Shown piece after piece: positions 1-64,000 of a stretch of DNA of 64,000 nucleotides. The position numbers were made by a program, and so were the translations under genes. How positions within the stretch are numbered: the first letter of the stretch is position 1; each line of letters begins with the position of its first letter. This stretch comes from an uncultured Gemmatimonadales bacterium (GTDB taxonomy: Bacteria; Gemmatimonadota; Gemmatimonadetes; Gemmatimonadales; Gemmatimonadaceae), in NCBI GenBank assembly GCA_963793305.1, contig CAWBZV010000010.1, positions 32,001-96,000 on the forward strand, in the 5' to 3' direction. A model generated the notes under the pieces. That model was not told the origin of the DNA. It made no database searches and saw nothing but the letters and a program-made list of their open reading frames with translations.

Positions 1-48
1 TCTACGCCTCGGCGGAGACGCGCAAACCGCGTTAGGGAATCGATGAGG

Positions 49-207
49 CTACAGCCGCGTACGGCCTCTGCCGAACAGCAGGTAGAGGATCAGTATTAGC
101 AGAATCAGATCGATGGCGCCGCCACCGTAGTAGCCGACGCCGGGGCCCATGTAGTAGCCCCCGCCCCCAGCGAGCAACAAGAGAAGGATCAAGATGATGA
201 TCAGCAT
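49..207 (-). CDS. small membrane protein (DUF3309-like)
   Basis: 52 aa MLIIILILLLLLAGGGGYYMGPGVGYYGGGAIDLILLILILYLLFGRG: two hydrophobic segments around a Gly/Tyr-rich loop; ATG at 207. Confidence 0.65.
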   Translation of the reverse strand: MLIIILILLLLLAGGGGYYMGPGVGYYGGGAIDLILLILILYLLFGRGRTRL

Positions 208-306
208 GCCCGCAGTGTAGAGGCAAAGCTCGCGCCATCTCTGCTCGGCACGGTTGCTGCCAATGATACGGAGAGAGGCACGTATCACCCGCAGCTGGAG
301 GGATGT

Positions 307-495
307 ATGGCGGATCCAAAGAGCACCTCAGGCAATCAAGGCGACAAAGGCGGTATGGGTGGTCAAAGCGGCAAGCTTGGCCAGAGCGGTGAGAAGGACA
401 CGTTGAGCGAAGAGGACGAGATGGAGCAAGGTGGTAAGGGTCGCCAGCAAGGAAAGACCGGTGAGAACAAGTCCGACCCCGGCGGAAAACACTAG
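307..495 (+). CDS. small hydrophilic Gly/Gln/Lys-rich protein (general-stress-like)
   Basis: 62 aa low-complexity ORF, GGAGGGA RBS directly upstream. Confidence 0.55.
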   Translation: MADPKSTSGNQGDKGGMGGQSGKLGQSGEKDTLSEEDEMEQGGKGRQQGKTGENKSDPGGKH

Positions 496-567
496 AGGAG
501 CGGCGATGTGGACGGGCCCGGCGAAAGGGCCCGTTTGCATGTTGGTGCTGACGCACGTTCGAGCAGA

Positions 568-1204
568 TCAGCCGCGGCTGATCGACTCCGCAGCAGCGAT
601 TGCCCACGCTGGATGCTGCCCATCCTCGATCGACCAGATCGCCGCCAGCACCGCTTGCGCAAAGGCCCAGCCCATGATCCGTTCGCGATCGAGGCCAAGG
701 CGTTCCGCGATCACGCGGCTCCAGCGATCCACCACCGGCGTGCCGCTCACGTTCCGGAGTGCCGCGCCGAACTCGTACGGCAGCTCGCCGATGACGCCTT
801 TTGGGTCGATCGCGAGCCAGCCTCGCGTCTCGTCGAACAGCACGTTTTGGGGATGCAGGTCGCCGTGCAATAGCGCGCGCGCGCCTTGGGATGCGGCAAG
901 ATCACGGTAGAGCCTTTCGGCCCGGTCGACGAGCGCGGCGCCGATCGCGGCGTCTCCCGATGCGCGATACTGACCAAAGGACGCACCCCATGATTCGACC
1001 GTTGGCCACTCGCCGCTCGGGAGGCCACACGAATGCAACGCCGCGGCGACCTCGCCGAGCCGGATCGCCGCGTCGTCGGTGCGATCATCGAGCGGCGTTC
1101 CGGGCTGGACGCGCTGGAGGAATTGAACGCCATCGCGTTCGTCGAGCAGCCGGACGCAGCTCCGCCCATCAAAATGTCGAAGCGCGTCCGAGGAACGGTC
1201 GTCT
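568..1204 (-). pseudogene. APH(6)/hydroxyurea-resistance kinase family, N-terminally truncated
   Basis: ALRHFDGRSCVRLL, LLHGDLHPQNVL, WLAIDPKG motifs; no start or N-terminal lobe, homology begins right after the stop of the upstream lipoprotein. Confidence 0.7.
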
Positions 1205-1703
1205 TTACTTCGCCGCCGCTGCCAGACCATTCTGGAGGATGTTCCAACACTTTCTTGTATTCGTCGGCTGCTCCGCTTTGCACCGCGCCGACCATGCTCG
1301 ACGACGCGGAGTGTACTCCTCCGCCGGTGACCTGGAGCTGCTGCCACCCACCGGTGAGCATGACCCTGACCCGGGTTGAGCTCGGCCCGACGGACGTGAA
1401 CAGCGCCGTGCCTTCCTGCGTAATGTTGGAGTTGTTCTGCGTGGTGTCCGTCCACTGCTGGTAGAACACGATCAACCCTAGTTTCGCGTCGGCCGAGCGG
1501 ACAACGTAATCATTGTCCATCAGGACATTGATGACTTTGGGGAATACGGACTCGATCGGCGTCGCGATCACTCGGGTTTGTATGGCGCGAACCTGCGCCA
1601 CCTGCTCAGGCGTCGGGGTTGGTTCCGACCGTACGACGACTGGCCGCACGGTGCCACAGCCCGTCAGCATGCCTATCACGATCACCCACAGCGCGCCTTT
1701 CAT
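1205..1703 (-). CDS. lipoprotein of unknown function (apparent +1 frameshift near 1243)
   Basis: Lipobox MLTG-C; removing one A (GAAC to GAC) gives the end KKVLDILQNGLAAAAK-TAA at 1205. Confidence 0.6.
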
Positions 1704-1760
1704 AGCTTGCTCGGTTGCGTTCGTTCATGTGACGCTCGCCAACCGGCGACGTTAAGCTAC

Positions 1761-2561
1761 TCAGCCACGATGGCTGTGTGCTTCGTCGGGGAACGCCGAG
1801 GTGCGGACCTCGTCGGCGAACGTCGCGACCGCGTTCCGAACGGACGCCCCGAGCTCCGCGTAGCGCTTGACGAACTTGGCCTGGAACCGCTCGTTGAGTC
1901 CCAGCATGTCGTGGAGCACGAGCACCTGTCCATCGCAGCTCGGACCGGAGCCGATGCCGATCGTCGGAATTGTGACGCTGTCCGTCACGCGCTGCGCGGC
2001 GCTGATGGTCACGAATTCGAGCACGAGGGCGAACGCGCCGGCCTCTTCGAGCGCGCGCGCATCGTCGACGAGTCGCTCGATCGCATCGTCGCCCTTGCCC
2101 TGTAAATGGATGCCCTGCACGTTGAGCGACTGCGGCGTGAGCCCAATGTGGCCCATCACCGGCACGCCCGCGGTGACGAGCGCCTGCACCGCTGGCGCAA
2201 ACGCGCGTCCGCCTTCGAGCTTGACGGCGCCGGCCCCGGTGCGCTTGATGACGCGTCCGCCTTGCCGGGTCGCCTGGCGTGGCGACACGTGATAGCTCAT
2301 GAATGGGAGATCGACGACGACGAGCGCGTGCGCCGTGCCGCGTTGGACGCTCCGTCCGTGATAGATCATCTGGTTCACGGTGACCGGCACCGTCGACGGC
2401 TCCCCGGCCAGGACCGGGCCCACGGAGTCACCCACGAGGATCACGTCGACGCCCGCCTGGTCCACGAGTGATGCGAACAACGCGTCGTACGCAGTGATCA
2501 TGACGATCTTCTTCCCTTCTCGCTTCATTCCCGCGAGATCGGCCGCCGCCACGCGAGCCAT
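1761..2561 (-). CDS. panB: 3-methyl-2-oxobutanoate hydroxymethyltransferase
   Basis: MITAYD, LVGDS, DLPFMSY, VKLEGG, GHIGLTPQS, IGIGSG, DGQVLV motifs. Confidence 0.93.
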   Translation of the reverse strand: MARVAAADLAGMKREGKKIVMITAYDALFASLVDQAGVDVILVGDSVGPVLAGEPSTVPVTVNQMIYHGRSVQRGTAHALVVVDLPFMSYHVSPRQATRQGGRVIKRTGAGAVKLEGGRAFAPAVQALVTAGVPVMGHIGLTPQSLNVQGIHLQGKGDDAIERLVDDARALEEAGAFALVLEFVTISAAQRVTDSVTIPTIGIGSGPSCDGQVLVLHDMLGLNERFQAKFVKRYAELGASVRNAVATFADEVRTSAFPDEAHSHRG

Positions 2562-2764
2562 CAGCCCTCCGTCACGGTGATGCGGATGGCGCCCACCGGA
2601 CAGCGCTCGGCCGCCCGGCGGATGACGGCCTCGCTGGCGCCCGCGGGATCGATCACCTCCGACTGGCGATCGGCGTTATGCGCAAAGACCAATGGCGCGA
2701 CGATGAGACACGTCCCGTTGCCGACGCAGAGGTCATGGTCTACGAAGACGCGAAACGCTGGCAT
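2561..2764 (-). CDS. single-cluster ferredoxin (P450-associated, likely 3Fe-4S)
   Basis: CVGNGTC...CPVGAI; TGATG overlap with panB. Confidence 0.9.
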   Translation of the reverse strand: MPAFRVFVDHDLCVGNGTCLIVAPLVFAHNADRQSEVIDPAGASEAVIRRAAERCPVGAIRITVTEG

Positions 2765-2767
2765 CGC

Positions 2768-3979
2768 TTATCTCCATCGCACAGGCAGCGACCGCAGAGA
2801 TCGGAACTGAATGCTCGGTTCGTACTCGAGGCTCTGGGTGTCGAGCCGCATCCCGGGCAGGCGCTCGGCGAGGACTTGGAAGACCTCCTGGCCTTCGATG
2901 CGCGCCAGGGATGCGCCCAGGCAATAATGTATACCGGCGCCGAATGCGACATGCGGATTCGGCTGGCGGCTGATGTCGAAGGCGTCCGCGTTCGTGAATG
3001 CGGCCGGATCACGATTCGCCGACGCGATCATCCAGCGGATCCGGTCACCGCGGCGGATGTGCCGGCCACCCAATTCGACGTCGTCCGCGGCAATCCGCTG
3101 GGTGGACTTGACCGGCGGATCATAGCGCAGGCACTCCTCGGTCGCGAGGCGGGCATGCCGCGCTGGATCGCTCACCAGCCGCGCCCATTGATCCGGGTGT
3201 CGGAGAAAGGCGAGGACGCCATTGCAGATGAGATTCATGGTCGTCTCATGCCCCGCGAACAAGAGCAGCGCGGCGTTGACCAGCACCTGATGACGAGTGA
3301 ACACGCCGGCCTGCTCGCCGCCCGCGAGCACCGAAAGGAAATCCGTGGTCGGTTCGGTCATCCGCTGGTCGACCAATGGCGACACGTAGTCGATCATGCC
3401 GCGAATGCCTTCCGTGAGCGGTCGCAACCGATACGGCTCGCCCCGATTGATGTAGAGGAGCTTGTCCGCCAACGCGCGCAGATGGTCGCGATCGTGCTCC
3501 GGAACGCCCATCATCTGGGCGATCACTCGCACCGGGAGCGGCGCCGCGAGATCCCGGTGGACGTCCATCCGCCCCTCGGCGTCAACGGCATCGAGCAGCT
3601 CCGTGACCGCGGCGCGTACGAATGGCCGCCACGACTCCATCGCCCCTGGGGTGAAGTACTCGTGCACCACCTGCCGCATGGCGGCGTGCATGGGACGATC
3701 TTGCTCGACCAACTGATCGCCGCGGAACGACTGGACGCCGGAGAGCAACGGCAGGTCAGCCGCGTCGACGGGTGGATACGGCTGACGAGTGTCGGTCCGG
3801 ATGACGGCGGAGGAGAATCGTTCGTGGTTGCGCACCATCCACACGACGTTGTCGTACCGCGTGACGACCCAGAGCTGGAACGGCGCGTTCCAGTGCACCG
3901 GATCCTCGTCTCGCAGGCGGGCGAACAACGGATAGGGGTCGGCGATCACGGCCGGATCGAACAGCGCGTCGAGGTCCAT
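2768..3979 (-). CDS. cytochrome P450
   Basis: I-helix AGHETT, ExxR (ECLR), heme loop FGAGIHYCLG. Confidence 0.96.
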   Translation of the reverse strand: MDLDALFDPAVIADPYPLFARLRDEDPVHWNAPFQLWVVTRYDNVVWMVRNHERFSSAVIRTDTRQPYPPVDAADLPLLSGVQSFRGDQLVEQDRPMHAAMRQVVHEYFTPGAMESWRPFVRAAVTELLDAVDAEGRMDVHRDLAAPLPVRVIAQMMGVPEHDRDHLRALADKLLYINRGEPYRLRPLTEGIRGMIDYVSPLVDQRMTEPTTDFLSVLAGGEQAGVFTRHQVLVNAALLLFAGHETTMNLICNGVLAFLRHPDQWARLVSDPARHARLATEECLRYDPPVKSTQRIAADDVELGGRHIRRGDRIRWMIASANRDPAAFTNADAFDISRQPNPHVAFGAGIHYCLGASLARIEGQEVFQVLAERLPGMRLDTQSLEYEPSIQFRSLRSLPVRWR

Positions 3980-4057
3980 CGACTTCTAGAATGGGTGCGG
4001 AACCGCCTATTCGCCAATATTATTGCATGCCGACTACCGATACGCATGACATTCTGG

Positions 4058-4951
4058 ATGCACATTACCCTCCGTCACCTGCGCTATTTCGTGGCGGTGG
4101 CGGAGGAGCTCCACTTCAGCCGGGCCGCGCGCCGGCTGAACGTCTCGCAACCGCCCCTGAGCCAGCAGATCCGGCAACTCGAGGACATCGTCGGCTCCGC
4201 GCTCTTCGTCCGCACGAGCCGGCGCGTGCAGCTCACGTCAGCCGGGCTGGCATTCCTGGACGGCACCCGGCGGTCGCTGGCCGAGGTCGCGCGCACGTTG
4301 GCCGCGGCGCAACACGCGGCGCATGGGGAGCGGGACATGCTGCGCGTTGGCTTCACCGACTCGGCGGCCCTGGGCGGACTTGTCGAGATCCTGCGCACCT
4401 ATCGCGTGGCGTATCCGGACGTGCACCTCGATCTCATCGAGGGCACGAGTCAGGCCCAGCTCGATGCGCTGGAGCGGGATACCGTCGATGTGGCGCTCGT
4501 GCGTGGCCCGGTCGCGTCGGTCACCGCGCGAACGGTGATTGTGCGGCGGGAGCCGTTCGAGGCGGCCGTCCCCGCCGATCATCCGTTGGCGAAGCGCCGC
4601 GTCGTCCCGCTGGCCGCTCTGCGCGGGCAGCCGTTCGTGCTCTTTCCTCGCCACCTCGCGCCGGCGTTCCACGACATCGTCACCGCGATGTGCCGGCGCG
4701 CCGGCTTCTCGCCCGAGGTTCGCCACGAGAGCGCGGACTACCAGACGATGTTGAGTCTCGTCGCGGCCGGTCTCGGCGTCACGATCGTGCCGGCCTCCGT
4801 GAGGAACTTGGGACGCATCGGCGTCGAGTTCCGGCCCCTCGCCGGGCCGAAGGTGATGGCGGAGCTCGCCCTCATGTACCGCCCGGCCCGCCTGTCGCGC
4901 GCACTGGAGGCGTTCATCGCGATCGCGAGCATGACGCCTGGCAGGAAATGA
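4058..4951 (+). CDS. LysR-family regulator (BenM/HcaR-like), divergent from the P450
   Basis: LRHLRYFVAVAEELHFSRAARRLNVSQPPLSQQIRQLE HTH; LVAAGLGVTIVP. Confidence 0.95.
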   Translation: MHITLRHLRYFVAVAEELHFSRAARRLNVSQPPLSQQIRQLEDIVGSALFVRTSRRVQLTSAGLAFLDGTRRSLAEVARTLAAAQHAAHGERDMLRVGFTDSAALGGLVEILRTYRVAYPDVHLDLIEGTSQAQLDALERDTVDVALVRGPVASVTARTVIVRREPFEAAVPADHPLAKRRVVPLAALRGQPFVLFPRHLAPAFHDIVTAMCRRAGFSPEVRHESADYQTMLSLVAAGLGVTIVPASVRNLGRIGVEFRPLAGPKVMAELALMYRPARLSRALEAFIAIASMTPGRK

Positions 4952-5022
4952 TATGAAAATCGTCTGGCCCACTGCGTGACATGGTATTGGACATCTGGAC
5001 GCTCGAGGGACATCGTCTGCGC

Positions 5023-6141
5023 ATGTCTCGCACTGCGCTTCTCGTCTTGGTTCTCGCCCAGGCGCCCCGCGCCCTCCCGGCGCAGCTCTCGGCGCGACAA
5101 GCGCGCGTGGAAATCGTCGCGCCAGCGGCGCCACGGCCAGTCGTCGCCGCCGGCAAGCGCGTTCTCGTCTATGAACTGCACGTCACGAACCAGGGCCGCG
5201 GTCCGCTGGCGTTTCGGGAGATCGACGTTTGGGATGGCGGTGGCAAGGCCACGTCTCTCGCGACCTACCGCGATACCGCGCTGGCGCACGCGCTCGAACC
5301 CGATACCGCGACGCGGCTCAATCCTGGATACCGAACGATCGTATTTTTGCGGGTCGAGTTGCGGCTCGATGATCCGGTCCCGACGCGGCTCCGGCATCGG
5401 TTGCTGTTCGATGTGCTCGATACGGCCGATGTCCGGCGCGACGCGGGGACGCAGCAGGCGATCGATAGCGTGCTCGTACCCGTCTCGAACGAGCCGCCGC
5501 CCGTCCTGCGCGCTCCGCTCGGGCCGGGCGAATGGCTGGCCGGAAGCTCTCCATCCAACACGTCGGATCATCGTCGTTCGCTGACGGCCATCGATGGGCA
5601 CGCGTACATCGCGCAACGCTTCGCCATCGATTGGCAATTGATCGGCAAGAACGGGAACGTGTATCACGACGATGATCACCGGAACGAGAACTTCTGGAGC
5701 TTCGGCCAACCGGTGCACTCGGTCGCACCGGGCGAAGTGGTCGCGATCCTCGACAGCATTCCGGACAACACACCGCATTCGCCGCTTCCACGGTTCACAC
5801 CGCGGACGATCGCGGGCAATTACGTCATGATCCGGATCGGGCCCCGTCAGTATGCGACATACGCACACTTACAACGCGGGAGCGTGCGCGTGCGCGTACA
5901 TCAACACGTGACGGCCGGCGAGGTGATCGCCTTGCTCGGCAATTCCGGGCAGGCCACCGGCCCGCACTTGCATTTTCAGCTCACCGATGGCCCGTCGGTC
6001 TTGGGCTCCGAGGGCATCCCGTACGTACTCGAGTCGTTCAACTTCCTCGGCTCGGCGAACGACTTCGAGGAGGACAAGCATCCCACGGTCCCCCGCTCTC
6101 ACGAGATGCCATCGCAGGAGGCAGTGGTCGGTCTGCCTTGA
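5023..6141 (+). CDS. secreted M23-family metallopeptidase
   Basis: Signal peptide; GNYV, YAHLQ, GNSGQATGPHLHFQ. Confidence 0.88.
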   Translation: MSRTALLVLVLAQAPRALPAQLSARQARVEIVAPAAPRPVVAAGKRVLVYELHVTNQGRGPLAFREIDVWDGGGKATSLATYRDTALAHALEPDTATRLNPGYRTIVFLRVELRLDDPVPTRLRHRLLFDVLDTADVRRDAGTQQAIDSVLVPVSNEPPPVLRAPLGPGEWLAGSSPSNTSDHRRSLTAIDGHAYIAQRFAIDWQLIGKNGNVYHDDDHRNENFWSFGQPVHSVAPGEVVAILDSIPDNTPHSPLPRFTPRTIAGNYVMIRIGPRQYATYAHLQRGSVRVRVHQHVTAGEVIALLGNSGQATGPHLHFQLTDGPSVLGSEGIPYVLESFNFLGSANDFEEDKHPTVPRSHEMPSQEAVVGLP

Positions 6142-6288
6142 CGGGGGGCGCTCGACGCGAGGGCTCAAACGACGAGAGACCGCCTTGTGAGCAGCCTCCC
6201 ACGGGCCATGGTCTGGCACCGTTAACATCAATGTCGAGGACCCCGATCTCGTTGTGCGTTCGATCGAGCGGTTGGTTGGGGGATCGGA

Positions 6289-6591
6289 CTAGGGCACGAG
6301 CCAGACATCGATGCCGCCGTGCTTCGTGCACGCCAGGTGGCGATCCGAGGTCCTTGTGAAGAACCCGTCATGGCAATGCGCGGTAGCGCCTGGATGGTCG
6401 TGACGGTAGCGCGCGGACATGTCGTCGCCGTGGTTGTCCGGATGGTCATCATGCCGCGCCGCTGCCTGGTCGTCGTGGTGGGCCTGATCCGGATGATCGG
6501 GCTTGGGGTGGTCGTCCTGTGCGTACAGGGACCGCGGCGCGACGATCGCGATCGCCATGACGGCCGCGGCTATTAAGAGATGTTTGCCCAT
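6289..6591 (-). CDS. secreted DUF3761-like protein with His/Asp-rich linker
   Basis: Signal peptide; C-terminal GATAHCHDG...ACTKHGGIDVW. Confidence 0.7.
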   Translation of the reverse strand: MGKHLLIAAAVMAIAIVAPRSLYAQDDHPKPDHPDQAHHDDQAAARHDDHPDNHGDDMSARYRHDHPGATAHCHDGFFTRTSDRHLACTKHGGIDVWLVP

Positions 6592-6663
6592 GTGTTGTCA
6601 CTCCCCTTGAGGTGCGAGATGCCCTTCTTGCCCCAAAGGCGACCAGTGCAAGAAACGAACAAC

Positions 6664-6694
6664 TAGCAGGGGCCGGACTCGAACCCGCGACCCC
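6664..6694 (-). other. tRNA 3'-half remnant (T-arm plus acceptor 3' strand, initiator-Met-like)
   Basis: Minus strand GGGGTCGCGGGTTCGAGTCCGGCCCCTGCTA; no D-arm or anticodon arm upstream. Confidence 0.5.
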
Positions 6695-6703
6695 AAGTCG
6701 CGT

Positions 6704-7480
6704 CTACCTGAAATACGCCCGTGGCGTGATCCCCAAGACCTTCCTGAACATAGAAGTGAACGCGCTCGGCGTAGCATAACCGGACTCCAGAGCCGCATGC
6801 GTCACCTTGGCGCCCTCGGCCAAGAGCCGCATGCTCTGCATGAGTCGCAGTTGCTGCCGCCATTTCCCAAACGTCATACCGATCTCCTGCTGGAACAGTC
6901 TTTCGACCGACCGCTTTCCCGCCCCAGTCTCTTTGCACAGCTGAGCAAGGGTTCGAGGGTCGCGAGGATCACCCGTCAGTATGTCGGCGATTCGCTTGAG
7001 CCGTGGATCGGACAAATGCGGCAGTTGCAACGGGATCGCGTGCATCGCCTCCAGCTGATGCAGAATGACTGCGATCAGGTGCTCCTGCCATTTCATCGAT
7101 ATCTTCAACGTCCGCAGGGTACATGCATGGAGAATCAGCTCCTTCAGCAGGGCTGAGACATTGATCACACAACAATCGCGCGGCGGCCCTTTGGCGAGGC
7201 GCGGCTTGAGATAGAGCGTTCGCATCGCCACCACGCCCGACATCGTGATGGTGTGCGGAACCTTGGCCGGTATCCAGACGGCACGGTTCGGAGGAACCAC
7301 CCACGTTCCATTTCGCGTACTGACCGTCATGACCCCGCGCGAGGCAAAGACGAGCTGATCGCGATCGTGGAAGTGCAGCGGTACGACAGAGCCAGCCGAA
7401 TAGTCCCGGGTGTGGCTGGTGATCGCCGACGTACGGTCACCCGACCGATCGAAAATACCCGCTTGACGCTTTCGCGACAT
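6704..7480 (-). CDS. AraC-family regulator (cupin + HTH, NimR-like)
   Basis: HFHDRDQL cupin, AVWIPAKVPH, GMTFGKWRQQLRL, GYATPSAFTSMFRK. Confidence 0.93.
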   Translation of the reverse strand: MSRKRQAGIFDRSGDRTSAITSHTRDYSAGSVVPLHFHDRDQLVFASRGVMTVSTRNGTWVVPPNRAVWIPAKVPHTITMSGVVAMRTLYLKPRLAKGPPRDCCVINVSALLKELILHACTLRTLKISMKWQEHLIAVILHQLEAMHAIPLQLPHLSDPRLKRIADILTGDPRDPRTLAQLCKETGAGKRSVERLFQQEIGMTFGKWRQQLRLMQSMRLLAEGAKVTHAALESGYATPSAFTSMFRKVLGITPRAYFR

Positions 7481-7535
7481 CTATTGTCACTTTATCGAAA
7501 GCGCGCACGGTGCGCAATGGGTAAGCTGGGGAAGC

Positions 7536-8117
7536 ATGAACCGCTTGCATCGCTGGCTCTGCCGTTCTGATCGCTGGCGCAGCACCGTTGCCCAGAGACT
7601 GCCCTGGGCGATCGGCGATACCGACCTGGGGCCGAATGTCTTGGAACTCGGCCCCGGCCCCGGCCTTACGACAGACCTGCTGCGAACCTCGGTGCCTCGG
7701 CTGACGGCGCTGGAGATCGACGCGACATTGGCCAGGTCACTGAGCGCGCGCCTGAAGGGAAGCAACGTTCGGGTCATCGAGGGCGATGCCACCGCGATGC
7801 CGTTCGGTGACTCGGAGTTCTCGGGCGCGGTGTCGTTCACCATGCTGCATCACGTTTCGTCCCAGGAACTGCAGGACCAGGTTCTCGCCGAAGTGTTCCG
7901 CGTGCTGCAACCCGGAGGGGTTCTCGTGGGCAGCGATAGTCTTCAGAGTTTGTCCATGAGGATCATCCATATCGGCGACACCCTCGTTCCCGTGCCTCCC
8001 GATACGTTCGGCGCACGATTGGAGCGTGCGGGTTTTCACGTGGTGGACGTGCAACGGAACGCGCACGCATTCCGATTCCGTGCTCAACGAGGAGTGACAT
8101 GCACAAACTCATCTTGA
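7536..8117 (+). CDS. class I SAM-dependent methyltransferase
   Basis: VLELGPGPG, GDATAMPF, MLHHV, LQPGG. Confidence 0.9.
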   Translation: MNRLHRWLCRSDRWRSTVAQRLPWAIGDTDLGPNVLELGPGPGLTTDLLRTSVPRLTALEIDATLARSLSARLKGSNVRVIEGDATAMPFGDSEFSGAVSFTMLHHVSSQELQDQVLAEVFRVLQPGGVLVGSDSLQSLSMRIIHIGDTLVPVPPDTFGARLERAGFHVVDVQRNAHAFRFRAQRGVTCTNSS

Positions 8118-8581
8118 TACTCACGAGCGCCATTCGCTTGGCCGCCCCGGGTCCCGATTCCTGCGCCACGAATTCAGCAAATCGGCAGCTGGACTATTGG
8201 CTCGGCACGTGGAAGATCGGTGCGTCCGGGGACGCACATAGCACCGTCACGCTCTCGCTCGACAAGTGCTTGGTCGTCGAGAACTGGGACGGCGGACGAG
8301 GCCATTACGGACAGAACGTCTTTGGTTACAGTGCCGACGACAAGAGATGGTACGGACTGTTCGCCGACAACGAGGGCCGGGTGCATGTATTCACCTCCGG
8401 CAAGGTTGCATCCGACACAGCCGCATTTGAAGGCGCGAGCCGCGGGCCCAACGGAGAGAGCGTATTGAACCGAGTGACAATCATTCGGCTGAACCCGAAC
8501 TCCGTCGAGCAGACGTGGGAAAAATCCACCGACAACGGCACCAGCTGGAATGTGGTGTTCCACGGGGAGTATTCGCGATGA
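8099..8581 (+). CDS. secreted hypothetical protein (DUF1579-like beta-barrel)
   Basis: Signal peptide; LDYWLGTW...QTWEKSTDNGTSW. Confidence 0.7.
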   Translation: MHKLILILTSAIRLAAPGPDSCATNSANRQLDYWLGTWKIGASGDAHSTVTLSLDKCLVVENWDGGRGHYGQNVFGYSADDKRWYGLFADNEGRVHVFTSGKVASDTAAFEGASRGPNGESVLNRVTIIRLNPNSVEQTWEKSTDNGTSWNVVFHGEYSR

Positions 8582-9535
8582 ACATCAAAACCGCGCTATT
8601 TACTCTCGTCGCGGCACGTACCCTCGGTGCCCAACCTGCTCTGCTCGTCCTCGCCAATGAGGACAACACACTCAGTATCGTCAGCCCCGCGAGCCTGAAA
8701 GTCACCGCCACATTGCCGGTCGGTCCCGATCCGCACGAAGTGATTGCCTCGAGCGACGGAACGACCGCCTACATCTCGAACTACGGCGGCGGCGCGTACA
8801 ACACGCTCACGGTGGTTGACCTCGCGACGAAGAAAGTCTTGCCGGCCATCGATCTCGGCGCGCTGCGCGGCCCGCACGGGCTGGCGTTCGTCGGCGGCCG
8901 GGTGTGGTTTACGGCTGAAGCGGCGAAAGCGATCGGCAGCTACGATCCCGCAACACGGCGGGTCGACTGGGTGATGGGCACCGGGCAGAATCGTACCCAC
9001 ATGATCTACGTCTTCCCGGACCTCAACCAGATCGTCACCACGAATGTCAGCTCCGCCAGCGTCAGCATCATGGAAAAGATCGGCGGAGACTGGAACGAAA
9101 CCGTCGTTCCCGTCGGTCGCGAGTCGGAGGGACTCGACGTATCGCCCGATGGCAAGGAAACCTGGGTCGCCAACGCCGGCGACGGAACGGTCTCTATCAT
9201 TGACGTGGCGAGCAAGAAGGTCGTCGCCACGGTGGCCGCCAATGTCGTGGGAGCGAATCGGCTCAAGTTCACCCCAGACGGCAAGCTGGTGTTTGTTTCG
9301 AGCCTCAATAAACCCAATGTCCTCGTTCTCGACCGCGCCACCCGAAAAGAGGTGAAGCGTATCAAAGTGGGAGATGGCGCTGCCGGGATTCTGATGCAAC
9401 CCGACGGGGCGCGTGCCTACGTGGCCTGCTCACCGGACGGGTACGTCGCCGTCATCGACTTGCACTCGCTCGAACGTCGCGGGCCGCATCGACGTCGGGC
9501 GGGGACCCGACGGCCTCGCCTGGGTTGGCCGCTAA
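8578..9535 (+). CDS. YVTN/YncE-type beta-propeller (apparent +1 frameshift near 9475)
   Basis: Repeated SPDGK..VAN..DGTVSIID blades; corrected end VAGRIDVGRGPDGLAWVGR-TAA at 9535; ATGA overlap with the upstream gene. Confidence 0.85.
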
Positions 9536-9552
9536 ATACCAGCCAATATTTT

Positions 9553-9798
9553 TTACGGTGCCTCCTGACGTTCGACGACGATCGAGTAGTGGGCCGCCAA
9601 TGCGGCCAGCGCGCCGATCGCGACGCCCAACGGCAACAGCACGGCGCCGACGACACCGACGGTCAGCGGGATCTCCATGATGGTGTGCCCCGCCTCGCTC
9701 TTGATGATCACACGTCTGACGTTCCCCTCATGAATGAACGACTTCACTCGCGACAGGAGCTGGTCGCCGCTCACGTGGTGCTCCTCGGTTGTGGTCAT
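9553..9798 (-). CDS. DUF4342 domain protein
   Basis: VKSFIHEGNVRRVIIK...EIPLTVGVVGAVL. Confidence 0.8.
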   Translation of the reverse strand: MTTTEEHHVSGDQLLSRVKSFIHEGNVRRVIIKSEAGHTIMEIPLTVGVVGAVLLPLGVAIGALAALAAHYSIVVERQEAP

Positions 9799-9861
9799 TG
9801 GGTCTCCAAAGGTGTTCCCGCTGTGAGGGTTCCGGGCGGAGTGTCGGATTGGCGCGGCTCG

Positions 9862-10530
9862 TCATTCACAGCACGCGTCCTCGCAGGCAGCGCCGCGCAG
9901 TGCGCGGACGCCTTCCTGTGCGATAATGGGCACCATAACGAACGCCGCCACCGGATCGGCCCACCACCAACCCGCGGCGGCATTCAATAGGAGTCCAGCA
10001 AGGAGAATAGCGGACAGATACGCGCAGAGCGACGCCTGGGCCGCATCACTCACCAGCGCACCGCTCCGGAGCTGCGTCGCGACGCGTCGTTTGGCTCGCG
10101 CGAGCACGGGCATGGTGACCAGTGAGAACAGCGCCACCGCGATGCCGGCCAAACTGGAGTGGGGAGCTTCGCGTCGCATCAGCGCGTGCGCGGCGTCGGC
10201 CAGGACGTATGCGGCGAGGGCGATGAAGCTCGCACCGATGATCCGCGCGCTTTGCCGCTCTACCCGAGCGCGCGTGTGCGCACGGTCGGCGGTGAGACGC
10301 CAGAGCGCCGCGGCGCCCGATACGAGCTCAATGACACTGTCTGCGCCGTAGCCCAGCAGCGCCACGCTCCCGGCCGCCACGCCCGCCGCCAGCGCCACAC
10401 TGGCTTCCGTGCTCACCACCGCGAGCGTCGCGTAGCTCAAGCGCCGACCGCGGCGCACCAACCCGGCGCGGTCCAGCGGAGTCAGAACAATCGGCGTCGT
10501 CGCCTGGAGGCGCTGGCCGCTCGAGCTCAT
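9862..10530 (-). CDS. cation transporter (CDF-like transmembrane domain only)
   Basis: GSVALLGYGADSVIE, SGALVSDA, GWWWADPVAA; C-terminal CEDACCE. Confidence 0.85.
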   Translation of the reverse strand: MSSSGQRLQATTPIVLTPLDRAGLVRRGRRLSYATLAVVSTEASVALAAGVAAGSVALLGYGADSVIELVSGAAALWRLTADRAHTRARVERQSARIIGASFIALAAYVLADAAHALMRREAPHSSLAGIAVALFSLVTMPVLARAKRRVATQLRSGALVSDAAQASLCAYLSAILLAGLLLNAAAGWWWADPVAAFVMVPIIAQEGVRALRGAACEDACCE

Positions 10531-10565
10531 CCCGCAATCTAGCCCCGCCGACGGTTCGGTGTTAT

Positions 10566-10585
10566 AATTTCGTGCGTGCAAAATT
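10566..10585. promoter_or_regulatory. AT-rich imperfect palindrome, candidate MntR/DtxR operator
   Basis: AATTTCGTGCGTGCAAAATT between the divergent cation transporter and porin. Confidence 0.35.
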
Positions 10586-12585
10586 TCTCATTAGCTCACG
10601 CTACGCACAAGTTTTCGTCTGGACTGCGAGCGCTCATTGCCACCGTCGCCGCCGCACACGGATCGATCGCGACGCCGGCGCTCGAGGGCCAAGCCGCTCC
10701 GCCTTTCTCCTGGAGTGGATGGAACGTCGGCGCCGAGGCGGGCTATAGCCACGGGAACGCGAGTGCTACCGTCACGCAGGCCGTTCCGATCAGTTCGAAC
10801 AACACGTTCGGCCGACTCGATGGCGGTCCGCACCTCGGGTACACAGCTGTGCGTTCCTCGCGGCTTCTCTTGGGCGCCGAAGCCGACATCGTATTCCCTG
10901 ATTTTTTCGAAGACGGCGCCGTCTCATCGCGGAGAACGGCGCAAGGGAGCCGGGTCACCGAGAACGTCGACTTTGTCTCAACCCTCCGCGGCCGCCTTGG
11001 CTACGCCTCGGATCGCTGGCTCGTGTACGGAACCGGGGGATTCGCTGGGTCGCAAGCGCGCTTCATTGAGAGTGCCGCCTCGACCAATGACCAGCACCAC
11101 ATCCTGCGCTTCCGACCGGGATGGTCGCTGGGTACTGGGGCTGAGCTCGCGCTCGCGCCGGGCTGGGCCGCGAGAGTTGAATATCGCTACGACCGGCTCG
11201 GTCGAGCCGGCGTCACCTTCCCGTCCGGTACCGGCGTCGAATCGAAGCTGGATGCGCACGACTTCCGACTGGGACTCAGTCGAACGTTGGCGTGGCCCGG
11301 CTCGCACCGGCACTCGGGAGTGTCCAATACTCCGGCGCCGGCTGAGCACGACCGATGGAATATCCACGCCCAAGACACGTTCGTCGAACAGGGGTATTTC
11401 CATTTCTCATCACCTTACGAGGGAACGAACAGTCTGACCGGCGCCAGTCAGGCGAAGAACACGGAGAGCGCGACCGCATTTCTTGGCGTGCGGTTATGGA
11501 AGGGCGGTGCATTGTATTTCAATCCGGAGATCGACCAGGGCTTCGGCCTCAATGACACCCATGGCGTATCTGCTTTCCCCAACGGAGAGGCGCAGAAAGC
11601 CAGCTTTCCCATGGCGCGCTTCGTCGTGGACCGGATCATCCTGCGTCAAACATTCGGCCTCGGTGGTGAACGGGAGTCGATCGCCGACGGCCCCAATCAG
11701 CTCGCCGAGCAACCCGACATCTCACGGATCACGCTCGTCGCCGGGAGGCTGGCCGTCACCGATTACTTCGATAACAACGCCTACGCGAACGACCCGCGAA
11801 CGAACTTTCTCAACTGGAATGTCTACGGGGCCGGTGCCTACGACTGGACAATGGACCAACTCAGTTGGACGTGGGGCGCTCTGGCGGAGCTGAACCAGAA
11901 ACAGTGGGCCTTCCGTGCCGGCTACTTCCTCCTGCCGACCGTATCCAGTGTCAACACGTTTGACATGCACATCCCCGACCGCGGGGAGTATGCGGCCGAA
12001 TTCGAGTGGCGATATGCACTGGTCTCGCAACCGGGCACGTTGCGCGTGTTCGGATGGGTGAACCATGGCATCATGGGCAGCTACGCCGACGCCCTCGCTC
12101 TCCCCGTGACGACGCCCAACTATCCCGACATCACGCTCACGCGCCAGGTGCGCACCAATCCCGGCGTCGTGCTGAACGCCGAGCAGGCCATCACCACTGA
12201 GCTCGGCCTCTTCTCACGCGCGAGTTGGAGTCCCGGACGGGATGAGATCCTCGGCGGGACGGACTGCAGCGAGAGCTGGTCGCTGGGAGGGGTCCTTCAG
12301 GGAAGGTGGTGGGGCCGGCCCCAGGACCACGTCGGCCTCGGCGGCGTCGTGGGCGGCCTGTCCCCCGTCGCCCGTGCCTACTTCGCGGCCGGCGGATTGG
12401 GAATCTTGATCGGCGACGGGCGACTCGACTACCGCGCGGAGAAAGCGCTCGAGGCCTATTACTCCTACGCGCCCTGGACGTGGGCGACGCTCAGTCTCGA
12501 CTATCAATTCATCGTCAATCCGGGATACAACGCGGCCCGCGGGCCGGTACCGATATACGCCATACGGGTCCACACCGCGTTTTGA
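10576..12585 (+). CDS. OprB-family porin with N-terminal OMP beta-barrel domain (MnoP-like Mn2+ porin); start uncertain
   Basis: N-terminal WSGWNVGAEAGY..RGRLGY..GWSLGTG..RVEYRY; C-terminal NPEIDQGFGL, FPNGEAQK, YANDPRTNFLNW, GGLGILIGDG, NPGYNAARGP, terminal Phe. Confidence 0.85.
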   Translation: MQNFSLAHATHKFSSGLRALIATVAAAHGSIATPALEGQAAPPFSWSGWNVGAEAGYSHGNASATVTQAVPISSNNTFGRLDGGPHLGYTAVRSSRLLLGAEADIVFPDFFEDGAVSSRRTAQGSRVTENVDFVSTLRGRLGYASDRWLVYGTGGFAGSQARFIESAASTNDQHHILRFRPGWSLGTGAELALAPGWAARVEYRYDRLGRAGVTFPSGTGVESKLDAHDFRLGLSRTLAWPGSHRHSGVSNTPAPAEHDRWNIHAQDTFVEQGYFHFSSPYEGTNSLTGASQAKNTESATAFLGVRLWKGGALYFNPEIDQGFGLNDTHGVSAFPNGEAQKASFPMARFVVDRIILRQTFGLGGERESIADGPNQLAEQPDISRITLVAGRLAVTDYFDNNAYANDPRTNFLNWNVYGAGAYDWTMDQLSWTWGALAELNQKQWAFRAGYFLLPTVSSVNTFDMHIPDRGEYAAEFEWRYALVSQPGTLRVFGWVNHGIMGSYADALALPVTTPNYPDITLTRQVRTNPGVVLNAEQAITTELGLFSRASWSPGRDEILGGTDCSESWSLGGVLQGRWWGRPQDHVGLGGVVGGLSPVARAYFAAGGLGILIGDGRLDYRAEKALEAYYSYAPWTWATLSLDYQFIVNPGYNAARGPVPIYAIRVHTAF

Positions 12586-12617
12586 CATTGCAGCCGAGAG
12601 GCCACAGCTTGCAGCGA

Positions 12618-13376
12618 ATGGTTGCGCGCAAGAAGCGGGGTACCAGTTCTCCGCGTGAGCCGAAGGCGCCGGTCGCGACGGACGAGATCACACCGCCCGC
12701 GGAGGACTTCCTGAAGGCGGTCTACCAGATCGGGCGCGCTGGCAATGCCGTTGCGACAACCGAGTTGGCGCACCATCTCGGACTGGCGGCCGCATCGGTG
12801 ACCGGCATGGCGCGCCGTCTCGCCGACGCGGGTTTGGTGACGCATGAGCCCTACCACGGCGTCCGCCTCACATCGGCCGGTCGTCGCGCCGCTCTCCGCA
12901 CACTCCGGCGGCATCGCGTCATCGAGACGTACCTCGTGCGCGCGCTGGGCTACCCGTGGGACGAAGTCCATCCGGAGGCGGAACGCCTCGAGCATTCTGC
13001 GTCCGACACCTTGGTCGACCGCATGGCCGCGGCCATCGGTGAGCCCACGACTGATCCGCATGGGGCGCCGATCCCCACGCGCGACGGCGCCGTGGACGAC
13101 GCGCCGGCGCCGTCACTCGCTTCGGTCGAGGTGGGCACCACGGTCAGTGTGCTGCGCGTCAGCAATGAAGATCCGGTACTGCTCCGTCATCTGGCGGGAC
13201 TGGGCCTCGTGCCAGGCGCGTTGGTGACGGTGCGCGAGCGCGCGCCGTTTGCGGGACCAGTGGTGATCGATGTGGGTCGCGTCCGTGAGCAGATCGGTGT
13301 GCCGCTCGCCGAGCGCGTGCTCGTGGCGGTGTCGCATCATCGTCTGCCTTCGCGGACCCGTCGCGCGAATTCGTAA
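12618..13376 (+). CDS. mntR: DtxR/MntR-family metal-dependent repressor with FeoA domain
   Basis: EDFLKAVY, RRHRVIETYL, EAERLEH, DPHGAPIP, C-terminal LGLVPGA FeoA/SH3. Confidence 0.9.
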   Translation: MVARKKRGTSSPREPKAPVATDEITPPAEDFLKAVYQIGRAGNAVATTELAHHLGLAAASVTGMARRLADAGLVTHEPYHGVRLTSAGRRAALRTLRRHRVIETYLVRALGYPWDEVHPEAERLEHSASDTLVDRMAAAIGEPTTDPHGAPIPTRDGAVDDAPAPSLASVEVGTTVSVLRVSNEDPVLLRHLAGLGLVPGALVTVRERAPFAGPVVIDVGRVREQIGVPLAERVLVAVSHHRLPSRTRRANS

Positions 13377-13414
13377 TCGAAGCGGCGCGGCGGGCCAGAC
13401 GGCGAGTTGATACG

Positions 13415-13759
13415 TCAGTCGTGGGCCTGACGATCAGACGGCGGCAAACTCTGGGCGTGCGAGGCTTTTCCCGCCGTGTAGCGGCGCTCGAGGTCCTGGT
13501 TCTCGGACGCGTGCCGCTGGACCCGCTGATCCGACGATTCATCAGCGCGCGGGTTGGCGATCTCTTGCTGGTGCCGGTTGTCCATCGTGGTACGCTCGCT
13601 CGCGTATTGGCGATCGAGCGGTCCGGAATCCCACTGCACGACAGCGACTGTGGTACCTTGAGCGGGGCGCTCCTGCTCTCTTCCGTACGAGGCACACGCC
13701 GCGAACGTCGCGAGCGTGGTGAGGATAGTCAGCATCTGCACCGAGCGTTGGACGCGCAT
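13415..13759 (-). CDS. small hydrophilic lipoprotein, unknown function
   Basis: Lipobox FAA-C, GGAGG RBS, consensus promoter upstream. Confidence 0.7.
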   Translation of the reverse strand: MRVQRSVQMLTILTTLATFAACASYGREQERPAQGTTVAVVQWDSGPLDRQYASERTTMDNRHQQEIANPRADESSDQRVQRHASENQDLERRYTAGKASHAQSLPPSDRQAHD

Positions 13760-13837
13760 AGACCCTCCCGGGCCAAGAGTGTGACGGCGCGCGGTACCGG
13801 GTGAACTCCATGGTGCGCGTGCTATCACTAGCTCACT

Positions 13838-13866
13838 ATTATATTGTACACAACTATATTTGTCAA
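13838..13866 (-). promoter_or_regulatory. perfect sigma70 promoter TTGACA-17-TATAAT with an OhrR-like box in the spacer
   Basis: Minus strand TTGACA aatatagttgtgtacaa TATAAT. Confidence 0.8.
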
Positions 13867-13908
13867 TGACCAATTGTGCGATATCTGTCTATGAGGCTAT
13901 GTCATGGT

Positions 13909-14358
13909 TCAGTCGGCAGTCGTCTGGTCCATGGGCCACACGACGGACGCGTTCTCGGGGAGTAGCACGTCCTCGAGCTCATGGATGACACCGTTCGAGG
14001 CGAGCAGATCGCTGCGCGCGAGACGCGCCCCGCCAACGTAGATCCGCCCGGAGCGCGCGGCCATCGACAGCGGCCGGCCGTTCAGCGCCCGCGACGTCGA
14101 GGTTCTGTACCTGACGATATCGGCCGCGAGGATCCGCCCCGACACGACGTGGCTGCGGAGCATGTCGGCCAAGTCCTCGGGGTCGGCGACCAGCGTCGCG
14201 AGTCGGTCCGCGGCGATGCGGGCGAACACCGCATCGCTCGGCGCGAAGAGCGTGAACGGCCCCGCGCCACGGAGCGTATCCATCAGCCCCGCGACCTTGA
14301 TCGCCTGGACGAGCGTCGTGAACCTCCCGTCGCTCGTCGCCGCACCCATGAGGTCCAT
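13909..14358 (-). CDS. fasciclin (FAS1) domain protein
   Basis: FTTLVQAIKVAGL, GPFTLFAPSD, ASNGVIHELEDVLLP. Confidence 0.9.
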   Translation of the reverse strand: MDLMGAATSDGRFTTLVQAIKVAGLMDTLRGAGPFTLFAPSDAVFARIAADRLATLVADPEDLADMLRSHVVSGRILAADIVRYRTSTSRALNGRPLSMAARSGRIYVGGARLARSDLLASNGVIHELEDVLLPENASVVWPMDQTTAD

Positions 14359-14470
14359 CGCGTGGGATCGCCTGAGCGGTGCGATCCGATAGTTCTCAGA
14401 GAACGCGCGGAGGAGCCGTCGGTCGGTCGTGTGTCCAACGCCTGACCACAGCATGGTGTCGGCCTGTGGC

Positions 14471-14635
14471 CTACGGCTGTCGGATGAGGATGATCACGGT
14501 CGCCGTCGCGAAAACGCTCACCACGAGCCACCACAGGACGAACCCCACCACTTCACTGCGACTGTGATGTACGTGCGGGCGGCGCCAGCCACCGCGGCGT
14601 ACGTCCTGAACGATCGTCGCTTCCTCTGGTGCCAT
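14471..14635 (-). CDS. small membrane hypothetical protein
   Basis: 54 aa with a C-terminal TM helix; co-oriented with neighbours. Confidence 0.35.
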   Translation of the reverse strand: MAPEEATIVQDVRRGGWRRPHVHHSRSEVVGFVLWWLVVSVFATATVIILIRQP

Positions 14636-14746
14636 GACGTACTCTCTGTCTTGGGAGCCGCAGACTAAAGACAACGCGTGGCGCGCCTACCTGATATCGG
14701 ACTCCACAGAGTGCACAATACGCGCCACGCCCAAGGCGCAATGCCC

Positions 14747-17700
14747 CTACAACACGCGCCGCAACGTGAGCCTGAACCGCGACCCGGCTCCCGGCGTGCT
14801 GTCGACGGTCAGATCGCCGTTCATCGCGCGCGCCAAGGCACGGCTGATCGCGAGGCCCAGGCCGACGCCACCGGGCGGGGCGCTCGTGAGTCCGCGATCG
14901 ATCTGGACGAACGGCTCGAAGATGTGCTCGAGCTGCTCGGGCGCGATGCCCCGGCCCGTGTCCCACACCTCGATCCCTACCGCGTCGTCCGCCGTGAGGT
15001 AGTCGACGCCGATGCGCCCACCGGGTGCCGTGAACTGGAGGGCGTTCGACAGCAGGTTCAAGAGCACCTGCCGCACCTTCTCCGGATCGGCGCGCACCAT
15101 GACAGGAGAATCCGTGCGCTCGAACTGGAGCGACTGCGCCCGGAGCTGAGGCGTGATGAGCTCGTGCAGCTCGGCGACCAACGCCCCGATGGGGACGTCA
15201 GCCATGCGAATGTCCAGGTGGCCGGCCTCGACCTTGGCGAAGTTGAGGATGTCGTTGATGAGCGCGAGCAGGTATCGCGAGCTGCGCTTGATGCGGTCCA
15301 AGTCCCCGTGTTGCGCCTCGGTGATCGGGCCGCGCAGGCCGAGCTCGAGCAGTTCGGCGTAGCCGGTAATCGCATTGAGCGGCGTCCGCAGGTCGTGGCT
15401 CATGCTCGCCAGGAAGTGGCTCTTGGCCTTGTTCGCGGTCTCCGCCACCGTCCTCGCCTCATCGGCTATGACGCGACCCGCCTCGGCAATGTCGAGCAAC
15501 TGTCGCCGGGCTTCCGCCACTTCGTCCGCCCGCTCCCCGTACCGTTTACTGGCGTCAATGTCCCCGAACACCAGCACCACCCCATCGACACGGCGGTCGA
15601 TCGTCTGGTACGGACGGATCGTGAGCGCCCACCAGCGCCCGTCATCGTCCCGCACCTCCTGTTCGACCAGCACGAGCGTTTCGACCACACCCGTGATCTG
15701 CCGCTCCAGATCGGGGGCCACGACGCGCAACTTGATGTCGCCGAGCGGACGGCCGACGTCGGACGCGATCACGCGCATCACCCGGTCCGTGGCCGGCGTG
15801 AAGCGGCGGAGGCGAAGGTCGGCGCCGACGATCACGATCGGGATCGTCGTACTCGCCAGGACATTCGACAGATCGCCCGAGAGGGCCGCCAGCTCGCGAT
15901 TCCGATGTCGCAGCTCCTCGTTCAGCGTCGTCAGCTCTTCATTCGTGGATTGCACCTCTTCCTTGGTCGTCTCCAGCTCTTCGTTGGTGCTCTGCAACTC
16001 TTCGTTGCTCGACTGAATCTCTTCGCTGGCCGCGCGGAGCTCCTCCGTGGTCGCCTCGTGCTGTTGGACGACATCCTGCAGGTAGCGCTTCGTCGCCGCG
16101 AGCTCGTGTCGCAGCGCGTCGAGCTGTTTCGCGTCGACACTCGCGCGGCCGCGGCGCTGCGTCACCGGCGGGCGCTCGACGTTGGCGTCCGCCGCCGTCA
16201 GGGGCGGATCAGCGGCGACGGGGCGCGTGACCGAGAACGAGACGACGAAGAACGGCGCGGCCGCCGATGGAGGCCGGAACGGGAGCACATCGATCACGAC
16301 CGCCCGGACGACACCGCCGTCGACCAGCGTGCGACCCTCCGCGCGCACCGGCACCCCATCAGTTCGCGCCTGACGGATCGCCGTATGCAGCGGCATGACC
16401 AGCTCGGGCCGCGCCAGCTTGAGCAGCTCCAGGCTCGCCGTCCCCGGCCCGTGGGCAAGCAAGCCAGCCGTATCGCCGCGGAACTGCAGGATCTCCATAT
16501 AGTCGTTGATCACGACGCCGGGAGGCGTGAACCGGGCGAGCACGGCGCGATCCGCGGCGCCTCCAATCTCATCGGGCGACGGGGCGATCATCAGGCCTCG
16601 CGGAGGACTGCCGCGACGCCCCGTGCCCGCGAGCGCCACCGTCGGCGTCGTCGCGAGGTCAACGTCAAGTGGACGGGCCGTGGCCGCGCGCCGACGATAG
16701 ATCCCCTGTCGCTTGGCGAGCGGCTCGAAATGCTCCGAGTACGAGCCGGCCGACTCCGCGCTCCCCAGGACCAGGAGGCCGTGCGGCTCGAGCGCATAGT
16801 GGAAAACGGGGAACACCCGCCGCTGCAGCTCCGGCTCCATATAGATGAGCACATTCCGGCAACTGATCAGATCGAGGCGCGAGAAGGGCGGATCGCGGAC
16901 GACGTTCTGTCGGGAGAAGACGCACAGGTCGCGAACGGACTTCGCGATCCGGTACCCGTCCCTTTCCGCCACGAAAAAGCGTCGGAGTCGTTCCGGAGAG
17001 ACGTCGGCGGTGATACTCTCTGGATACAGGCCCCCCCGGGCCCCGGCGATCGAGGCCTCGCTCAAGTCCGTGCCAAAGATCTGGATCAGACGGTCGCCCG
17101 CCGCGTCGCCCAGGAACTCGAGTAACGCGATCGCGAGGGAATACGCCTCCTCACCGCCGGCGCACCCCGCCACCCAGATCCGCACGGGCGTACCAACGGC
17201 ATGCGCCTCCATCATCTCCGCAAATGCCGCCGTCTGCAATTTCGCGAAGACCTCCGGGTCCCGGAAGAAGCGTGTCACGCCAATGAGCAGATCTTCGTAG
17301 AGGACGTCGAGCTCGGCCGGATTGAGTCGGACATGGGCGAGATAGTCGCCGTGCGCATCGTGCCGGTGGGCCAGCATCCGTCGCAGGACGCGCCGGTGCA
17401 GTGTGCCGCGCCGATAGTGCTGGAAGTCGACGCCGGTGCGCCGGTGCAGGAGCGCGAGGATCGTGCGCAGCTCATCGCCATCGGTGTCGTTGGTCGGCGC
17501 CGCGTCCGACGGATGTCGCGCGAGGTGGGCCGCGAGGCGCGCCAGCTGCTCGGCGATTTCCTCAGGGGTGAGAATGAAATCCACCGCTCCCGTGTCGATC
17601 GCGCTCCGGGGCATGCTCGGCGACTGCGCGGACGCGCTCTCTTGCGCGATCGTGATGCCACCCGCCTCTTTGATCGCCTGGATCCCGATCGCGCCATCGG

Positions 17701-18241
17701 ACCCAGCACCGGAGAGGATCACGGCGACGGCGCTACTGCCGCGCTCGTCGGCCAGCGAACACAGGAACGCGTCGATGGGCAGGTGTGGTCCTGGACTCTT
17801 TTTTCGCGCGACCAACCGGAGATGGTCGTCCACGACCGTCATCGTCGTGTTGGGCGGGATCACGTAGGCATGGTCGGCATCGAGGCGCATGCCGTCCACC
17901 GCCTGCACCACCGGAATCGCCGAGGCACGACCGAGCAGCTCCGGCAGGAGGCTCTCGTGCGTCGGGTCGAGGTGCTGCACGAACACGTACGCGAGCCCGG
18001 TGGCCGACGGCAGATGGTGCAACAGCCGCAGAAACGCGTCCAGGCCGCCGGCCGAGGCTCCGATCCCCACAATGGGAATCGCGGCCACGCGCGGCGAGAC
18101 GGCCTCCGCCGTGGCGTCTTCGGTCAATGGGATCACGGGCAACGCCACTGGTGTGCTGTCAGCGGGGGATAGCTCGCGACCCGCGAGCGGCTCTTTTGCC
18201 CGGCCGCGCCGCGTTCCCGCGCGTGATCTCGGTCGAGTCAT
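14747..18241 (-). CDS. CheB methylesterase-CheR methyltransferase-PAS-histidine kinase fusion
   Basis: GASAGG/VQHL/LSGAGSDG; RIWVAGCAGGEEAYS, SCRNVLIY; EELQSTNEEL coiled coil; SHDLRTPL, NLLSNA, DTGRGI, GVGLGL. Confidence 0.95.
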   Translation of the reverse strand: MTRPRSRAGTRRGRAKEPLAGRELSPADSTPVALPVIPLTEDATAEAVSPRVAAIPIVGIGASAGGLDAFLRLLHHLPSATGLAYVFVQHLDPTHESLLPELLGRASAIPVVQAVDGMRLDADHAYVIPPNTTMTVVDDHLRLVARKKSPGPHLPIDAFLCSLADERGSSAVAVILSGAGSDGAIGIQAIKEAGGITIAQESASAQSPSMPRSAIDTGAVDFILTPEEIAEQLARLAAHLARHPSDAAPTNDTDGDELRTILALLHRRTGVDFQHYRRGTLHRRVLRRMLAHRHDAHGDYLAHVRLNPAELDVLYEDLLIGVTRFFRDPEVFAKLQTAAFAEMMEAHAVGTPVRIWVAGCAGGEEAYSLAIALLEFLGDAAGDRLIQIFGTDLSEASIAGARGGLYPESITADVSPERLRRFFVAERDGYRIAKSVRDLCVFSRQNVVRDPPFSRLDLISCRNVLIYMEPELQRRVFPVFHYALEPHGLLVLGSAESAGSYSEHFEPLAKRQGIYRRRAATARPLDVDLATTPTVALAGTGRRGSPPRGLMIAPSPDEIGGAADRAVLARFTPPGVVINDYMEILQFRGDTAGLLAHGPGTASLELLKLARPELVMPLHTAIRQARTDGVPVRAEGRTLVDGGVVRAVVIDVLPFRPPSAAAPFFVVSFSVTRPVAADPPLTAADANVERPPVTQRRGRASVDAKQLDALRHELAATKRYLQDVVQQHEATTEELRAASEEIQSSNEELQSTNEELETTKEEVQSTNEELTTLNEELRHRNRELAALSGDLSNVLASTTIPIVIVGADLRLRRFTPATDRVMRVIASDVGRPLGDIKLRVVAPDLERQITGVVETLVLVEQEVRDDDGRWWALTIRPYQTIDRRVDGVVLVFGDIDASKRYGERADEVAEARRQLLDIAEAGRVIADEARTVAETANKAKSHFLASMSHDLRTPLNAITGYAELLELGLRGPITEAQHGDLDRIKRSSRYLLALINDILNFAKVEAGHLDIRMADVPIGALVAELHELITPQLRAQSLQFERTDSPVMVRADPEKVRQVLLNLLSNALQFTAPGGRIGVDYLTADDAVGIEVWDTGRGIAPEQLEHIFEPFVQIDRGLTSAPPGGVGLGLAISRALARAMNGDLTVDSTPGAGSRFRLTLRRVL

Positions 18242-18446
18242 GCGACACCGGTACCGGGCAGGTCCATGTCAGGACAATCGCCGCACTCGGTGGAAGGCGT
18301 TGAACATGCCACGCGCGCCATCGTTGCGCAAACCTCGCGCACGCCACACCCGTCGAGCGCACGGCCAGCATGAGGCAGGAACGGGTTGGCTCGCAGAGGG
18401 GCCTCGAGGCCGGAGTAGGAAGTGGCGATCAATGTGTTCGTCTACG

Positions 18447-18475
18447 ATTATATTGTGTGTGATCTAATAAGTCAA
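18447..18475 (-). promoter_or_regulatory. near-consensus sigma70 promoter TTGACT-17-TATAAT pointing toward the cheBR kinase
   Basis: Minus strand TTGACT tattagatcacacacaa TATAAT. Confidence 0.7.
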
Positions 18476-18485
18476 TGTGCAACGG

Positions 18486-18513
18486 TTGACAATGTGATTG
18501 TACGCTATATAGT
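18486..18513 (+). promoter_or_regulatory. sigma70 promoter of the MarR/OhrR gene
   Basis: TTGACA-16-TATAGT, with ATTGTACGCTAT in the spacer. Confidence 0.6.
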
Positions 18514-18522
18514 ATTTCATCT

Positions 18523-19065
18523 GTGACGCGATCCGTTTCTCTGATCACCACCGCGAGGCACGCCGTGCCGAAGACCACCAATGCCGATCCCGGCCACCAG
18601 AGCGATCGGCTGTCCTTCGATCTCTACGCCGCGGCGCGAGCGATTACGCGTGCCTACCGCCCGCTGCTGTTGGAGCTCGGACTCACGTACCCGCAGTACC
18701 TGGTCATGCTGATGCTCTGGCAACGGGCGCCACGGACGGTGAAGGAGTTGGGCGAGAGCTTGGAGCTCGACTCCGGCACGCTCTCGCCACTGCTCAAGCG
18801 CTTGGCCGCGTCGGGCCTGATCACGCGCCAGCGCCGCCACAATGACGAGCGCACGGTCGACATCGCGCCCACGCTCAAAGGGCGCGCGCTCTGGCGGGAG
18901 GCGGTGAGTGTGCCGACCGCGTTGGCCGCGGTGATGGGCCTCTCGCCCGATGAGGGGCGCAAGCTGCGGGCGTTGCTGCGCAAATTGGGTGCGTCGCTGG
19001 AGCAGCACGAGACCGACGCGGGGTCGGCCGGCGCCGGTGCGAGGCCGCTCGTCGGAGAGCGCTGA
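18523..19065 (+). CDS. MarR-family regulator, OhrR-like but Cys-free
   Basis: LSFDLYAAARAITRAYRPLL.ELGLTYPQYLVM, LDSGTLSPLLKRL, DER. Confidence 0.88.
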   Translation: MTRSVSLITTARHAVPKTTNADPGHQSDRLSFDLYAAARAITRAYRPLLLELGLTYPQYLVMLMLWQRAPRTVKELGESLELDSGTLSPLLKRLAASGLITRQRRHNDERTVDIAPTLKGRALWREAVSVPTALAAVMGLSPDEGRKLRALLRKLGASLEQHETDAGSAGAGARPLVGER

Positions 19066-19096
19066 GACTTCGCGCGATCGCCAACGACCCAATGAG

Positions 19097-19216
19097 ACAC
19101 GAAGGCCGCGACGGTGAGAACGTCCACCAGCGCGGCCTCTGCTCATTAATGTGTGGATTGTGAGGTTCTACAAACGCGCCCGGAGAGACTCGAACTCCCA
19201 ACCTTTTGATCCGTAG
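19097..19216 (-). repeat. att-like direct repeat: tRNA-Arg(ACG) 3' part plus downstream hairpin
   Basis: 19167-19216 identical to 21904-21953 (50 nt); 19097-19166 imperfectly matches 21835-21903. Confidence 0.9.
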
Positions 19217-19743
19217 GCAGAGTCTACCGACATCGCGTTTCACTGTGCGACCACTCGTAACAACCGACATTACCGCGAGATCGCGTCGTCCGCTGCCGTC
19301 GCGTCGAGCTCGCGCCGCCTTCATTTGCCAGCTGTACCACGCACAGCCGCCTGGGATTCCAATCCTGACTGCCGGTAGCAATCCCACCGTCCGCGTAACA
19401 TCTCGATATCCGTACGACGCGGCGAATTGGGTGCCTCCGGTCGACTCCGTGGTCGATCACCCTTCGCGTTTGCGCCGGCGCCTGCCGCATGGAGCACGTA
19501 TAGGCGCCGGCAGCTTAACCCTCGCCGGCTGGTGACAAATCCGCCGTCGTTGCTGCGCCGTCTCTCCAATGGGTGGCGAGTTGGTTCGCCACCGTCAACG
19601 TTACAATCGATCGCCCGAGCGCTCGCCATCCGAGCATCTGGAGCAGCCTACGGTTCCCCAAACCGGTTGCAATGACACGATGCGGGCGCGCCCGACGAGT
19701 ACTACCGCTGACCAGCGTCCGAGGCGTCTCGCGGGCGACAGCA

Positions 19744-20013
19744 TCACGTGCGCCGTCCAGAGATTACAATCAGCGTTGCGGCTATAAGAGCAACCGCCGA
19801 AAGGCCCATCAAGCATTGCCGCATCCAGTCGGGTAAATGCAGCCATCCCTCGATAGACGCGAATAGTGACATGGCTCCTAAAATCAAGATCAGGTCCGCT
19901 ACGCGCAACATTCGCAATCTCCGATCCTGCCGCTGTGTCCGTGCAAACCGGAGCACAGCGATCGCCGCCGCAGCGCACAGAGCGATACCTATCAGTTGGC
20001 CGTCGTGCATCAC
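19744..20013 (-). CDS. small hypothetical membrane protein (3 TM)
   Basis: 89 aa, three hydrophobic segments, overlaps the stop of the upstream ORF. Confidence 0.45.
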   Translation of the reverse strand: MMHDGQLIGIALCAAAAIAVLRFARTQRQDRRLRMLRVADLILILGAMSLFASIEGWLHLPDWMRQCLMGLSAVALIAATLIVISGRRT

Positions 20014-20186
20014 TGGGCCCAGAGAGTGAAGGCCATGCGGAATAAAGATCTAAAAGACGGGTCCCTGGCCATTCTGAAATCTATTAGTAAGGCGGCTATG
20101 ATCACGGCTTGCCCGACGATGGCATCAGCACGAGTGTAGAGCTCATCGGCGAATCGATAGATGACTTTGCTGTCGTACGTAGCCAT
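20010..20186 (-). CDS. small hypothetical protein, possibly truncated
   Basis: MATYDSKVIYRFADELYTRADAIV plus a TM segment. Confidence 0.4.
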   Translation of the reverse strand: MATYDSKVIYRFADELYTRADAIVGQAVIIAALLIDFRMARDPSFRSLFRMAFTLWAQ

Positions 20187-20406
20187 CGTGAGCCCACCCC
20201 CATCCAGGTTGAGAGGCATGCGCCACAAGGCCATGCTGCGGTATACTGTCAACCTTGAGACGAGCCAAAACAGAGGAAGTCAGCAGCTGCCAGGCACAAC
20301 AGAAGGTCAAGCCTCTCAGTACTCCGCATTGGGTCGTGACGCACAAAATACGTCAGAGACGAATCGGCACGTCGCCGAGCTCATTCGAACTGACCTCACG
20401 CGCATA

Positions 20407-21672
20407 CTATGCTACTGTCCACCACGGAGTGGCCAGCACGCGCTCGGTAAGCCAGAAGGCTCGATCACCTCCGTGGAGCAAGACACCGCCGCGCACCGCC
20501 GATCCTGATTCCTCTACGAACCGATCGAGATGCATGGCATCGCGATGATTCGGTTCTGAGCTCGCCTTTACTTCGACGCCGAGCAGTGACCCACGGCGCT
20601 CAACCACATAGTCTACCTCCATGCCGCTCGCTGTACGGTAGTAGGTGACCTCCGGCCGTGGTGTCTCCGTATCGCGCCAAGCGAGGAGATCGGCAAGGAT
20701 ATAGTTCTCCAGGTGCGCACCCGTCGGCTCACCGCCGGCAATGTGCAACGCGAGACCGGTGTCGGCCCAATACAATTTGGGAGTTTTGATCAGTCGTGTC
20801 GTTCGATTGCGTGCGTAGGCCGGCAGCCGCACCGCTTGATAGGAAGTCTCGAGGAGGTTGATGTACTGATGCGCGGTCGTCGCCGGCATTCGCACGTCGC
20901 GCGCCAGCTCGGTCGTGTTGAGAAGGTTGCCGATCCGCAGCGCCGCCGCGCGCATGAGGGCCTGGAAGTCTTGCAAGTTGCCGACGGCCTTGAGATCGCG
21001 CAGGTCGCGTTCGAGATAGGTCGCCACGTACCCATCGAACCACAGCGCTCGGGCATCATCGCCCACCACTCCGATGGCCACGGGGGGGAATCCGCCGCGA
21101 CGCACCGTTTCACGCCAGTCAGCGGCGGGCGCCGGGTCCGCTCGCACGACCTCAAGCCATTCGGGGCGCGGCGTGTCGAAGAATCGGGTCCATGCACCGA
21201 CCTCACCTAAGCCGAGGGCCTCACGCCGCGTCAACGGGCCCAGTCGCAGATAGGCAGCGCGGCCGGCGAGCGAATCGCCGACCTGGTGCATCATCAGGAG
21301 ATTCGCTGAACCCGTGAGCACGAACCGTCCGTGTCGCGCGGGGCGATCTTCGTCGACCAGCCGCTTGATCGCCAGCACGAGCGCTGGTTCGCGCTGCACC
21401 TCATCGACGATCATCGTGGGCTCGCTGATGAGGAATGCCCTCGCGTCACGGCGCGCGGCGAGCAGTGCGACGGGGTCATCGAGTGTCACGTACGGTCGAT
21501 CGGCGGTCGCCGGATACGTTGCGACGAACGTGCTCTTCCCCGCCTGACGCGGACCGGTGACGACCACGACGCGGACGCTGTCTAGCGCCCTGGTATACGT
21601 CCGGCCCAGTGCGCGTGGCAGGACGCCGGCGTCAGACCGCCAGGAGGGATCAACCATCCTGATAACGTACAC
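20407..21672 (-). CDS. AAA+ ATPase (AAA_14) with DUF4143/PD-(D/E)xK-like C-terminus
   Basis: GPRQAGKST, DEVQR, LTGSA, GDSLAGR, KTPKLYWADTG, EVDYVV...VEVK; exact start uncertain. Confidence 0.92.
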   Translation of the reverse strand: MYVIRMVDPSWRSDAGVLPRALGRTYTRALDSVRVVVVTGPRQAGKSTFVATYPATADRPYVTLDDPVALLAARRDARAFLISEPTMIVDEVQREPALVLAIKRLVDEDRPARHGRFVLTGSANLLMMHQVGDSLAGRAAYLRLGPLTRREALGLGEVGAWTRFFDTPRPEWLEVVRADPAPAADWRETVRRGGFPPVAIGVVGDDARALWFDGYVATYLERDLRDLKAVGNLQDFQALMRAAALRIGNLLNTTELARDVRMPATTAHQYINLLETSYQAVRLPAYARNRTTRLIKTPKLYWADTGLALHIAGGEPTGAHLENYILADLLAWRDTETPRPEVTYYRTASGMEVDYVVERRGSLLGVEVKASSEPNHRDAMHLDRFVEESGSAVRGGVLLHGGDRAFWLTERVLATPWWTVA

Positions 21673-21717
21673 GTATTGTGCTGATAATCAACGCATCAAA
21701 TGTAGATTATCACCCGT

Positions 21718-21742
21718 GAGCTTTTGACTACCGATCAAAAGG
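21718..21742 (+). repeat. inverted copy of the tRNA-Arg(ACG) anticodon arm
   Basis: GAGCTTTTGACTACCGATCAAAAGG versus tRNA GAGCATTTGACTACGGATCAAAAGG (23/25). Confidence 0.7.
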
Positions 21743-21911
21743 CCGCCGCGATACCACCGGCTAGGCCCGTCGTACCGACAACCCGTTGCGCGCGCAATTG
21801 CGCTGCGTGGTCGCTGTAACGGACACAGACGGACACACGAAGGCCGCGACGGTGAGAAGATCCACCTCCGCGGCCTCCGCTAAGTACTTCTGGATTTTGA
21901 GGCTCTACAAA

Positions 21912-21985
21912 CGCGCCCGGAGAGACTCGAACTCCCAACCTTTTGATCCGTAGTCAAATGCTCTATCCAATTGAGCTACGGGCGC
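21912..21985 (-). tRNA. tRNA-Arg(ACG)
   Basis: GCGCCCGTAGCTCAATTGGATAGAGCA TTTGA-CTACGGA-TCAAA ...GTTCGAGTC..GGGCGCG. Confidence 0.97.
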
Positions 21986-21998
21986 AATTGCGAATCCA

Positions 21999-22072
21999 TG
22001 GGCGGTACAAGACTCGAACTTGTGACCTCCACGATGTCAACGTGGCGCTCTAACCAACTGAGCTAACCGCCC
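21999..22072 (-). tRNA. tRNA-Val(GAC)
   Basis: GGGCGGTTAGCTCAGTTGGTTAGAGCG CCACG-TTGACAT-CGTGG ...GTTCGAGTC..ACCGCCCA. Confidence 0.97.
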
Positions 22073-22094
22073 CTGGCCCTGGCGGGCCCGACAG

Positions 22095-22167
<73 letters not shown>

Positions 22168-22368
22168 CGTCCGAGTCCCGAAAGGAACCTCTGAACCTAG
22201 CGGTGGGTATGTGCGGTGTCAATTCAAAGGGTCTAGCGAAAATCTTCTCGGCCGATATCTTGCGGTGCTCCGACGGGGCCGCGGCCAGAATCCGCGGCAC
22301 CTGACGCTCATCGAAAGACGCGCCAGCGGCGTATATACCGCACGTTCGCCCACTTCTGGCCACCAGGT

Positions 22369-23286
22369 ATGATGCAGGTCCCAATCAAGGACGAGACCAC
22401 GGCCGAATCCCGGCCGCGCCGCCGGCGGAGTGCTCCGGCTGGTATCGCACCCAGCGAACCCGAACGGGACATCCTCGATCAGTACCTGTACGAGGTGAGC
22501 ACGTACCCGCTCCTCAAAGGCACCGAGGAGTTGGACCTCGCCCGAAAAATCCGAGCCGGCGACGGCGAAGCGCTGCAGGAGTTGGTGAAGCGCAACCTGC
22601 GCTTCGTGATCTCAGTCGCAAAAAAGTACCAAAATCGCGGACTTCCCCTGATCGACTTGATCGGCGAAGGCAACGTCGGTTTACTCACCGCCGCCCGCAA
22701 GTTCGATCCCGATCAAGGCGTAAAATTTATCTCGTACGCTGTCTGGTGGATCCGGCAAGCCATCCTCTCGTCGTTGGCGCGGCAGGGGCGAACGGTGCGC
22801 GTGCCGCTCAACAGAACGGCGGATCTGTCACGGATCATTAAAGCCTCCGAGATCCTGCGCCAAAAACTGCGCCGCGAGCCGAATCCCGAGGAGCTCTCGC
22901 AGCTCACCGGACTCTCGGTCGATGTCGTCCAGTCGCTCGCCGCGCTCAACACCGGCGATGTGCGGCTCGATGCGCCGATGGATCCCGAAGGCGATCGATC
23001 GCTTATAGAACGATTCGTCGCCGACGAGATGCCCGACGCCGAAGAAGAAGCGATGAACCGCTTCTTGAACGACGAGATCGAGCAAGCGCTTTCGACGTTG
23101 CCACCCCGTGACGCGAAAGTGCTCCGGCTGTACTTCGGACTCGAGGGCGGCCGGGAGCACACGCTCGAAGAGATCGGCTCGATGCTCGGCGTCACCCGCG
23201 AGCGCGTGCGCCAGTTGCGCGATCGCGCGCTCAAGCGGCTCCGTGAAGGAGAAGTTGGCAGAGCACTTGGCAGCTTCGCCGCATAA
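22369..23286 (+). CDS. RpoD/SigA-family sigma70 factor lacking region 1.1 (group 2-like)
   Basis: NLRFVISVAKKYQNRG, DLIGEGNVGL, FISYAVWWIRQAI, TLEEIG..GVTRERVRQ. Confidence 0.95.
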   Translation: MMQVPIKDETTAESRPRRRRSAPAGIAPSEPERDILDQYLYEVSTYPLLKGTEELDLARKIRAGDGEALQELVKRNLRFVISVAKKYQNRGLPLIDLIGEGNVGLLTAARKFDPDQGVKFISYAVWWIRQAILSSLARQGRTVRVPLNRTADLSRIIKASEILRQKLRREPNPEELSQLTGLSVDVVQSLAALNTGDVRLDAPMDPEGDRSLIERFVADEMPDAEEEAMNRFLNDEIEQALSTLPPRDAKVLRLYFGLEGGREHTLEEIGSMLGVTRERVRQLRDRALKRLREGEVGRALGSFAA

Positions 23287-24039
23287 ATGATCTCCCTCCG
23301 GAACGTCTACAAGGCGTTCGGGTCCAAACGCGTCCTCTCGGGGTTCTCGCTCGATGTCGAAGAGGGCGAGACGGTGGCGATCATTGGGTTCTCCGGCGCC
23401 GGCAAGTCCGTGGCGATCAAGCACATCGTCGGACTCCTCATGCCCGACAAGGGCGAGGTCATCGTCGACGGGCTCAACGTGCCGTCGCTGTCGCGCCCCG
23501 AACTGTATCAGTTGCGCGCCCGGATCGGCTATGTGTTTCAGTTCGCGGCGCTGTTCGACTCGTTGACCATTGGCGACAACGTCGCGATGGGCCTGCGGAA
23601 ACAGGAAGGACTCACCGAGAACGAGATCGCCGAGCGCGTGCACGAGGCGCTGGAGCTCGTGGACCTGCCGGACGTGGCCCAGCAATCGCCGGCCGAGCTG
23701 TCGGGAGGCATGCGGAAGCGCGTCGGGATCGCGCGGGCGATCGCGCTCAGACCGAAGTACATTCTCTACGATGAGCCGACGACCGGGCTGGATCCGGTGA
23801 CGAGCGCCGTCATCGACGATCTCATGGTGCGCATGGAGCGCCAGCTCGGCGTCACCGGCGTGGTGATCACCCACGACATGCGGAGCGCGTATACTGTGGC
23901 CAACCGCATTGCCATGCTGTACGAGGGAACCGTGCGGCAATTCGGCACCGTCGATGAGATCAAGAACACGACCGACCCCGTCGTTCGCCAGTTCATCGAG
24001 GGCCGCGCCGAGCTCGCCACCGCCGGCGTCCACGCATAA
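23287..24039 (+). CDS. mlaF: ABC ATPase, MlaF/Ttg2A family
   Basis: GFSGAGKS, FQFAALFDSL, LSGGMRKRVGIARA, YDEPTTGLDP, DPVVRQFI. Confidence 0.88.
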   Translation: MISLRNVYKAFGSKRVLSGFSLDVEEGETVAIIGFSGAGKSVAIKHIVGLLMPDKGEVIVDGLNVPSLSRPELYQLRARIGYVFQFAALFDSLTIGDNVAMGLRKQEGLTENEIAERVHEALELVDLPDVAQQSPAELSGGMRKRVGIARAIALRPKYILYDEPTTGLDPVTSAVIDDLMVRMERQLGVTGVVITHDMRSAYTVANRIAMLYEGTVRQFGTVDEIKNTTDPVVRQFIEGRAELATAGVHA

Positions 24040-24043
24040 GCCC

Positions 24044-24496
24044 ATGGCCTCCCGCGCGCGGGCGAAGCAAGAGCAGTCGGCCGGCGGCGTGGTGTATCGT
24101 GTAGCCTCGGGCGAACCCGTGTTTCTGCTCATCCGCGATTCGTACAAGAATTGGGGGTTCCCCAAGGGGCACGTCGAACAAGACGAGGCGCCGGCCGCCG
24201 CGGCCGTCCGCGAGGTGGCCGAGGAAACCGGGCTCACGGCGCTCGACGTGCGATCGGAGCTCGAGACGATCGATTGGTACTTCAAGGCGAACGGGCTGCT
24301 CGTGCACAAGACGTGCGCGTTCTATCTCATCGAAAGCCCGAGCGGCGAGACCTGTCCGCAGCGCGCGGAAGGCATCACGGCGTGCCGGTGGTTGACCTTT
24401 GCGGACGCCGCGCGGTTGGTCTCGTACGCCAATGCTCGGCGCGTGCTCGAGCAAGCGTACGCGATGATCGCATCTCCTCGATCCCTTTCGGCGTGA
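24044..24496 (+). CDS. NUDIX hydrolase (Ap4A hydrolase-like)
   Basis: SAGGVV, WGFPKGHVE..E....AAVREVAEETG. Confidence 0.92.
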   Translation: MASRARAKQEQSAGGVVYRVASGEPVFLLIRDSYKNWGFPKGHVEQDEAPAAAAVREVAEETGLTALDVRSELETIDWYFKANGLLVHKTCAFYLIESPSGETCPQRAEGITACRWLTFADAARLVSYANARRVLEQAYAMIASPRSLSA

Positions 24497-24502
24497 TCCG
24501 CG

Positions 24503-25309
24503 ATGAGCACGTCAGCCGACGAGCTGCCCTGCGTCGCGGTCTACGCACCGCCTCCTCGCGAGCGGGCGCGCGCGCTCGTACGCGCCGCGTTCACGCGCCG
24601 GCGCGCGCGCGTCATCGTCACGCGCACGGCGGCTGAGCTCGAGCAGGCCTTTCGCGCCGATCTCATCGACGCCGTCCTGATCGATCTCGGCGGCGCGGCC
24701 GCGGACGACACTTGGAAGGCCGCCGAGCTGGCGCGTGATTATCCGACGGCGGCGTTCTTCGCGGCGATGCCACTGCGCGCCGCCGACGGTCGCATGCTGG
24801 CGCGCTGCGCCGAGCTCGAGTTCGCCGACGTCCTGATCGACGGCGTTGACGACGGCGTGACGCGCGAGCTCGTGATGCCGCACTGCTTCCGGGTGCGCTT
24901 CGCTACCGCACTCCGCGAGCCACCCGCCACGCTCGGGCTGACCTCTCCCCTGCAGCAGAAAACGTGGCGCTGCATCGTCGGCCACGCGGGCCTTCCGGTT
25001 CGCACGGACACCGTCGCGGCGGTCGTCGGCGTCACGCGCGAGCACTTGAGCCGCGCATTCGCGGCCGACCTCGCCCCGAATTTGAAGCGCGTGATCGATC
25101 TTGTCCGCCTGATCGCGGCGGCCGAGCTGGCGAAGAACCCGGGCTACGACATCCGCGACGTCGCGCTCGTCCTCCGGTTCGCCTCGCCCTCACACTTGTC
25201 GAGCACCGCGCAGCGCGTCGTCGGCATGCGCCCCACGTCGCTCGCGCGTCTCAGGACCGTGGACCTGTTCGAGCGGTTTGCGATGGGCCGCAGCAAGAGC
25301 CGCGGCTGA
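24503..25309 (+). CDS. AraC-type HTH regulator with receiver-like N-terminus
   Basis: GVTREHLSRAF, DVALVLRFASPSHLS. Confidence 0.75.
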   Translation: MSTSADELPCVAVYAPPPRERARALVRAAFTRRRARVIVTRTAAELEQAFRADLIDAVLIDLGGAAADDTWKAAELARDYPTAAFFAAMPLRAADGRMLARCAELEFADVLIDGVDDGVTRELVMPHCFRVRFATALREPPATLGLTSPLQQKTWRCIVGHAGLPVRTDTVAAVVGVTREHLSRAFAADLAPNLKRVIDLVRLIAAAELAKNPGYDIRDVALVLRFASPSHLSSTAQRVVGMRPTSLARLRTVDLFERFAMGRSKSRG

Positions 25310-25964
25310 AGCGGCTCACGAATCGCAACACGGCGTCGGCGTTCCCCAGGTCGATGTGCGCCACCTTGAGGCTCTGGGCAACCGTGCCGCTCACGGCCAC
25401 GATCTTGAACTGAAGGGTGGGAATGTCGTACGTCGACAGGACCGGCGTGGGAGTACCGTTGTTCAGCGTGCCGAAGAAGAACTCCAACGCCACCTGGTCG
25501 AGCGACGTTTCGAACGCGTAGTTGTACGTGAAGCTCTCGGAGCCATCGAGGAACTCGTACGGCAGTGGCGTCCACTGTGTCGCGCTGACAATCGGATTCG
25601 GATTGAAGTAGACGAGTACCATACCCGTCGCCAGGATATCGGCTGTGATGGCGCTGTCCGTCACATCGTAGTAGCGGGTGAAATACTCCGTGTACGCCCC
25701 GGGCGACGTCTCCAACGAGTACTGGGAGTTGTAGAGCCACTGCGTATTCGTCACGGTGAATGTGTCGACCAGCACGTTGGCGTCGCCTGTCGGCCCTTGC
25801 GGCCCTTGTGGTCCGGTCGGCCCCTGCGATCCTTGAGGCCCCTGTGCCCCCGTGGCTCCCTGAGGACCCGTCGCCCCCGTAGCGCCGCTCGAACCGCAGG
25901 CGGTGGCTACGGCGATCAGCCCTCCGGCCAGGACGGTACGGCCAAGTGCGTGGAATTTGCTCAT
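25251..25964 (-). CDS. lipoprotein with collagen-like Gly-X-Y repeat
   Basis: Lipobox ATA-C, then about 11 GXY triplets (GATGATGPQG...GPTG) and a beta-rich domain. Confidence 0.8.
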   Translation of the reverse strand: MSKFHALGRTVLAGGLIAVATACGSSGATGATGPQGATGAQGPQGSQGPTGPQGPQGPTGDANVLVDTFTVTNTQWLYNSQYSLETSPGAYTEYFTRYYDVTDSAITADILATGMVLVYFNPNPIVSATQWTPLPYEFLDGSESFTYNYAFETSLDQVALEFFFGTLNNGTPTPVLSTYDIPTLQFKIVAVSGTVAQSLKVAHIDLGNADAVLRFVSRFSRGSCCGPSQTARTGPRS

Positions 25965-26079
25965 CTTTGTTTCTAGGTCAGTTGAGGTGTCTATACCCTC
26001 CATCTCACGGGTTGGGACGAGCCAGCTACTGCCGGGTTACGTAGCAAAAGCCGCAGCCGACTCGTATCTTACGTTTTCT

Positions 26080-26153
26080 GCGCGCGTAGCTCAGCTGGAT
26101 AGAGCGTCGGCCTCCGGAGCCGAAGGTCGTGGGTTCGAATCCCGCCGCGCGCA
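26080..26153 (+). tRNA. tRNA-Arg(CCG)
   Basis: GCGCGCGTAGCTCAGCTGGATAGAGCG TCGGC-CTCCGGA-GCCGA ...GGTTCGAATCC..GCGCGCA. Confidence 0.97.
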
Positions 26154-26213
26154 TTCCCCACATATCTCGCTCTTCCGGCCCGTTGCCTCAATGACCGGAT
26201 GTATATTTATCGC

Positions 26214-26447
26214 ATGCTCGATGAACAGCATGCAGCCCACATTCATCGCGTCGAGCAAGAGGGGCAGCTGAGGCACGATGCGATCACGCGCCAGCTGTCT
26301 CCATCGCAGAAGGTGGCCGTAGTCCACGAACTACGGCGGTTGGCGTGGGAAGGGAAGGCGGCGTGGCTCCGGAACACGCACCCAGGGCTCGGCGAAGAGG
26401 AGATCCAGGCGCGCCTGCGAGCGATCTTCCTTCGCGCCGTCACGTGA
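26214..26447 (+). CDS. small helical protein, partner of the nucleotidyltransferase
   Basis: LSPSQKV...LRNTHPGLGEEEIQARL; 1 nt from the next gene. Confidence 0.7.
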   Translation: MLDEQHAAHIHRVEQEGQLRHDAITRQLSPSQKVAVVHELRRLAWEGKAAWLRNTHPGLGEEEIQARLRAIFLRAVT

Positions 26448-26448
26448 C

Positions 26449-27018
26449 ATGCACGCCGAGCCGGCGTCGCTCGTTTCACTTTTCGTAGCACCCCTCAACC
26501 GCCTCGGCCTGACGTACATGGTCACGGGGTCGCTCGCAACGTCGATCTATGGCGATCCCCGGCTAACGCACGACATTGACCTGGTCATCATCCTCCCCGA
26601 GGAAGGCGTAACCGCGCTCCATGCGGCGTTTGATGGCGCCGAGTTCTATGTACCGCCCGTTGACGTGATCGCCGTCGAGGCCCATCGGCCACTGTATGGC
26701 CACTTCAACATCATTCACACGGCGACGGCGCTGAAGGCCGACATCTATACGGTCGGGTCGGATCCTCTGCACCACTGGGCCATCGATCGGCGCCAGGCCA
26801 CCACGATCGACGGCGAAACCGTGTGGCTCGCGCCACCCGAGTACGTTGCGCTGCGCAAGTTGCAATACTTTCGCGATGGTGGATCCGAGAAACACCTCCG
26901 GGACGTGCGCGCGATGCTCCGGCAACTCGGCCCCGAGATCGATCACGCAGTGCTCGAACGTGAGGCAATGCGATTGGGTCTCCAGACGCAGCTTGCGATG
27001 GTCACGGCACAGCCGTAG
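26449..27018 (+). CDS. Pol-beta-superfamily nucleotidyltransferase (AbiE/MNT-like)
   Basis: YMVTGSLA..YGDPRLTHDID, KADIY, KL..GGSEKHLRDV. Confidence 0.8.
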   Translation: MHAEPASLVSLFVAPLNRLGLTYMVTGSLATSIYGDPRLTHDIDLVIILPEEGVTALHAAFDGAEFYVPPVDVIAVEAHRPLYGHFNIIHTATALKADIYTVGSDPLHHWAIDRRQATTIDGETVWLAPPEYVALRKLQYFRDGGSEKHLRDVRAMLRQLGPEIDHAVLEREAMRLGLQTQLAMVTAQP

Positions 27019-27024
27019 CCGTCA

Positions 27025-27534
27025 TCATAACGACGGATCCTTCGCCGTCGGCGGCAGCAGGCCATTGAGTCGCAGATAGATCGCGACCTGGCTGTAGTGG
27101 TCCGACCAGTGGGCCACCGCGTTGATCAAGGCCAGCGCGCGCGTTTCCGTCTCACCGCCGGACGAGAGGGGCTCGCCGAGCCGCGTGTCATTGAGCGAGG
27201 CGAGCGCCGTATCGCAGAACGCGAAGGTCTGCTCGAGGCGCGCGACCAAGTGCTTCTTGGTGTCTGTCGCCACCAGTGTCGGGCGCGGCGGTGCGTCGAT
27301 CCCCGCGACCACGCTGCACAGGATGTCGTTGTCCTCCGCCAGATGGACGACGACCTCGCCGAATGTCATCTGCGCCTTGGTGGGCTTGTAGGCGTACTGG
27401 GTCGCCGGCATCTCCTGGGCGGACAACACGAGGCGTTTGGATTCGCGCCGCACGTTGGCGCGGAATGCGTCGGCGACCGGAGCGGTCTGCGCCAGAGCGG
27501 CGAGCGGAAAGCAAAGGATGAGAGAATAGCGCAT
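27025..27534 (-). CDS. secreted DinB-family protein
   Basis: Signal peptide; MPATQYAYKPT, FGEVVVHLA, HWSDHYSQVAIYLRLNGLLPP. Confidence 0.88.
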   Translation of the reverse strand: MRYSLILCFPLAALAQTAPVADAFRANVRRESKRLVLSAQEMPATQYAYKPTKAQMTFGEVVVHLAEDNDILCSVVAGIDAPPRPTLVATDTKKHLVARLEQTFAFCDTALASLNDTRLGEPLSSGGETETRALALINAVAHWSDHYSQVAIYLRLNGLLPPTAKDPSL

Positions 27535-27576
27535 GCCGCAACCAAGCCTGACGAATTGCGCTAATCAAGCAGGCCG

Positions 27577-27590
27577 TTGTACTAGTACAA
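27577..27590. promoter_or_regulatory. perfect 14-bp palindrome, candidate MocR operator
   Basis: TTGTACTAGTACAA, 3 nt before the mocR ATG, between divergent genes. Confidence 0.55.
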
Positions 27591-27593
27591 TCT

Positions 27594-29001
27594 ATGAGCG
27601 CCTGGATTCCACCGCCGCTGGCGACTGACCGGCCGGCCTACCTCGGGATCGCTGACGCGATCGGCGATGCCATCGCCGCGGGAACGCTCGCCGGCGGCCA
27701 ACGCTTGCCCACCGTTCGCGAGCTCGCGACGCATCTCGGCATCGCGACCGCGACGGCATTGCGAGGATACGCCGAGGCGGAGCAGCGCGGGCTCACGACC
27801 GGGACCGTGGGACGCGGGAGCTTCGTGCGGCCCGCGGAAGAGATCCAAGCCGCTTGGCGCGCGCCGTTTTCGATGCGCGGGTTCGTCGCGCCCGGCGTCT
27901 ACGATCTCCGATCGCGGGTCGTGCCCGGGCCCCCGGCGTGGGCGACGCCAGAGGGCTTTCGCGAGTTGCTCCCGGCACCGAGGCATCAGGCAGCCCTGCT
28001 CAGCGTCGCGTACACGCTCACCGACGGCACCGACCCGTGGATGCTGCGCGAAGCCGGCGTCCAATGGGCCGAGCGGTGCGGCGTGCGACTCACGCCGGAA
28101 CATGTGCTGATCGCCGCCGGCGGCCAGCATGCGGTCGCGGCCGCCCTCTCCGCGGTCAGCCCCACGCGCGCACCGGTCGTCGTTCCAGCGCTCGCCAACT
28201 CGGGCGCGCTCATTGCGGCGCACCGACTCGGCATCCCGCTCGTACCAGTGCGCGCCGATGCACACGGGTTCGACGCGAGGCATCTCGGAGCGCGTCTGTC
28301 GTTCGGCGCATCCATGCGCCATTTACTGCGCGCCGGCCTCCGGCAATCCGATGCCCTCGGCGATGTCGACGGATCGCCGCGCTGCCCTCGTGCACATCGC
28401 GACACAGCACAAGCTGTGGATCATCGAGGACGACGAGGCGGGAGTCATCGTCCAGCGCGACGCCCCGGCGCTCGCCACGCTGCTTCCGCGGCAGACGCTG
28501 TGGCTCGGCAGCGTCGCCCAATCGCTGGGATTCGGGTTTCGCCTGGCGTTCGTCGGAGCGCCGCCGGCGCTCGCGGCGCCGATGCAGGAAGCGTTGCGCG
28601 CGTTCGCGTGGACGGCGGCGACACCCGGCGCGTTGTTGGCCGCGCGCTGGCTCGCCGATGGCACGATCGAACGCGTCATTCGCCTGCGCCGCGCGGCCAT
28701 CGCGCGACGGCTCGCGGTCGTCACGCGCGCCCTCGGCCGGCGACGATACGTGATGATGCGGGGCGTGCCATACGTGTGGCTCGAGGTCCCACCGGGGTGG
28801 CGCGCCGACACGTTGCACGCCGCGCTCCTTGCGGCCGGCGTCTCCGTCGCGCCGTGCGCGCAGTTCACGGCCGGTGCGGTCCGCCCGCCACAGGGAGTCC
28901 GGCTGTCCGCCGGCGCGCTGTTGTCGATCGGCCAGTATGCCGACGCGCTGCGCCGGGTCGCCAACGTCTGTGCGCACCCATCGCGAGCCCGGTTACTTTG
29001 A
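27594..29001 (+). CDS. GntR/MocR-family regulator (HTH + aminotransferase-like), apparent +1 frameshift near 28287
   Basis: GQRLPTVRELA..GLTTGTVGRGSFV; continues in the other frame ERVCR..WIIEDD..GFRLAF..VRLS. Confidence 0.85.
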
Positions 29002-29005
29002 ATCC

Positions 29006-29920
29006 GTGACGACGCGCGTGTGGTACCTCGTCGTGTGGTGCGCGTTGGGCATACGCGTTCCGCCACCAGACCGCCAAGTGGCCATCACGATCGACGACCT
29101 GCCTTATGCGACTGTCGGCGATCGAGCGACGGATGCGTCGGACTTCCGGCGCGCCGACTCCGTCAACCGCGCCATCGTCGCGACGCTCGTCCGACGGCAC
29201 GTTCCCGCGACTGGCTTCGTCAACCAAGCCCGCGCGGAAGGCCTCGGCGACACATTGGGCGTCAAGATCCTGAAACGATGGACCGATGCCGGTCTCGACC
29301 TCGGCAACCATACGTACTCGCACCCCGACCTGAATCAACTCTCGGCCGATCGCTTCGAGGACGAGATCGTTCGCGGAGAAGCGGCGATTCGGCCGGTCCG
29401 ATACTTTCGCTTCCCGTTCAATCACACCGGAGACACCAAGGAGAAGCACGACCGCATCGCGGCATTTCTGTCGCGACGCGGGTATCGAGTGGCCACCTGC
29501 ACGATCGAGAACGATGACTGGGTGTTCAACGCCGCGTACGTGCGGATGCTGGCTCGCGGTGATACGGCATCCGCCGCACGCGTGCGAGCGCAGTACCTGG
29601 CATACACGGCGGCGAAGATTGCGTACTTCGGGAACCTGAGCCGGCAGGTGCTGGGTTACGAGCAACCGCAGGTCATGCTACTCCACGCGAACGACCTGAA
29701 TGCCGCCATGCTCGACAGCGTCCTCACGCTGTTCGAGCGGGAGCGCTATCGGTTCGTCTCACTCGATGCCGCGCAGTCCGATCCGGCGTATCAGATTCCC
29801 GATACGGTGATTACGCCGGACGGTCCGATGTGGGGATATCGGTGGGCCCGAGCGCGGCACATCACGGTGAATGGGGCGCTCGAGCCCGAGATTCACGGAG
29901 AGATCCCGAGCTCGCGATAG
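29006..29920 (+). CDS. polysaccharide deacetylase (CE4)
   Basis: AITIDDLP, GNHTYSHPDL, YFRFPF, LLHAN. Confidence 0.9.
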   Translation: MTTRVWYLVVWCALGIRVPPPDRQVAITIDDLPYATVGDRATDASDFRRADSVNRAIVATLVRRHVPATGFVNQARAEGLGDTLGVKILKRWTDAGLDLGNHTYSHPDLNQLSADRFEDEIVRGEAAIRPVRYFRFPFNHTGDTKEKHDRIAAFLSRRGYRVATCTIENDDWVFNAAYVRMLARGDTASAARVRAQYLAYTAAKIAYFGNLSRQVLGYEQPQVMLLHANDLNAAMLDSVLTLFERERYRFVSLDAAQSDPAYQIPDTVITPDGPMWGYRWARARHITVNGALEPEIHGEIPSSR

Positions 29921-31878
29921 AGCTCGGCGCTCCGATAGAGCACGCCCCCGCGCACCGTCAACTCGACCTTGCGGATATCGCTGATGGTGGTCGTCGGATC
30001 GCCATCGACGAGAATCACATCCGCCTGTTTGCCCTCGTCGATCGATCCTCGCTCTCCGTCGTGCTTCATGATGCGCGCGGCCCCGATCGTCGCGATCTGA
30101 AGCACCGCCGGCGCCGGTATCCCGGCCTGCACATACAGCTCCAGCTCGCGATGCAGCAGGAACCCCGCGAACCCATCGGTCCCCGCGACGATCGGCACGC
30201 CCGCGCGATAGAGCTCGCCCACCATTCGAATCATGGCCGCATACGAATCGCGGTACCGCTGATCCATGCCCGGCGGCACGGGGAGGCCGCCGCCATAGAG
30301 GCCGCGCCGCACCTGGGCCGGCAATCGGTCGGCGATCATCCCGAAGCTCGCCGATATCGTTCGCGGGCGGCCGACGAACATATCCTCGAATGTGCCGACG
30401 GTCGGATCGATGTCCGCGTGATGGTCCTTGAGCAACTGAAAGAAGTCGCGCACGCGCTGCGACTGGAAGTCCAGCGAGGCGCCATCCTGGGCCACGGCGG
30501 TGAAGCGCGACATGGCCCGCGTGTCGCGGACCGTATCCATGAAGTTCAGCATCATGAAGTTGACGTGCTGGACTTCGTTGAACCCGAGCGTCACGACCTG
30601 CGCGGCCGTCATGAACGCCGGGACGTGACCGCTGACTCTGAGCCCATGCTTGTGGGCCTCGTCGATGATCGCCGGCACCAGCTCGGGTTTCATCGAGCTG
30701 TACACCTTGATCTGCTCGAAGCCGAGCGCCGCATACCGATCGACGTCCGCTCTCACCTCGGCTTCGTTCGACGCGAGCAGCCCGATCGGCACCTGGTACG
30801 GCCCCGGCGAATCGATCATGCCCGCCAGCACGAGCCTCGGTCCGATCGCCGTCCCGTCATCAAATTGCTTTCTCAAACGCAGAACGACCGACGTGTCGTT
30901 CCCCATGTCGCGCCCGGTCGTGACGCCGGCGGCGATGTGCAGGAGGCCGTCGGAGCCGGGTGCGATATGCACGTGCATATCCCAGAGGCCCGGGAGCAAC
31001 GTCTTTCCCGTCGCGTCGATGATCGTCGCGCCAGCGGGCGGCGTCACCTGGGCATCGTCCGCCACGCGCTCGATCTTGTCGCCACGAATGACCACCGTCA
31101 TGTGCGGTCGTATCGTCGCCGTGGTGGCGTCGAACATCGCCGCGTGTTGGAACACGAGTACGGGCGAGTGATGCGCGAGTCGCTGAGACACGCGGGCCAT
31201 GCGGACGGTCTCGGTCGAGTCCTGCACGGCGATCATCGCCGGCACGGCTGACTCCCAGCCCAAACGAATCGTGCTGCTCCAACTCGACACGAACCCGAAG
31301 AGTTGGCCGTCCGCGTCGAGCCACACTGGACTGGGGCTGAATCCGAGCCCCGAGACGTTCCACTCGGTGACGGTCCGCGAGCGACCGTTGGTGTGCAGTG
31401 TCAGCGTGCGGACCTTCTCGATTGACGCCTCGCCCGACGGGAGCAACGGCATCCGGTGGTCGGGCGCGGCAATGAGCGCCTGTGGCAATCCCGCCGTCGG
31501 AGGGCCATCGACGTTGACGTAGAAGCCCGGACGGGCCGCGCCGCTCACATCGCCCTCGACGCTATTGACCCATCGCATCGCGTGGCCGTCGGTCGAGAAA
31601 TGTTCGTCGACCGTGTCTTTCAGATAGTTGTGGCCGACGATGGTCAGCTGTCGCGGCGCGCCATTGGCCGCGGCGAGACCGTGCTCGACGACATGCGGTC
31701 CGCGACCACGGTCATTGAACTCGTAGTCGGCCCACCACTCCGCGGATGATCCCCGAAGCGTCAGATGACCCTGGGGTCGATCCGAGAAGAGGACCGTGTA
31801 ACGCACGCTGTCCCGTGGGCTTTGCGCCGCGGCCACGACCGGGAGCACCAACGCGAGACTCCAGAGTGTCGTTTTCAT
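29893..31878 (-). CDS. secreted amidohydrolase-superfamily protein
   Basis: Signal peptide; PGLWDMHVH, IVAGTD, GSIDEGKQADVILVDGDP. Confidence 0.92.
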   Translation of the reverse strand: MKTTLWSLALVLPVVAAAQSPRDSVRYTVLFSDRPQGHLTLRGSSAEWWADYEFNDRGRGPHVVEHGLAAANGAPRQLTIVGHNYLKDTVDEHFSTDGHAMRWVNSVEGDVSGAARPGFYVNVDGPPTAGLPQALIAAPDHRMPLLPSGEASIEKVRTLTLHTNGRSRTVTEWNVSGLGFSPSPVWLDADGQLFGFVSSWSSTIRLGWESAVPAMIAVQDSTETVRMARVSQRLAHHSPVLVFQHAAMFDATTATIRPHMTVVIRGDKIERVADDAQVTPPAGATIIDATGKTLLPGLWDMHVHIAPGSDGLLHIAAGVTTGRDMGNDTSVVLRLRKQFDDGTAIGPRLVLAGMIDSPGPYQVPIGLLASNEAEVRADVDRYAALGFEQIKVYSSMKPELVPAIIDEAHKHGLRVSGHVPAFMTAAQVVTLGFNEVQHVNFMMLNFMDTVRDTRAMSRFTAVAQDGASLDFQSQRVRDFFQLLKDHHADIDPTVGTFEDMFVGRPRTISASFGMIADRLPAQVRRGLYGGGLPVPPGMDQRYRDSYAAMIRMVGELYRAGVPIVAGTDGFAGFLLHRELELYVQAGIPAPAVLQIATIGAARIMKHDGERGSIDEGKQADVILVDGDPTTTISDIRKVELTVRGGVLYRSAELYRELGISP

Positions 31879-31930
31879 CGCATAGACCGTACTCTACGCG
31901 GGCATGGCCGTCAATAACACGCTAGATCAG

Positions 31931-32314
31931 CTACCGCCTTCGCGCTGTCGCTCCCGCATGGCGAGCGAGCTCAGACATCCACGTGCGACCGCCATACACG
32001 CCCCGCAGGAGCGAGATCACGGTGAAATCCGCGTCCAGCTCGGGCCACGTCAACTCTGTGCCTTGACCCGCGATCTCTCCGCCCCGCAGCGCCTCGGGCG
32101 TCGCATCTCGGAGACCCTGCATAAGCTGTCTCGGGATCACCAACTCGGCCCGGTTGTTCATCTCGACTATGATGGTGTCACGTCGGCGATCATAGCGGAC
32201 ACTCACCGCCAAGGGCTCCGTGGCCAGGCGCTCCTCGTGCCGCCGGTACGCAGCGTCGATCTCTTCGTCAGATATCTCGACCGCGGCTTTGTGCGATTGA
32301 GAAGATGATGTCAT
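31931..32314 (-). CDS. DUF2442 domain protein (putative antitoxin)
   Basis: AVSVRYD, QGLRDAT, LTWPELDADF..LLRGVYG...WM. Confidence 0.82.
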   Translation of the reverse strand: MTSSSQSHKAAVEISDEEIDAAYRRHEERLATEPLAVSVRYDRRRDTIIVEMNNRAELVIPRQLMQGLRDATPEALRGGEIAGQGTELTWPELDADFTVISLLRGVYGGRTWMSELARHAGATARRR

Positions 32315-32373
32315 ACGTGGAACGCCTCCCACAGCGCGACGAGCGCTTCGAAATGTTCGCGGACGAGCCGCCG
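32311..32373 (-). pseudogene. C-terminal remnant of the DUF4160 partner
   Basis: RRLVREHFEALVALWEAFHV-stop with ATGA overlap onto DUF2442; in-frame TGA immediately upstream. Confidence 0.5.
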
Positions 32374-32486
32374 TCACCGTGGACGGCGTGACCGATAGCT
32401 CTCGGGTCGAGCCGAGCTTAGATAGGTCTCAGCGCCGTGGCAAGCGCGCAGTAATACACGGTGAGTCGAATCACGTGTCCGGCCGG

Positions 32487-33236
32487 CTAGCCGGCGAACC
32501 AGTGGGTCGCCTGCGTCGCGATCTCTGGCGGCACGGCGTGGCCATCGTCGAATGGGACGAACTCGACGGAGTACCCGTCGTGTGTGAGCTCGGTCGCGAG
32601 ACGCTGGCCGCATCGCGCGAACGGTAGGACCGGGTCGTTCCGGCCGTGCGAGATGAAGACACGTGGGCGGCCGTGCCGCGTGCCCGGGATCATGAACCCC
32701 GGCGAGTACGCAATGATGTGCGTGAACAAGTCGCCGTTTACGACGCCGAGAGAGAGCGAATAGGTCGCGCCGTCCGAGAAACCTGCGACCGCCACGCGAC
32801 GCGGATCGATAGCGCAGTGCTGGAACACCTGCGCGAGCGCGCGGTCCATCTGCGCACAGTCACCGGCAAACGACCGCCCGAGGATCGCATCCCACGTCCG
32901 ATCCGCCGAGCTTGGCGCGATCATGATCACGCCGGCGGCTTCCGCCGCACTTTGCATCGCGCGCAACGTGAACTCGCTGCTCTGCGTCGCACCGTGCAAC
33001 GCCAGCATCAGTGGCGCAGGTTGGGCCGGTTGGACCGTCGACGGCACGACGACGACGGTCTCGCGCCCATCGACCGTCCAGAGCACGTGGGTCCCCGGCG
33101 GCAATGGATCGGCCGGGTGGGATACCGGTCGCGCGGTCAGCCGCCCGTCGCCGGTGCTACTGGATGGCCAGAGACTCATGGCGCCGAGCGCGAGCGAGCC
33201 ATCGACGATGAACCGGCGACGGGATATCGGGAGCAC
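32487..33236 (-). CDS. Tat-exported phospholipase/carboxylesterase (alpha/beta hydrolase)
   Basis: SRRRF Tat motif; LHGA, GFSDGA, SHGRND, GH. Confidence 0.88.
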   Translation of the reverse strand: MLPISRRRFIVDGSLALGAMSLWPSSSTGDGRLTARPVSHPADPLPPGTHVLWTVDGRETVVVVPSTVQPAQPAPLMLALHGATQSSEFTLRAMQSAAEAAGVIMIAPSSADRTWDAILGRSFAGDCAQMDRALAQVFQHCAIDPRRVAVAGFSDGATYSLSLGVVNGDLFTHIIAYSPGFMIPGTRHGRPRVFISHGRNDPVLPFARCGQRLATELTHDGYSVEFVPFDDGHAVPPEIATQATHWFAG

Positions 33237-33241
33237 AGCCT

Positions 33242-33637
33242 CTACAGCTCCGCTTGCGGCCCGTGCGGCGGCGGCCCGGCGGCTTCGAGGTCGCGCCACT
33301 CCTGGTCCTCGTAGAGTCGCGATCGGGTGAGGAACCGGTAGCCCGTCGGGGCTTCCAGTGAGAATCCACCGCCACGACCGGGGACAACGTCGATCGTGAG
33401 GTGCGTGTGCCGCCAGTACTCGAACTGCTGGGCGCCGATGTAGAACGGCACGTCGGCGATCTCGCCCAGGTAGACGTCGCGATCGCCGATGCGGAAGTCG
33501 GAACGCGGGTAGCACATGGGCGAGCTCCCGTCGCAGCACCCGCCGCTCTGATGGAAGACGAGCGGCCCATGCTCCTCCCGGAGCCGCCGCAGAAGCGCGG
33601 CAGCCGCGGGAGTAACGGACACACGGGCCGGAAGCAT
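33242..33637 (-). CDS. DUF779 domain protein
   Basis: FHQSGGCCDGSSPMCYP, QFEYWRHT, GRGGGFSLE; coupled to the ALDH. Confidence 0.92.
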   Translation of the reverse strand: MLPARVSVTPAAAALLRRLREEHGPLVFHQSGGCCDGSSPMCYPRSDFRIGDRDVYLGEIADVPFYIGAQQFEYWRHTHLTIDVVPGRGGGFSLEAPTGYRFLTRSRLYEDQEWRDLEAAGPPPHGPQAEL

Positions 33638-35166
33638 CAGAAGAATCCCAGCTTCTTCGGGCTGTAGCTCACGAGCATGTTTTTGGTCTGCTGATAATGG
33701 TCGAGCATCATCTTGTGGTTCTCGCGACCGATGCCCGACTGCTTGTACCCGCCGAACGCGGCGTGCGCCGGGTAGGCATGATAGCAGTTCACCCACACGC
33801 GGCCGGCCTTGATCCCGCGACCCATGCGGTACGCCGTGTTCATGTCGCGCGTCCAGACGCCGGCCCCGAGGCCATAGAGCGTATCGTTCGCGATGGCGAG
33901 CGCGTCGTCCATGTCCTTGAAGCGCGTGACCGAGACGACCGGGCCGAAGATCTCCTCCTGGAAGATCCGCATCCGGTTGGTGCCCTCGAAGATCGTCGGC
34001 GCGACGTAGTACCCATCGCGACGGTCGCCCTCGTGAATGCGGCGCTCGCCCCCCGTGAGGATGCGAGCCCCTTCCTGCTTCCCGATATCGATATAGCTCA
34101 GGATCTTTTCCAACTGGTCGTTCGACGCTTGCGCGCCGATCATCGTCTTGGGATCGAGCGGGTCACCCTCGACGATCGCCTGCGTACGCTGCACCGCGCG
34201 TTCCATAAAGCGATCATAGATCGAGTCCTGCACGAGCGCCCGGGATGGGCACGTACAGACTTCGCCTTGATTGAGCGCGAACATGACGAACCCTTCGAGC
34301 GCCTTGTCGAAGAAATCGTCGTCCGCGCGCATCACATCGGCAAAGAAAATGTTCGGCGACTTGCCGCCGAGCTCCAGCGTGACCGGAATCAGATTCTCCG
34401 ACGCGTACTGCATGATGAGACGCCCGGTCGTGGTCTCGCCCGTGAAGGCGATCTTGGCCACGCGCGGGCTCTGCGCGAGCGGCTTGCCAGCCTCGACGCC
34501 AAAGCCTTCGACCACGTTCACGACGCCGCTCGGCAAGATGTCGGCAATGAGCTCCATAAATGCCATGATCGACACCGGCGTCTGCTCGGCCGGCTTGAGC
34601 ACGACCGTGTTCCCAGCAGCCAGCGCGGGCGCCAGCTTCCACGTCGCCATCAGCAGCGGGAAGTTCCACGGGATAATTTGTCCGACCACGCCGAGCGGCT
34701 CATGGAAGTGATAGGCAACGGTGTCGTCGTCGAGCGCGCCGATCGAGCCCTCCTGCGCCCGGATCGCGCCCGCGAAATACCGGAAGTGATCGATGGCGAG
34801 CGGCAGGTCGGCGTTCATCGTCTCGCGGATCGGCTTGCCGTTGTCGATCGTCTCGATGATCGCGATGTTCTCGAGGTTCTCCTCGAGCCGGTCGGCGATC
34901 TTGTTCAAGAGATTCGCGCGGTACGCGGGCGAGGTATGATTGAAACTCACCGCCGCCGCGTGCGCCGCATCGAGCGCGCGATCGACATCCTCGGCCGTCG
35001 AGCGCGCCACTTCGCACAGCGGCTGACCCGTGATCGGGCTCGGATTCGTGAAGTACTGCCCGCGCGCGGGCGGCACGTACTCGCCTCCGATCCAGTTGTC
35101 GTAGCGTGCGCGAATGGGAATCTTGAGGTTGGTCGCCGCTGCTGGGCGTTCGAGCGTGGTGGCCAT
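33637..35166 (-). CDS. aldB: aldehyde dehydrogenase (AldB/ExaC type)
   Basis: [49 protein letters not shown]. Confidence 0.93.
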
Positions 35167-35247
35167 GGACGCTCCCAGAGATAAAGAAAGGGGCGTGTAA
35201 TATGTGCGCGGGACGAGAACCGTAATAGCGGGAAAGCGGACGACCAC

Positions 35248-35264
35248 GTAGGGGAATCCCCGAC
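35248..35264. promoter_or_regulatory. 19-bp regulon palindrome, site 1 (core)
   Basis: (C)GTAGGGGAATCCCCGAC(G) between aldB and sulP. Confidence 0.65.
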
Positions 35265-35280
35265 GGCCCCGAACCGGCTC

Positions 35281-36963
35281 GTGAGCGATCGTTCCCGCTT
35301 GACCTTCGCGCCGAAACTGCTGACCACGCTTCGGGGCTACACCCGTGCCCAGCTCATCGCCGATCTGGGCGCGGGTGTCATCGTCGGGATCGTGGCGTTG
35401 CCACTGGCCATCGCCTTCGCCATCGCCAGTGGCGTCACACCGGACCGCGGACTCTACACCGCCATCATCGCCGGCTTTCTGATCTCGGCCCTGGGCGGCT
35501 CGCGCGTTCAGATCGGCGGCCCGACCGGCGCCTTCGTCGTGATCGTCTATTCGATCGTCCAACGATACGGGATCGACGGCTTGACGGTCGCGACCATCAT
35601 GGCCGGGATCATCCTCATCGCGCTCGGACTGCTCAAGCTCGGGTCGACGATACGGTTCATCCCCTTCCCGATCATTACCGGGTTCACGAGCGGGATAGCA
35701 GTCATCATCTTCTCAGGTGAGATCAAGGATCTGCTGGGCCTCCGCATGGGCGACGTCCCCGCCCATTTCCTGGAAAAGTGGCTGGCCTATAGCCAACACC
35801 TGGCATCGATCAACCCGTACGCGATCGCCGTGTCCGCCGGAACGATCGCGATCCTGATCGGTTGGCCCGCGGTCAGCCGACGTATTCCGGGCCCGTTGGT
35901 AGCATTACTCGCCGCCACCGCCGTCGCGCAGATCTTCCATCTTCCCGTCGAAACGATCGGCAGTCGATTCGGCGCGATTCGGATGTCATTCCCTCCGCTC
36001 CGCATCCCCACGGTTACGATTCGCAGCTTCGCTGAGCTCGCGCAGCCCGCGATCGCGATCGCGCTCCTGGGTGGCATCGAGTCGCTGCTGTCGGCCGTCG
36101 TCGCCGATGGCATGATCGGCGGCCAGCACCGCCCCGATACCGAGCTCATCGCCCAGGGGATCGCCAACGTGGTCACGCCATTCTTCGGCGGCATCCCCGC
36201 GACGGGCGCCATCGCCCGAACGGCGACCAACGCGAAGAACGGCGGCCGGACACCCGTCGCGGGGATGACGCACGCGGTCACGCTGCTGCTCATCACGATC
36301 TTCGTCGGCAAGTGGGCCGCGCTCGTGCCGATGGCCTGTCTCGCCGGCATCCTCACGATCGTGTGCTACCATATGAGTGAGTGGCGTACGTTCCGCGCCG
36401 AGCTCCGATCGCCGAGGAGCGACGTGGCCGTGCTGCTCGTGACCTTCGGCCTCACGGTGGTCGTATCGCTGGTCGTCGCGATCGAAGTCGGCATGGTGCT
36501 GGCGGCCTTTCTCTTCATGCGACGGATGGCCGAGGTCGCGGGGGTGAACGTCGCGCCGCTGACGGATGAGACGCCTGACGCCGATGCGATGAACGTGGCG
36601 GCGGGTCGCGGTATCCAGATCTACGAGATCAACGGCCCGTTGTTCTTTGGCGCCGCGGCCGCGTTCAAGCAAACGCTCAGCGATATCGCCAAACGACCCA
36701 ACGTCATCATCCTTCGCATGGGCCGCGTCCCCGCGATCGATGCCACGGGCCTCCGCACGCTCGCCGATATCGTGCACCGCTTCCGACGCGATGGCACGCG
36801 CGTGATCCTGTCGGAGCTGCACGCGCAACCACGACAAGCCCTCGAGCGGTCGCCGGTCATGGACGACGTCGGAGAGGAGAATATCGCCGACTCCCAGACC
36901 ACGGCCGTCCAGCTGGCGCGAGAGCAGATCGCCGTTCAGCGCGTCGTCAGCGCCACCTCGTGA
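35281..36963 (+). CDS. SulP/SLC26 anion transporter with STAS domain
   Basis: [53 protein letters not shown]. Confidence 0.95.
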
Positions 36964-37166
36964 GCCATTTCCTTCGGCTCCCATATGGCGACATGCCGCA
37001 TATACCGCCGTTTCACGACCGCCCAGGCCAGGTGAGCCGCATCGCTCTCGGGCCCACCGTACTGCGATGCGGCGTGGTTGAACGTCTGGCGATAGAGATC
37101 CTGCGCTCCGGGCGGTAGGTGCCGGCGCACACCGAGTGGAAGCTCCTCATTCGTCGCATACGGCAT
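36936..37166 (-). CDS. chaB: ChaB-family protein
   Basis: MPY...ELP..VR.HLP..AQDLYR.TFN.A, AWAVVKRRY. Confidence 0.88.
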   Translation of the reverse strand: MPYATNEELPLGVRRHLPPGAQDLYRQTFNHAASQYGGPESDAAHLAWAVVKRRYMRHVAIWEPKEMAHEVALTTR

Positions 37167-37213
37167 GGTTCCGTGCCTCCTCGCAGAATCGTATCAAGCA
37201 TCTGGCCGGGAGG

Positions 37214-37254
37214 TGTCACCGATTCCCCGACATGTTGTCGGCATCACCCTGACA
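37214..37254. promoter_or_regulatory. 19-bp regulon palindrome, tandem sites 2 and 3
   Basis: TGTCACCGATTCCCCGACA (37214-37232) and TGTCGGCATCACCCTGACA (37236-37254). Confidence 0.6.
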
Positions 37255-37276
37255 ATCGGCAGGTATATTCGATCCC

Positions 37277-38923
37277 ATGCGCGCACCGCCCGAGATCACG
37301 GGTTTCGCCCTGCTCGGCGACCCTCGGCGCAACAAGGAGACCGCGTTCACGTATGAGGAGCGCGAGCGCCTGGGACTCGTCGGCTTATTGCCCGAGGCGC
37401 TCGAGGACATCGACCGGCAGATGGAGCGCGTGGTCGATCACCTCGCGCAAAAGTCGACCGATCTCGAGCGCTACATCTATCTCACGAGCCTGCTCGATCG
37501 CAATGAGACCCTGTTCTACAAGGTTCTCATGTCCGACCCCGCGCGCCTCCTACCGATCATCTACGCGCCGACCGTCGGCGAGGCCTGCCTCAAGTTCAGC
37601 CACATCTATCGCCGTGCCCGGGGCATGTACATCTCGTTGCGCCACCGCGGCCGCATCCGGCAGGTGTTGGCCAACTGGCCCATCCCCGATGTCCGATGTC
37701 TCTGCGTCAGCACCGGCGGGCGCGTGCTCGGCCTGGGCGACCTCGGGGCCGATGGCATGGGCATCCCCATCGGCAAGTTGCAGCTCTATACGATCTGCGC
37801 GGCGATTCCACCCGATGCGTTGATGCCGGTGCTTCTCGACTGCGGCACCGACAATCCGCGCCTGATCGACGATCCCCTGTATGTCGGGCTCCGCGAGGCT
37901 CGACCGACCGACGACGTCCTCGATGCTTTTGTGGACGAGTTCATGGAAGCGGTCGGCGAGGTGTTCCCCCGCTGTTGCGTTCATTTTGAAGATTGGAAGG
38001 GCGCCGACGCGCTCCGACTGCTGGCCAAGTATCGGGACCGCGCGCTGTGTTATAACGATGACATTCAAGGCACCGCTGGCGTCGTGCTCGCCGGCTTGAT
38101 CTCCGCGCTGCGGATCACGGGCCGCGCGATGAGAGACCAGCGCGTGCTCCTCCTGGGCGCCGGAGCCGCCGCCATCGGCATTGCTGACCTGATCGCCTCC
38201 GCGATGATCGCGGATGGACTGTCGCCGGACATGGCTCGCGCCCGCATCGCGCTCTTCGACTTGGGCGGCCTGGTCGAGCCGTCCCGCACGAACCTCACTC
38301 CGCAGCAAGCGAGCTACGCGTGCGATCGCGCCCCGTCGACCGATCTCGTCGAGGCGATCCGATCACTTCGGCCCACGGCGCTCATCGGCGTCAGTACCAA
38401 AGGCGGCGCCTTCACTCGCGCCGTCGTCGACGCCATGTCGGCGTTGAACGAGCGGCCGATCATCTTCGCGCTCTCCAATCCCACGTCGCAGGTTGAATGC
38501 ACCGCCGAACAGGCTTACGGATGGTCTGAGGGGCGGGCCATTTACGCGGCCGGCGTTCAGTTCAGCGATGTCCATATCGGCGGACGGCGGTTCGTGCCGA
38601 GCCAAGCCAACAATATGTACATCTTCCCGGCGGTGAGCCTGGCTGTGTACGCGACACAGGCCAGGCGGATCACCGACGACGTGTTCATGGCCGCCGCGGT
38701 CGCGGTGGCCGAACAAGTGCCCGAGGAGGCACGTCGTGTGGGCATGTTATTCCCACCGCAGCGCGACATCCTGGAGACCGAAATCCGCGCCGCCATCGCC
38801 GTGGCGGAACGGATCTTCGATGCGTCGCTCGCACAGGTCGATCGACCGGCTGACCTAGCTGGATGGATCCGCGGACAACTCTATGCGCCGGCCTATCAGA
38901 ATGCGATCCAGGCGAGGAGATAG
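37277..38923 (+). CDS. maeA: NAD-dependent malic enzyme (MaeA/SfcA type)
   Basis: NKETAFT, IYAPTVGEAC, LGLGDLG, FED, NDDIQGT, GAGAA, LSNPT, QANN. Confidence 0.92.
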   Translation: MRAPPEITGFALLGDPRRNKETAFTYEERERLGLVGLLPEALEDIDRQMERVVDHLAQKSTDLERYIYLTSLLDRNETLFYKVLMSDPARLLPIIYAPTVGEACLKFSHIYRRARGMYISLRHRGRIRQVLANWPIPDVRCLCVSTGGRVLGLGDLGADGMGIPIGKLQLYTICAAIPPDALMPVLLDCGTDNPRLIDDPLYVGLREARPTDDVLDAFVDEFMEAVGEVFPRCCVHFEDWKGADALRLLAKYRDRALCYNDDIQGTAGVVLAGLISALRITGRAMRDQRVLLLGAGAAAIGIADLIASAMIADGLSPDMARARIALFDLGGLVEPSRTNLTPQQASYACDRAPSTDLVEAIRSLRPTALIGVSTKGGAFTRAVVDAMSALNERPIIFALSNPTSQVECTAEQAYGWSEGRAIYAAGVQFSDVHIGGRRFVPSQANNMYIFPAVSLAVYATQARRITDDVFMAAAVAVAEQVPEEARRVGMLFPPQRDILETEIRAAIAVAERIFDASLAQVDRPADLAGWIRGQLYAPAYQNAIQARR

Positions 38924-40287
38924 AGGGTATTGTTGTTCCATGCGTTGCGGCCCGATCCATCGTAGCCACGCGCGGCCCCGTTGAACTGGTTGAATTGGAC
39001 CGCCTGCAGCGCCAGCCTCGTGTTCTCCCACGGGTTGAAGTCGAGTTCTTCGATCGTGCCCGCCGTTCGCGGCCGTCCCGAGCCGCTGCCCACCACCGCA
39101 CTCGGCGTGTAGAGCAGCGTATCGCGCGATCCATCGGTCGAGAAATATCCCAGACTGCCCCCATAGCGGGCGTTCGGCTGATACGAGCCGTTGATGCGAA
39201 CGGTGTTCAGGTGGTTGTGAAGGTTCGCGGCCACGGGCACGCTTTCGGCGACGAATGCATCGAGCCGTTGCCATTCGTGAATCCACGTCGAGCGCAGGAT
39301 GAACGCGCCGCCACCCTTCACCGGCCGCTCCAACTGCGCATCGAATCCGACATCGGTGTATGTGTTCGTCGGACCGCTGACTCCCGCCGGAATCTGCCGC
39401 GAGCTCAATCCGTACGTACCGACCATTCCGTAGAACGCAGTGCCGAACTGGTGCTGCAACGCCGCTCGCCAGTACGGCGTGATGCCGTTGATGGCTCCGG
39501 TCGCCGTGGAGTCCAATGGCGATGGCACCCCTTGCTGGGCCGATCGATAGCCGGTCGCCTCAACATAGACAAGGTTGTTCCAGAGGGCATAGGCGCCCAC
39601 GCCCAGCACCTGCTGCGCCAGGCCGCCATCGATCATCGTCGCGGCCACCGAACCCGGCGTCGCATTGGCGCCGGCAAACGGAAACCCCCAGGCCGGCGTC
39701 GTATTCCAGACATCCTGCACCGTCGGGTTATTGTGCGCCGTCACGCCGAACAGCAGATCCTTGCCCCCGAGCCGGAAGTGGTTCACGTAGCGGATGTCCG
39801 AGTTGTCGATCCCGAACGTGCCATCGACTTGGGCATAGGTCGCCTGAATGAATCCGCCGATGTGCGGTGTCAACGAACCCGCGAGGAATAGACTGAACTG
39901 TTGCGGGAATTCGGTGGCGTCGTTCTGCGTGCCCGGGAGCTTCTTGGCGAGACTCGTCACCGATGTCATCCACATGATCGACAGCGGGGGGAAGGGAATG
40001 AGATTGAGCCCGGCCCCGTTGCTCTTGTTCGGCTCGACGATCGCCTTCACGCCGAACAGCGAGTAGCCGTTCAGTTTGAACAACCGCCCGAACGGCGTGA
40101 GCTGGGGGAACTGATAGTGGCAGGCGCTGCACGCGAGCCCGGTCTGCCGCGAAAAGCTCGGGACGCCGCGCGCCTCCGTGACCGCCGTGTAGACGCCCGT
40201 CGGCATCACCGTGTGCCGCGACGAGGAGTACGGATGCGTCGCGTGGCCGACCACAAGGGTCGCGAGCAGTGCATGAATCGCAATCAC
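38896..40287 (-). CDS. cyc2: Cyc2-like fused monoheme cytochrome c-porin
   Basis: VPSFSRQTGLACSACHYQFPQLTPFGRLFKLNGY, FPQQFSLFLAG..TPHIG, NNPTVQDVWNTTPAW, beta-barrel ending WIAF. Confidence 0.85.
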   Translation of the reverse strand: MIAIHALLATLVVGHATHPYSSSRHTVMPTGVYTAVTEARGVPSFSRQTGLACSACHYQFPQLTPFGRLFKLNGYSLFGVKAIVEPNKSNGAGLNLIPFPPLSIMWMTSVTSLAKKLPGTQNDATEFPQQFSLFLAGSLTPHIGGFIQATYAQVDGTFGIDNSDIRYVNHFRLGGKDLLFGVTAHNNPTVQDVWNTTPAWGFPFAGANATPGSVAATMIDGGLAQQVLGVGAYALWNNLVYVEATGYRSAQQGVPSPLDSTATGAINGITPYWRAALQHQFGTAFYGMVGTYGLSSRQIPAGVSGPTNTYTDVGFDAQLERPVKGGGAFILRSTWIHEWQRLDAFVAESVPVAANLHNHLNTVRINGSYQPNARYGGSLGYFSTDGSRDTLLYTPSAVVGSGSGRPRTAGTIEELDFNPWENTRLALQAVQFNQFNGAARGYDGSGRNAWNNNTLYLLAWIAF

Positions 40288-40652
40288 GGCTTGGCCTTCC
40301 CATGACTCACGGCCCAGATGTAGGCCGCCACCTGCTGCACTTGGGCGTCGCTGATGCCGCCGGGATGCGACACCATCGCCGTTCCGTCGACGCCCTTCGA
40401 GATGACGCCCACGATCGCATTGAACGCCCCGCCCTTGGCGTCCTTCCACTCGTGCGCGGTGAGCTGAGGACCGATGGCGCCCTCGAGATTCGCGCCGTGA
40501 CAAACCAGACACGTCCCGGCGCCGTGAAAGATCGACCGCCCGGCATCGATCGCGGCTGGCGTTACCTGGGCCGGCACGTCACTGGTCTGCGCCGCGAGAG
40601 GACCGGCGACGAGAGCCAACGCGAACGGAACGCACAACGTGAGTGACCGCAT
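40284..40652 (-). CDS. periplasmic monoheme cytochrome c
   Basis: Signal peptide, CLVCH, GPQL, distal Met (TAM); GTGA overlap with cyc2. Confidence 0.92.
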   Translation of the reverse strand: MRSLTLCVPFALALVAGPLAAQTSDVPAQVTPAAIDAGRSIFHGAGTCLVCHGANLEGAIGPQLTAHEWKDAKGGAFNAIVGVISKGVDGTAMVSHPGGISDAQVQQVAAYIWAVSHGKAKP

Positions 40653-40726
40653 AAAATCCTCAGATCAGAGTCGTCGACAGAATACGATTGGGCGAGTGGA
40701 ACGTGGTCGGTCAATCCCTTCGCTGG

Positions 40727-40745
40727 CGTCAGGGATTCCCTTACG
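40727..40745. promoter_or_regulatory. 19-bp regulon palindrome, site 4
   Basis: CGTCAGGGATTCCCTTACG upstream of cytochrome c-cyc2. Confidence 0.65.
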
Positions 40746-41766
40746 CCGGCTTGACGATGAGGGCGGTCACCATGCCGAACATGCCCTGCTCCGACTCCGC
40801 GTGCGGCAGAATGTGGCAATGAAATGCCCACGTGCCGGGATTCGTGCAGTGCACGAGCACATCCCACCGCTCGCCGGGCGCGATGTTCAGCGTGTCGCAC
40901 TTCCACGGCGCGGGGTGCGTCCAGCCGTCTTTGGCGATCACGGTCATCGGCATCCCGTGAAGATGCATCGGATGGATCATCATCCCTTCGTTCATGTAGC
41001 GGATCCGGATTGTCTGACCCTGCTTTGCGACCAGCGGCTCCGTCGCGGGGAATCCCTTGCCGTTCAGCGTGAAGCCCCCGAGTCCATCGTTCAGGATCAT
41101 CACGTAGTCGAGATCGACCTTTGGCTCGCTCGACGCGTCCTTCGGCTCGACGATGAATGCGCCAAGGAGACCCTTCATGACCTGCGTGGTCGCGTTGTGG
41201 TGCGAGTGGTACATGTGCGACCCCGAGTGCGGGGCCGTAAACTCGTACGTGAACGACTGGCCCGGTTTGATCGGTGGCTGCGTGAGGAACGGCACGCCAT
41301 CCTGGTCGTTCGGCACCGAGAGGCCATGAAAGTGGATCGACGTTGACTGATCGAGCTCGTTCTTGAGATTGATCTTGACGCGATCGCCCTCGCGCACCCG
41401 GATCTGTGGGCCGGGGACCGTTCCGTTATACGCGAACGCCTCGACCTGCTGGCCCGGGGTAACCTCCCACTGGATCTTGGACGCCGTGATATCGAAGATC
41501 TTGACGCCGTTCTCGACGCGCGGCGCAAAGAGGACGTTGCCCTTCCCTTCGGTCTTCGCCGGAAAGGCTTTGACGCCCTTTTCGCACATCGCGTCCATCG
41601 CGTCGGCGGCTGCCGTCGGCGATGGAGGAGGTGGCGGCGGTGTCGTCGGAGTCGTCGCGGCGACGGCTTCCGCGGTTTTCGCGCGACACGCGGCGAGAAC
41701 GCCAACGGTCAGCGCCGCGGCTGCACCCTCGCGGAGAAACTGGCGGCGGTTCGTTGCATTGGACAT
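40741..41766 (-). CDS. Tat-exported two-domain multicopper oxidase (T1 Cu in domain 2)
   Basis: NRRQFL Tat motif, LAAC; HFHG, YHSH, HPMHLHG, HCHILPH. Confidence 0.9.
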   Translation of the reverse strand: MSNATNRRQFLREGAAAALTVGVLAACRAKTAEAVAATTPTTPPPPPPSPTAAADAMDAMCEKGVKAFPAKTEGKGNVLFAPRVENGVKIFDITASKIQWEVTPGQQVEAFAYNGTVPGPQIRVREGDRVKINLKNELDQSTSIHFHGLSVPNDQDGVPFLTQPPIKPGQSFTYEFTAPHSGSHMYHSHHNATTQVMKGLLGAFIVEPKDASSEPKVDLDYVMILNDGLGGFTLNGKGFPATEPLVAKQGQTIRIRYMNEGMMIHPMHLHGMPMTVIAKDGWTHPAPWKCDTLNIAPGERWDVLVHCTNPGTWAFHCHILPHAESEQGMFGMVTALIVKPA

Positions 41767-41875
41767 GAGAAATCACTCACGAATGAGAGAGGCATTGCAT
41801 TGCACTGCACGACTGATGTGCCCCCAGTATCGGTGGCCGAGAGGGCGCAGCCAGTCGGGACTGTTCCGTGAGTTT

Positions 41876-41894
41876 TGCCGGGGATTCCCTTACA
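41876..41894. promoter_or_regulatory. 19-bp regulon palindrome, site 5
   Basis: TGCCGGGGATTCCCTTACA upstream of the MCO. Confidence 0.65.
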
Positions 41895-41933
41895 TTGACG
41901 CGACATGCCGGCACGCGACAGATATACTGAGGC

Positions 41934-42329
41934 ATGACCGCCGTCCGCGTCACCTTGACTCTCGCGCGCCTGAGCGGCGTCGCCGTGCTCCTACTTGGCG
42001 TCCTGTTCTGGGCCGGGCAGGCGCTCGCGTTCGTCACGCTGCACATGGCGCTCGGCGTGATCCTGGTCCTCGCGCTCTGGACGCTCGCTGGCCTTGCGTT
42101 TCGCGCCGGCGTGGACCGCGCGACGGTGGCCATAGCCGTCGCGTGGGGATTCGTTCTGCCGATCCTGGGCGTCGTGCAGCTGACACTACCGCCGGGCGGT
42201 GGATACGGCTTCGTGCGCGTCCTGCATCTCGTGGTTGGCCTGGGGGCGATCGCTCAGTCGGAATCGCTGGCGGGGCGCATCCGGAGATCTGGCGCTGGCG
42301 CCAGTCGCGGCTCGGCGCCGAGCCAGTAG
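41934..42329 (+). CDS. 4-TM membrane protein with two intramembrane His
   Basis: LHMALG and VLHLVVG in TM helices. Confidence 0.7.
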   Translation: MTAVRVTLTLARLSGVAVLLLGVLFWAGQALAFVTLHMALGVILVLALWTLAGLAFRAGVDRATVAIAVAWGFVLPILGVVQLTLPPGGGYGFVRVLHLVVGLGAIAQSESLAGRIRRSGAGASRGSAPSQ

Positions 42330-42775
42330 AGGCCATTCGCCATGATGCAGAACCCCGTCACCGCGAACCACACCATCGCGAGTCCGACGAACCCGGTGAA
42401 CGCCAACCACCAGGCGCTGTACACCATCGACAGCACCGAGGCAATCGAGATATTGATGCCGACGGCGAGATAGATACGACGCTCGAGATACCAGCGGTCG
42501 GTTTGCATCAGGTACCATTTCGACCCCGGCGCGGTCATCCCCAGCATTGGCGTGAAGCCCAGTCGCTTGAGGATGTTGCCGACGACGCAGAAGCCGGTCA
42601 GCGCGACCGTCACCGAGGCCGCTCCGGTCGCGATGATCAAGAAGGCCCACGTCGGATTGACGAGCGCCGACAGCGTCGTCGCCGTGAGCAGAACGATGCC
42701 GGCGATCAACCAGACCGTCCGCTCGATGTACCACCGGTTGGTGGGAACAATGTAGACGCCGGAACGGAACCTCAT
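42254..42775 (-). CDS. tandem DUF2892 (YgaP-like) membrane protein
   Basis: Two repeats WY(I/L)ER...TGFC..N.L..LG; last gene of the hydrogenase operon (ATGA overlap). Confidence 0.82.
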   Translation of the reverse strand: MRFRSGVYIVPTNRWYIERTVWLIAGIVLLTATTLSALVNPTWAFLIIATGAASVTVALTGFCVVGNILKRLGFTPMLGMTAPGSKWYLMQTDRWYLERRIYLAVGINISIASVLSMVYSAWWLAFTGFVGLAMVWFAVTGFCIMANGLYWLGAEPRLAPAPDLRMRPASDSD

Positions 42776-43245
42776 GAAATGTCATGCCCCCATGCGATGA
42801 GTTGATGAACGACGGAGCGTATGAGACTCGGCAGACCGTCCTGTACGGCCGGGGAGAGACCAAGACCGACCGCCAGCCGGTCCGGCTGGAGCCCAAGCGC
42901 CCGCATCTCGGCCGGCCGGGTCCCTGTGAGATCGGCGAGCGCCAGCACATCACGCAGATCGATCTCGTGCGGCGACAACCGCATCGCGAAATGGCGCGGC
43001 AGATCATCACCGGCCAGTGTGATCGGATCACCGACGGGACGATTCGCGTCGATCGCGTCGACGAACAACACTCGCTTCGCCCCTTCGATCAGTGGCAACA
43101 ATCCAAGGCCGGCAGTGCCGCCGTCGACCAGTGACACGTCGGCCGGAAACGACCACTCCGCGCTCAACCGCGCGATCACCGCCGGTCCGAGCCCGTCATC
43201 ACCCATGAGCGGGTTCCCCAATCCCAGCACGAGCGTGTCACTCAT
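42772..43245 (-). CDS. hydrogenase maturation endopeptidase (HyaD/HybD family)
   Basis: LGLGNPLMGDDGLG, DGGT, VDAID, SPHE. Confidence 0.93.
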   Translation of the reverse strand: MSDTLVLGLGNPLMGDDGLGPAVIARLSAEWSFPADVSLVDGGTAGLGLLPLIEGAKRVLFVDAIDANRPVGDPITLAGDDLPRHFAMRLSPHEIDLRDVLALADLTGTRPAEMRALGLQPDRLAVGLGLSPAVQDGLPSLIRSVVHQLIAWGHDIS

Positions 43246-43990
43246 CGACATACTCTTCCGAGGTCGACACGAACCGGCCGCCGCTGACAATGGACGTGAT
43301 CGTGCCCGAGCGCTCCATGATGTCGGATCGCGTCGCCAGATAGATGTGGATCGGGATGAAGAGGATGAAGAACCAGGTGAGCACGTGATGGACAACCCGC
43401 ACCATCTGGATGCCACCCAAGAGCGGAATTACCCAGGCGAAGGTCCGGAAGATCAGGCTTCCCGGCGCCGCCTGTCCGTACAGCGTGAATCCCGTGACGA
43501 TCATGACCAAGCCGACGACGTACACCAATGTGTAGGAGAACTGCTGCATCGGATTGTGGCCGAGGTAGTGCGGCCCTCGCTCCGGATGAATCATCAGGTA
43601 GTACTTGGTCATCCGAAAGAGATTGACCCAATCGCGCCCGCGCACCGGGAACAACGCCGCCAACCGCTCGAACTGGTTGCCGGCGAATAACCAATAGGCG
43701 CGTACGATCGCCGTCGCCACCAGCACACCGGCGGCGATGAAGTGGGCGAGGCGCACACCGCCCATGAGAAAGTGCGCGCTGGCTGGCCCGCTCGTCATGA
43801 AATACGGCCGGCCGATGTAGAACCCGGTGACGATCAGCACCACGATGCTGGCCGCCGCGCTCCAGTGCATGGCGCGAATCGGCCAGTGCCAGAGATAGAC
43901 CCACCGGTACTCGCCAGTTGGCGGCGGTATCGGGTGGGCGAGCGAGAAGTGCGCCTTGGCTCGCGTGCTCTTCTCCACGGGCGGAGTCAT
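43238..43990 (-). CDS. [NiFe]-hydrogenase cytochrome b subunit (HyaC type)
   Basis: WHWPIRAMHW, TGFYIG, RLAHF, GHNPMQQ, HH...HIY. Confidence 0.93.
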   Translation of the reverse strand: MTPPVEKSTRAKAHFSLAHPIPPPTGEYRWVYLWHWPIRAMHWSAAASIVVLIVTGFYIGRPYFMTSGPASAHFLMGGVRLAHFIAAGVLVATAIVRAYWLFAGNQFERLAALFPVRGRDWVNLFRMTKYYLMIHPERGPHYLGHNPMQQFSYTLVYVVGLVMIVTGFTLYGQAAPGSLIFRTFAWVIPLLGGIQMVRVVHHVLTWFFILFIPIHIYLATRSDIMERSGTITSIVSGGRFVSTSEEYVDE

Positions 43991-45702
43991 TGGACCGTTA
44001 CCCGCGTGATCAGCTCGCCCGTCGCGTCGAGCACATGGACCCCGCATGCCATGCACGGATCGAACGAGTGGATCGTGCGCAGGATCTCGAGCGGCTGATC
44101 GGGTTTCTGTAACGGATGATGATCGACGAGCGCCGCCTCGTACGGCCCCAACTGCCCTTGCGCATCCCGTGGGGAGCAATTCCAGGTGCTCGGCACCACG
44201 CACTGGTATCGCGAGATCTTGCCATCCTCGATCCGCACCCAGTGCCCGAGCGCGCCGCGCGGCGCGTCGAGATACCCGTACCCCTGTGACGTCTTGCTCC
44301 ACGTCGACGGCTCCCACTTCGCGCCGGCGAACGTCTGGTGATCGCCATTGGCGATCCGGCTCACGAGCGCCGCATACCAGACGCGCAACCGCCGGGCCAG
44401 GAGCAGCGTCTCCATCCCTCGCGCCGCGGTCCGGCCGAGCGTCGAGAACAGTGCCGGTGCACCGACTCCGAGTTTGCCAAGCGTCTCGTCGACCAGCGGC
44501 TTGACGTCGGCGTGGTTCGACGCGTAGGCCACGAGCATGCGGGCCAACGGCCCGACCTCCATCGCCTTGCCGTTGTACCGCGGCGCCTTCATCCACGTGT
44601 ACTTCTGCTCGTCCTGCAAGTAGCGCCAGGGCGGCTTCGGCCCCGTATAGTGCGGCGTCGTCTCGCCATCGTAGGGATGGAGCCCTTTCTCATTCCCGCC
44701 CGAGTAATCGTACCACGCGCTATGGATGTACTCGGCGATCCCGTGATGATCGTACGGCTCGACCTTGCTCAGGTCAGCGCCCATGATGATGCCGCGCGGG
44801 AAATAGAGCGTGTTGAGATCGCGCACGTCGCCATCGGGAAACTCACCCACGGCCATATAGTTGCGCGTCCCGCCGCCGATCGAGGCCCACTCTTTATAGA
44901 AGCCGGCAATCGCCACCAGATCGGGCCAGTAGACCTGCTCGACGAACCGCTGCGCGCGGTCGATCATGTCGCTGATCTCGATGAGCCGGGCCGCGTTGAT
45001 CATCCCCGCGCCATCCGGGTTGATCGCGGAGGCCATGCCGCCGACGAGAAAGTTCGGATGCGGGTTCTTGCCACCAAAGATCGTGTGCAAGCGAACGACG
45101 TCGCGCTGCCAATCGAGGGCCTCCAAATAGTGCGCGAGCGCGAGGAGGTTGACCTCCGGCGGGAGCTTGTACGCCGGGTGTCCCCAGTACCCATTGCTGA
45201 AGATCCCGAGCTGGCCGCCGGAGACGAACTTCTTGATCCGCGCCTGCACCTCGCCGAAATACGTCGGCGAATTATTGGGCCACGGGGAGATCGACGCCGC
45301 GATCTTCGCCGTTCCGGCCGGATTGGCCGATAGCGCGCTCACGACATCGACCCAATCCAACGCGTGCAAGTGATAGAAATGCATCACGTGATCGTGCACG
45401 AACTGCATGCCGACGACGAGATTCCGAATCAGGTTCGCGGCCGGCGGGATGCGGATGTCGAGCGCCTCCTCCACGGCGCGGCACGACGCGACCGCGTGCA
45501 CCACGGTGCAGACCCCGCAGATGCGCTGCGCGAACGCCCACGCGTCCCGCGGATCGCGCCCCTGGATCACGGTCTCGATGCCGCGAAACTGCGTCGACGA
45601 GGCCCATGCGTTGCTGATGCGCCCGTCCTCCGTCTGCACTTCGATGCGGAGGTGACCTTCGATCCGCGTCAGCGGGTCGACAACGACTTTAGTGACTGGC
45701 AT
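43987..45702 (-). CDS. group 1 [NiFe]-hydrogenase large subunit
   Basis: RIEGH, L1 QRICGVCTVVH, L2 HSFDPCMACGVH plus a cleavable tail. Confidence 0.97.
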   Translation of the reverse strand: MPVTKVVVDPLTRIEGHLRIEVQTEDGRISNAWASSTQFRGIETVIQGRDPRDAWAFAQRICGVCTVVHAVASCRAVEEALDIRIPPAANLIRNLVVGMQFVHDHVMHFYHLHALDWVDVVSALSANPAGTAKIAASISPWPNNSPTYFGEVQARIKKFVSGGQLGIFSNGYWGHPAYKLPPEVNLLALAHYLEALDWQRDVVRLHTIFGGKNPHPNFLVGGMASAINPDGAGMINAARLIEISDMIDRAQRFVEQVYWPDLVAIAGFYKEWASIGGGTRNYMAVGEFPDGDVRDLNTLYFPRGIIMGADLSKVEPYDHHGIAEYIHSAWYDYSGGNEKGLHPYDGETTPHYTGPKPPWRYLQDEQKYTWMKAPRYNGKAMEVGPLARMLVAYASNHADVKPLVDETLGKLGVGAPALFSTLGRTAARGMETLLLARRLRVWYAALVSRIANGDHQTFAGAKWEPSTWSKTSQGYGYLDAPRGALGHWVRIEDGKISRYQCVVPSTWNCSPRDAQGQLGPYEAALVDHHPLQKPDQPLEILRTIHSFDPCMACGVHVLDATGELITRVTVQ

Positions 45703-46819
45703 CGGGTTTTGTCTCCTCCGTCGCGCGCCGGCGCGTCTGAATCTGGTGAATGCCAGTCGCGGCGGCGTGCGCCGCGATGCCCGCGACCACGCCGATCGCG
45801 GCGGCGGCGCCGAACAGATCGGCCGTGCGCTCGACGCCGAACCCGGCGACGTTCGGCAAGCGGCCGTAGAACGGCGTCATCGTGTCCCAGAAATGCGGTT
45901 CGGTGCAACCGAGACAGGGATAGCCAGCGCCGATCGGCCAGCTGGTCCGCTCATTCCAGAGAAACGTCGGACACGGCGAGAACGTCGCCGGGCCCTTGCA
46001 GCCCACCTTGTACAAGCACCACCCCGCCTTCGCCGCGTCGTCATCAAATTGCTCCACAAACTGGCCCGCGTCGTAGTGCGCGCGACGTGGGCACGCGTCG
46101 TGGATCAACTCCCGGTACGCGAACAGTGGACGCCCCTCGCTGTCAGTATCCGGCAGCTTCCCAAATGTCAGGTAGTGCACGAGCGTCGCCGTCACGACAT
46201 CGCTGATCGGCGGGCAGCCGGCGATGTTCACGACCTGCCGATCCTTCAGGATATCACGAACGCCGACGGCGCCAGTCGGATTCGGGCGCGCGGCCTGTAC
46301 ACTGCCCCAGTGGGCGCACGCGCCAACAGCCACGATCGCCGCTGCGCCGGCCGCTGCCTCGACGAGGATATCCTGCACCGTGCGTCCCGCGATCGTCGTG
46401 TAGATCCCACCGTCTTTCGTCGGAATGGATCCGGTCACCAGCAGCACGTACTGACCGTGATTCGCTTGCATCGCGCTGTGCAACGCGCTCTCGGCCGCCT
46501 CGCCGGCGGCCGCCATCAGGTTCTCCTGAAAGTCGAGCGAGATGAGCCCGAGTATGAGGTCGCCGATCGTCGGGTCGGACGACCGCAGAACAGACTCGGT
46601 GCAGCCGGTGCATTCCTGCAACGACAGCCAGACGACGCTCGGCCGGCGCTGTGCTTCGAGCGCGGCGGCGACGCGCGGCAAGACCGTGGCGCCGAGCCCG
46701 AGCATCGCGGCCATCTGGCCGCAAAACTCGACAAACTCGCGGCGCGTGTAGCCCCGGCGCTCGAGATGGCCGCTGAGCGTCTCGCCCTCGACCCATGGTT
46801 CACGCGACGGATAGAGCAC
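45689..46819 (-). CDS. group 1 [NiFe]-hydrogenase small subunit (Tat, C-terminal TM)
   Basis: TRREF Tat motif; QECTGCTES, GACAHWG, GCPP, HDAC, CLYKVGCKGP, PCLGC; TM tail. Confidence 0.96.
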   Translation of the reverse strand: MLYPSREPWVEGETLSGHLERRGYTRREFVEFCGQMAAMLGLGATVLPRVAAALEAQRRPSVVWLSLQECTGCTESVLRSSDPTIGDLILGLISLDFQENLMAAAGEAAESALHSAMQANHGQYVLLVTGSIPTKDGGIYTTIAGRTVQDILVEAAAGAAAIVAVGACAHWGSVQAARPNPTGAVGVRDILKDRQVVNIAGCPPISDVVTATLVHYLTFGKLPDTDSEGRPLFAYRELIHDACPRRAHYDAGQFVEQFDDDAAKAGWCLYKVGCKGPATFSPCPTFLWNERTSWPIGAGYPCLGCTEPHFWDTMTPFYGRLPNVAGFGVERTADLFGAAAAIGVVAGIAAHAAATGIHQIQTRRRATEETKPDASH

Positions 46820-46877
46820 GGTCTACCTCCGGAGGCAGGGGCTTGACGCCCGCTCGCGCGGCGTCATAGCGTGGGGG

Positions 46878-47306
46878 ATGACGAGAGACGTGAGAATTCG
46901 CTCGCTTGGTGAGACGGTCGCGATCGCCGCGGTCATCGTGCTGCTCATGACCCTGGTATTCATCGAGCTCCGACGGCCGAGCCCAGCCGAGACGGCGCCC
47001 GCCGCCACCACCGCCGCTCCGGCGCAACGCGCGACCCCGGCGCTGCCGCCAACGACGCGCGCCGCGCTGGACGCCGGCAACACCGAGTTCCGCGCCAAGC
47101 AGTACGCCGCGGCACTCGGCCACTATCGTCTGGCCGCCCTCAGCTCGCCCGGCGAGGCAGCCCCCTTCTACGGGATCTACATGGCCGCACAGGCGCTCAA
47201 CAACAGACCGCTCGCGGACAGCGCGGTGGCCGAGATCCGCGGCCGCACGGGTGGCACGGGGCCGTTCAACGATACCTCGCTCAGGGCGCTGCACGGCACG
47301 CGCTAG
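46878..47306 (+). CDS. membrane-anchored TPR-like protein
   Basis: N-terminal TM; GNTEFRAKQYAAALGHYRLA...PFYGIYMA. Confidence 0.65.
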   Translation: MTRDVRIRSLGETVAIAAVIVLLMTLVFIELRRPSPAETAPAATTAAPAQRATPALPPTTRAALDAGNTEFRAKQYAAALGHYRLAALSSPGEAAPFYGIYMAAQALNNRPLADSAVAEIRGRTGGTGPFNDTSLRALHGTR

Positions 47307-47308
47307 CA

Positions 47309-48715
47309 TTAGGGAGCCACTCCGAACGGATCGCTGATGTGGCAGACGAGGCAGATGGAACGATTGCGTTCCCACATCCGGCGGGCGTCGAAGTTCGGGC
47401 CGTGCGGATTCACATGGCCGCCGATGTCCGAGTGGCACGCAACGCAATCGCGCTCCTGATGACAGCTCGTGCACGTCGCCAGATCGCGGCGCGCCGCCTG
47501 GCCATGCTGCAACAGCCAGAGCGGCTCCGCCGTGTGAAACGCGATGTTGCGATTGGCGCGCGAGGCGATCCCGACGTTCATGTGACACGTCCGGCAGAAC
47601 GACTCGGTGTTGTGACACTTAGCGCAGTCGATCTGCCGCGCGTACGAGTCCGCGGCATGATGGGCCATGAAGTTCGCCGGATGGAAGCCCCGGGTCGTGC
47701 GGCCGGCGTGGCACGAGACGCAGAAGACCTGTTGCTCGTGGCACCCGGCGCAGTTCATCTGACGGGTCGACGCCGCAGGCCCGTGTGACGTGACGAATCC
47801 CGACGGATGCACGCGCGAGACATACATGACACCCACGCCGGCCGGACCCGCACCGGTCGGCGCCGGCAGTCGCGCGATGACCGCCGGCGCTTCCCGGCCG
47901 GCGTGACACGACGCGCAACTCGGCCGCGTATGACAGTTCGCGCACTGGGCGATATTCGTGCGCGCGGCACTCCCGTGATCGTACGGCCACGACGCGGCCG
48001 TGTGACTCGGTGGCCGCGGGTACTCGGCGGGGCGGCCAGCCATAAGCCGCGCGACACGAGTATCCCGCGCCAGCGTCGCGATCGCCGGCACCGCGGCGCC
48101 ATTGAAATGGCATCGCTCGCAGCTCTCGCGCGCGTGGCACGTGGCGCACTGCGCCTGCTCGGCCGGCGACGTCGGCGCGTGCGCGAGGACAAAATCGTCC
48201 GCGCGGTGCGAGGCCGGCTTGTCGAACGCCGCGATCTGCCGCTCGGTGAGCGCGCTTGCTTCCGTCAATGGGACGTGACACGTCGCGCAAACGGCCTGCG
48301 GCGCCAGATGCTCGGCAACGCGATGCGCATGGCAATCGATGCACAGCGCCGGCTGCGCGCGCGCGACGTCCATCCACACGACCTGCCCGCGCTGCGCCGT
48401 GTGACACGACATGCAATCCAGCGAGTCGCCGGTACCACTGGTACGGCGGTAATGCTCCGCGTGGTCGAAGATCACATTCGTCGCGACGCGGCGAGGCCCG
48501 CTCCACGGCACCTCCTTGAGCTCGCGCCCAGTATGGCACCCTTGGCAGGACGCCGCTGTCGGGAAAAGCCTGGCACTGTCGCCGGACGCGATGCCGGCGT
48601 GACAGCCGAGGCAGGTTGGAAAGACCTTGGCGTGGCGGGCGTGCGGAAAGCCCTGGTCGTCCTGACGGAGCCCCCACGTCAACGCCAGCACGATGGCGGC
48701 GATCGTCCAGCGCAT
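47309..48715 (-). CDS. secreted 16-heme cytochrome c
   Basis: Signal peptide MRWTIAAIVLALTWG; 16 CxxCH counted. Confidence 0.92.
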   Translation of the reverse strand: MRWTIAAIVLALTWGLRQDDQGFPHARHAKVFPTCLGCHAGIASGDSARLFPTAASCQGCHTGRELKEVPWSGPRRVATNVIFDHAEHYRRTSGTGDSLDCMSCHTAQRGQVVWMDVARAQPALCIDCHAHRVAEHLAPQAVCATCHVPLTEASALTERQIAAFDKPASHRADDFVLAHAPTSPAEQAQCATCHARESCERCHFNGAAVPAIATLARDTRVARLMAGRPAEYPRPPSHTAASWPYDHGSAARTNIAQCANCHTRPSCASCHAGREAPAVIARLPAPTGAGPAGVGVMYVSRVHPSGFVTSHGPAASTRQMNCAGCHEQQVFCVSCHAGRTTRGFHPANFMAHHAADSYARQIDCAKCHNTESFCRTCHMNVGIASRANRNIAFHTAEPLWLLQHGQAARRDLATCTSCHQERDCVACHSDIGGHVNPHGPNFDARRMWERNRSICLVCHISDPFGVAP

Positions 48716-50154
48716 CACCGCAACCCCGGATCGCGGCCCAACGTCCACTCAAGCCGAAACGACGCCCGCGTCTGATTCCAGTTGGTGATCTGCGGCGTCT
48801 CGCCGCCAACGTAGCGATAGATCCCCACGTCGGCGATCGCGCTCAACCCGGCGAGGATCTCGACGCTGCCCGCGAGTCCCACACCGAGCACCTGCCCCGT
48901 GCCGACCTGAAACTCATACAGGGTCTCGGAGGCGCTGCCGGTGAGGTCGATCGATGTATGCGCCGTCGGCGTCCAGCGCAGGCCTCCGCTGGCATCGTCC
49001 AGTGTCGCGCCCGAGCCGTACAGGAGGCGATACTCACCGTGCACGGTCCATTTCGGGATGAACCGCCACGAGCCGGTCGCGTCGACGTCCCAGCCGCTAT
49101 TGACGAGTGGCAGAAAATTGACCCCGGCGTTTGCCTGATCGTACCGTCGCGCTCCGCCGCTGAGGCTGAACGCAAAGCGCTGATCGGTGCTGCCCCACGC
49201 CGCACCCAGTCGCTCCTCGGTGTAACCCACGGGAGCAAACACGCCCCAGATCGTCCACAGGTCGAAGTACGGCGAGTAGCGCCGCACCTCGGCATCGACG
49301 TGGAACCCCAGTCCGAGCGGCGCCTGCGCCCGAATGTGCGCGTCGTTGAACGTGCCGGTCGCGAGGTCATACTGCAGGCCGCCGCTCAGATCCAGGCGCG
49401 CGAACCGAACGTCGCCATCGGCCGCGAACCGGTCAGAGTAGAGACCGGCGGCGTCGGTGCGAAGCTCGCGCTGATACTGCACGTCGAACGACGCTTGCGG
49501 GACGGGCCGGATCTCGAGCTGTGCGCCGAGCAGATACGACCCCTCGTTCGGCGCCAGCGGCTCGATCGTCGTGACGGCCGAGCTGGTCACCGTGGCGTTG
49601 AGCCCCGGAACGAGGCTTCGACCGCCGTACACGTTGACCGACAACTGATCGATCGGCCGGACCAGGACCGATCCGCCGTCATAGTTATAGTAGCCCAACC
49701 CCGACTGGATCCACGCTCGTCCGGCCTGGACCCGAAAACGGTCACTATCGTATTCCAAGTAGCCGCTCAACACCTCGAACGAGTTGGCCTGAGGGAAGAT
49801 TTCCGACGCGCTGCCACCGGCCGTGCTGCCTCGGACGCTCACGTACGCGGAGAGGCCTGGCACGAGCCCCCACGCGCTCACATCGAGGGCCTGATAGGCC
49901 GGAATCGTGCTGACCCGCGGCGCCGAGCGCACGTACTGGCAGTACGCGTCGCCGCTAATGCACTCGACGATGATGCCGTTGGCCGTGCGACGCAGGAGAC
50001 CACTGTCCTGGGTCGCGGCGATCGGCACGCTGTCCTGAACCATCGGCTGAACGTCGACATACTCGACGACCGACGTGCCGGAGATCCGCACTCCCTGCGC
50101 GCCGAGCGGTCCAGCGCTCAATAGCATCGCCAGCGCGATGCCCCGCCCCGTCAT
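48715..50154 (-). CDS. outer-membrane beta-barrel protein (porin of a porin-cytochrome cluster)
   Basis: Signal peptide; many amphipathic Tyr/Trp-rich strands; no CxxCH; stop/start overlaps with both flanking cytochromes. Confidence 0.8.
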   Translation of the reverse strand: MTGRGIALAMLLSAGPLGAQGVRISGTSVVEYVDVQPMVQDSVPIAATQDSGLLRRTANGIIVECISGDAYCQYVRSAPRVSTIPAYQALDVSAWGLVPGLSAYVSVRGSTAGGSASEIFPQANSFEVLSGYLEYDSDRFRVQAGRAWIQSGLGYYNYDGGSVLVRPIDQLSVNVYGGRSLVPGLNATVTSSAVTTIEPLAPNEGSYLLGAQLEIRPVPQASFDVQYQRELRTDAAGLYSDRFAADGDVRFARLDLSGGLQYDLATGTFNDAHIRAQAPLGLGFHVDAEVRRYSPYFDLWTIWGVFAPVGYTEERLGAAWGSTDQRFAFSLSGGARRYDQANAGVNFLPLVNSGWDVDATGSWRFIPKWTVHGEYRLLYGSGATLDDASGGLRWTPTAHTSIDLTGSASETLYEFQVGTGQVLGVGLAGSVEILAGLSAIADVGIYRYVGGETPQITNWNQTRASFRLEWTLGRDPGLR

Positions 50155-51956
50155 GACCCCGTTCCGTGCTGCCACTCGACTTGATGACAGCCGGCACATT
50201 CACGTCCGGGATGGTGGTCGACGAGCGTCTGGTGACACACCAAGCAGACATTGCGCACCGGTGGGAGCGCGGCCGAGGCCGCATCCTGGTGGCAACCGCT
50301 GGTCGCGCAGCCGCGATGGGCGCTGCGCGTATGCGCGGTCTTCTCTGGCGCATGGCACCCGCGGCAGTTGACGGGGTGGATGTTGGGCCCTGCCACATGG
50401 TGGTCGACGTGGCATGACTCGCAGTCGCGAGACGGCTCGAGCGTCACGGGTGTGTCGTGACACCGCGCGCAGGCAACCGACGTGTGCGCCGAGTGAGCGA
50501 ACGTGAGGTTGCGTGCGTGAGGGGTCGGGTTCACCGACGAGCGGAAGACCGTCGGCACAATGGCACGCGCCGATATCTCGGCTGGCACATGGCAGCCGGT
50601 ACAGGCGGTCGTGTGGTCGGCCGCATGATGGCAGGATTGGCAATCGCGGACGCTGTGCAGCGCGATCTCGCCGTGCCGGTGCTCGCTCGAGTGACAACTC
50701 GTGCAGGCCACGTTTGGGTGACGCTGGTGCGAGAACGGCGGCAGCGAATCGGCTGCAGGGAGAAACGCGGCCGGTCTAAACACTGGCGGAGCACGGGCAG
50801 CGGCTCGCGTCTCATCGCCATGACTCATGATGTCGCGATGGCACGTGAGGCACGCATTGGCGCTCACGGTCCAGGTGTGCGCCTTGTGGCAGCTCTCGCA
50901 GTTCGCCAGCACTTGGGGCGCCAGCCCTTTGTGCAGCGGCGTCAGCGTATCGGGGCGCACGTGACAGCCCGCGTTGGTACACGTGGTGGCCGCCGCCTGC
51001 GGCGTAGTCTGCGTATGCGGGTTGTGACACCAGCCGCACTGTCCCCGGTGCGGGTCGCGCGCTGGATCGAAGTTGGCCAGCACTTTCTGCATCGCATGAC
51101 ACCCGAAGCACTCGTTGCCGCCGGGCACCAGGGCGCGGTGAGCGGAGTCGGGCGACACATGGAGGCCGACGCGCCGGGTGAAGGCGTGGCACGTCACGCA
51201 GTGCATTTGCGTCTGCATCGCCATCTTGCCGAGATGGATCTCGGTGTGCTCATGACAACCAGACTGACCACACGTCTGCTGGATCGGGAGAAAGCGGTGC
51301 AGCTCGACACCGTGGCAGGTCGTGCATTGCATATTGCGCAGCGACCCCGTGTCGTTCTCCAGATGAACGCGATGCCCCGCGGTCGCCAGGATCTGCTTCC
51401 AGATGCTGTCCGGACGATCTTGGTTGTGGCAGCGGAGGCACGCGCGGTTCGGCACCTTCGCGTGCGGCGGAATCGACTGGGGGCGCTCGGCGATCTGATA
51501 ATAGACCTGCTTGACGTCCGCGATGATGCCCTGCTGATGGCAGTCGTGGCACTCGAGCTGCTTGTGCTCGCTGCCTTGGAAGCGGCTGTACGCCGGGACC
51601 ATGACGTGACAGGCGACGCAGAAATCGTTGCTGTGTTGCGTGTAATTCCAGCTCGCGGCGCTAAACATCGCTGCGCCGACGAGGCAGAGGCCCGCCGCTG
51701 CGGCGAGGCCGATCAGGACTGGACGTGAGCGTGAGCGAAGCCACGCGATGATCGCGGTCCGGTGCCGCCAGAGGAGCCAGGCGATCCCCGCCGCGGCGAG
51801 GACGCCCACCACGAACACCGTGATCTGCACCCACGACGGGAGATTGAACGCGAACCGAAAGAGTGCCGCGACGCCGCCGGGCAACGGCGAGCGCACGACC
51901 ACCGAGTCCAGCGCAACGGTATCGCCCGGTAGCCGTTGCGGGAGCAACCCGCTCAC
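50151..51956 (-). CDS. membrane-anchored NapC/NirT-type multiheme cytochrome, extended (17 CxxCH + 3 CxxxxCH)
   Basis: Two N-terminal TMs, NDFCVACHVM (CxxCHxM), SEH..LECHDCH, ACLRCH, CTTCH, then 16 more motifs. Confidence 0.9.
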   Translation of the reverse strand: MSGLLPQRLPGDTVALDSVVVRSPLPGGVAALFRFAFNLPSWVQITVFVVGVLAAAGIAWLLWRHRTAIIAWLRSRSRPVLIGLAAAAGLCLVGAAMFSAASWNYTQHSNDFCVACHVMVPAYSRFQGSEHKQLECHDCHQQGIIADVKQVYYQIAERPQSIPPHAKVPNRACLRCHNQDRPDSIWKQILATAGHRVHLENDTGSLRNMQCTTCHGVELHRFLPIQQTCGQSGCHEHTEIHLGKMAMQTQMHCVTCHAFTRRVGLHVSPDSAHRALVPGGNECFGCHAMQKVLANFDPARDPHRGQCGWCHNPHTQTTPQAAATTCTNAGCHVRPDTLTPLHKGLAPQVLANCESCHKAHTWTVSANACLTCHRDIMSHGDETRAAARAPPVFRPAAFLPAADSLPPFSHQRHPNVACTSCHSSEHRHGEIALHSVRDCQSCHHAADHTTACTGCHVPAEISARAIVPTVFRSSVNPTPHARNLTFAHSAHTSVACARCHDTPVTLEPSRDCESCHVDHHVAGPNIHPVNCRGCHAPEKTAHTRSAHRGCATSGCHQDAASAALPPVRNVCLVCHQTLVDHHPGRECAGCHQVEWQHGTGS

Positions 51957-51958
51957 GT

Positions 51959-53423
51959 TCAGTGCGGCAGCCTAACGCCCGACGGGTGCTTCAGCTTGAG
52001 CTCGAGCGAGACCCTCTGCGTCGACGGCACACCGTACGTGTTCGTCATCGCCGAGATACTGCCCGTGAGCAACGCCTCCATCAAGAACGGGTTGTGAATC
52101 GGCGATCCCGGTAGCTCCGCAAGCTGCGGCGTTGAACAACGATCCCGCCGCCACCGTGTACGTGGCATTCGTCGATGCCGTCTCGGCCGGCGTCGCGCCA
52201 AGTACGGTCGCGAGTTGCGTTCGGAGCACCGTGTCCAGTTGCAGAATCCGTCCCACGCCTGTCAGATACGCCGACACCGCGACCGCCTGCGTCCCGTGGC
52301 ATCCGCTGGCCGTGCACCCAGCAAAGCTACGCGCTGCCGTCGTGACCGCGCAGTTCGTGGTGCCTGCTGGTAGCCCTTGCGCATTGATGCAGGGGATGGC
52401 GTTGAAGCTATGGCCCGTCGTGTGGTACACGAATTTGCCGGACGTATCGCTAATCGTGAGGCTATCGACATGGCACGTCGCGCACAGCCTGGGGTTGGCC
52501 GACGAGCCGTGGGTGCTGATAATTGTGTCGATTCCCCCAGGGATCTGGAGATTCGGCGGGAACCAGCCGGCCGTGCCGAGCAGGAGCGGGCCTTCGGGCG
52601 AATGCGGACCGTACTTCTTGGTGTCCGCATTGAGCACGCTACCGTTCTGGTGGCACTTCATGCACAGGTTGACCGACACGTCAGCGACGTTGATGGGGAA
52701 CCGGAGCTGGCCCGCATTGGCGTTGCTGTGCGGGTCGTGGCACACAGCGCACGTGATCGGGAGCGTGTCGCCGTTGGCGAAGCCCGCTTCTTTATAGTTC
52801 GTGTTCACGCCCCAGGCGACCAGCGCCCCTTGCCCCGTGTGGCAGCCCTGACACTGCGCGTTCGCCTCCGGGTGCGCCTCTTGCCAAGCCGGGACAGTGG
52901 CGTGACGCGAGGTCACCCACTCGTTGACAAACGGTTCGTGAACGCCGGTGTGACACGCGCCGCAGCCAGTCGTGCTGCTGGTGTCTGCGCGTAACGACGC
53001 GAGCGGATGATTCGTGATCGACGGACTCGTGACGTGCGTCAGTCCGGGGCCATGGCAGTTCTCACACTGGACGTCCTGGTAGCGCGGGTCCTTGGTAGCG
53101 ACGTAACCGACCTGCGCTGAGCTGGCCCCGTTGCCGTTCTGGCCGACGCTATGGCACTGCTGACAATTGGCGGGGTTTTCGCCCGTGGCGGTCAGGTCCT
53201 TCCAGGCATGCGCGTGCGCGGTCTGGATCCACGGCGTCTGGTGGTCGACGTGGCAGTCTCCGCAAACCGTCATCTGCGTGGAGACCGTGGCGTAGCCGAG
53301 GAAGCCGCCAGCATTGGAAGGCGGGGCGGCGAAGTTCGTGCTGCGGTAGACGATGTGATCGTGCACACAACCCAGCGCACTGGCGCTGGCGAGAACCGTC
53401 GCGAACCAGACTGACCGCCTCAT
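51959..53423 (-). CDS. multiheme cytochrome c lipoprotein (8 CxxCH + 1 CxxxxCH), apparent +1 frameshift near 52128
   Basis: Lipobox ALG-C; c554-like W..TAHA, VQCENCHGPG, ITCAVCHDPH; corrected tail FNAQLAELPGSPIHNPF ends at 51959. Confidence 0.9.
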
Positions 53424-53478
53424 CTTCGCGCTCTTGGCGAGAGTGCGTTCTAATAAATATCCTATCCTGCCGCGCGTC

Positions 53479-53497
53479 AGCCGGGGATTCCCTGACA
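53479..53497. promoter_or_regulatory. 19-bp regulon palindrome, site 6
   Basis: AGCCGGGGATTCCCTGACA upstream of the multiheme operon. Confidence 0.65.
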
Positions 53498-53557
53498 GAT
53501 CATCGATTGGTCGTGCGATATGGTAACGAGTTGTGTGCCTATTCCCGTGAACTGGAG

Positions 53558-54347
53558 ATGGCATCGATGACGACAGGCGCGACTCCGGCAGCGTTGACGA
53601 TCACGTGCGCGACCTGCGGCACCGAGTCGACCGGCGCGCGGTTCTGCCCCTCCTGCGGGGCGCCGCTCCAGGGCGCGCGATGCGGCGGGTGCGACTCGAC
53701 GCTGCTGACCGGCGCCCGTTACTGCCACCGATGCGGCACGGCAGCCGGCGCCGCGGGGCCCTCGCGCCTGCGCGTCGCGCCAGCGACGCCTTGGGTCGTC
53801 GCGGCCGTCGCGCTGTTGGCGCTCGTCGTCTTGATCGTGAGCAGACGGTCGACGCCCGCAGCCGTCGACGTCGCCGCGGCCGACCCACCCGCGGCCCCCG
53901 CGGCCGGCGCGCTGGATATCAGCGCAATGTCCCCAGCGGAGCGGGCGGACCGGTTGTTCGACCGGGTGATGCGACTGCACGAGGAGGGGAAGGACGACAG
54001 CGTGCAGTTCTTCCGACCGATGGTGCTCTCGGCGTACCAGATGATCGGGCCGCTCGACCTGGATCAGCACTACGACCTCGGTGAGATCGGAGAGACGCTC
54101 GGCATGATGAATCTGGCGACCGCCGAAGCCGACACGATTCTCCGCGCCGAGCCCAAGCATTCTGCTCGGGCTCGCGCTCGCCGCGCGGGTCGCGGCCGAG
54201 ACGCAGCATGCCGCTGCCGCCCGCGGCTACTACCGCCGGCTGCTGGCTGCGGCGCCGACCGAGCGCCAGCGTCCGCTCCCGGAGTACACGCGGCACGACA
54301 GGGACATCACGACCGCGCTCGCCGCCGCGGCGGCGCTGGGGCGTTGA
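53558..54347 (+). CDS. double zinc-ribbon + TM + TPR-like protein, apparent +1 frameshift near 54161
   Basis: CATCG..FCPSCG..CGGC..YCHRCG, TM; corrected EPKHLLGLALAARVA...YYRRLLAA ends TGA at 54347. Confidence 0.8.
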
Positions 54348-54364
54348 GGGGTAATGTCCGACCG

Positions 54365-54499
54365 GTCGAGCAGGCGGCGTGGAGCGTCAACGGCGTCCGC
54401 GCGATTGCCGAGCGGCTGCGCGTGCGCCGGACGTCCGACACCGGCCCATCCGATACGGCGCTCGCGCTCGCGGTGCTGAAAGCGCTCGAGCATGAGCCT
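54365..54499 (+). pseudogene. BON-domain gene fragment
   Basis: VEQAAWSVNGVRAIAERLRV...SDTALALAVLKALE resembles VERVKGVRAVASELEV...EDESLARAAAVAIE of the gene at 60869-61564. Confidence 0.5.
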
Positions 54500-54614
54500 G
54501 CGGCCGCCGGATGCCGTCCGCGCGGACATCCCGGTCGGCCGGGCCTTCGAGATGTCGCTGACCAGACACGCCCAGGCGTGATGTGCGAAACCGCGCCGCT
54601 GTTGCCAGCGGAGC

Positions 54615-54947
54615 TCACTTCGAGGAGAGTCCACGGACGTACTTCGCGAGGGTTGCCATCTGACTCGACGTGAGCTTGCCTTTGAACGGTGGCATGTCTC
54701 CGCCCTTTCCTCCCGTGAGCACTTTCACGATCGAGTCGTCCGTGCGCACCGCGATGAACGCGGAGTCGAACGTCGGGATCTTGTTGAGCGCCGACTTGAC
54801 GTTCTTCGGCGGGAGCCCGCGGACGCCGTGACATTGCATGCAGTTCTGGTCGTACAAAGCTTTGGCATCGTCCTGCAGACCGTGCACACGAACTGATGCA
54901 AGCGATGCCAGCAGCGTGAGGGAAAAACCTACGACCCGGATGATCAT
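54615..54947 (-). CDS. monoheme cytochrome c
   Basis: Signal peptide, LYDQNCMQCHG, GDMPPF. Confidence 0.9.
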   Translation of the reverse strand: MIIRVVGFSLTLLASLASVRVHGLQDDAKALYDQNCMQCHGVRGLPPKNVKSALNKIPTFDSAFIAVRTDDSIVKVLTGGKGGDMPPFKGKLTSSQMATLAKYVRGLSSK

Positions 54948-56446
54948 CGCGTGCTCGTGGTTGTGCGTGGCTCGGGAAACGTATCGCGGAACTCCGGCGG
55001 CTGCGTCGCCCCGTGCGGGCCCCGCAACGACGACAGGTACTGGGCGAGCTCTTCGATTTCCTGATGGCTCAGCGTCGGCGGTCCGAACGCTGGCATCTTC
55101 GAGTCGCGATGAAAGCGCGTCGGCTCTTCGATGAAACTGTGCAACCAGGCGGTTGAATGCAACAAGCCGATGCTCCCGAGCTCCGGCGCGTTCGGGGCAG
55201 CGGCGGATTGCTGCACCGGCGGTCCGTTGATCTGATGACAGCCGCCGCATTGTTGCTGCGCGAACAAGGTGCGACCGGCGCGCTCGACGTACGTCAATGG
55301 CCGCCCGACCTCGGGCACGATCCTCGGTGAAGGCGCATCATGGGCCGACGCGCCGAAGAGCATCGCCACCACCGCCGCCGTCACGCCAAGCGAAAGGAGC
55401 GCCAGCGGCCGACGACGGAGCGAACGGGCACTCCCCCGGTCGAAGAACGGAAGGAGGAGGAGCCCCAACGCGACGAGACCCGGGACACCCACGGCGATGA
55501 CGCTCTCGAGCGCGCCGGGGACGAGCTTCAGCAGTTGAAAGAACGGCAGGAAATACCATTCGGGCCGCGGCACGTAGACCGCATCAGTCGGGTCGGCGGG
55601 GGATTCGAGTCCGGCGCCTTGCACGCTCGCGAGCAACACGAGCAACGCGACGACTCCAGTCGCGACAACGATATCCTTCGCGATGATGTCGGGCCAGAAC
55701 GGAACGCCTTTGGCCTTCGACTCCGCACTCGTCTCGCGATAGAACTGGGCATAGGCGCCGTCGCCGGTGCTCGCCGGTGCATCACGCTCCAGTACCGCGG
55801 GTGGCGATGCGATGCCTTGCCGAACAACGAGCGCGAGGTGCAGCAATACGACCACCCCGATCGCGAGCGGCAGGACGAGCACGTGCAACGAATAGAAGCG
55901 CGTGAGCGTGGCGGCGCCGAGCTGCCCCCCTCCGCGCAGCAGCTCGACCAGAACGCCCCCGACGATCGGCGTCGTGCCGGCGATATTGGTGCCCACTTGC
56001 GTCGCCCAATATGCCTTCTGGTCCCAAGGCAACAGGTACCCGGTGAACCCGAACCCCAGCACGACGAAGAGCAGGACGACGCCAAGAAGCCAGTTGAGCT
56101 CGCGGGGATACTTGTACGCGCCCATCGTGAAGACGCGAACCATGTGGGCGCAGACGAGTACGACCATCGCCGAGGCACCCCAATGGTGAACCCCGCGCAG
56201 CAGCGCTCCGCTGGCAACCGTTTGGTCGATGTAGCGAATGCTGTCGTACGCGTGGTCCGGCGACGGCGCATAGTACATGGCGAGGACGATGCCCGTCACG
56301 ACCTGCACGGCAAGCACCGTCAGCGTCGCGCTGCCGAGGGTGTGCGACCACGTGAGCCCGGACGGCATCTTGCGGTCGAGCAGTGTTCGGCGCAACTCGG
56401 CGACGTCTACGCGCACATCGAGCCAACGGGCTATGGCGGCGAACAA
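54944..56446 (-). CDS. cytochrome b (b6 + subunit IV) fused to a C-terminal cytochrome c
   Basis: TGIVLAMYY, RGVHHWGAS, HMVRVF, GYLLPWDQ, RFYSLH, RPEWY, CGGCH...KMP. Confidence 0.93.
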   Translation of the reverse strand: MFAAIARWLDVRVDVAELRRTLLDRKMPSGLTWSHTLGSATLTVLAVQVVTGIVLAMYYAPSPDHAYDSIRYIDQTVASGALLRGVHHWGASAMVVLVCAHMVRVFTMGAYKYPRELNWLLGVVLLFVVLGFGFTGYLLPWDQKAYWATQVGTNIAGTTPIVGGVLVELLRGGGQLGAATLTRFYSLHVLVLPLAIGVVVLLHLALVVRQGIASPPAVLERDAPASTGDGAYAQFYRETSAESKAKGVPFWPDIIAKDIVVATGVVALLVLLASVQGAGLESPADPTDAVYVPRPEWYFLPFFQLLKLVPGALESVIAVGVPGLVALGLLLLPFFDRGSARSLRRRPLALLSLGVTAAVVAMLFGASAHDAPSPRIVPEVGRPLTYVERAGRTLFAQQQCGGCHQINGPPVQQSAAAPNAPELGSIGLLHSTAWLHSFIEEPTRFHRDSKMPAFGPPTLSHQEIEELAQYLSSLRGPHGATQPPEFRDTFPEPRTTTSTR

Positions 56447-56965
56447 CTACGCCTCGACCTGATTCGCGATACCAAGGCGGAAATCCTTGTAGTTGACCCA
56501 GACCGCGCCGTCACGTACTTCCGCCTTCAACTCGTCGAGCGACCGCGGCGGTGGGCCCGCCAGCACTCGGCCCGTCGTGATATCGAACTGTCCGTGATGA
56601 CACGGGCAGACGAAGTTCTTCGTGCCCTGATCGTACCCGAACGCGCAGCCCAGGTGCGTGCAGTGGGCATTATAGGCCTTGAACGTCTTGCCGTTCTTCG
56701 TGTAGAGCCAGACGCTATTCAGTTGCCGATCCTCCACCCACGCGTCGACCCTGCTTTCGACGAAGCTGACGCGCAGTGGAATATCCGTGTCGATCAGAGC
56801 AACGTCGTCGGCGACCTTCACCCAGCGATCGGGCCTCGCCGAAGACAGTGACGGTGAGAGGAACGCTCGGAGCACCGGAAAGCCGACGAGCGCGGCGCCC
56901 AGTGTCGCTCCGATACCGCTGACCCACTGCAGGAAGCGCCGCCGACCCACCCGTGAGTCACTCAC
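56447..56965 (-). CDS. Rieske [2Fe-2S] subunit of a bc-type complex
   Basis: GRRRFL Tat anchor; CTHLGC and CPCHHGQF; GPPPRSL. Confidence 0.95.
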   Translation of the reverse strand: MSDSRVGRRRFLQWVSGIGATLGAALVGFPVLRAFLSPSLSSARPDRWVKVADDVALIDTDIPLRVSFVESRVDAWVEDRQLNSVWLYTKNGKTFKAYNAHCTHLGCAFGYDQGTKNFVCPCHHGQFDITTGRVLAGPPPRSLDELKAEVRDGAVWVNYKDFRLGIANQVEA

Positions 56966-56976
56966 CGCCTTGCGCC

Positions 56977-57819
56977 TCAGTTCACGGTGATAGTTTGGAT
57001 CATCCCTTCCATGAAGTGCGGCTTCCCGTTCTTGATGTCCGGGATGAGGCACAAGAGCGCGTAGTTGCCCGGCTCGAAGGTCGCGGTAAACGATTGCACG
57101 ATGCCGGTGGCCGCGGCCGCAGTACCACCCATGGCGTGCCCTGGCGCCGGGCCCTGCATGGTGCGAGCCCAGTCGATGTAGTCCTGCCCCGTCTTGCCGG
57201 CGTCGAGCTGCACGACGAGCACCTCATGGGGCTGCCCCGGCGCGGTCACGACCTCGAAGGTGTGTGTGCCAGCCGTGATCGGCTTGGCGAGGGCGAACAC
57301 GAAGTCGCTCAGTGTGATGGCGTTGTCGGTGACCGGCGCGATGGCAACCGGCCCCCCGGGCGTTGCCGGCGACGCCGCGGTCACGGTCAGCGCGCGGTAC
57401 ATGCCTTTCATATAATGCGGCACGCCATTGGGCACGTCGAGAATGCAGATGATCGCGTAGTTGCCAGCCGCAATGTCGAGCGTCGCGGCCGATTCCTTTC
57501 CCGGATCGGGCACATTGGGGCCGCCGACATACGTTGCCCACGCCGGCAAGGCGTACTGTTTCTTGATCGCGACCAAGAGATCGGCGACCGTCTTGCCGCT
57601 GTCGAGGCGAACGAGCAGGGCGTGATGCAACCCTGGTCCGCGGTTGACGAGATGGAACGTCGTGACGCCGGCGGCAATCTGCGCTGGCGCAACGAATGCG
57701 AAGTCGCTGGCCTCTATCATCACGGACGCCGGTCCGGGTGGTGAGGCGGGAGGCGTCTGCTTTGATTCACAGGCTGTCACGAGCAGACCGAGTGCGAGAG
57801 CGGAACGGTAGGTGCGCAT
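56977..57819 (-). CDS. lipoprotein with two cupredoxin-like (type-1 Cu) repeats
   Basis: Lipobox VTA-C; H...GNYAIIC..PHYMKGM and H...GNYALLC..PHFMEGM. Confidence 0.75.
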   Translation of the reverse strand: MRTYRSALALGLLVTACESKQTPPASPPGPASVMIEASDFAFVAPAQIAAGVTTFHLVNRGPGLHHALLVRLDSGKTVADLLVAIKKQYALPAWATYVGGPNVPDPGKESAATLDIAAGNYAIICILDVPNGVPHYMKGMYRALTVTAASPATPGGPVAIAPVTDNAITLSDFVFALAKPITAGTHTFEVVTAPGQPHEVLVVQLDAGKTGQDYIDWARTMQGPAPGHAMGGTAAAATGIVQSFTATFEPGNYALLCLIPDIKNGKPHFMEGMIQTITVN

Positions 57820-57905
57820 GCGACCCCGCCAGCGGAAGAGGGAACGCTACGACTGCGCCATCATATCGCCGTCGATATGGTCCGGGAATAGGAGAATATT
57901 CGACG

Positions 57906-59937
57906 CTATGTACGGGAAACGCTGACAGCGGATGCCGACTCGAGCACGGTCTGATATCCGCTCTTCGCCCGAGACCGCTCCGCTTGCGGCCACATGACGA
58001 TCAACCCGCCGATGGCCATGGTGAGCCCGCCATACCATACCCACCAGACCAGTGGATTGAACGTGATGCGGATTTCGGCGGTATCCTCGTTGATCGCGCC
58101 GGCGAGCACCACGTAGAACGTCCTGAGCCAGGCCTTCCTGGATGCCGACCGCGGTCGACGGCTCGAACGTCCCGTTGCCGCGGCTATCGAAGTGCTGCCG
58201 CTTCTCGCTCTCGATGAGCGGCATGCGCTGGCCATCGCGGGTCGGCTTGAGCGTCACGGCAACCACATGGCGGTTGAGCTGGTCGAACAGTGACACGCCT
58301 TCGCTCACGAAGCGCCAGTGATGTCCGTATGGGTCGGTCGTTTCGAAGCTCTCGCCAGTGTGCAGCGTCACGTCGTTCTCGCGCTTGAACGCGAGACCGG
58401 CGAACGCGCAGAACAGAATGACCACGCCCGCGTGTACGATGTACCCGCCGTAGCGCCGACGATTCCGGCCGACGAGGCGCACGAATGCCACGGGCGCCGA
58501 TTCGCCGTGCATACGCCGGCGTGCCCCGACTCCCTTGTAGAATTCCTGCGCTATCGTCCCAGCGACGAACCCCGCCAGCGCATAAGCCACGACTGCGTGC
58601 CACTCGCGCATGCCCGCTGCCACCAGCAGCACACCGGTCGAAACGCCAGTGAACGTGGGCAGAACGAACTGCCGCTTGAGATTCGCGACCGACGCCCGGC
58701 GCCAGGCGATCAGCGGACCGATTCCCGTGAGCAATAGCAACAACAGGCCGAGCGGGATGTTGACCGCGTTAAAAAATGGCGGGCCGACCGTGATCTTCGA
58801 GCCGCGCACCGCCTCGCTCAGGATCGGGAAGAGCGTGCCCCACAGCACCGAGAACGCGATCCCGACCAGCAACAAATTGTTGTAGAGAAATGCCGCTTCC
58901 CGGCTGACCATGCTCTCCAGCTCGGCCTTGGCCTCCAAGTCCTTGAGACGAGTCGCCACCAGGTAGGCCGTGACCGCGACGCAAGCAACCAGCATCCCCG
59001 CGAACCAGTTGCCGACCGGTGACTGTGCGAACGAGTGGACGCTCGAGATCACGCCGCTGCGCGTGATGAACGTGCCGAGAATCGCGAGCAAGAACGTCGA
59101 CACCACCAGCACGACGTTCCATTTGCGGAGCATGCCCCGCTTCTCCTGGACCATGATCGAGTGCAAGAACGCGGTGCCCGTGAGCCACGGGAGCAGCGAT
59201 GCGTTCTCGACGGGATCCCACGCCCAATATCCACCCCAGCCGAGCTCGACGTAGGCCCACCACATGCCGAGCGTGATGCCGACCGTGAGAAAGAACCATG
59301 AGACGAGCGACCACCGGCGCACGGCGCTGAGCCACTCGGCGTCGAGCCGGCGCGTAATCAGCGCGGCGATCGCGAAGGCGAACGGGATCGCGGTCGCGAC
59401 GTAGCCGAGGTACAGGTTCGGTGGGTGAATCGCCATACCGGGATTCTGGAGCTGGGGATTGAGCCCGTTGCCGTCGGCCGGCATCCAGTCGAGGTGGTCG
59501 TACGGATTCGCGCCAAAACACATCGTCGCCAGAAAGAACAGCGTAATGGCCGACAGGGTGCCCGCGACATACGGCATGAGCACCTGATTGCGGCCACGAT
59601 TCGTCCACAGCGCGACGGCCGAATACGCGCTCAGAATCAAGCACCAGAAGAGCATCGAGCCGGCTTGCCCTGCCCAGAACGCGGTCAGCGTATACACGAA
59701 CGGCAAGTTGGCACTCGTGTACTCGGCCACGAACTTGAGCGAGAAGTCGTGGGTGATGAGCGCGGTCCAAAGTCCGAGTGACGCCAGCGCAACGAACCCG
59801 CACGTGGCATAGATCCCCCGTGCGCCGCTCTCGACCAGGTTGCGCCAATGGAGCGCGCCGCCGGCGAACGAGACGACCGTGGACCAGGTGGCGACGACGA
59901 GCGCCAACCAGAGGGACAACTCCCCGATGAGTATCAC
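57906..59937 (-). CDS. ccmF: cytochrome c heme lyase CcmF, apparent +1 frameshift near 58118
   Basis: WAGQAGS, NPQLQ, HPP, WAYVELGWGGYWAWDPVEN, SVHSF; tail DVYVVL..FNPLVWWVWYGG in the other frame. Confidence 0.93.
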
Positions 59938-60380
59938 GTCGTCGCGTTCGGCAACCGATAGCCTGGCGTGTTGCGATACTTCTGGGGGGCGTTCTCATAG
60001 CGCGACGCGCACTTGGCGAGCAGCGTCGTCGCGCGGAACGTGCCATCGTGGCCGAGTCGCCCTTCTACCACGACATCGACACCATCGGTGAACGTGTCGG
60101 GCGTGATGCCGCGATAGACGACCGGGTACGTGTGCGCGCCATCCGAGACTCTAAAGCTGACCTCGCGCCCTCCGGGCGTTCGGACGATCGAGCCCGGGAC
60201 CACGCGTGCACCGACCTTGACGCCGGTTTCGACGAACGTCGGGTCAGTGGAGACCTTGGTGGCGAGCTCTTGGGGCGTGAGATAGTACTCGCCGGTCGTC
60301 TTGATCGCGTTCGCCATCAGCAAGCCGGCCGCGCTGAGGATGACTACTCCGCCGGCCAGCCACATCGTCCGTGGGTGCAT
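59934..60380 (-). CDS. ccmE: heme chaperone CcmE, CxxxY variant
   Basis: YYLTP, VVPGSI, YRGITPDTF, VVVEG, LLAKCASRY. Confidence 0.92.
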   Translation of the reverse strand: MHPRTMWLAGGVVILSAAGLLMANAIKTTGEYYLTPQELATKVSTDPTFVETGVKVGARVVPGSIVRTPGGREVSFRVSDGAHTYPVVYRGITPDTFTDGVDVVVEGRLGHDGTFRATTLLAKCASRYENAPQKYRNTPGYRLPNATT

Positions 60381-60413
60381 CGGACTAATATCTCCCAGAC
60401 CTCCTGCGACTTG

Positions 60414-60432
60414 TGTCAGGGGTTCGCTGACA
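60414..60432. promoter_or_regulatory. 19-bp regulon palindrome, site 7
   Basis: TGTCAGGGGTTCGCTGACA upstream of ccmE. Confidence 0.6.
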
Positions 60433-60446
60433 TCATCATTGCGTCT

Positions 60447-60900
60447 GTGCCTCACGCCAATCAGCCCCAGATCCACGAGCTCGATCGCGCCGCCTGCGAG
60501 GCGATCCTCGCGCGGCACTCGGTCGGAACGTCTCGCATTCTGGCAGCACAATCGCGTCGATATCGAACCGCTGAACTATGTGTTCGTCGACGGATGGATC
60601 TACGGCCGCACGTCACCCGGCCGGAAGATCGAGGCCGTCGGGCACCAACACCATGTCGCGTTCGAGGTCGACGAAGTCGCCGGCCCGTTCGATTGGCGCA
60701 GCGTCGTCGTCCACGGGGGCTGGTACCGGATGGAAACAGCTCCGCCGGCTGAGTTGGCGCACTGGGAGCGAGGAGTCGATGCGCTGCGCAAGCTCGTGCC
60801 GGGGAGCCTCAGCGAGAGTGACCCCGTCCCGTTCCGAACCGTCGTCTTCCGCATTCACGCGGCCGAGATCACCGGCCGGGAATGCTCGCCACCTCGCTAG
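60447..60900 (+). CDS. pyridoxamine 5'-phosphate oxidase-like FMN-binding protein, apparent +1 frameshift near 60527
   Basis: ELDRAACEAILARHSVG/RLAF..PLNY..RTSPGRK..VAFEVD..WRSVVVHG..ITGR. Confidence 0.85.
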
Positions 60901-61564
60901 ACTCGGCGCTGACCTCGAGCCGATTCACGACCTCCGTCACACCGGGCGCATTGTACGCTGCCCGTTCGGCGTCACGGCGCTCGGCCATCGACCGGACGGT
61001 CCCGCGCAGCGTCACTCGTTCGCCGACCGCTTCGATCGCGATCCCGCTCACGTCCAGCCTCGAGTGCCGCAAGAGCGCCTTCTCGATTTCCCGCTTCACC
61101 TGACTCGCTGTCGGGATCGGCGGCACGACCACGATGTCGTTGGTGATCCCGCGAACACCAACCAAGTACGAGATCGAGCGCTCCGCGGATTTCCGCTGGT
61201 AGTGATACGGGACGGTGCCGCGCAGCCGAACCCACCCGTGCTCGACCGCCACGGCGACCGCGCCACGCGGGAGGAACGAATCCCATTCGATCGCCACCGC
61301 CGCCGCACGCGCAAGTGACTCATCCTCGGTCCGAAACGCGCTCGGCAGCTTGACTTCCAGCTCCGAGGCGACGGCGCGCACGCCCTTGACGCGTTCGACC
61401 GCCTCGATCGCGGCGTGCTTCTCGGCCAGACTCGGTAAGGACCCGGTCAGCGTGACGATGCCCTCCGACACCGTGACCCCGAGGCCCTTCTCGGTCACGC
61501 TTGGCTCCCAGAGAATCTCGTCGAGCACGTCGCGCTCGAGCTCCGCATCCGTGATCGACATCAT
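60869..61564 (-). CDS. OsmY-like triple BON domain protein
   Basis: DEILWEP, GIVTLTG, VKGVRAV, GWVRLRG, GVRGITN, APGVTEVVNRL. Confidence 0.92.
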   Translation of the reverse strand: MMSITDAELERDVLDEILWEPSVTEKGLGVTVSEGIVTLTGSLPSLAEKHAAIEAVERVKGVRAVASELEVKLPSAFRTEDESLARAAAVAIEWDSFLPRGAVAVAVEHGWVRLRGTVPYHYQRKSAERSISYLVGVRGITNDIVVVPPIPTASQVKREIEKALLRHSRLDVSGIAIEAVGERVTLRGTVRSMAERRDAERAAYNAPGVTEVVNRLEVSAESSEVASIPGR

Positions 61565-61986
61565 GTGAGCACCTCGCTGGTGATGCCCCGCACTCCGGGG
61601 ACGCACTCGAGCGCCTGCTCGACCAACTCGTAGGCCGCGGCGGATGCCACCCCACTCAAATTGACCCACCCGTGCTCGACGCGCGCAAACACGTCGGGTC
61701 GATCGGGGATCGTGTCGAGCGCCGCCACGATCGCATGCGCGATCGTCGTGTCGCTCAACGGCTGCACCGGCTCGCCGATGACGTGCACGGCGTCGGCGAG
61801 TGCTCGCACGCCCGGCACGGATGCCAGGACGCGCTCGAGCGCGGTCTTTTGCTCCTGGGTGGCGACATGTCCATTCAGCGTGACCACGCCGTCGGCGATC
61901 GACACAGCGATGTTTCTCCCCATTACACCGAGCTCGCGCTCGAGCGCCGTCACGATATCCACGTAGATCCTGTCGTCGGTCCACAT
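61561..61986 (-). CDS. BON domain protein
   Basis: DGVVTLNG, VPGVRAL, HGWVNLSG, VPGVRGIT. Confidence 0.85.
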   Translation of the reverse strand: MWTDDRIYVDIVTALERELGVMGRNIAVSIADGVVTLNGHVATQEQKTALERVLASVPGVRALADAVHVIGEPVQPLSDTTIAHAIVAALDTIPDRPDVFARVEHGWVNLSGVASAAAYELVEQALECVPGVRGITSEVLT

Positions 61987-62065
61987 ACGCTCCGTCCTCG
62001 CTAATGTGTGCGATCAACCTAGGGCGGCGCGTGCGTGGGCGGTGTCCGGCTGATCGCCTCACGCG

Positions 62066-62084
62066 TGTCGGGCCTTCCCCTACG
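62066..62084. promoter_or_regulatory. 19-bp regulon palindrome, site 8
   Basis: TGTCGGGCCTTCCCCTACG upstream of the BON genes. Confidence 0.6.
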
Positions 62085-62742
62085 TCGCCGTGAGTAACCC
62101 GAGCTTGAGGGCAAAGCGGACGTAATCCGCCCAATGCGCGAGGCCGAGCTTCTCGTGCACGCGTTGCTTGTACGTGTCGACGGTCTTCGCGCTGATCGAG
62201 AGCTTCTCTCCGATCTCGGGCGCCGTATAGCCTTCCGCGGTGAGACGCAACACGTCCCGCTCGCGATCGCTCAACGATTCGTAGCGGTCGCGATCGACCT
62301 TCGCCGGATCCTTTCGCGTGAGCCCCTGCGCGAGCACCCGGGCGGCTGCTTGGCGGACGTAGAGGTCACCGTTCGCCACCCCACGGATCGCATCGATCAG
62401 CTCGCGATCCGCGGATGTCTTGACGACATAACCAGCCGCGCCAGCCTGCAGGATGGGGACGAGGTACTCCTCCTCGGTGTGCATCGTGAGGATGAGCACG
62501 CGCGGGCGCGGACCCTTCGCGACGATCTCCTTCGTCACCTGGAGCCCATCGCCATCTGGCATGTCGAGGTCGAGCACAATGACGTCCGGATCGCAGCGCT
62601 GGGCCATGGCGATCGCCTGAGCTCCTGTGGACGCCTCGCCGACGACGGCCATGTCCTTGGCCGTGGCCAGCACCGCCTTTACGCCCGCACGGACCACGGC
62701 ATGGTCGTCCGCCAATAGCACTCGGATCGTATCGCCCAACAT
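62080..62742 (-). CDS. NarL/NreC-family response regulator (REC + LuxR HTH)
   Basis: LADDHAVVR, LDLDMP, LTMH, GAAGYVVK, LSDRERDVL..EIGEKLSISAKTVDTY. Confidence 0.95.
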   Translation of the reverse strand: MLGDTIRVLLADDHAVVRAGVKAVLATAKDMAVVGEASTGAQAIAMAQRCDPDVIVLDLDMPDGDGLQVTKEIVAKGPRPRVLILTMHTEEEYLVPILQAGAAGYVVKTSADRELIDAIRGVANGDLYVRQAAARVLAQGLTRKDPAKVDRDRYESLSDRERDVLRLTAEGYTAPEIGEKLSISAKTVDTYKQRVHEKLGLAHWADYVRFALKLGLLTAT

Positions 62743-62793
62743 TGGTTCCTCCCCGAAAGTGCTGGGAGAATAGTGAGCCGACGAGCCCGGGCT

Positions 62794-62812
62794 TGTCAGG
62801 TTCTCCCTGACA
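62794..62812. promoter_or_regulatory. 19-bp regulon palindrome, site 9 (perfect 7-bp arms)
   Basis: TGTCAGG-TTCTC-CCTGACA between the regulator and the USP gene. Confidence 0.7.
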
Positions 62813-62859
62813 TCGCGTCAGGCGGTAGCCCAATGCCACGTCGCCCAATTCTGCCGATT

Positions 62860-63639
62860 ATGGGTACTGTGTCTCTCCTCTTGGTCGCAACCGACGGCCG
62901 CGAGTCCTCGGCCGGCGCCGTTCGCCTCGCGCGCCGGTTGGCCGAGTCGCATAGGAGCGACGTCGAGTTGCTGACGGTTGGCGACTCCAGATCCGGACGA
63001 TCCGTCCAGGCCCTCTTGGAAGCCCTCTTCGCCTCGCCCCCCACGTGGCCGCATACAATTGCGCCCGGAGAGATTGGCCCGGCACTCACTCGAATCAGTA
63101 GGGAGCGCGGCGCGTCCATGCTCCTCGTCGGCATGAAGCCGGGCTCGGAACGGCGAACGGCGGTCCGGTTCGCGAGCTTCGCACCCATTCCAGTGCTGGT
63201 CGTGCCCGCTGACGTGGCTGAGGAACCGCGACGGGCACTCCTGACCCTCGATTTCAGCCAGTCCAGCCTGCACGCCGCCACGGTCGCGTTCAAGTTGTTG
63301 GCTAAGCCTGCTCGCGCATTCATGATTTCGGCGGGTCCCAACATCGTGGGCGAGGACCCTGAACCTCACATCGCAGTCCTGTTCGACGCGGTCGAGAACA
63401 TGCTCGGGCTGGACCCTGATATCGCGATCACGCAGCACAGCGTTGCCGGCGAGACGGCTGAAGCGCTGCTCCGGGTCGCCGCGAGCCAGTCTGTCGACCT
63501 CATCTCGGTGGGCCGCTGTGGCCGCTCACATGCTACCTGCTCCAAGCCCGGCGGCATCGGCCGAGTGGCCCGGGCTATCGTCGCCTCCGCATCGTGCGCA
63601 GTGCTGATCGCCGCCTCGCCGAGTCTGCTGCCATCGTAG
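62860..63639 (+). CDS. tandem universal stress protein
   Basis: LLVATDG, PVLVVP, LDFSQSS, DLISVG, IGRVARAIVASASCAVL. Confidence 0.85.
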   Translation: MGTVSLLLVATDGRESSAGAVRLARRLAESHRSDVELLTVGDSRSGRSVQALLEALFASPPTWPHTIAPGEIGPALTRISRERGASMLLVGMKPGSERRTAVRFASFAPIPVLVVPADVAEEPRRALLTLDFSQSSLHAATVAFKLLAKPARAFMISAGPNIVGEDPEPHIAVLFDAVENMLGLDPDIAITQHSVAGETAEALLRVAASQSVDLISVGRCGRSHATCSKPGGIGRVARAIVASASCAVLIAASPSLLPS

Positions 63640-63705
63640 CCCGATTGCGCAGGTCGTTACGGCACAGGCTCTTGCGATTGTTGAGCCGCCCCAGCAAGAT
63701 GAGAC

Positions 63706-64000
63706 GTGGCGATTCAACCCTCGCTGCTCATCACAGCATTTGAACAGGCGCCCGTCGCGATGCTCGTGCTGGATCCGGACGGATCCGTACAGGTCGCGAA
63801 CCCGCTGGCGCGCGAGTACCTCGCGGTCGAGCTCGCCGACGTGGGATCCGAGGCAGCTGCCTGGTGGCGCCGCGCCGTTCAACGGGCTGCGGAAGGATGC
63901 GTGGAAGTCAGCCAGGTCCAGGGATCAACCGGAGATCGCATTGTCGAATGGGTCATTCGACCTGTTCTGGACGCTGCCCGGAACCTCCTCGGTCTCACCG
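63706..64000 (+). CDS. PAS-domain protein, partial (possible sensor kinase)
   Basis: Manual translation from GTG 63706: AFEQAPVAMLVLDPDGSVQVANPLA; open to the window end. Confidence 0.6.
   Translation, partial: MAIQPSLLITAFEQAPVAMLVLDPDGSVQVANPLAREYLAVELADVGSEAAAWWRRAVQRAAEGCVEVSQVQGSTGDRIVEWVIRPVLDAARNLLGLT

Follow-up and report, generated by a model that had tools for sequence, protein, structure and literature searches.

A putative low-oxygen regulon with a hydrogenase and a porin-multiheme conduit in an uncultured Gemmatimonadales bacterium

OmaB-OmbB-OmcB of Geobacter is a porin-cytochrome conduit, and the reversibility of the Mtr and Mto porin-cytochrome conduits is established. The Geobacter system, named in PMC5566968, is grouped with MtrCAB of Shewanella (PDB 6R2Q) as a conduit of the same plan. 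Together with CymA, MtrCAB shares with the locus described here a NapC-like inner-membrane quinol oxidase, an outer-membrane barrel holding a multiheme cytochrome, a terminal multiheme lipoprotein and an arrangement in one operon. OcwA of Thermincola potens (6I5B), a reductase of iron oxide and AQDS (PMC6703420), and OmhA of Carboxydothermus ferrireducens (6QVM) resemble our terminal lipoprotein in having nine heme motifs, in profile homology that includes the C-terminal helices, and in being exported and anchored. On the regulatory side, lxa of Burkholderia cenocepacia and DosR of Mycobacterium tuberculosis are likewise large co-regulated clusters whose intergenic regions mostly carry one motif (PMC3721108), and their gene content overlaps ours in universal stress proteins (USPs), BON (phospholipid-binding) proteins, Hsp20, nitroreductase, a sulfate transporter, phosphofructokinase, a cation ATPase and a two-component system.

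The DNA analyzed here is a 64,000-nt stretch (the window) in which a sequence-only reading had described a self-contained redox island of about 28 kb with its own heme maturation. Open reading frames, with Pfam and NCBIfam run on 29 proteins, place all of the modules it listed at the positions in Table 1, and a recount of its roughly 49 heme-attachment motifs gave 49 (45 CxxCH, 1+1+16+17+8+1+1, and four CX4CH), with none on the + strand in a six-frame scan. Its Gemmatimonadota origin also held, 72 of 75 porin loci being titled with Gemmatimonadota or its subgroups and the remaining three only ‘bacterium’. The self-contained island did not: the block is the left part of a native cluster of ~72 kb, which takes in the aldehyde dehydrogenase immediately to the left of 35,166 and continues right to about window-equivalent 107,700 with many USP and BON genes. 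The hyp genes lie outside the cluster on contig C5, and heme maturation is not self-contained, since the cluster holds just ccmEF, second copies 86–87% identical to a core pair on contig C2, while other maturation genes are elsewhere (ccmH-like on C2, ccmB on C5).

Readings of the block as a chimeric assembly, as a foreign island or as pseudogenes in decay are very improbable and largely refuted. Contamination of the genome, which is 92% complete, is 5.07%, contig C23 has a paralogous copy of the cluster's stress genes, and the cluster contains five frameshifts, one in the sensor kinase gene upstream of its heme-PAS domain and four one-base assembly frameshifts in other genes (Table 1). However, these four are absent from the short-read contigs of run X1, which bridge all module junctions from 40,601 to 60,600 and break only inside genes, in support of the gene order. 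A genome of another genus (G278) groups conduit, hydrogenase, bc complex, Cyc2, USP, BON and regulator within 60 kb. A foreign island is not supported, composition being ordinary, with the tetranucleotide distance at the 57th percentile of the genome.

Table 1. Genes and box sites of the 28.9-kb block and its left neighbor, in window coordinates
Feature	Position	Strand	Evidence or remark
28.9-kb finding, contig CAWBZV010000010.1	35166..64000		within the 64,000-nt window
Aldehyde dehydrogenase (ExaC type)	33637..35166	-	NF050026 above cut-off
Box	35247..35265		between aldehyde dehydrogenase and divergent SulP, common to both; leave-one-out 20.4
SulP/STAS anion transporter	35299..36963	+	PF00916, PF01740
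ChaB-family small protein	36936..37166	-	PF06150
Box	37214..37232		between ChaB and malic enzyme; leave-one-out 19.1
Malic enzyme	37277..38923	+	PF00390, PF03949
Cyc2-like monoheme cytochrome fused to 16-strand porin	38896..40287	-	model pLDDT 73, 16 strands
Monoheme periplasmic cytochrome c	40284..40652	-	PF13442; overlaps Cyc2-like start
Box	40727..40745		before cytochrome c and Cyc2; leave-one-out 23.5
Two-domain multicopper oxidase, Tat-exported	40741..41766	-	top PDB hit is the two-domain laccase 2zwn (E 4e-50)
Box	41876..41894		before multicopper oxidase; leave-one-out 23.1
YgaP-like membrane protein	42254..42775	-	PF11127; end of hydrogenase operon
Hydrogenase maturation protease	42772..43245	-	PF01750, TIGR00072
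Hydrogenase cytochrome b (quinone reductase)	43238..43990	-	TIGR02125 above cut-off
Group 1 [NiFe] hydrogenase large subunit	43987..45702	-	PF00374; best PDB match 3myr, E 5e-229
Hydrogenase small subunit	45689..46819	-	TIGR00391, hydropathy; twin-arginine signal, C-terminal anchor
Small TPR-like protein	46878..47306	+	between hydrogenase and conduit; homologue in 20/75 conduit loci
16-heme cytochrome	47309..48715	-	present in 72/75 porin loci
22-strand outer-membrane barrel, no plug domain	48715..50154	-	model pLDDT 88, pTM 0.80; fold searches
20-heme cytochrome (17 CxxCH, 3 CX4CH)	50151..51956	-	two N-terminal membrane helices (hydropathy); NapC/NrfH-like first domain
Nine-heme lipoprotein related to OcwA/OmhA	51959..53423	-	assembly frameshift at 52126
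Box	53479..53497		before conduit operon; kept in relatives; leave-one-out 22.6
Double zinc-ribbon membrane protein	53558..54347	+	PF12773; adjoins ccm genes in relatives; assembly frameshift 54160
Monoheme cytochrome c	54615..54947	-	PF13442; after bc complex
Cytochrome b fused to subunit IV and monoheme c domain	54944..56446	-	PF00033, PF00032, PF00034
Rieske iron-sulfur protein	56447..56965	-	PF00355
Lipoprotein, two cupredoxin-like repeats	56977..57819	-	His, Cys, His, Met sets read from sequence; no Pfam or NCBIfam family match
CcmF, second copy of core gene	57906..59937	-	assembly frameshift 58117
Box	57909..57927		in last ccmF codons, before cupredoxin-Rieske-cytochrome b operon; no training seed; score 17.4
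CcmE, second copy of core gene	59934..60380	-	Pfam
Box	60414..60432		between ccmE and PPOX-like gene; leave-one-out 24.4
Pyridoxamine 5'-phosphate oxidase-like (PPOX-like) protein	60447..60900	+	PF12900; assembly frameshift 60527
Two BON-domain proteins	60869-61564, 61561-61986 (span 60869..61986)	-	PF04972
Box	62075		at the two BON genes
NarL/FixJ-family response regulator	62080..62742	-	PF00072, PF00196; proposed box reader
Box	62794..62812		between regulator and USP; possible regulator autoregulation; leave-one-out 16.5
Universal stress protein (USP)	62833..63639	+	PF00582
Sensor kinase start (GAF, FixL-like heme-PAS, GAF, HisKA)	63706..64000	+	ends about 2.1 kb past window

The porin-multiheme conduit is supported. 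Its 22-strand barrel matches no Pfam or NCBIfam family and is found in 130 of 300 genomes of the phylum Gemmatimonadota, most conduits belonging outside the family with the NarL-type regulator. In the model of porin and 16-heme cytochrome, the C-terminal half of the cytochrome is predicted to fill the barrel, with a complex score of 0.80 versus 0.00 for the best control; the model is without hemes and may echo the solved MtrAB structure, and in the benchmark the mark was reached by 116 of 157 solved pairs and two of 215 mismatched pairs. The 20-heme cytochrome matches TIGR03153 below the cut-off (E 1.6e-7), and several relatives have, ahead of the porin, a short nine-heme form that lacks the membrane anchor. 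The lipoprotein has profile matches to 6qvm (E 1.5e-17) and 6i5b (E 1.3e-11) and aligns with OmhA over residues 90–450; nine heme motifs occur in 30/30 homologues, and the His-His pairs of OcwA are half kept.

Instead of serving solid acceptors, this lipoprotein could be an NrfA/MccA-clade enzyme acting on soluble nitrite, hydroxylamine, NO or a sulfur oxyanion, and the conduit would feed it for respiration or detoxification. OcwA, OmhA, MccA and cytochrome c554 belong to a single clade (PMC9250108), OcwA is also a reductase of nitrite and hydroxylamine (PMC6703420), and one Atlas neighbor is named putative nitrite reductase c552 (score 0.91). Yet OcwA turns over nitrite at just 1 per minute (PMC6703420), another Atlas neighbor is of the OmcB family (0.90), the nearest solved relatives are surface metal reductases, and a soluble substrate would hardly call for a cytochrome-filled barrel, so that we consider this role unlikely.

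The hydrogenase is linked to the conduit in relatives as well: 74 of 77 hydrogenase-bearing relatives also carry the porin (12/14 and 54/54 within families), and in 32 of the 37 cases where both are on one contig they lie within 30 kb, counts that, like those below, come from related genomes and not from independent samples. Conversely, 56 of 130 porin genomes are without this hydrogenase. Linkage is also seen in several loci where the conduit has hyp genes to either side. The large subunit probably belongs to subgroup 1f, and the proximal cluster motif of the small subunit, compared in relatives, is of the ordinary four-ligand type. Menaquinone genes of the futalosine pathway are present in the genome.

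The Cyc2-like protein matches 16-strand porins in fold (OprP Z 21.3, rmsd 3.6, 319 aligned) and has the single N-terminal CxxCH, PXL motif and 16-strand OprP-like barrel, over 365 residues, of the Cyc2 family (Keffer et al., 10.1101/228056). The sequence-only reading had joined it to the multicopper oxidase as a module, which is not conserved: a cytochrome c adjoins Cyc2 in 7/20 relatives, whereas the oxidase does so in none of 20 loci. Cyc2 lies within 50 kb of the porin in three of 36 genomes with both, and in 0/75 porin loci. Because Cyc2 and the oxidase are not conserved neighbors, the proposed bidirectional system with an Fe(II)-uptake arm is weak. A chain that mainly imports electrons, from Fe(II) or reduced humics through Cyc2 or the conduit to cytochrome c, cupredoxin and bc complex and on to high-affinity oxidases in micro-oxic conditions, or one that runs both ways, would fit the Cyc2-like fold and motif, a box scoring at least 9.5 in the 700 bp before Cyc2 at 5/10 family loci versus 0/10 others, the three heme-copper oxidases and cytochrome bd of the genome, and the reversibility of porin-cytochrome conduits. 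Against it stand these neighborhood counts, the uncertain function of Cyc2 outside cluster 1 (10.1101/228056), and the conduit's companion being an electron donor enzyme, the hydrogenase; we regard import as doubtful rather than far-fetched, and the Cyc2-like porin as a co-regulated accessory of uncertain role.

The claim of a palindrome shared by most promoter regions was borne out. A 19-bp box, consensus TGTCAGGGAWTCCCTGACA, precedes most operons and is enriched and intergenic, with nine sites scoring at least 14 in the 28.9-kb finding versus none in window positions 1–35,100, while the whole 5.6 Mb that excludes the cluster and its C23 paralogue has 17; of the 18 seeds of the box model eight are from the finding, and their leave-one-out scores are still 13.5–24.4. 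Of 27 loci whose titles name Gemmatimonadaceae or Gemmatimonas, 12 have a box of at least 10 upstream of the first conduit gene, compared with 27 of 211 other upstream regions in these loci and 1/28 outside these taxa. A strict box pattern occurs in 26/69 family genomes versus 8/69 for the reversed control (sister family 15/125, control 15), and in 15 of the 26 the box is within 2.5 kb of the regulator. The regulator orthologue itself is present in 62/69 family genomes versus 4/125 in the sister family, a FixL-like heme-PAS kinase adjoins it in 10/20 loci and cytochrome bd genes in three scanned loci, and across the family the box travels with regulator and kinase; at 8/20 regulator loci there is no site of at least 12.

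Co-regulation is supported by the common box, and the signal is probably low oxygen. The kinase PAS domain matches FixL (E 4e-19) and retains the heme histidine; relatives have a HisKA_3 kinase alongside the regulator, and a search of the 92% complete source genome did not find it (best matches 29–35%). In genus g9 the top site lies 102 bp before the in-frame start of ccoN (cbb3 oxidase) in 4/4 genomes; the source genome's own cbb3-like oxidase has no site of at least 13 before the gene, and hemN has a site of at least 10 at just 1/3 loci. At 10% O2, Gemmatimonas phototrophica induces cbb3, hemN and a USP, but not its cytochrome bd genes (PMC11406998). One oxygen-sensing switch appears common to the large cluster, with the NarL-type regulator as the candidate reader of the box and oxygen as its presumed signal.

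Alternatively, this may be a general dormancy or redox-stress cluster whose modules are adjacent and not one circuit, the box being read by another factor or for another signal such as NO, CO or redox state. The hydrogenase would then serve oxygen protection or H2 recycling and share a niche with the conduit, not a wire. In HydDB, group 1f is entered as ‘oxygen-protecting, unresolved role’ (PMC5037454); in the source genome no box stands before the hydrogenase operon (best score below 0), relatives differ in gene order, and USP or BON genes lie near the porin in just 2/75 loci. We judge this quite unlikely, since the hydrogenase is nested almost wholly within porin genomes in two families, conduit and hyp genes are interleaved, and the box is tied to the NarL-type regulator and ccoN; a box precedes the hydrogenase operon in 7/16 relatives.

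From the genes, the box and its conservation and the co-inheritance of hydrogenase and conduit, all read from sequence, and from the modeled barrel fold and porin-cytochrome contact, we give slightly better than even chances to the block forming the respiratory end of a low-oxygen regulon native to the organism, with putative electron export and H2 as one donor. Falling oxygen would lead the heme-PAS kinase, by itself or together with another kinase, to activate the NarL-type regulator, which would bind the box and induce the USP, BON and Hsp20 stress proteins, enzymes of fermentation and redox balance, the extra CcmEF and the electron-export chain. Organic substrates and H2, the latter through the Tat-exported hydrogenase and its cytochrome b, would pass electrons into the menaquinone pool, and quinol would be oxidized by the NapC-like 20-heme protein or, for higher-potential acceptors, by the Rieske-cytochrome b complex. 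Hemes would carry electrons across the periplasm to the 16-heme cytochrome plugged in the barrel and on to the nine-heme lipoprotein, by which Fe(III), humic quinones or acceptors of that kind would be reduced at the surface; here we infer surface exposure, direction of flow and acceptor. The overall interpretation of the sequence-only reading therefore survives in part: origin, co-regulation, conduit and hydrogenase linkage stand, while the island, the Cyc2-oxidase module and bidirectionality are not supported. If true, this suggests that common soil Gemmatimonadota, supposedly aerobic, could send electrons to outside iron or humic matter at low oxygen.

That reading knew of no characterized example of this combination, but the parts are better known than it stated: published work already covers Hya hydrogenases and Cyc2 in the phylum, and a porin-cytochrome cluster with petBC from a Gemmatimonadota member. 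The SAW209 MAG cluster of the same phylum (PMC13264449), compared by description, and PCC3/PCC4 (PMC5566968) have a porin, multiheme cytochromes and petBC nearby, as here; the available parts of these sources report no hydrogenase link or regulon, and, as described there, PCC3/PCC4 have a five-helix inner-membrane protein that our conduit operon lacks. Unlike MtrCAB-type conduits, the barrel has 22 strands and not 26 (among the fold-search matches MtrB comes only 20th, with Z 15.6, rmsd 5.2 and 365 aligned), the cytochrome has 16 hemes and not 10, and the operon itself encodes the NapC-like domain, as a fusion with a 20-heme chain. Unlike OcwA and OmhA, the lipoprotein belongs to a diderm and is encoded with a porin, one of its heme motifs is CX4CH, and in the His-His pairs another residue mostly takes the place of the second histidine. 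The Cyc2-like protein differs from its family in its upstream motif (GVPSFSRQT versus AXPXFAR[QK][TY]) and its heterotrophic host. Finally, unlike lxa and DosR, the box is a 19-bp palindrome and not TGA-N6-TCA, the sensor is of the FixL heme-PAS type, and the cluster includes a hydrogenase and a trans-envelope cytochrome conduit.

The redox genes in the window are the left portion of a larger cluster that runs on for ~44 kb past the window end, and not the island of ~28 kb described in the sequence-only reading. The host genome (5.72 Mb, 92.3% completeness, 5.07% contamination) carries the window on contig C10, and the nearest named relatives of the host porin and Cyc2-like protein are Gemmatimonadaceae. 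Every module named in that reading was found among the ORFs with Pfam and NCBIfam, and its 49 heme motifs consist of 45 CxxCH and four CX4CH; as an observation it holds, with corrections, while its interpretation is borne out in part only. Beyond the window, the cluster comprises a heme-PAS kinase, many USPs and BON proteins, Hsp20, a nitroreductase, a P-type ATPase, pyruvate kinase, phosphofructokinase, a PEP-utilising enzyme, a phosphoribosyltransferase and an erythromycin-esterase-like protein. BLAST with the cluster proteins located 14 USP homologues in the genome, nine in the cluster and five in a second copy on contig C23, and ten BON homologues, divided seven and three. The C23 copy stems either from a duplication long ago or from a relative binned together with the host. 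A foreign or mobile island was rejected (GC 0.654 versus 0.649; tetranucleotide distance at the 57th percentile of the genome), and the tRNA scan within the window placed no tRNA at the left edge of the cluster.

Heme maturation proved less autonomous than first proposed. The ccmEF genes are duplicates of the core pair on contig C2 (83% nucleotide identity), ccmB lies on contig C5, and the hyp genes are located on C5 adjoining another hydrogenase, so that maturation is not self-contained. The hypD gene on C5 is split over two frames.

Coordinates of features in the window, in the cluster continuation and on other host contigs (X1, X2 and X3, short-read runs whose contigs were compared with the assembly)
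Location	Strand	Feature
Window 21,911-22,167 and 26,079-26,154		Four tRNA genes left of the cluster
Window 35,166-64,000		Redox block of the sequence-only reading, called the window portion below
Window 40,601-48,042		Single piece in X1 contigs
Window 40,601-60,600		Each inter-module junction after 48,042 bridged by X1 contigs; full stretch not spanned by any one piece
Window 41,934-42,329	+	Small hydrophobic ORF between multicopper oxidase and hydrogenase operon
Window 52126		Frameshift; extra base absent from X1 and X2 contigs
Window 54160		Frameshift; extra base absent from X1 contigs
Window 58117		Frameshift; extra base absent from X1, X2 and X3 contigs
Window 60527		Frameshift; extra base absent from X1, X2 and X3 contigs
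Window 55049-59856		Joint present in three runs of one study; bridging letters absent from host genome
Window-equivalent 64,001-104,000 (L001-L002)		Cluster continuation: MacB-type transporter, L,D-transpeptidase, second copper oxidase-like protein, glycolytic enzymes
C23 ~3,500-48,200		Second, rearranged stress-gene copy (~25.7 kb aligned, 68-88% nucleotide identity) without conduit, hydrogenase or regulator
C5 781,200-788,900		Alternative complex III-like operon, including the genome's only other multiheme protein (5 hemes)
C5 910,600-928,300		Second [NiFe] hydrogenase resembling the high-affinity group 1h type, with hyp genes, second small subunit and PAS kinase-regulator pair

The assembly has frameshifts in four window genes, and since the short-read contigs lack the extra bases, we regard all four shifts as assembly errors; the kinase gene carries a further frameshift beyond the window, outside the stretch compared; the same contigs rule out a pseudogene reading of the ccmF, nine-heme, zinc-ribbon and PPOX-like genes. 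Run X1, perhaps near to the sample of origin, gives contigs that join the modules and break within genes, and X3, a peat metagenome from another study, yields short pieces only. With the junctions bridged in this way, it is very improbable that the arrangement is an artefact.

At the centre of the proposed electron path lies the conduit operon, which encodes a nine-heme lipoprotein, a 20-heme NapC-like cytochrome, a porin and a 16-heme cytochrome. The porin was modelled as an unplugged barrel with 22 long strands by count (pLDDT 88). In a fold search it matched other large barrels best, MtrB ranking 20th, and the Foldseek matches were all generic barrels with TM below 0.5. Pfam and NCBIfam contain no family match for it, and a profile search retrieved 739 cluster representatives at E ≤0.001; in the genome collection, 72 of 75 porin loci bear Gemmatimonadota or a subgroup in their titles. 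The 16-heme gene directly follows the porin gene in 68/75 loci, and a model of the two proteins together scored 0.80 against 0.00 for the best control, a score attained by 116 of 157 solved pairs and 2 of 215 mismatched pairs; the model used custom alignments and no hemes, and a resemblance to MtrAB may raise its score. Runs of the model agreed in at least 90% of contacts with a partner pLDDT of at least 75, and residues 242-458 of the cytochrome touch the barrel in the predicted complex. The 16-heme cytochrome is thus predicted to be inserted in the adjoining barrel. Porin-cytochrome fusions (L065, P0292, P0347, G271) were considered as Rosetta evidence and set aside as artefacts of frameshift or read-through, because sense is lost across the printed junctions of L065 and P0292.

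The 20-heme protein matches NrfH/NapC weakly and carries two helices at its N-terminus, and several relatives encode a short unanchored form in its place. The first conduit gene encodes the lipoprotein, which has nine heme motifs in 30/30 homologues. Its profile matches OcwA and also OmhA (E 1.5e-17), the alignment to the latter covering residues 90-450. Like members of the OcwA/OmhA clade, it combines a nine-heme core with a C-terminal helical bundle. The His-His pairs described at two five-coordinate hemes of that clade in the available text of PMC9250108 are only half kept: in the register of the profile alignment, the first His occurs in 24/30 and 21/30 homologues, while the second occurs in 5/30 at one site and is not one of the four residues seen most often at the other. 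Iron oxide, AQDS and electrodes are reduced by OcwA, which is also active on nitrite at a slow rate (PMC6703420), and its clade also contains MccA (PMC9250108). The latter two points bear on the possibility that the lipoprotein acts on a soluble nitrogen or sulfur substrate, which we consider unlikely. In some relatives, two tandem nine-heme lipoprotein genes precede the porin without a NapC-like 20-heme gene (L028-L035, L055, L059, L066), and further cytochromes of 16-34 hemes lie downstream of the conduit in other loci (L074, L076, L078-L080, L084, L087, L088, L092, L095).

Of 300 genomes of the phylum, 130 have the porin, 77 the hydrogenase large subunit and 51 a full-length Cyc2 (56 minus five weak N-terminal matches); these tallies include the unpublished genome G157, on which no claim rests alone. 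The linkage of modules proposed from the window is borne out in relatives for hydrogenase and conduit, as 74 of the 77 hydrogenase genomes have the porin and, when both are on one contig (37 genomes), they lie within 30 kb of each other in 32. Nesting of hydrogenase within porin genomes is also seen inside families (12/14 and 54/54), where related genomes are non-independent samples, and several loci have hypCDE on one side of the conduit and hydrogenase-hypABF on the other. Of the 75 porin loci, 26 have ccm genes, 12 a Rieske gene and none Cyc2 at up to 10 kb from the porin. G278, a genome of another genus, has nearly all modules and the regulator, differently ordered, in a span of no more than 60 kb, and sites of the 19-bp box precede its conduit, its Cyc2 and its regulator. 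That the modules are neighbours without a shared circuit we hold to be quite unlikely.

Oxygen-tolerant group 1d hydrogenases carry a pair of additional cysteines at their proximal cluster, which the host enzyme lacks; its motif there, QECTGC[T/V]ES, is shared by 23/23 relatives' rows (some genomes appearing twice). The hydrogenase may instead belong to group 1f, to which we take its best PDB match (3myr) and its small-large-cytochrome b-protease gene order to point. The role of group 1f is listed as unresolved in the available text of PMC5037454.

The Cyc2-like protein (463 aa) has a single N-terminal CSACH with PQL four residues downstream, as in the Cyc2 family, for which the available part of 10.1101/228056 gives one N-terminal CxxCH, a PXL and a length above 365. 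Its upstream motif, GVPSFSRQT, differs by two substitutions from AXPXFAR[Q/K][T/Y], with FSRQT or FARQT in relatives, and its model has the 16 strands of the family's OprO/OprP-like porin, OprP (Z 21.3) being among the tied top matches. The multicopper oxidase that had been read with Cyc2 as one module adjoins it in 0/20 loci, and an Acidithiobacillus-like Cyc2-multicopper oxidase module was rejected on that count. Of the 36 genomes having both Cyc2 and the porin, 3 have them no more than 50 kb apart. The case for bidirectional electron flow is weak, and inward flow through the chain is an unlikely alternative to export.

The box, a 19-bp palindrome with the consensus TGTCAGGGAWTCCCTGACA, was described by a matrix built on 18 cluster sites, eight of them from the window portion with leave-one-out scores of 13.5-24.4. 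At a score of at least 14, there are nine sites in the window portion, 21 in the whole cluster and 11 on C23, in the stress-gene copy; window 1-35,100 has none and the rest of the genome (5.6 Mb) has 17. The continuation up to 108,000 adds 12 further sites. The shared promoter palindrome was confirmed before every operon of the window portion except the hydrogenase operon, which has no site. Sites in relatives are independent of the matrix training: at a score of at least 10, the box precedes the first conduit gene in 12/27 loci titled Gemmatimonadaceae or Gemmatimonas and in 1/28 loci with other titles, it occurs in 27/211 other upstream regions of the same 27 loci, and it precedes the hydrogenase in 7/16 relatives. 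A strict box pattern occurs in 26/69 own-family genomes (reversed control 8) and 15/125 sister-family genomes (control 15); read by eye among the matches listed, at least 15 of the 26 have one within 2.5 kb of the regulator. In G280, a genome of another family, the strict pattern has 16 matches per strand, spread over several contigs and far above any other genome, which may reflect a repeat element or a regulon that has expanded. Scans for sigma-70 promoters and terminators yielded no more than shuffles did. A search for RNA data sets holding the region listed none, which is neutral as to expression.

The regulator, a NarL/FixJ-family response regulator, has an orthologue (E ≤1e-65) in 62/69 own-family and 4/125 sister-family genomes. 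The kinase that crosses the window end has a PAS domain matching FixL (E 4e-19) with the heme (proximal) histidine aligned, ahead of a HisKA kinase, which is the arrangement of FixL-type oxygen sensors. At 20 regulator loci, picked from 71 genomes for long contigs, a kinase with the heme histidine adjoins the regulator in ten, the histidine is kept in 10/10 homologues found, and a multicopper oxidase adjoins in five; a box of at least 12 is absent at eight, including all four loci of the related genus g9. The HisKA_3 kinase that adjoins the regulator in relatives was not found in the host genome. One regulator locus (L124, G278) has a divergent heme-copper oxidase family gene nearby, with two box sites further upstream. 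At five conduit loci (L041, L045, L047, L050, L051), a two-component pair of another kind (regulator of 455 aa, kinase of 620 aa) is divergent to conduits of the short 9-heme type.

In the 4.4-kb ccoN loci of g9 (L120-L123), the top box site lies at a fixed 102 bp before the in-frame start in 4/4 genomes, with scores of 10.3-16.8; an FNR-like box is absent in all four, and an FNR box was dropped as the ccoN control element. The box (score at least 10) occurs in 1/3 hemN loci, and the host's own cbb3-like gene has no site of 13 or more. As described in the available part of Kopejtka et al. (PMC11406998), Gemmatimonas phototrophica at 10% O2 induces cbb3 oxidase (ccoN lfc 1.8-2.3), hemN and a USP, and cytochrome bd is not among the genes induced. 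The box before ccoN and the induction of ccoN in a relative indirectly suggest a DosR/lxa-like low-oxygen induction of the cluster, and we infer that the regulator binds the box and that oxygen is the signal.

Under the proposed mechanism, low oxygen would switch the cluster on, and organic substrates and H2 would reduce menaquinone, for which the genome has biosynthesis genes. Menaquinol would be oxidised by the NapC-like protein or by the bc complex; a serine and a tyrosine mark high-potential Rieske forms, and the Rieske protein here has neither in its sequence, which fits menaquinol. The 16-heme plug would then take electrons across the barrel to the nine-heme lipoprotein and on to an outside acceptor. 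On balance we lean towards this whole chain of low-oxygen-induced electron export through the conduit.

Gemmatimonadota are usually regarded as aerobic soil heterotrophs. More tentatively, they may include a widespread group of facultative, partly H2-fuelled Fe(III)/humic respirers that use a phylum-specific 22-strand conduit with an OcwA/OmhA-type surface reductase, switched in Gemmatimonadaceae by an undescribed heme-PAS/NarL-type oxygen regulon with the 19-bp box. To our knowledge, OcwA/OmhA-type reductases have so far come from Gram-positive thermophiles; the present reading, if true, would put an OcwA-like reductase into the conduit of a diderm and give group 1f-like hydrogenases a role. 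Gemmatimonadota are common in soils, peat and sediments, and little is known of how they live anaerobically; the porin occurs in 130 of the 300 genomes sampled. If the chain works as proposed, H2 and organic carbon would be coupled to iron and humic reduction at oxic-anoxic boundaries. Box and regulator offer a direct handle, as the motif would predict low-oxygen genes throughout a family that has members in culture.

Available parts of earlier reports describe Hya hydrogenases, Cyc2 and three MtrABC operons in marine Gemmatimonadota (PMC11316326), Cyc2 and multiheme proteins in vent Gemmatimonadota (PMC9769843) and porin-cytochrome clusters with petBC in a karst Gemmatimonadota MAG (PMC13264449), and the available part of the PMC11475568 supplement has no match for Gemmatimonadota. 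The comparison literature also included PMC5566968, 10.1101/228056, PMC5037454 and PMC6295460. A full-text search, with subscription journals mostly outside it and likewise figures and bioRxiv supplements, returned no account of this conduit with the hydrogenase link and no description of the box. The conduit is widespread in the phylum; regulon, OcwA-like terminal and hydrogenase nesting raise interest well above routine and together make a testable case that members of a major soil phylum export electrons anaerobically.

The predicted complex agrees with porin-cytochrome conduits in general, in which a multiheme cytochrome sits in a neighbouring barrel. Unlike MtrAB/MtoAB, with their decaheme MtrA/DmsE, the cytochromes here have 16, 20 and nine hemes (TIGR03508 scores 30 bits against a cut-off of 192), and the barrel has 22 strands in the model versus 26 in MtrB. 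The conserved five-helix inner-membrane protein with WX3HX13H motifs of PCC3/PCC4 (available text of PMC5566968) is absent among the four conduit-operon genes. The lipoprotein resembles an OmcB cluster in the Atlas (0.90), which bears on the terminal of Geobacter OmaB-OmbB-OmcB and not on the porin. The cluster shares part of its gene content with the lxa locus and the DosR regulon (lists in Sass et al., PMC3721108, as far as available), whereas the Anr/Fnr-type lxa motif, TGA-N6-TCA, differs from TGTCAGGGAWTCCCTGACA. Each part is of a known kind; on the features tested the whole set falls outside MtrAB, PCC3/4 and lxa, and it is predicted to work like them.

Follow-up and report, generated by a model that had tools for sequence, protein, structure and literature searches.

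A putative four-gene porin-cytochrome conduit in Gemmatimonadota with no detected sequence relationship to Mtr proteins

Can a handful of adjacent genes carry electrons from the quinol pool of a bacterium to its surface, using none of the proteins of the Mtr systems? This question is raised by a cassette in a soil-type Gemmatimonadota genome. The window analyzed here is a 64,000-nucleotide stretch of one contig, and the cassette lies on its minus strand as four tightly linked genes in the order A-B-C-D. Three of them (A, B, and D) encode cytochromes with 45 heme sites in total, and C encodes a predicted outer-membrane barrel. A (51959..53423, with the stop taken in the frame of its relatives) is a nonaheme OcwA/OmhA-like lipoprotein, and B (50151..51956) is a membrane-anchored protein of 601 aa with an NrfH-like start. 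C (48715..50154) is a 479-aa member of an unnamed family with about 22 predicted strands, and D (47309..48715) comprises 468 aa, a signal peptide, and c7/c3-like modules matched by PF14522 (E 3.2e-13). Motif counts gave eight CxxCH and one Cx4CH in A (51972-53423 as assembled), 17 CxxCH and three Cx4CH in B, 16 CxxCH in D, and none in C. Gene order, strand, and the heme numbers 9, 20, and 16 agree with the first-pass annotation, which had read the locus as a lipoprotein multiheme cytochrome, a NapC/NirT-like multiheme cytochrome, a barrel, and a 16-heme multiheme cytochrome.

The ATGA and TGATG overlaps reported at that stage are present at the B/C and C/D junctions, respectively. The 2-nt gap proposed between A and B appears only when the 3' end of A is read in its relatives' frame, where A stops at 51959 and the GTG of B stands at 51956. 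As assembled, A has 483 aa and stops at 51972, 15 nt before B; its reading frame changes at about 52126/52127, and the last ~55 codons are shifted by a 1-nt insertion. Contigs from three public runs, X1 (depth 11.4), X2 (5.99), and X5 (2.1), have one base fewer at this place, so the extra base most likely arose in assembly. X1 could be the source sample itself and hence perhaps not independent of the assembly, and the X3 contigs do not reach this place.

Three outcomes had been named beforehand as speaking against a conduit: a C product that does not fold as an outer-membrane barrel, a lumen that no cytochrome fits, and a lipoprotein that is an inner-membrane catalytic reductase. In silico tests bore out none of the three. 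C matches no Pfam or NCBIfam family at E<=0.01, and its signal peptide ends in LGA, followed by QG. The AF2 model (pLDDT 82.8, pTM 0.75) is a large outer-membrane barrel of about 22 strands, whose best structural matches are outer-membrane barrels of 18 to 24 strands with Z up to 19, as the annotation had anticipated for this product. Among them are the SusC, Cir, BtuB, FimD, and Occ barrels (Z 16-19). MtrB (6r2q_B) ranks only 21st (Z 15.7, rmsd 4.9 Å, 355 residues aligned), outranked by TonB-dependent transporter and usher barrels; at the level of the model, C shows no specific likeness to MtrB. A profile search with C returned 830 representatives at E<=0.001.

The second point concerns the lumen, in which D is predicted to sit. 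Three runs of the C+D complex gave ipSAE values of 0.82, 0.84, and 0.89 (median 0.84), against 0.00 for the best of three controls. The runs share at least 86% of contacts, with a partner pLDDT of at least 77. In the calibration, 116 of 157 solved complexes but only 2 of 215 mismatched pairs attained 0.84, counts that hold only roughly for a run with custom alignments such as this one. The roughly 400 contacts involve every second residue, facing the lumen, along many strands of C, and also an invariant loop motif of the barrel (residues 295-310) that touches D residues 409-424. The C-terminal half of D (residues ~241-458) is thereby predicted inside the barrel, all models being of the polypeptide without hemes. 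The score may partly reflect likeness to the solved MtrAB complex (6R2Q), to which the C-D pair has no detected sequence similarity. All 16 motifs of D and 16 further histidines are invariant or nearly so among 46 sequences. The earlier description of a secreted 16-heme cytochrome is borne out in its hemes and its signal peptide, but D is most likely a barrel-threading wire and not freely secreted.

At the inner membrane, the candidate entry point is B. Two hydrophobic, TM-like segments (35-65 and 77-102) stand near its N-terminus, and residues ~90-215 form an NrfH/NapC-like tetraheme module, followed by a further heme wire; the last ~200 residues make up a separately conserved domain. Residues 90-215 align to positions 8-133 of the 138-position NrfH profile TIGR03153 (E 1.6e-7), with 31.5 bits under a cut-off of 134.2 bits. 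PF03264 gives 20 bits under its cut-off of 24.1, and the NrfH structure 2j7a_C is matched at E 9.8e-5. Ten of 11 orthologues have CxxCHxM as their first heme motif; among 34 sequences, M119 is at least 90% conserved and all 20 motifs are invariant. By homology, B begins with an NrfH/NapC-type quinol dehydrogenase module that anchors it in the inner membrane. Modules of the NrfH/NapC/CymA type are best known as quinol dehydrogenases.

The lipoprotein character of A is well conserved, with a signal peptide followed by cysteine in 14 of 14 orthologues and an invariant lipobox cysteine (C19) among 51 sequences. A aligns with OcwA (PDB 6i5b) in three collinear stretches (E 1.6e-6). Its fold was assessed on a model (pLDDT 74.5) of the orthologue L028, which shares 61% identity with A; VIA-align superposes this model on OcwA at Z 17.7 (rmsd 3.5 Å, 333 residues), on OmhA at Z 16.7, and on NrfA at Z 13-14. 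Foldseek yielded three matches at E<=0.001, namely OmhA (6qvm_A) and two OcwA chains of 6i5b (E 2.6e-6 to 8.3e-6). Helices 385-416, 430-442, and 451-469 of the model form an OcwA-like C-terminal bundle. By homology and modeled fold, A is assigned to the OcwA/OmhA-type nonahemes within the wider NrfA/c554 superfamily. This superfamily includes enzymes acting on soluble substrates. OcwA and OmhA are described as cell-surface reductases of Fe(III) minerals in Gram-positive metal reducers (PMC6703420, PMC7829351), and A is accordingly closest to surface terminal reductases, not to the inner-membrane reductase that would have spoken against the conduit. According to Gavrilov et al., OcwA falls into a subclade whose nonahemes come from Gram-negative bacteria (PMC7829351). 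The present genome has a match to a GspD-type secretin over the cut-off; this would permit surface export of a lipoprotein but proves nothing.

The label "non-Mtr" given to the locus holds up. No match to PF11854 (MtrB_PioB) was found at E<=0.001 anywhere in the genome, which is 92% complete. Against TIGR03508 (DmsE/MtrA), with a cut-off of 192.2 bits, A reaches 30.3 bits and B 18 bits, and D has no match; the only genome-wide match to this family (28.8 bits) lies inside A. A has no MtrC/MtrF domain match, and B scores 20.6 bits on PF22113 (cut-off 30). The functional layout nonetheless recalls the MtrCAB/CymA system of Shewanella, with a tetraheme NapC/NirT-type quinol dehydrogenase, a heme wire in a large barrel, and a lipoprotein cytochrome, and D is predicted to sit in C as MtrA does in MtrB (6R2Q). 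The differences lie in the parts, none of which is related by sequence to Mtr proteins: a 479-aa barrel of about 22 strands where the MtrB chain 6r2q_B has 649 residues, a wire of 16 hemes instead of 10, and a lipoprotein with the OcwA fold instead of that of MtrC. Moreover, the quinol module of B is fused to 16 more hemes, whereas CymA/Mtr relies on soluble periplasmic carriers.

Other relatives by layout were compared in the same manner. For the Pcc systems of Geobacter (OmbB-OmaB-OmcB; Ext), neighboring genes are described that encode a porin-like protein together with two multiheme cytochromes, one periplasmic and one a lipoprotein (PMC4245776). The cassette shares this arrangement, its D is built of c7/c3-like modules, and the neighboring cytochrome b scores 229 bits against the ExtP model (cut-off 290). 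Heme numbers differ, with 16, 9, and 20 here against 8 and 12 in Pcc, and A scores 27.1 bits against the GSU2203 decaheme family model (cut-off 325); we keep the label "non-Pcc" as provisional. In that porin-cytochrome survey, Gemmatimonadota is not among the taxa of the abstract, and the word is absent from the available text. Candidate clusters outside both classes, PCC3 and PCC4 of iron oxidizers, were proposed from genomics by He et al. in 2017; they likewise have many-heme wires, and PCC4 is associated with bc-type genes (PMC5566968). They carry a conserved five-helix inner-membrane protein of b-heme type with two HX13H motifs (PMC5566968), which is missing from the cassette: its four genes encode three c-type cytochromes and a barrel, and its link is a c-type NrfH fusion. 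PCC3 and PCC4 are reported mostly from Proteobacteria, and the available text of that study does not mention Gemmatimonadota (PMC5566968). A published description of the present conduit was not found in the literature.

Conservation within the phylum shows which parts of the cassette belong together. The barrel family occurs in 131 of 301 sampled Gemmatimonadota genomes, and it was found in none of the other five genomes of the source genus. D directly follows C in 65 of the 66 related loci with enough downstream DNA, carrying 16 hemes in 60 of these 65, and an A-like reading frame lies upstream of C in 57 of 63 loci with enough upstream DNA. The order A(9)-B(20)-C-D is kept in 10 of 12 relatives' loci from three families. 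Given this order and the adjacency of D to C, the arrangement of the four genes is far beyond chance. The slot of B is variable: it holds a 20-heme NrfH fusion, a 10-heme lipoprotein next to a Rieske/cytochrome b complex, or nothing, as in the loci reading A-A-C-D (7/63) or A-C-D (4/63). On these gene orders, C-D stands out as the invariant core, A as nearly always present, and B as an exchangeable inner-membrane link. The earlier view that four genes span the whole envelope hence applies to A-B-C-D in this genome and is not general, B being missing from many relatives.

We consider it reasonably likely that the four genes form a trans-envelope porin-cytochrome conduit, of a family unrelated by sequence to Mtr, that leads from quinol to the surface. 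The quinol-to-surface wire proposed at first is supported in silico by the fold of C, the placement of D in its lumen, the OcwA-like A, and the NrfH-like B. B would take electrons from the quinol pool in the inner membrane and relay them along its 20 hemes, and its conserved C-terminal domain would deliver them to D's periplasmic half. With 16 hemes of bis-His type, D is predicted to run through the ~22-strand barrel with its C-terminal half; its c7-like N-terminal half would remain in the periplasm, and its C-terminal end would probably lie at the extracellular mouth, given an outward side of C that is read from loop lengths only. A, for which we infer an outer location, would sit on the outer face, much as MtrC docks on MtrAB, and could be the terminal reductase, passing electrons to an acceptor that is extracellular or bulky (metal oxides, humics, or an electrode, for example).

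The adjoining gene set, on the minus strand at 42772..46819, encodes a membrane-bound [NiFe] uptake hydrogenase by Pfam and NCBIfam matches. It comprises a small subunit with a Tat motif and a C-terminal anchor (45689-46819), a large subunit (43987-45702), the hydrogenase's own cytochrome b (~43238-43960), whose position after the large subunit is kept in relatives, and a maturation protease (42772 to ~43236). This quinone-reducing enzyme may feed the same quinol pool, such that H2 would drive reduction outside the cell. A broader reading, which we offer only tentatively, is that of a phylum-wide, unrecognized class of hard-wired conduit, in which NrfH-anchored 20-heme B passes electrons to D in its barrel and on to an OcwA-type reductase along a continuous 45-heme path without a diffusible carrier. 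If so, common soil bacteria with the adjoining uptake hydrogenase would respire minerals or humics on H2, and the exchangeable link (the NrfH fusion, or the 10-heme lipoprotein with Rieske/cytochrome b) would illustrate the evolution of such wires by module swapping.

Electron flow probably runs outward from quinol to surface, a direction that we infer. The same assembly could run inward, with Fe(II), Mn(II), reduced minerals, or humics outside the cell as donors and, as recipients, the Rieske/cytochrome b complex, cupredoxins, and oxidases, or else the quinone pool through a reversed B; we regard this as rather unlikely. Its appeal lies in the neighborhood. Directly beside the cassette, on the minus strand, are genes for a Rieske protein (56447-57052) and for a cytochrome b that carries a fused c-type domain (54944-56446). 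Pfam and NCBIfam matches and sequence inspection show, on the same strand, a lipoprotein with two cupredoxin-like repeats (56977-57819) and CcmF (57847-59937); a multicopper oxidase and a cytochrome c (40284-41766) belong to the same island as this lipoprotein. Of 58 loci, 18 have Rieske/cytochrome b genes downstream of the cassette, and CcmF is nearby in 28 loci. Against inward flow stand the quinol dehydrogenase role best known for modules like that of B and the recurrence of the uptake hydrogenase, an electron donor, downstream in 14 of 58 loci. Bc-type genes also accompany the PCC4 clusters of iron oxidizers (PMC5566968, PMC13264449), whereas the closest characterized relatives of A reduce Fe(III) minerals (PMC6703420, PMC7829351).

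A reading without any trans-membrane wire appears improbable. Here A and B would form an NrfHA-like periplasmic quinol:substrate reductase for a soluble compound such as nitrite, hydroxylamine, or a sulfur/selenium oxyanion, with C as a substrate porin and D as a periplasmic electron store or carrier. The superfamily of A, with NrfA at Z 13-14, and its place directly upstream of an NrfH-like gene, as nrfA beside nrfH, are consistent with this. Compared with NrfH itself, B shares an N-terminal TM helix, four CxxCH of which the first is CxxCHxM, and nearly the whole profile, but falls under the curated cut-offs and carries sixteen extra hemes. A lacks the CxxCK catalytic motif by motif count. 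OcwA reduces nitrite (slowly) and hydroxylamine in vitro (PMC6703420), yet the His positions of A include no adjacent pair like those described over the two five-coordinate hemes of OcwA, and nine further conserved His/Met positions could serve its nine hemes. The high-confidence placement of D inside the lumen of C, together with the near-universal C-D adjacency and the dispensability of B, likewise argues against this reading. OcwA (Thermincola potens, 6I5B) and OmhA (Carboxydothermus ferrireducens, 6QVM), which share with A the nine hemes, the fold, and the C-terminal bundle, belong to the wall or S-layer of monoderms and lack a barrel partner, whereas A is a lipoprotein beside a barrel gene.

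A small membrane-anchored protein of 142 aa is encoded on the plus strand at 46878..47306 (GC3 0.87), with a TM-like segment at residues 5-34 and a weak TPR/LcrH-like signal (TIGR02552, E 0.002). It adjoins D, in either orientation among relatives, and 27 of 80 loci have a BLAST relative of it next to the cassette; it is possibly an accessory or assembly factor.

The cassette consists of four co-oriented open reading frames on the minus strand (47309-53423). They encode a nonaheme lipoprotein cytochrome (A), a 20-heme cytochrome with an NrfH/NapC-like start (B), a 479-aa outer-membrane barrel (C), and a 468-aa 16-heme cytochrome (D). The genome comprises 5.7 Mb in 26 contigs at 92% completeness, and relatives of the window's proteins are assigned to Gemmatimonadaceae or Gemmatimonadota. 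The heme motif counts of the first-pass annotation are borne out: A carries eight CxxCH motifs and one Cx4CH, B 17 CxxCH and three Cx4CH, D 16 CxxCH, and C no heme motif. The overlaps it described are also present, as ATGA at B/C and TGATG at C/D. Its 2-nt gap between A and B exists in the reading frame of the relatives, where A stops at 51959, but not as assembled, where A stops at 51972, 15 nt ahead of the GTG of B at 51956. Over its final ~55 codons the assembled A is unlike its relatives, and the conserved C-terminal sequence (...HNPFL.EALL...) sits in the different frame that leads to the stop at 51959. One base at 52126/52127, within A, is absent from contigs of three public sequencing runs, X1 (depth 11.4), X2 (5.99), and X5 (2.1); a fourth run, X3, does not cover the spot, and X1 possibly represents the source sample. 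The frame change in A is therefore most likely an assembly insertion of one base, and the assembly may hold further single-base indels of this type. A promoter and terminator scan across 46700-54000 returned no promoter sites on the minus strand and no terminator.

The barrel C has no family match at E<=0.01 in Pfam and NCBIfam scans. Its structural model is a barrel (pLDDT 82.8, pTM 0.75) with 22 strands, judged by strand parity and read by eye from the DSSP string, and with a long first loop (36-80) that bears two conserved Cys. Its fold comes closest to Occ porins, ushers, and the 22-strand barrels of TonB-dependent transporters (Z 16-19), with MtrB in 21st place (Z 15.7). A Foldseek search of the model against the PDB returned generic outer-membrane barrels only. 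In family f3 (genomes G038, G040, G042, G044, G046, G048, G050, G052, G056, G058, and G060), the barrel match falls into two pieces, at profile positions ~5-46 and 78-485, so the long first loop, which bears the conserved Cys pair, differs or is absent there.

The partner cytochrome D has a signal peptide, c7/c3-like Pfam matches, and an N-terminus weakly similar to PpcA. Across 46 sequences, its 16 motifs and another 16 His show no or almost no variation, a pattern that fits 16 bis-His hemes at ~28 residues per heme. Complex prediction with C 19-479 and D 17-468, each supplied with an alignment of 46 rows drawn from one and the same set of loci, gave a score of 0.84 (0.82, 0.84, and 0.89 in three runs), with the best of three controls at 0.00. 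That mark is attained by 116/157 solved complexes and 2/215 mismatched pairs, a calibration that is only rough here because own alignments were used; the models contain no hemes. Contact agreement among runs is at least 86%, and partner pLDDT is at least 77. The ~400 contacts involve D residues 241-458 and, on the side of C, alternate residues of many strands (23, 25, 27, 29; 87, 89, 91, 93, 95; 102-110; others), as would be expected from lumen-facing side chains. Confidence is highest for contacts between the invariant C motif PYF.LWTIWGAFSPVG (295-310) and D 409-424; other pairs are C 37-38 with D 381-382 and C 238 with D 450-451. All of these segments of C belong to its long loops. As loops of this kind usually face outward, the C-terminal end of D would lie at the outer mouth of C, and its N-terminal half (eight hemes) would be periplasmic. 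Conceivably, the pair passes through likeness to the solved MtrAB complex (6R2Q), with which no sequence likeness is detectable.

The barrel profile recovered 830 cluster representatives at E<=0.001, 233 of them at E<=1e-30, and 554 confirmed loci in species genomes. Of the best 80 of these 554 loci, 77 bear titles of Gemmatimonadota lineages and three are titled 'uncultured bacterium'. Across the phylum sample, the barrel occurs in 131/301 genomes and 68/128 genera. It is present in 29/61 near relatives (this genome counted) and in 0/5 other genomes of the genus; the cassette is patchy, even inside the genus. The order A(9)-B(20)-C-D(16 or 18), with heme numbers in brackets, recurs in 10/12 relatives' loci, the two exceptions being one A-A-C-D and one A-C-D beside other cytochromes. 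Among the best 80, D follows C in 65 of the 66 loci with at least 1.9 kb downstream (16 hemes in 60, 18 in four, 14 in one), and in the 66th D is split in two. Upstream of C, 63 of the best 80 loci offer at least 4.2 kb. They hold a nonaheme A and a 20-heme B in 23 cases (plus five near variants), a nonaheme A and a 10-heme B in 13 (plus three with 8-9 hemes), two nonaheme A genes in seven (plus one fragmented), the 20-heme B alone in four, the nonaheme A alone in four, and neither in two.

Protein B begins with two hydrophobic segments, the second followed directly by ...FC..CH.M. Residues 90-215 align with positions 8-133 of the 138-position NrfH model (E 1.6e-7, below the cut-off) and match the NrfH chain 2j7a_C (E 9.8e-5); across 34 sequences, conservation extends to all 20 motifs and another ~21 His. 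The 8- to 10-heme forms of B (20 ORFs) match only ~residues 362-601 and thus have no NrfH part. In eleven of the 16 inspected, the N-terminus consists of a signal peptide, the Cys of a lipobox, and a linker rich in Ala, Pro, and Ser, and most of their loci have genes for a 9-heme cytochrome, a Rieske protein, and cytochrome b after D. Together with the synteny counts, these variants point to a C-D core, a nearly constant A, and an exchangeable inner-membrane link. The place of B is taken by a 10-heme lipoprotein of ~280 aa, which has a long Ala/Pro/Ser linker, in L069, L070, L072, L076, L082, L084-L086, L092, L094, L097-L099, and L104, where D precedes a 9-heme cytochrome and mostly also Rieske and cytochrome b genes. 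In L016 (G049:C7), a second cytochrome set lies directly upstream of A-C-D (22-6712), with a cytochrome b-like gene and then 9-, 22-, 11-, and 4-heme ORFs; a similar set follows D in L029 and L055.

The signal peptide of A ends in a lipobox Cys in 14/14 orthologues, and this Cys is invariant across 51 aligned sequences. Among solved structures, only 6i5b resembles A in sequence at E<=0.1 (E 1.6e-6, three collinear stretches). This entry is described in PMC6703420 as OcwA, a nonaheme cell-surface terminal reductase of Thermincola potens that combines a c554-like tetraheme part with an NrfA-like pentaheme part and a helical bundle. The fold was tested through a model (pLDDT 74.5) of L028, an intact orthologue that shares 61% identity with A. 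That model superposes on OcwA at Z 17.7 (rmsd 3.5 A, 333 aligned, 25% identity) and on the S-layer undecaheme OmhA (6qvm) at Z 16.7. Foldseek agrees, its three matches at E<=0.001 being OmhA and both OcwA chains. Against nine hemes, A has nine conserved extra His/Met positions, five of them invariant in 51 sequences; H162 is found in 44/51, H174 in 45/51, and position 274 is His in 36/51 and Met in 15/51. The C-terminal helix carries one invariant His. Gavrilov et al. reported that OcwA clusters with nonahemes of Gram-negative bacteria (PMC7829351), an account whose relevant part does not describe the cassette.

Downstream of the cassette, the minus strand encodes a [NiFe] uptake hydrogenase with a small subunit (Tat motif, C-terminal anchor), large subunit, b-type cytochrome, and maturation protease. 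The cytochrome b (~43238-43960; PF01292, Ni_hydr_CYTB, E 2e-28) directly follows the large subunit, so the hydrogenase looks like an ordinary quinone-reducing uptake type. The cytochrome b gene, easily missed in ORF lists, lies within an over-long ORF (43238-44596) that runs into the large-subunit gene in a different frame. Direct transfer from the hydrogenase to D, as in Desulfovibrio, was dropped as the main route once this dedicated Ni_hydr_CYTB gene was found.

The most likely reading, which we regard as probable, is a path from quinol through B, D inside C, and A at the surface to an extracellular acceptor. It draws on what sequence or fold establishes: the families of A and of the B head, a barrel for C, the number of hemes, and the synteny. 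Quinol would be oxidised by the NrfH-like B head, from a pool that the neighbouring hydrogenase, among others, may feed. Electrons would then travel along B to the periplasmic half of D. Predicted to sit inside C, D would carry them across to A, which would pass them to the acceptor. We infer how the wire is oriented, which partners A and B contact, which way the electrons flow, and what the substrate is. The same wire could instead run inward, from Fe(II)-like donors to a bc complex and oxidases, which we consider rather unlikely. Among 58 loci, the cassette is followed by hydrogenase genes in 14 and by Rieske/cytochrome b genes in 18. Improbable is a periplasmic NrfHA-like reductase that uses C as its substrate porin. 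NrfA-type nitrite reductases do appear among the weaker matches of the L028 model (Z 13-14, ahead of HAO and MccA at Z 8-9 and MtrA at Z 4.6), and the sequence of A contains no CxxCK and no His-His pair.

Gemmatimonadota are among the commoner phyla of soil and sediment, with few cultured members. If the cassette operates as proposed, a large share of the phylum could exchange electrons with Fe/Mn minerals, humics, or electrodes, partly at the expense of H2, and the cassette would be a fourth or fifth independent porin-cytochrome solution. It would also connect a diderm outer-membrane complex with OcwA/OmhA, which are surface reductases of Gram-positive metal reducers, and its variants would form a natural module-swap series for studying the assembly of envelope-spanning wires.

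Judged by sequence, and in agreement with the first-pass annotation, the cassette is not in the Mtr family: the families that define Mtr were searched for and not found. It would work like MtrCAB with CymA, a likeness of functional layout known here from genes and models, and like the Geobacter Pcc and Ext clusters, compared by layout rather than by sequence. PCC3 and PCC4, unlike the cassette, have a b-type inner-membrane protein, according to the part of PMC5566968 that treats them. Section 18 of a 2026 metagenome paper (PMC13264449) lists generic porin-cytochrome groups and does not name the cassette. A protein atlas search gave only unnamed Gemmatimonadota clusters, with no common Pfam family in 30/30 hits. 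In the open-access literature searched, no description of the cassette was found, nor was extracellular electron transfer found in the described physiology of Gemmatimonadota.

Several further genes surround the cassette. Between hydrogenase and D, the plus strand encodes a small membrane protein (46878-47306) that gives a weak TPR signal and has relatives adjoining the cassette in 27/80 loci, in either orientation. The upstream set includes CcmF, which is found near the cassette in 28 loci, a cupredoxin-like lipoprotein, a Rieske protein, and a cytochrome b with a fused c-type domain. The 280-aa lipoprotein (56977-57819, minus strand), encoded just before the Rieske gene, has no Pfam/NCBIfam family. 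Its two internal repeats each hold a Cys...His..Met resembling a blue-copper site, and L027 has a relative at the same place. In the fused protein (54944-56446, minus strand), a cytochrome b6-like part is joined to c-type and subunit-IV-like domains. Its score is 229 bits, against a cut-off of 290, for the NCBIfam model ExtP, a cytochrome b of selenite/tellurite reduction operons. Just past the hydrogenase genes, a multicopper oxidase (341 aa) and a monoheme cytochrome c (40284-41766, minus strand) could have a bearing on metal oxidation. Three minus-strand ORFs (43242-43904, 53477-54160, and 54307-54834) were taken as non-coding, with GC3 of 0.43-0.67 and no family. A GspD-type secretin is present in the genome with a score above the cut-off. 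Divergently, 83 nt from the start of A, lies the gene of a double zinc-ribbon protein with one membrane helix (53507 to ~53900, plus strand); the remainder of its 388-codon ORF looks non-coding, and the protein is a possible regulator.
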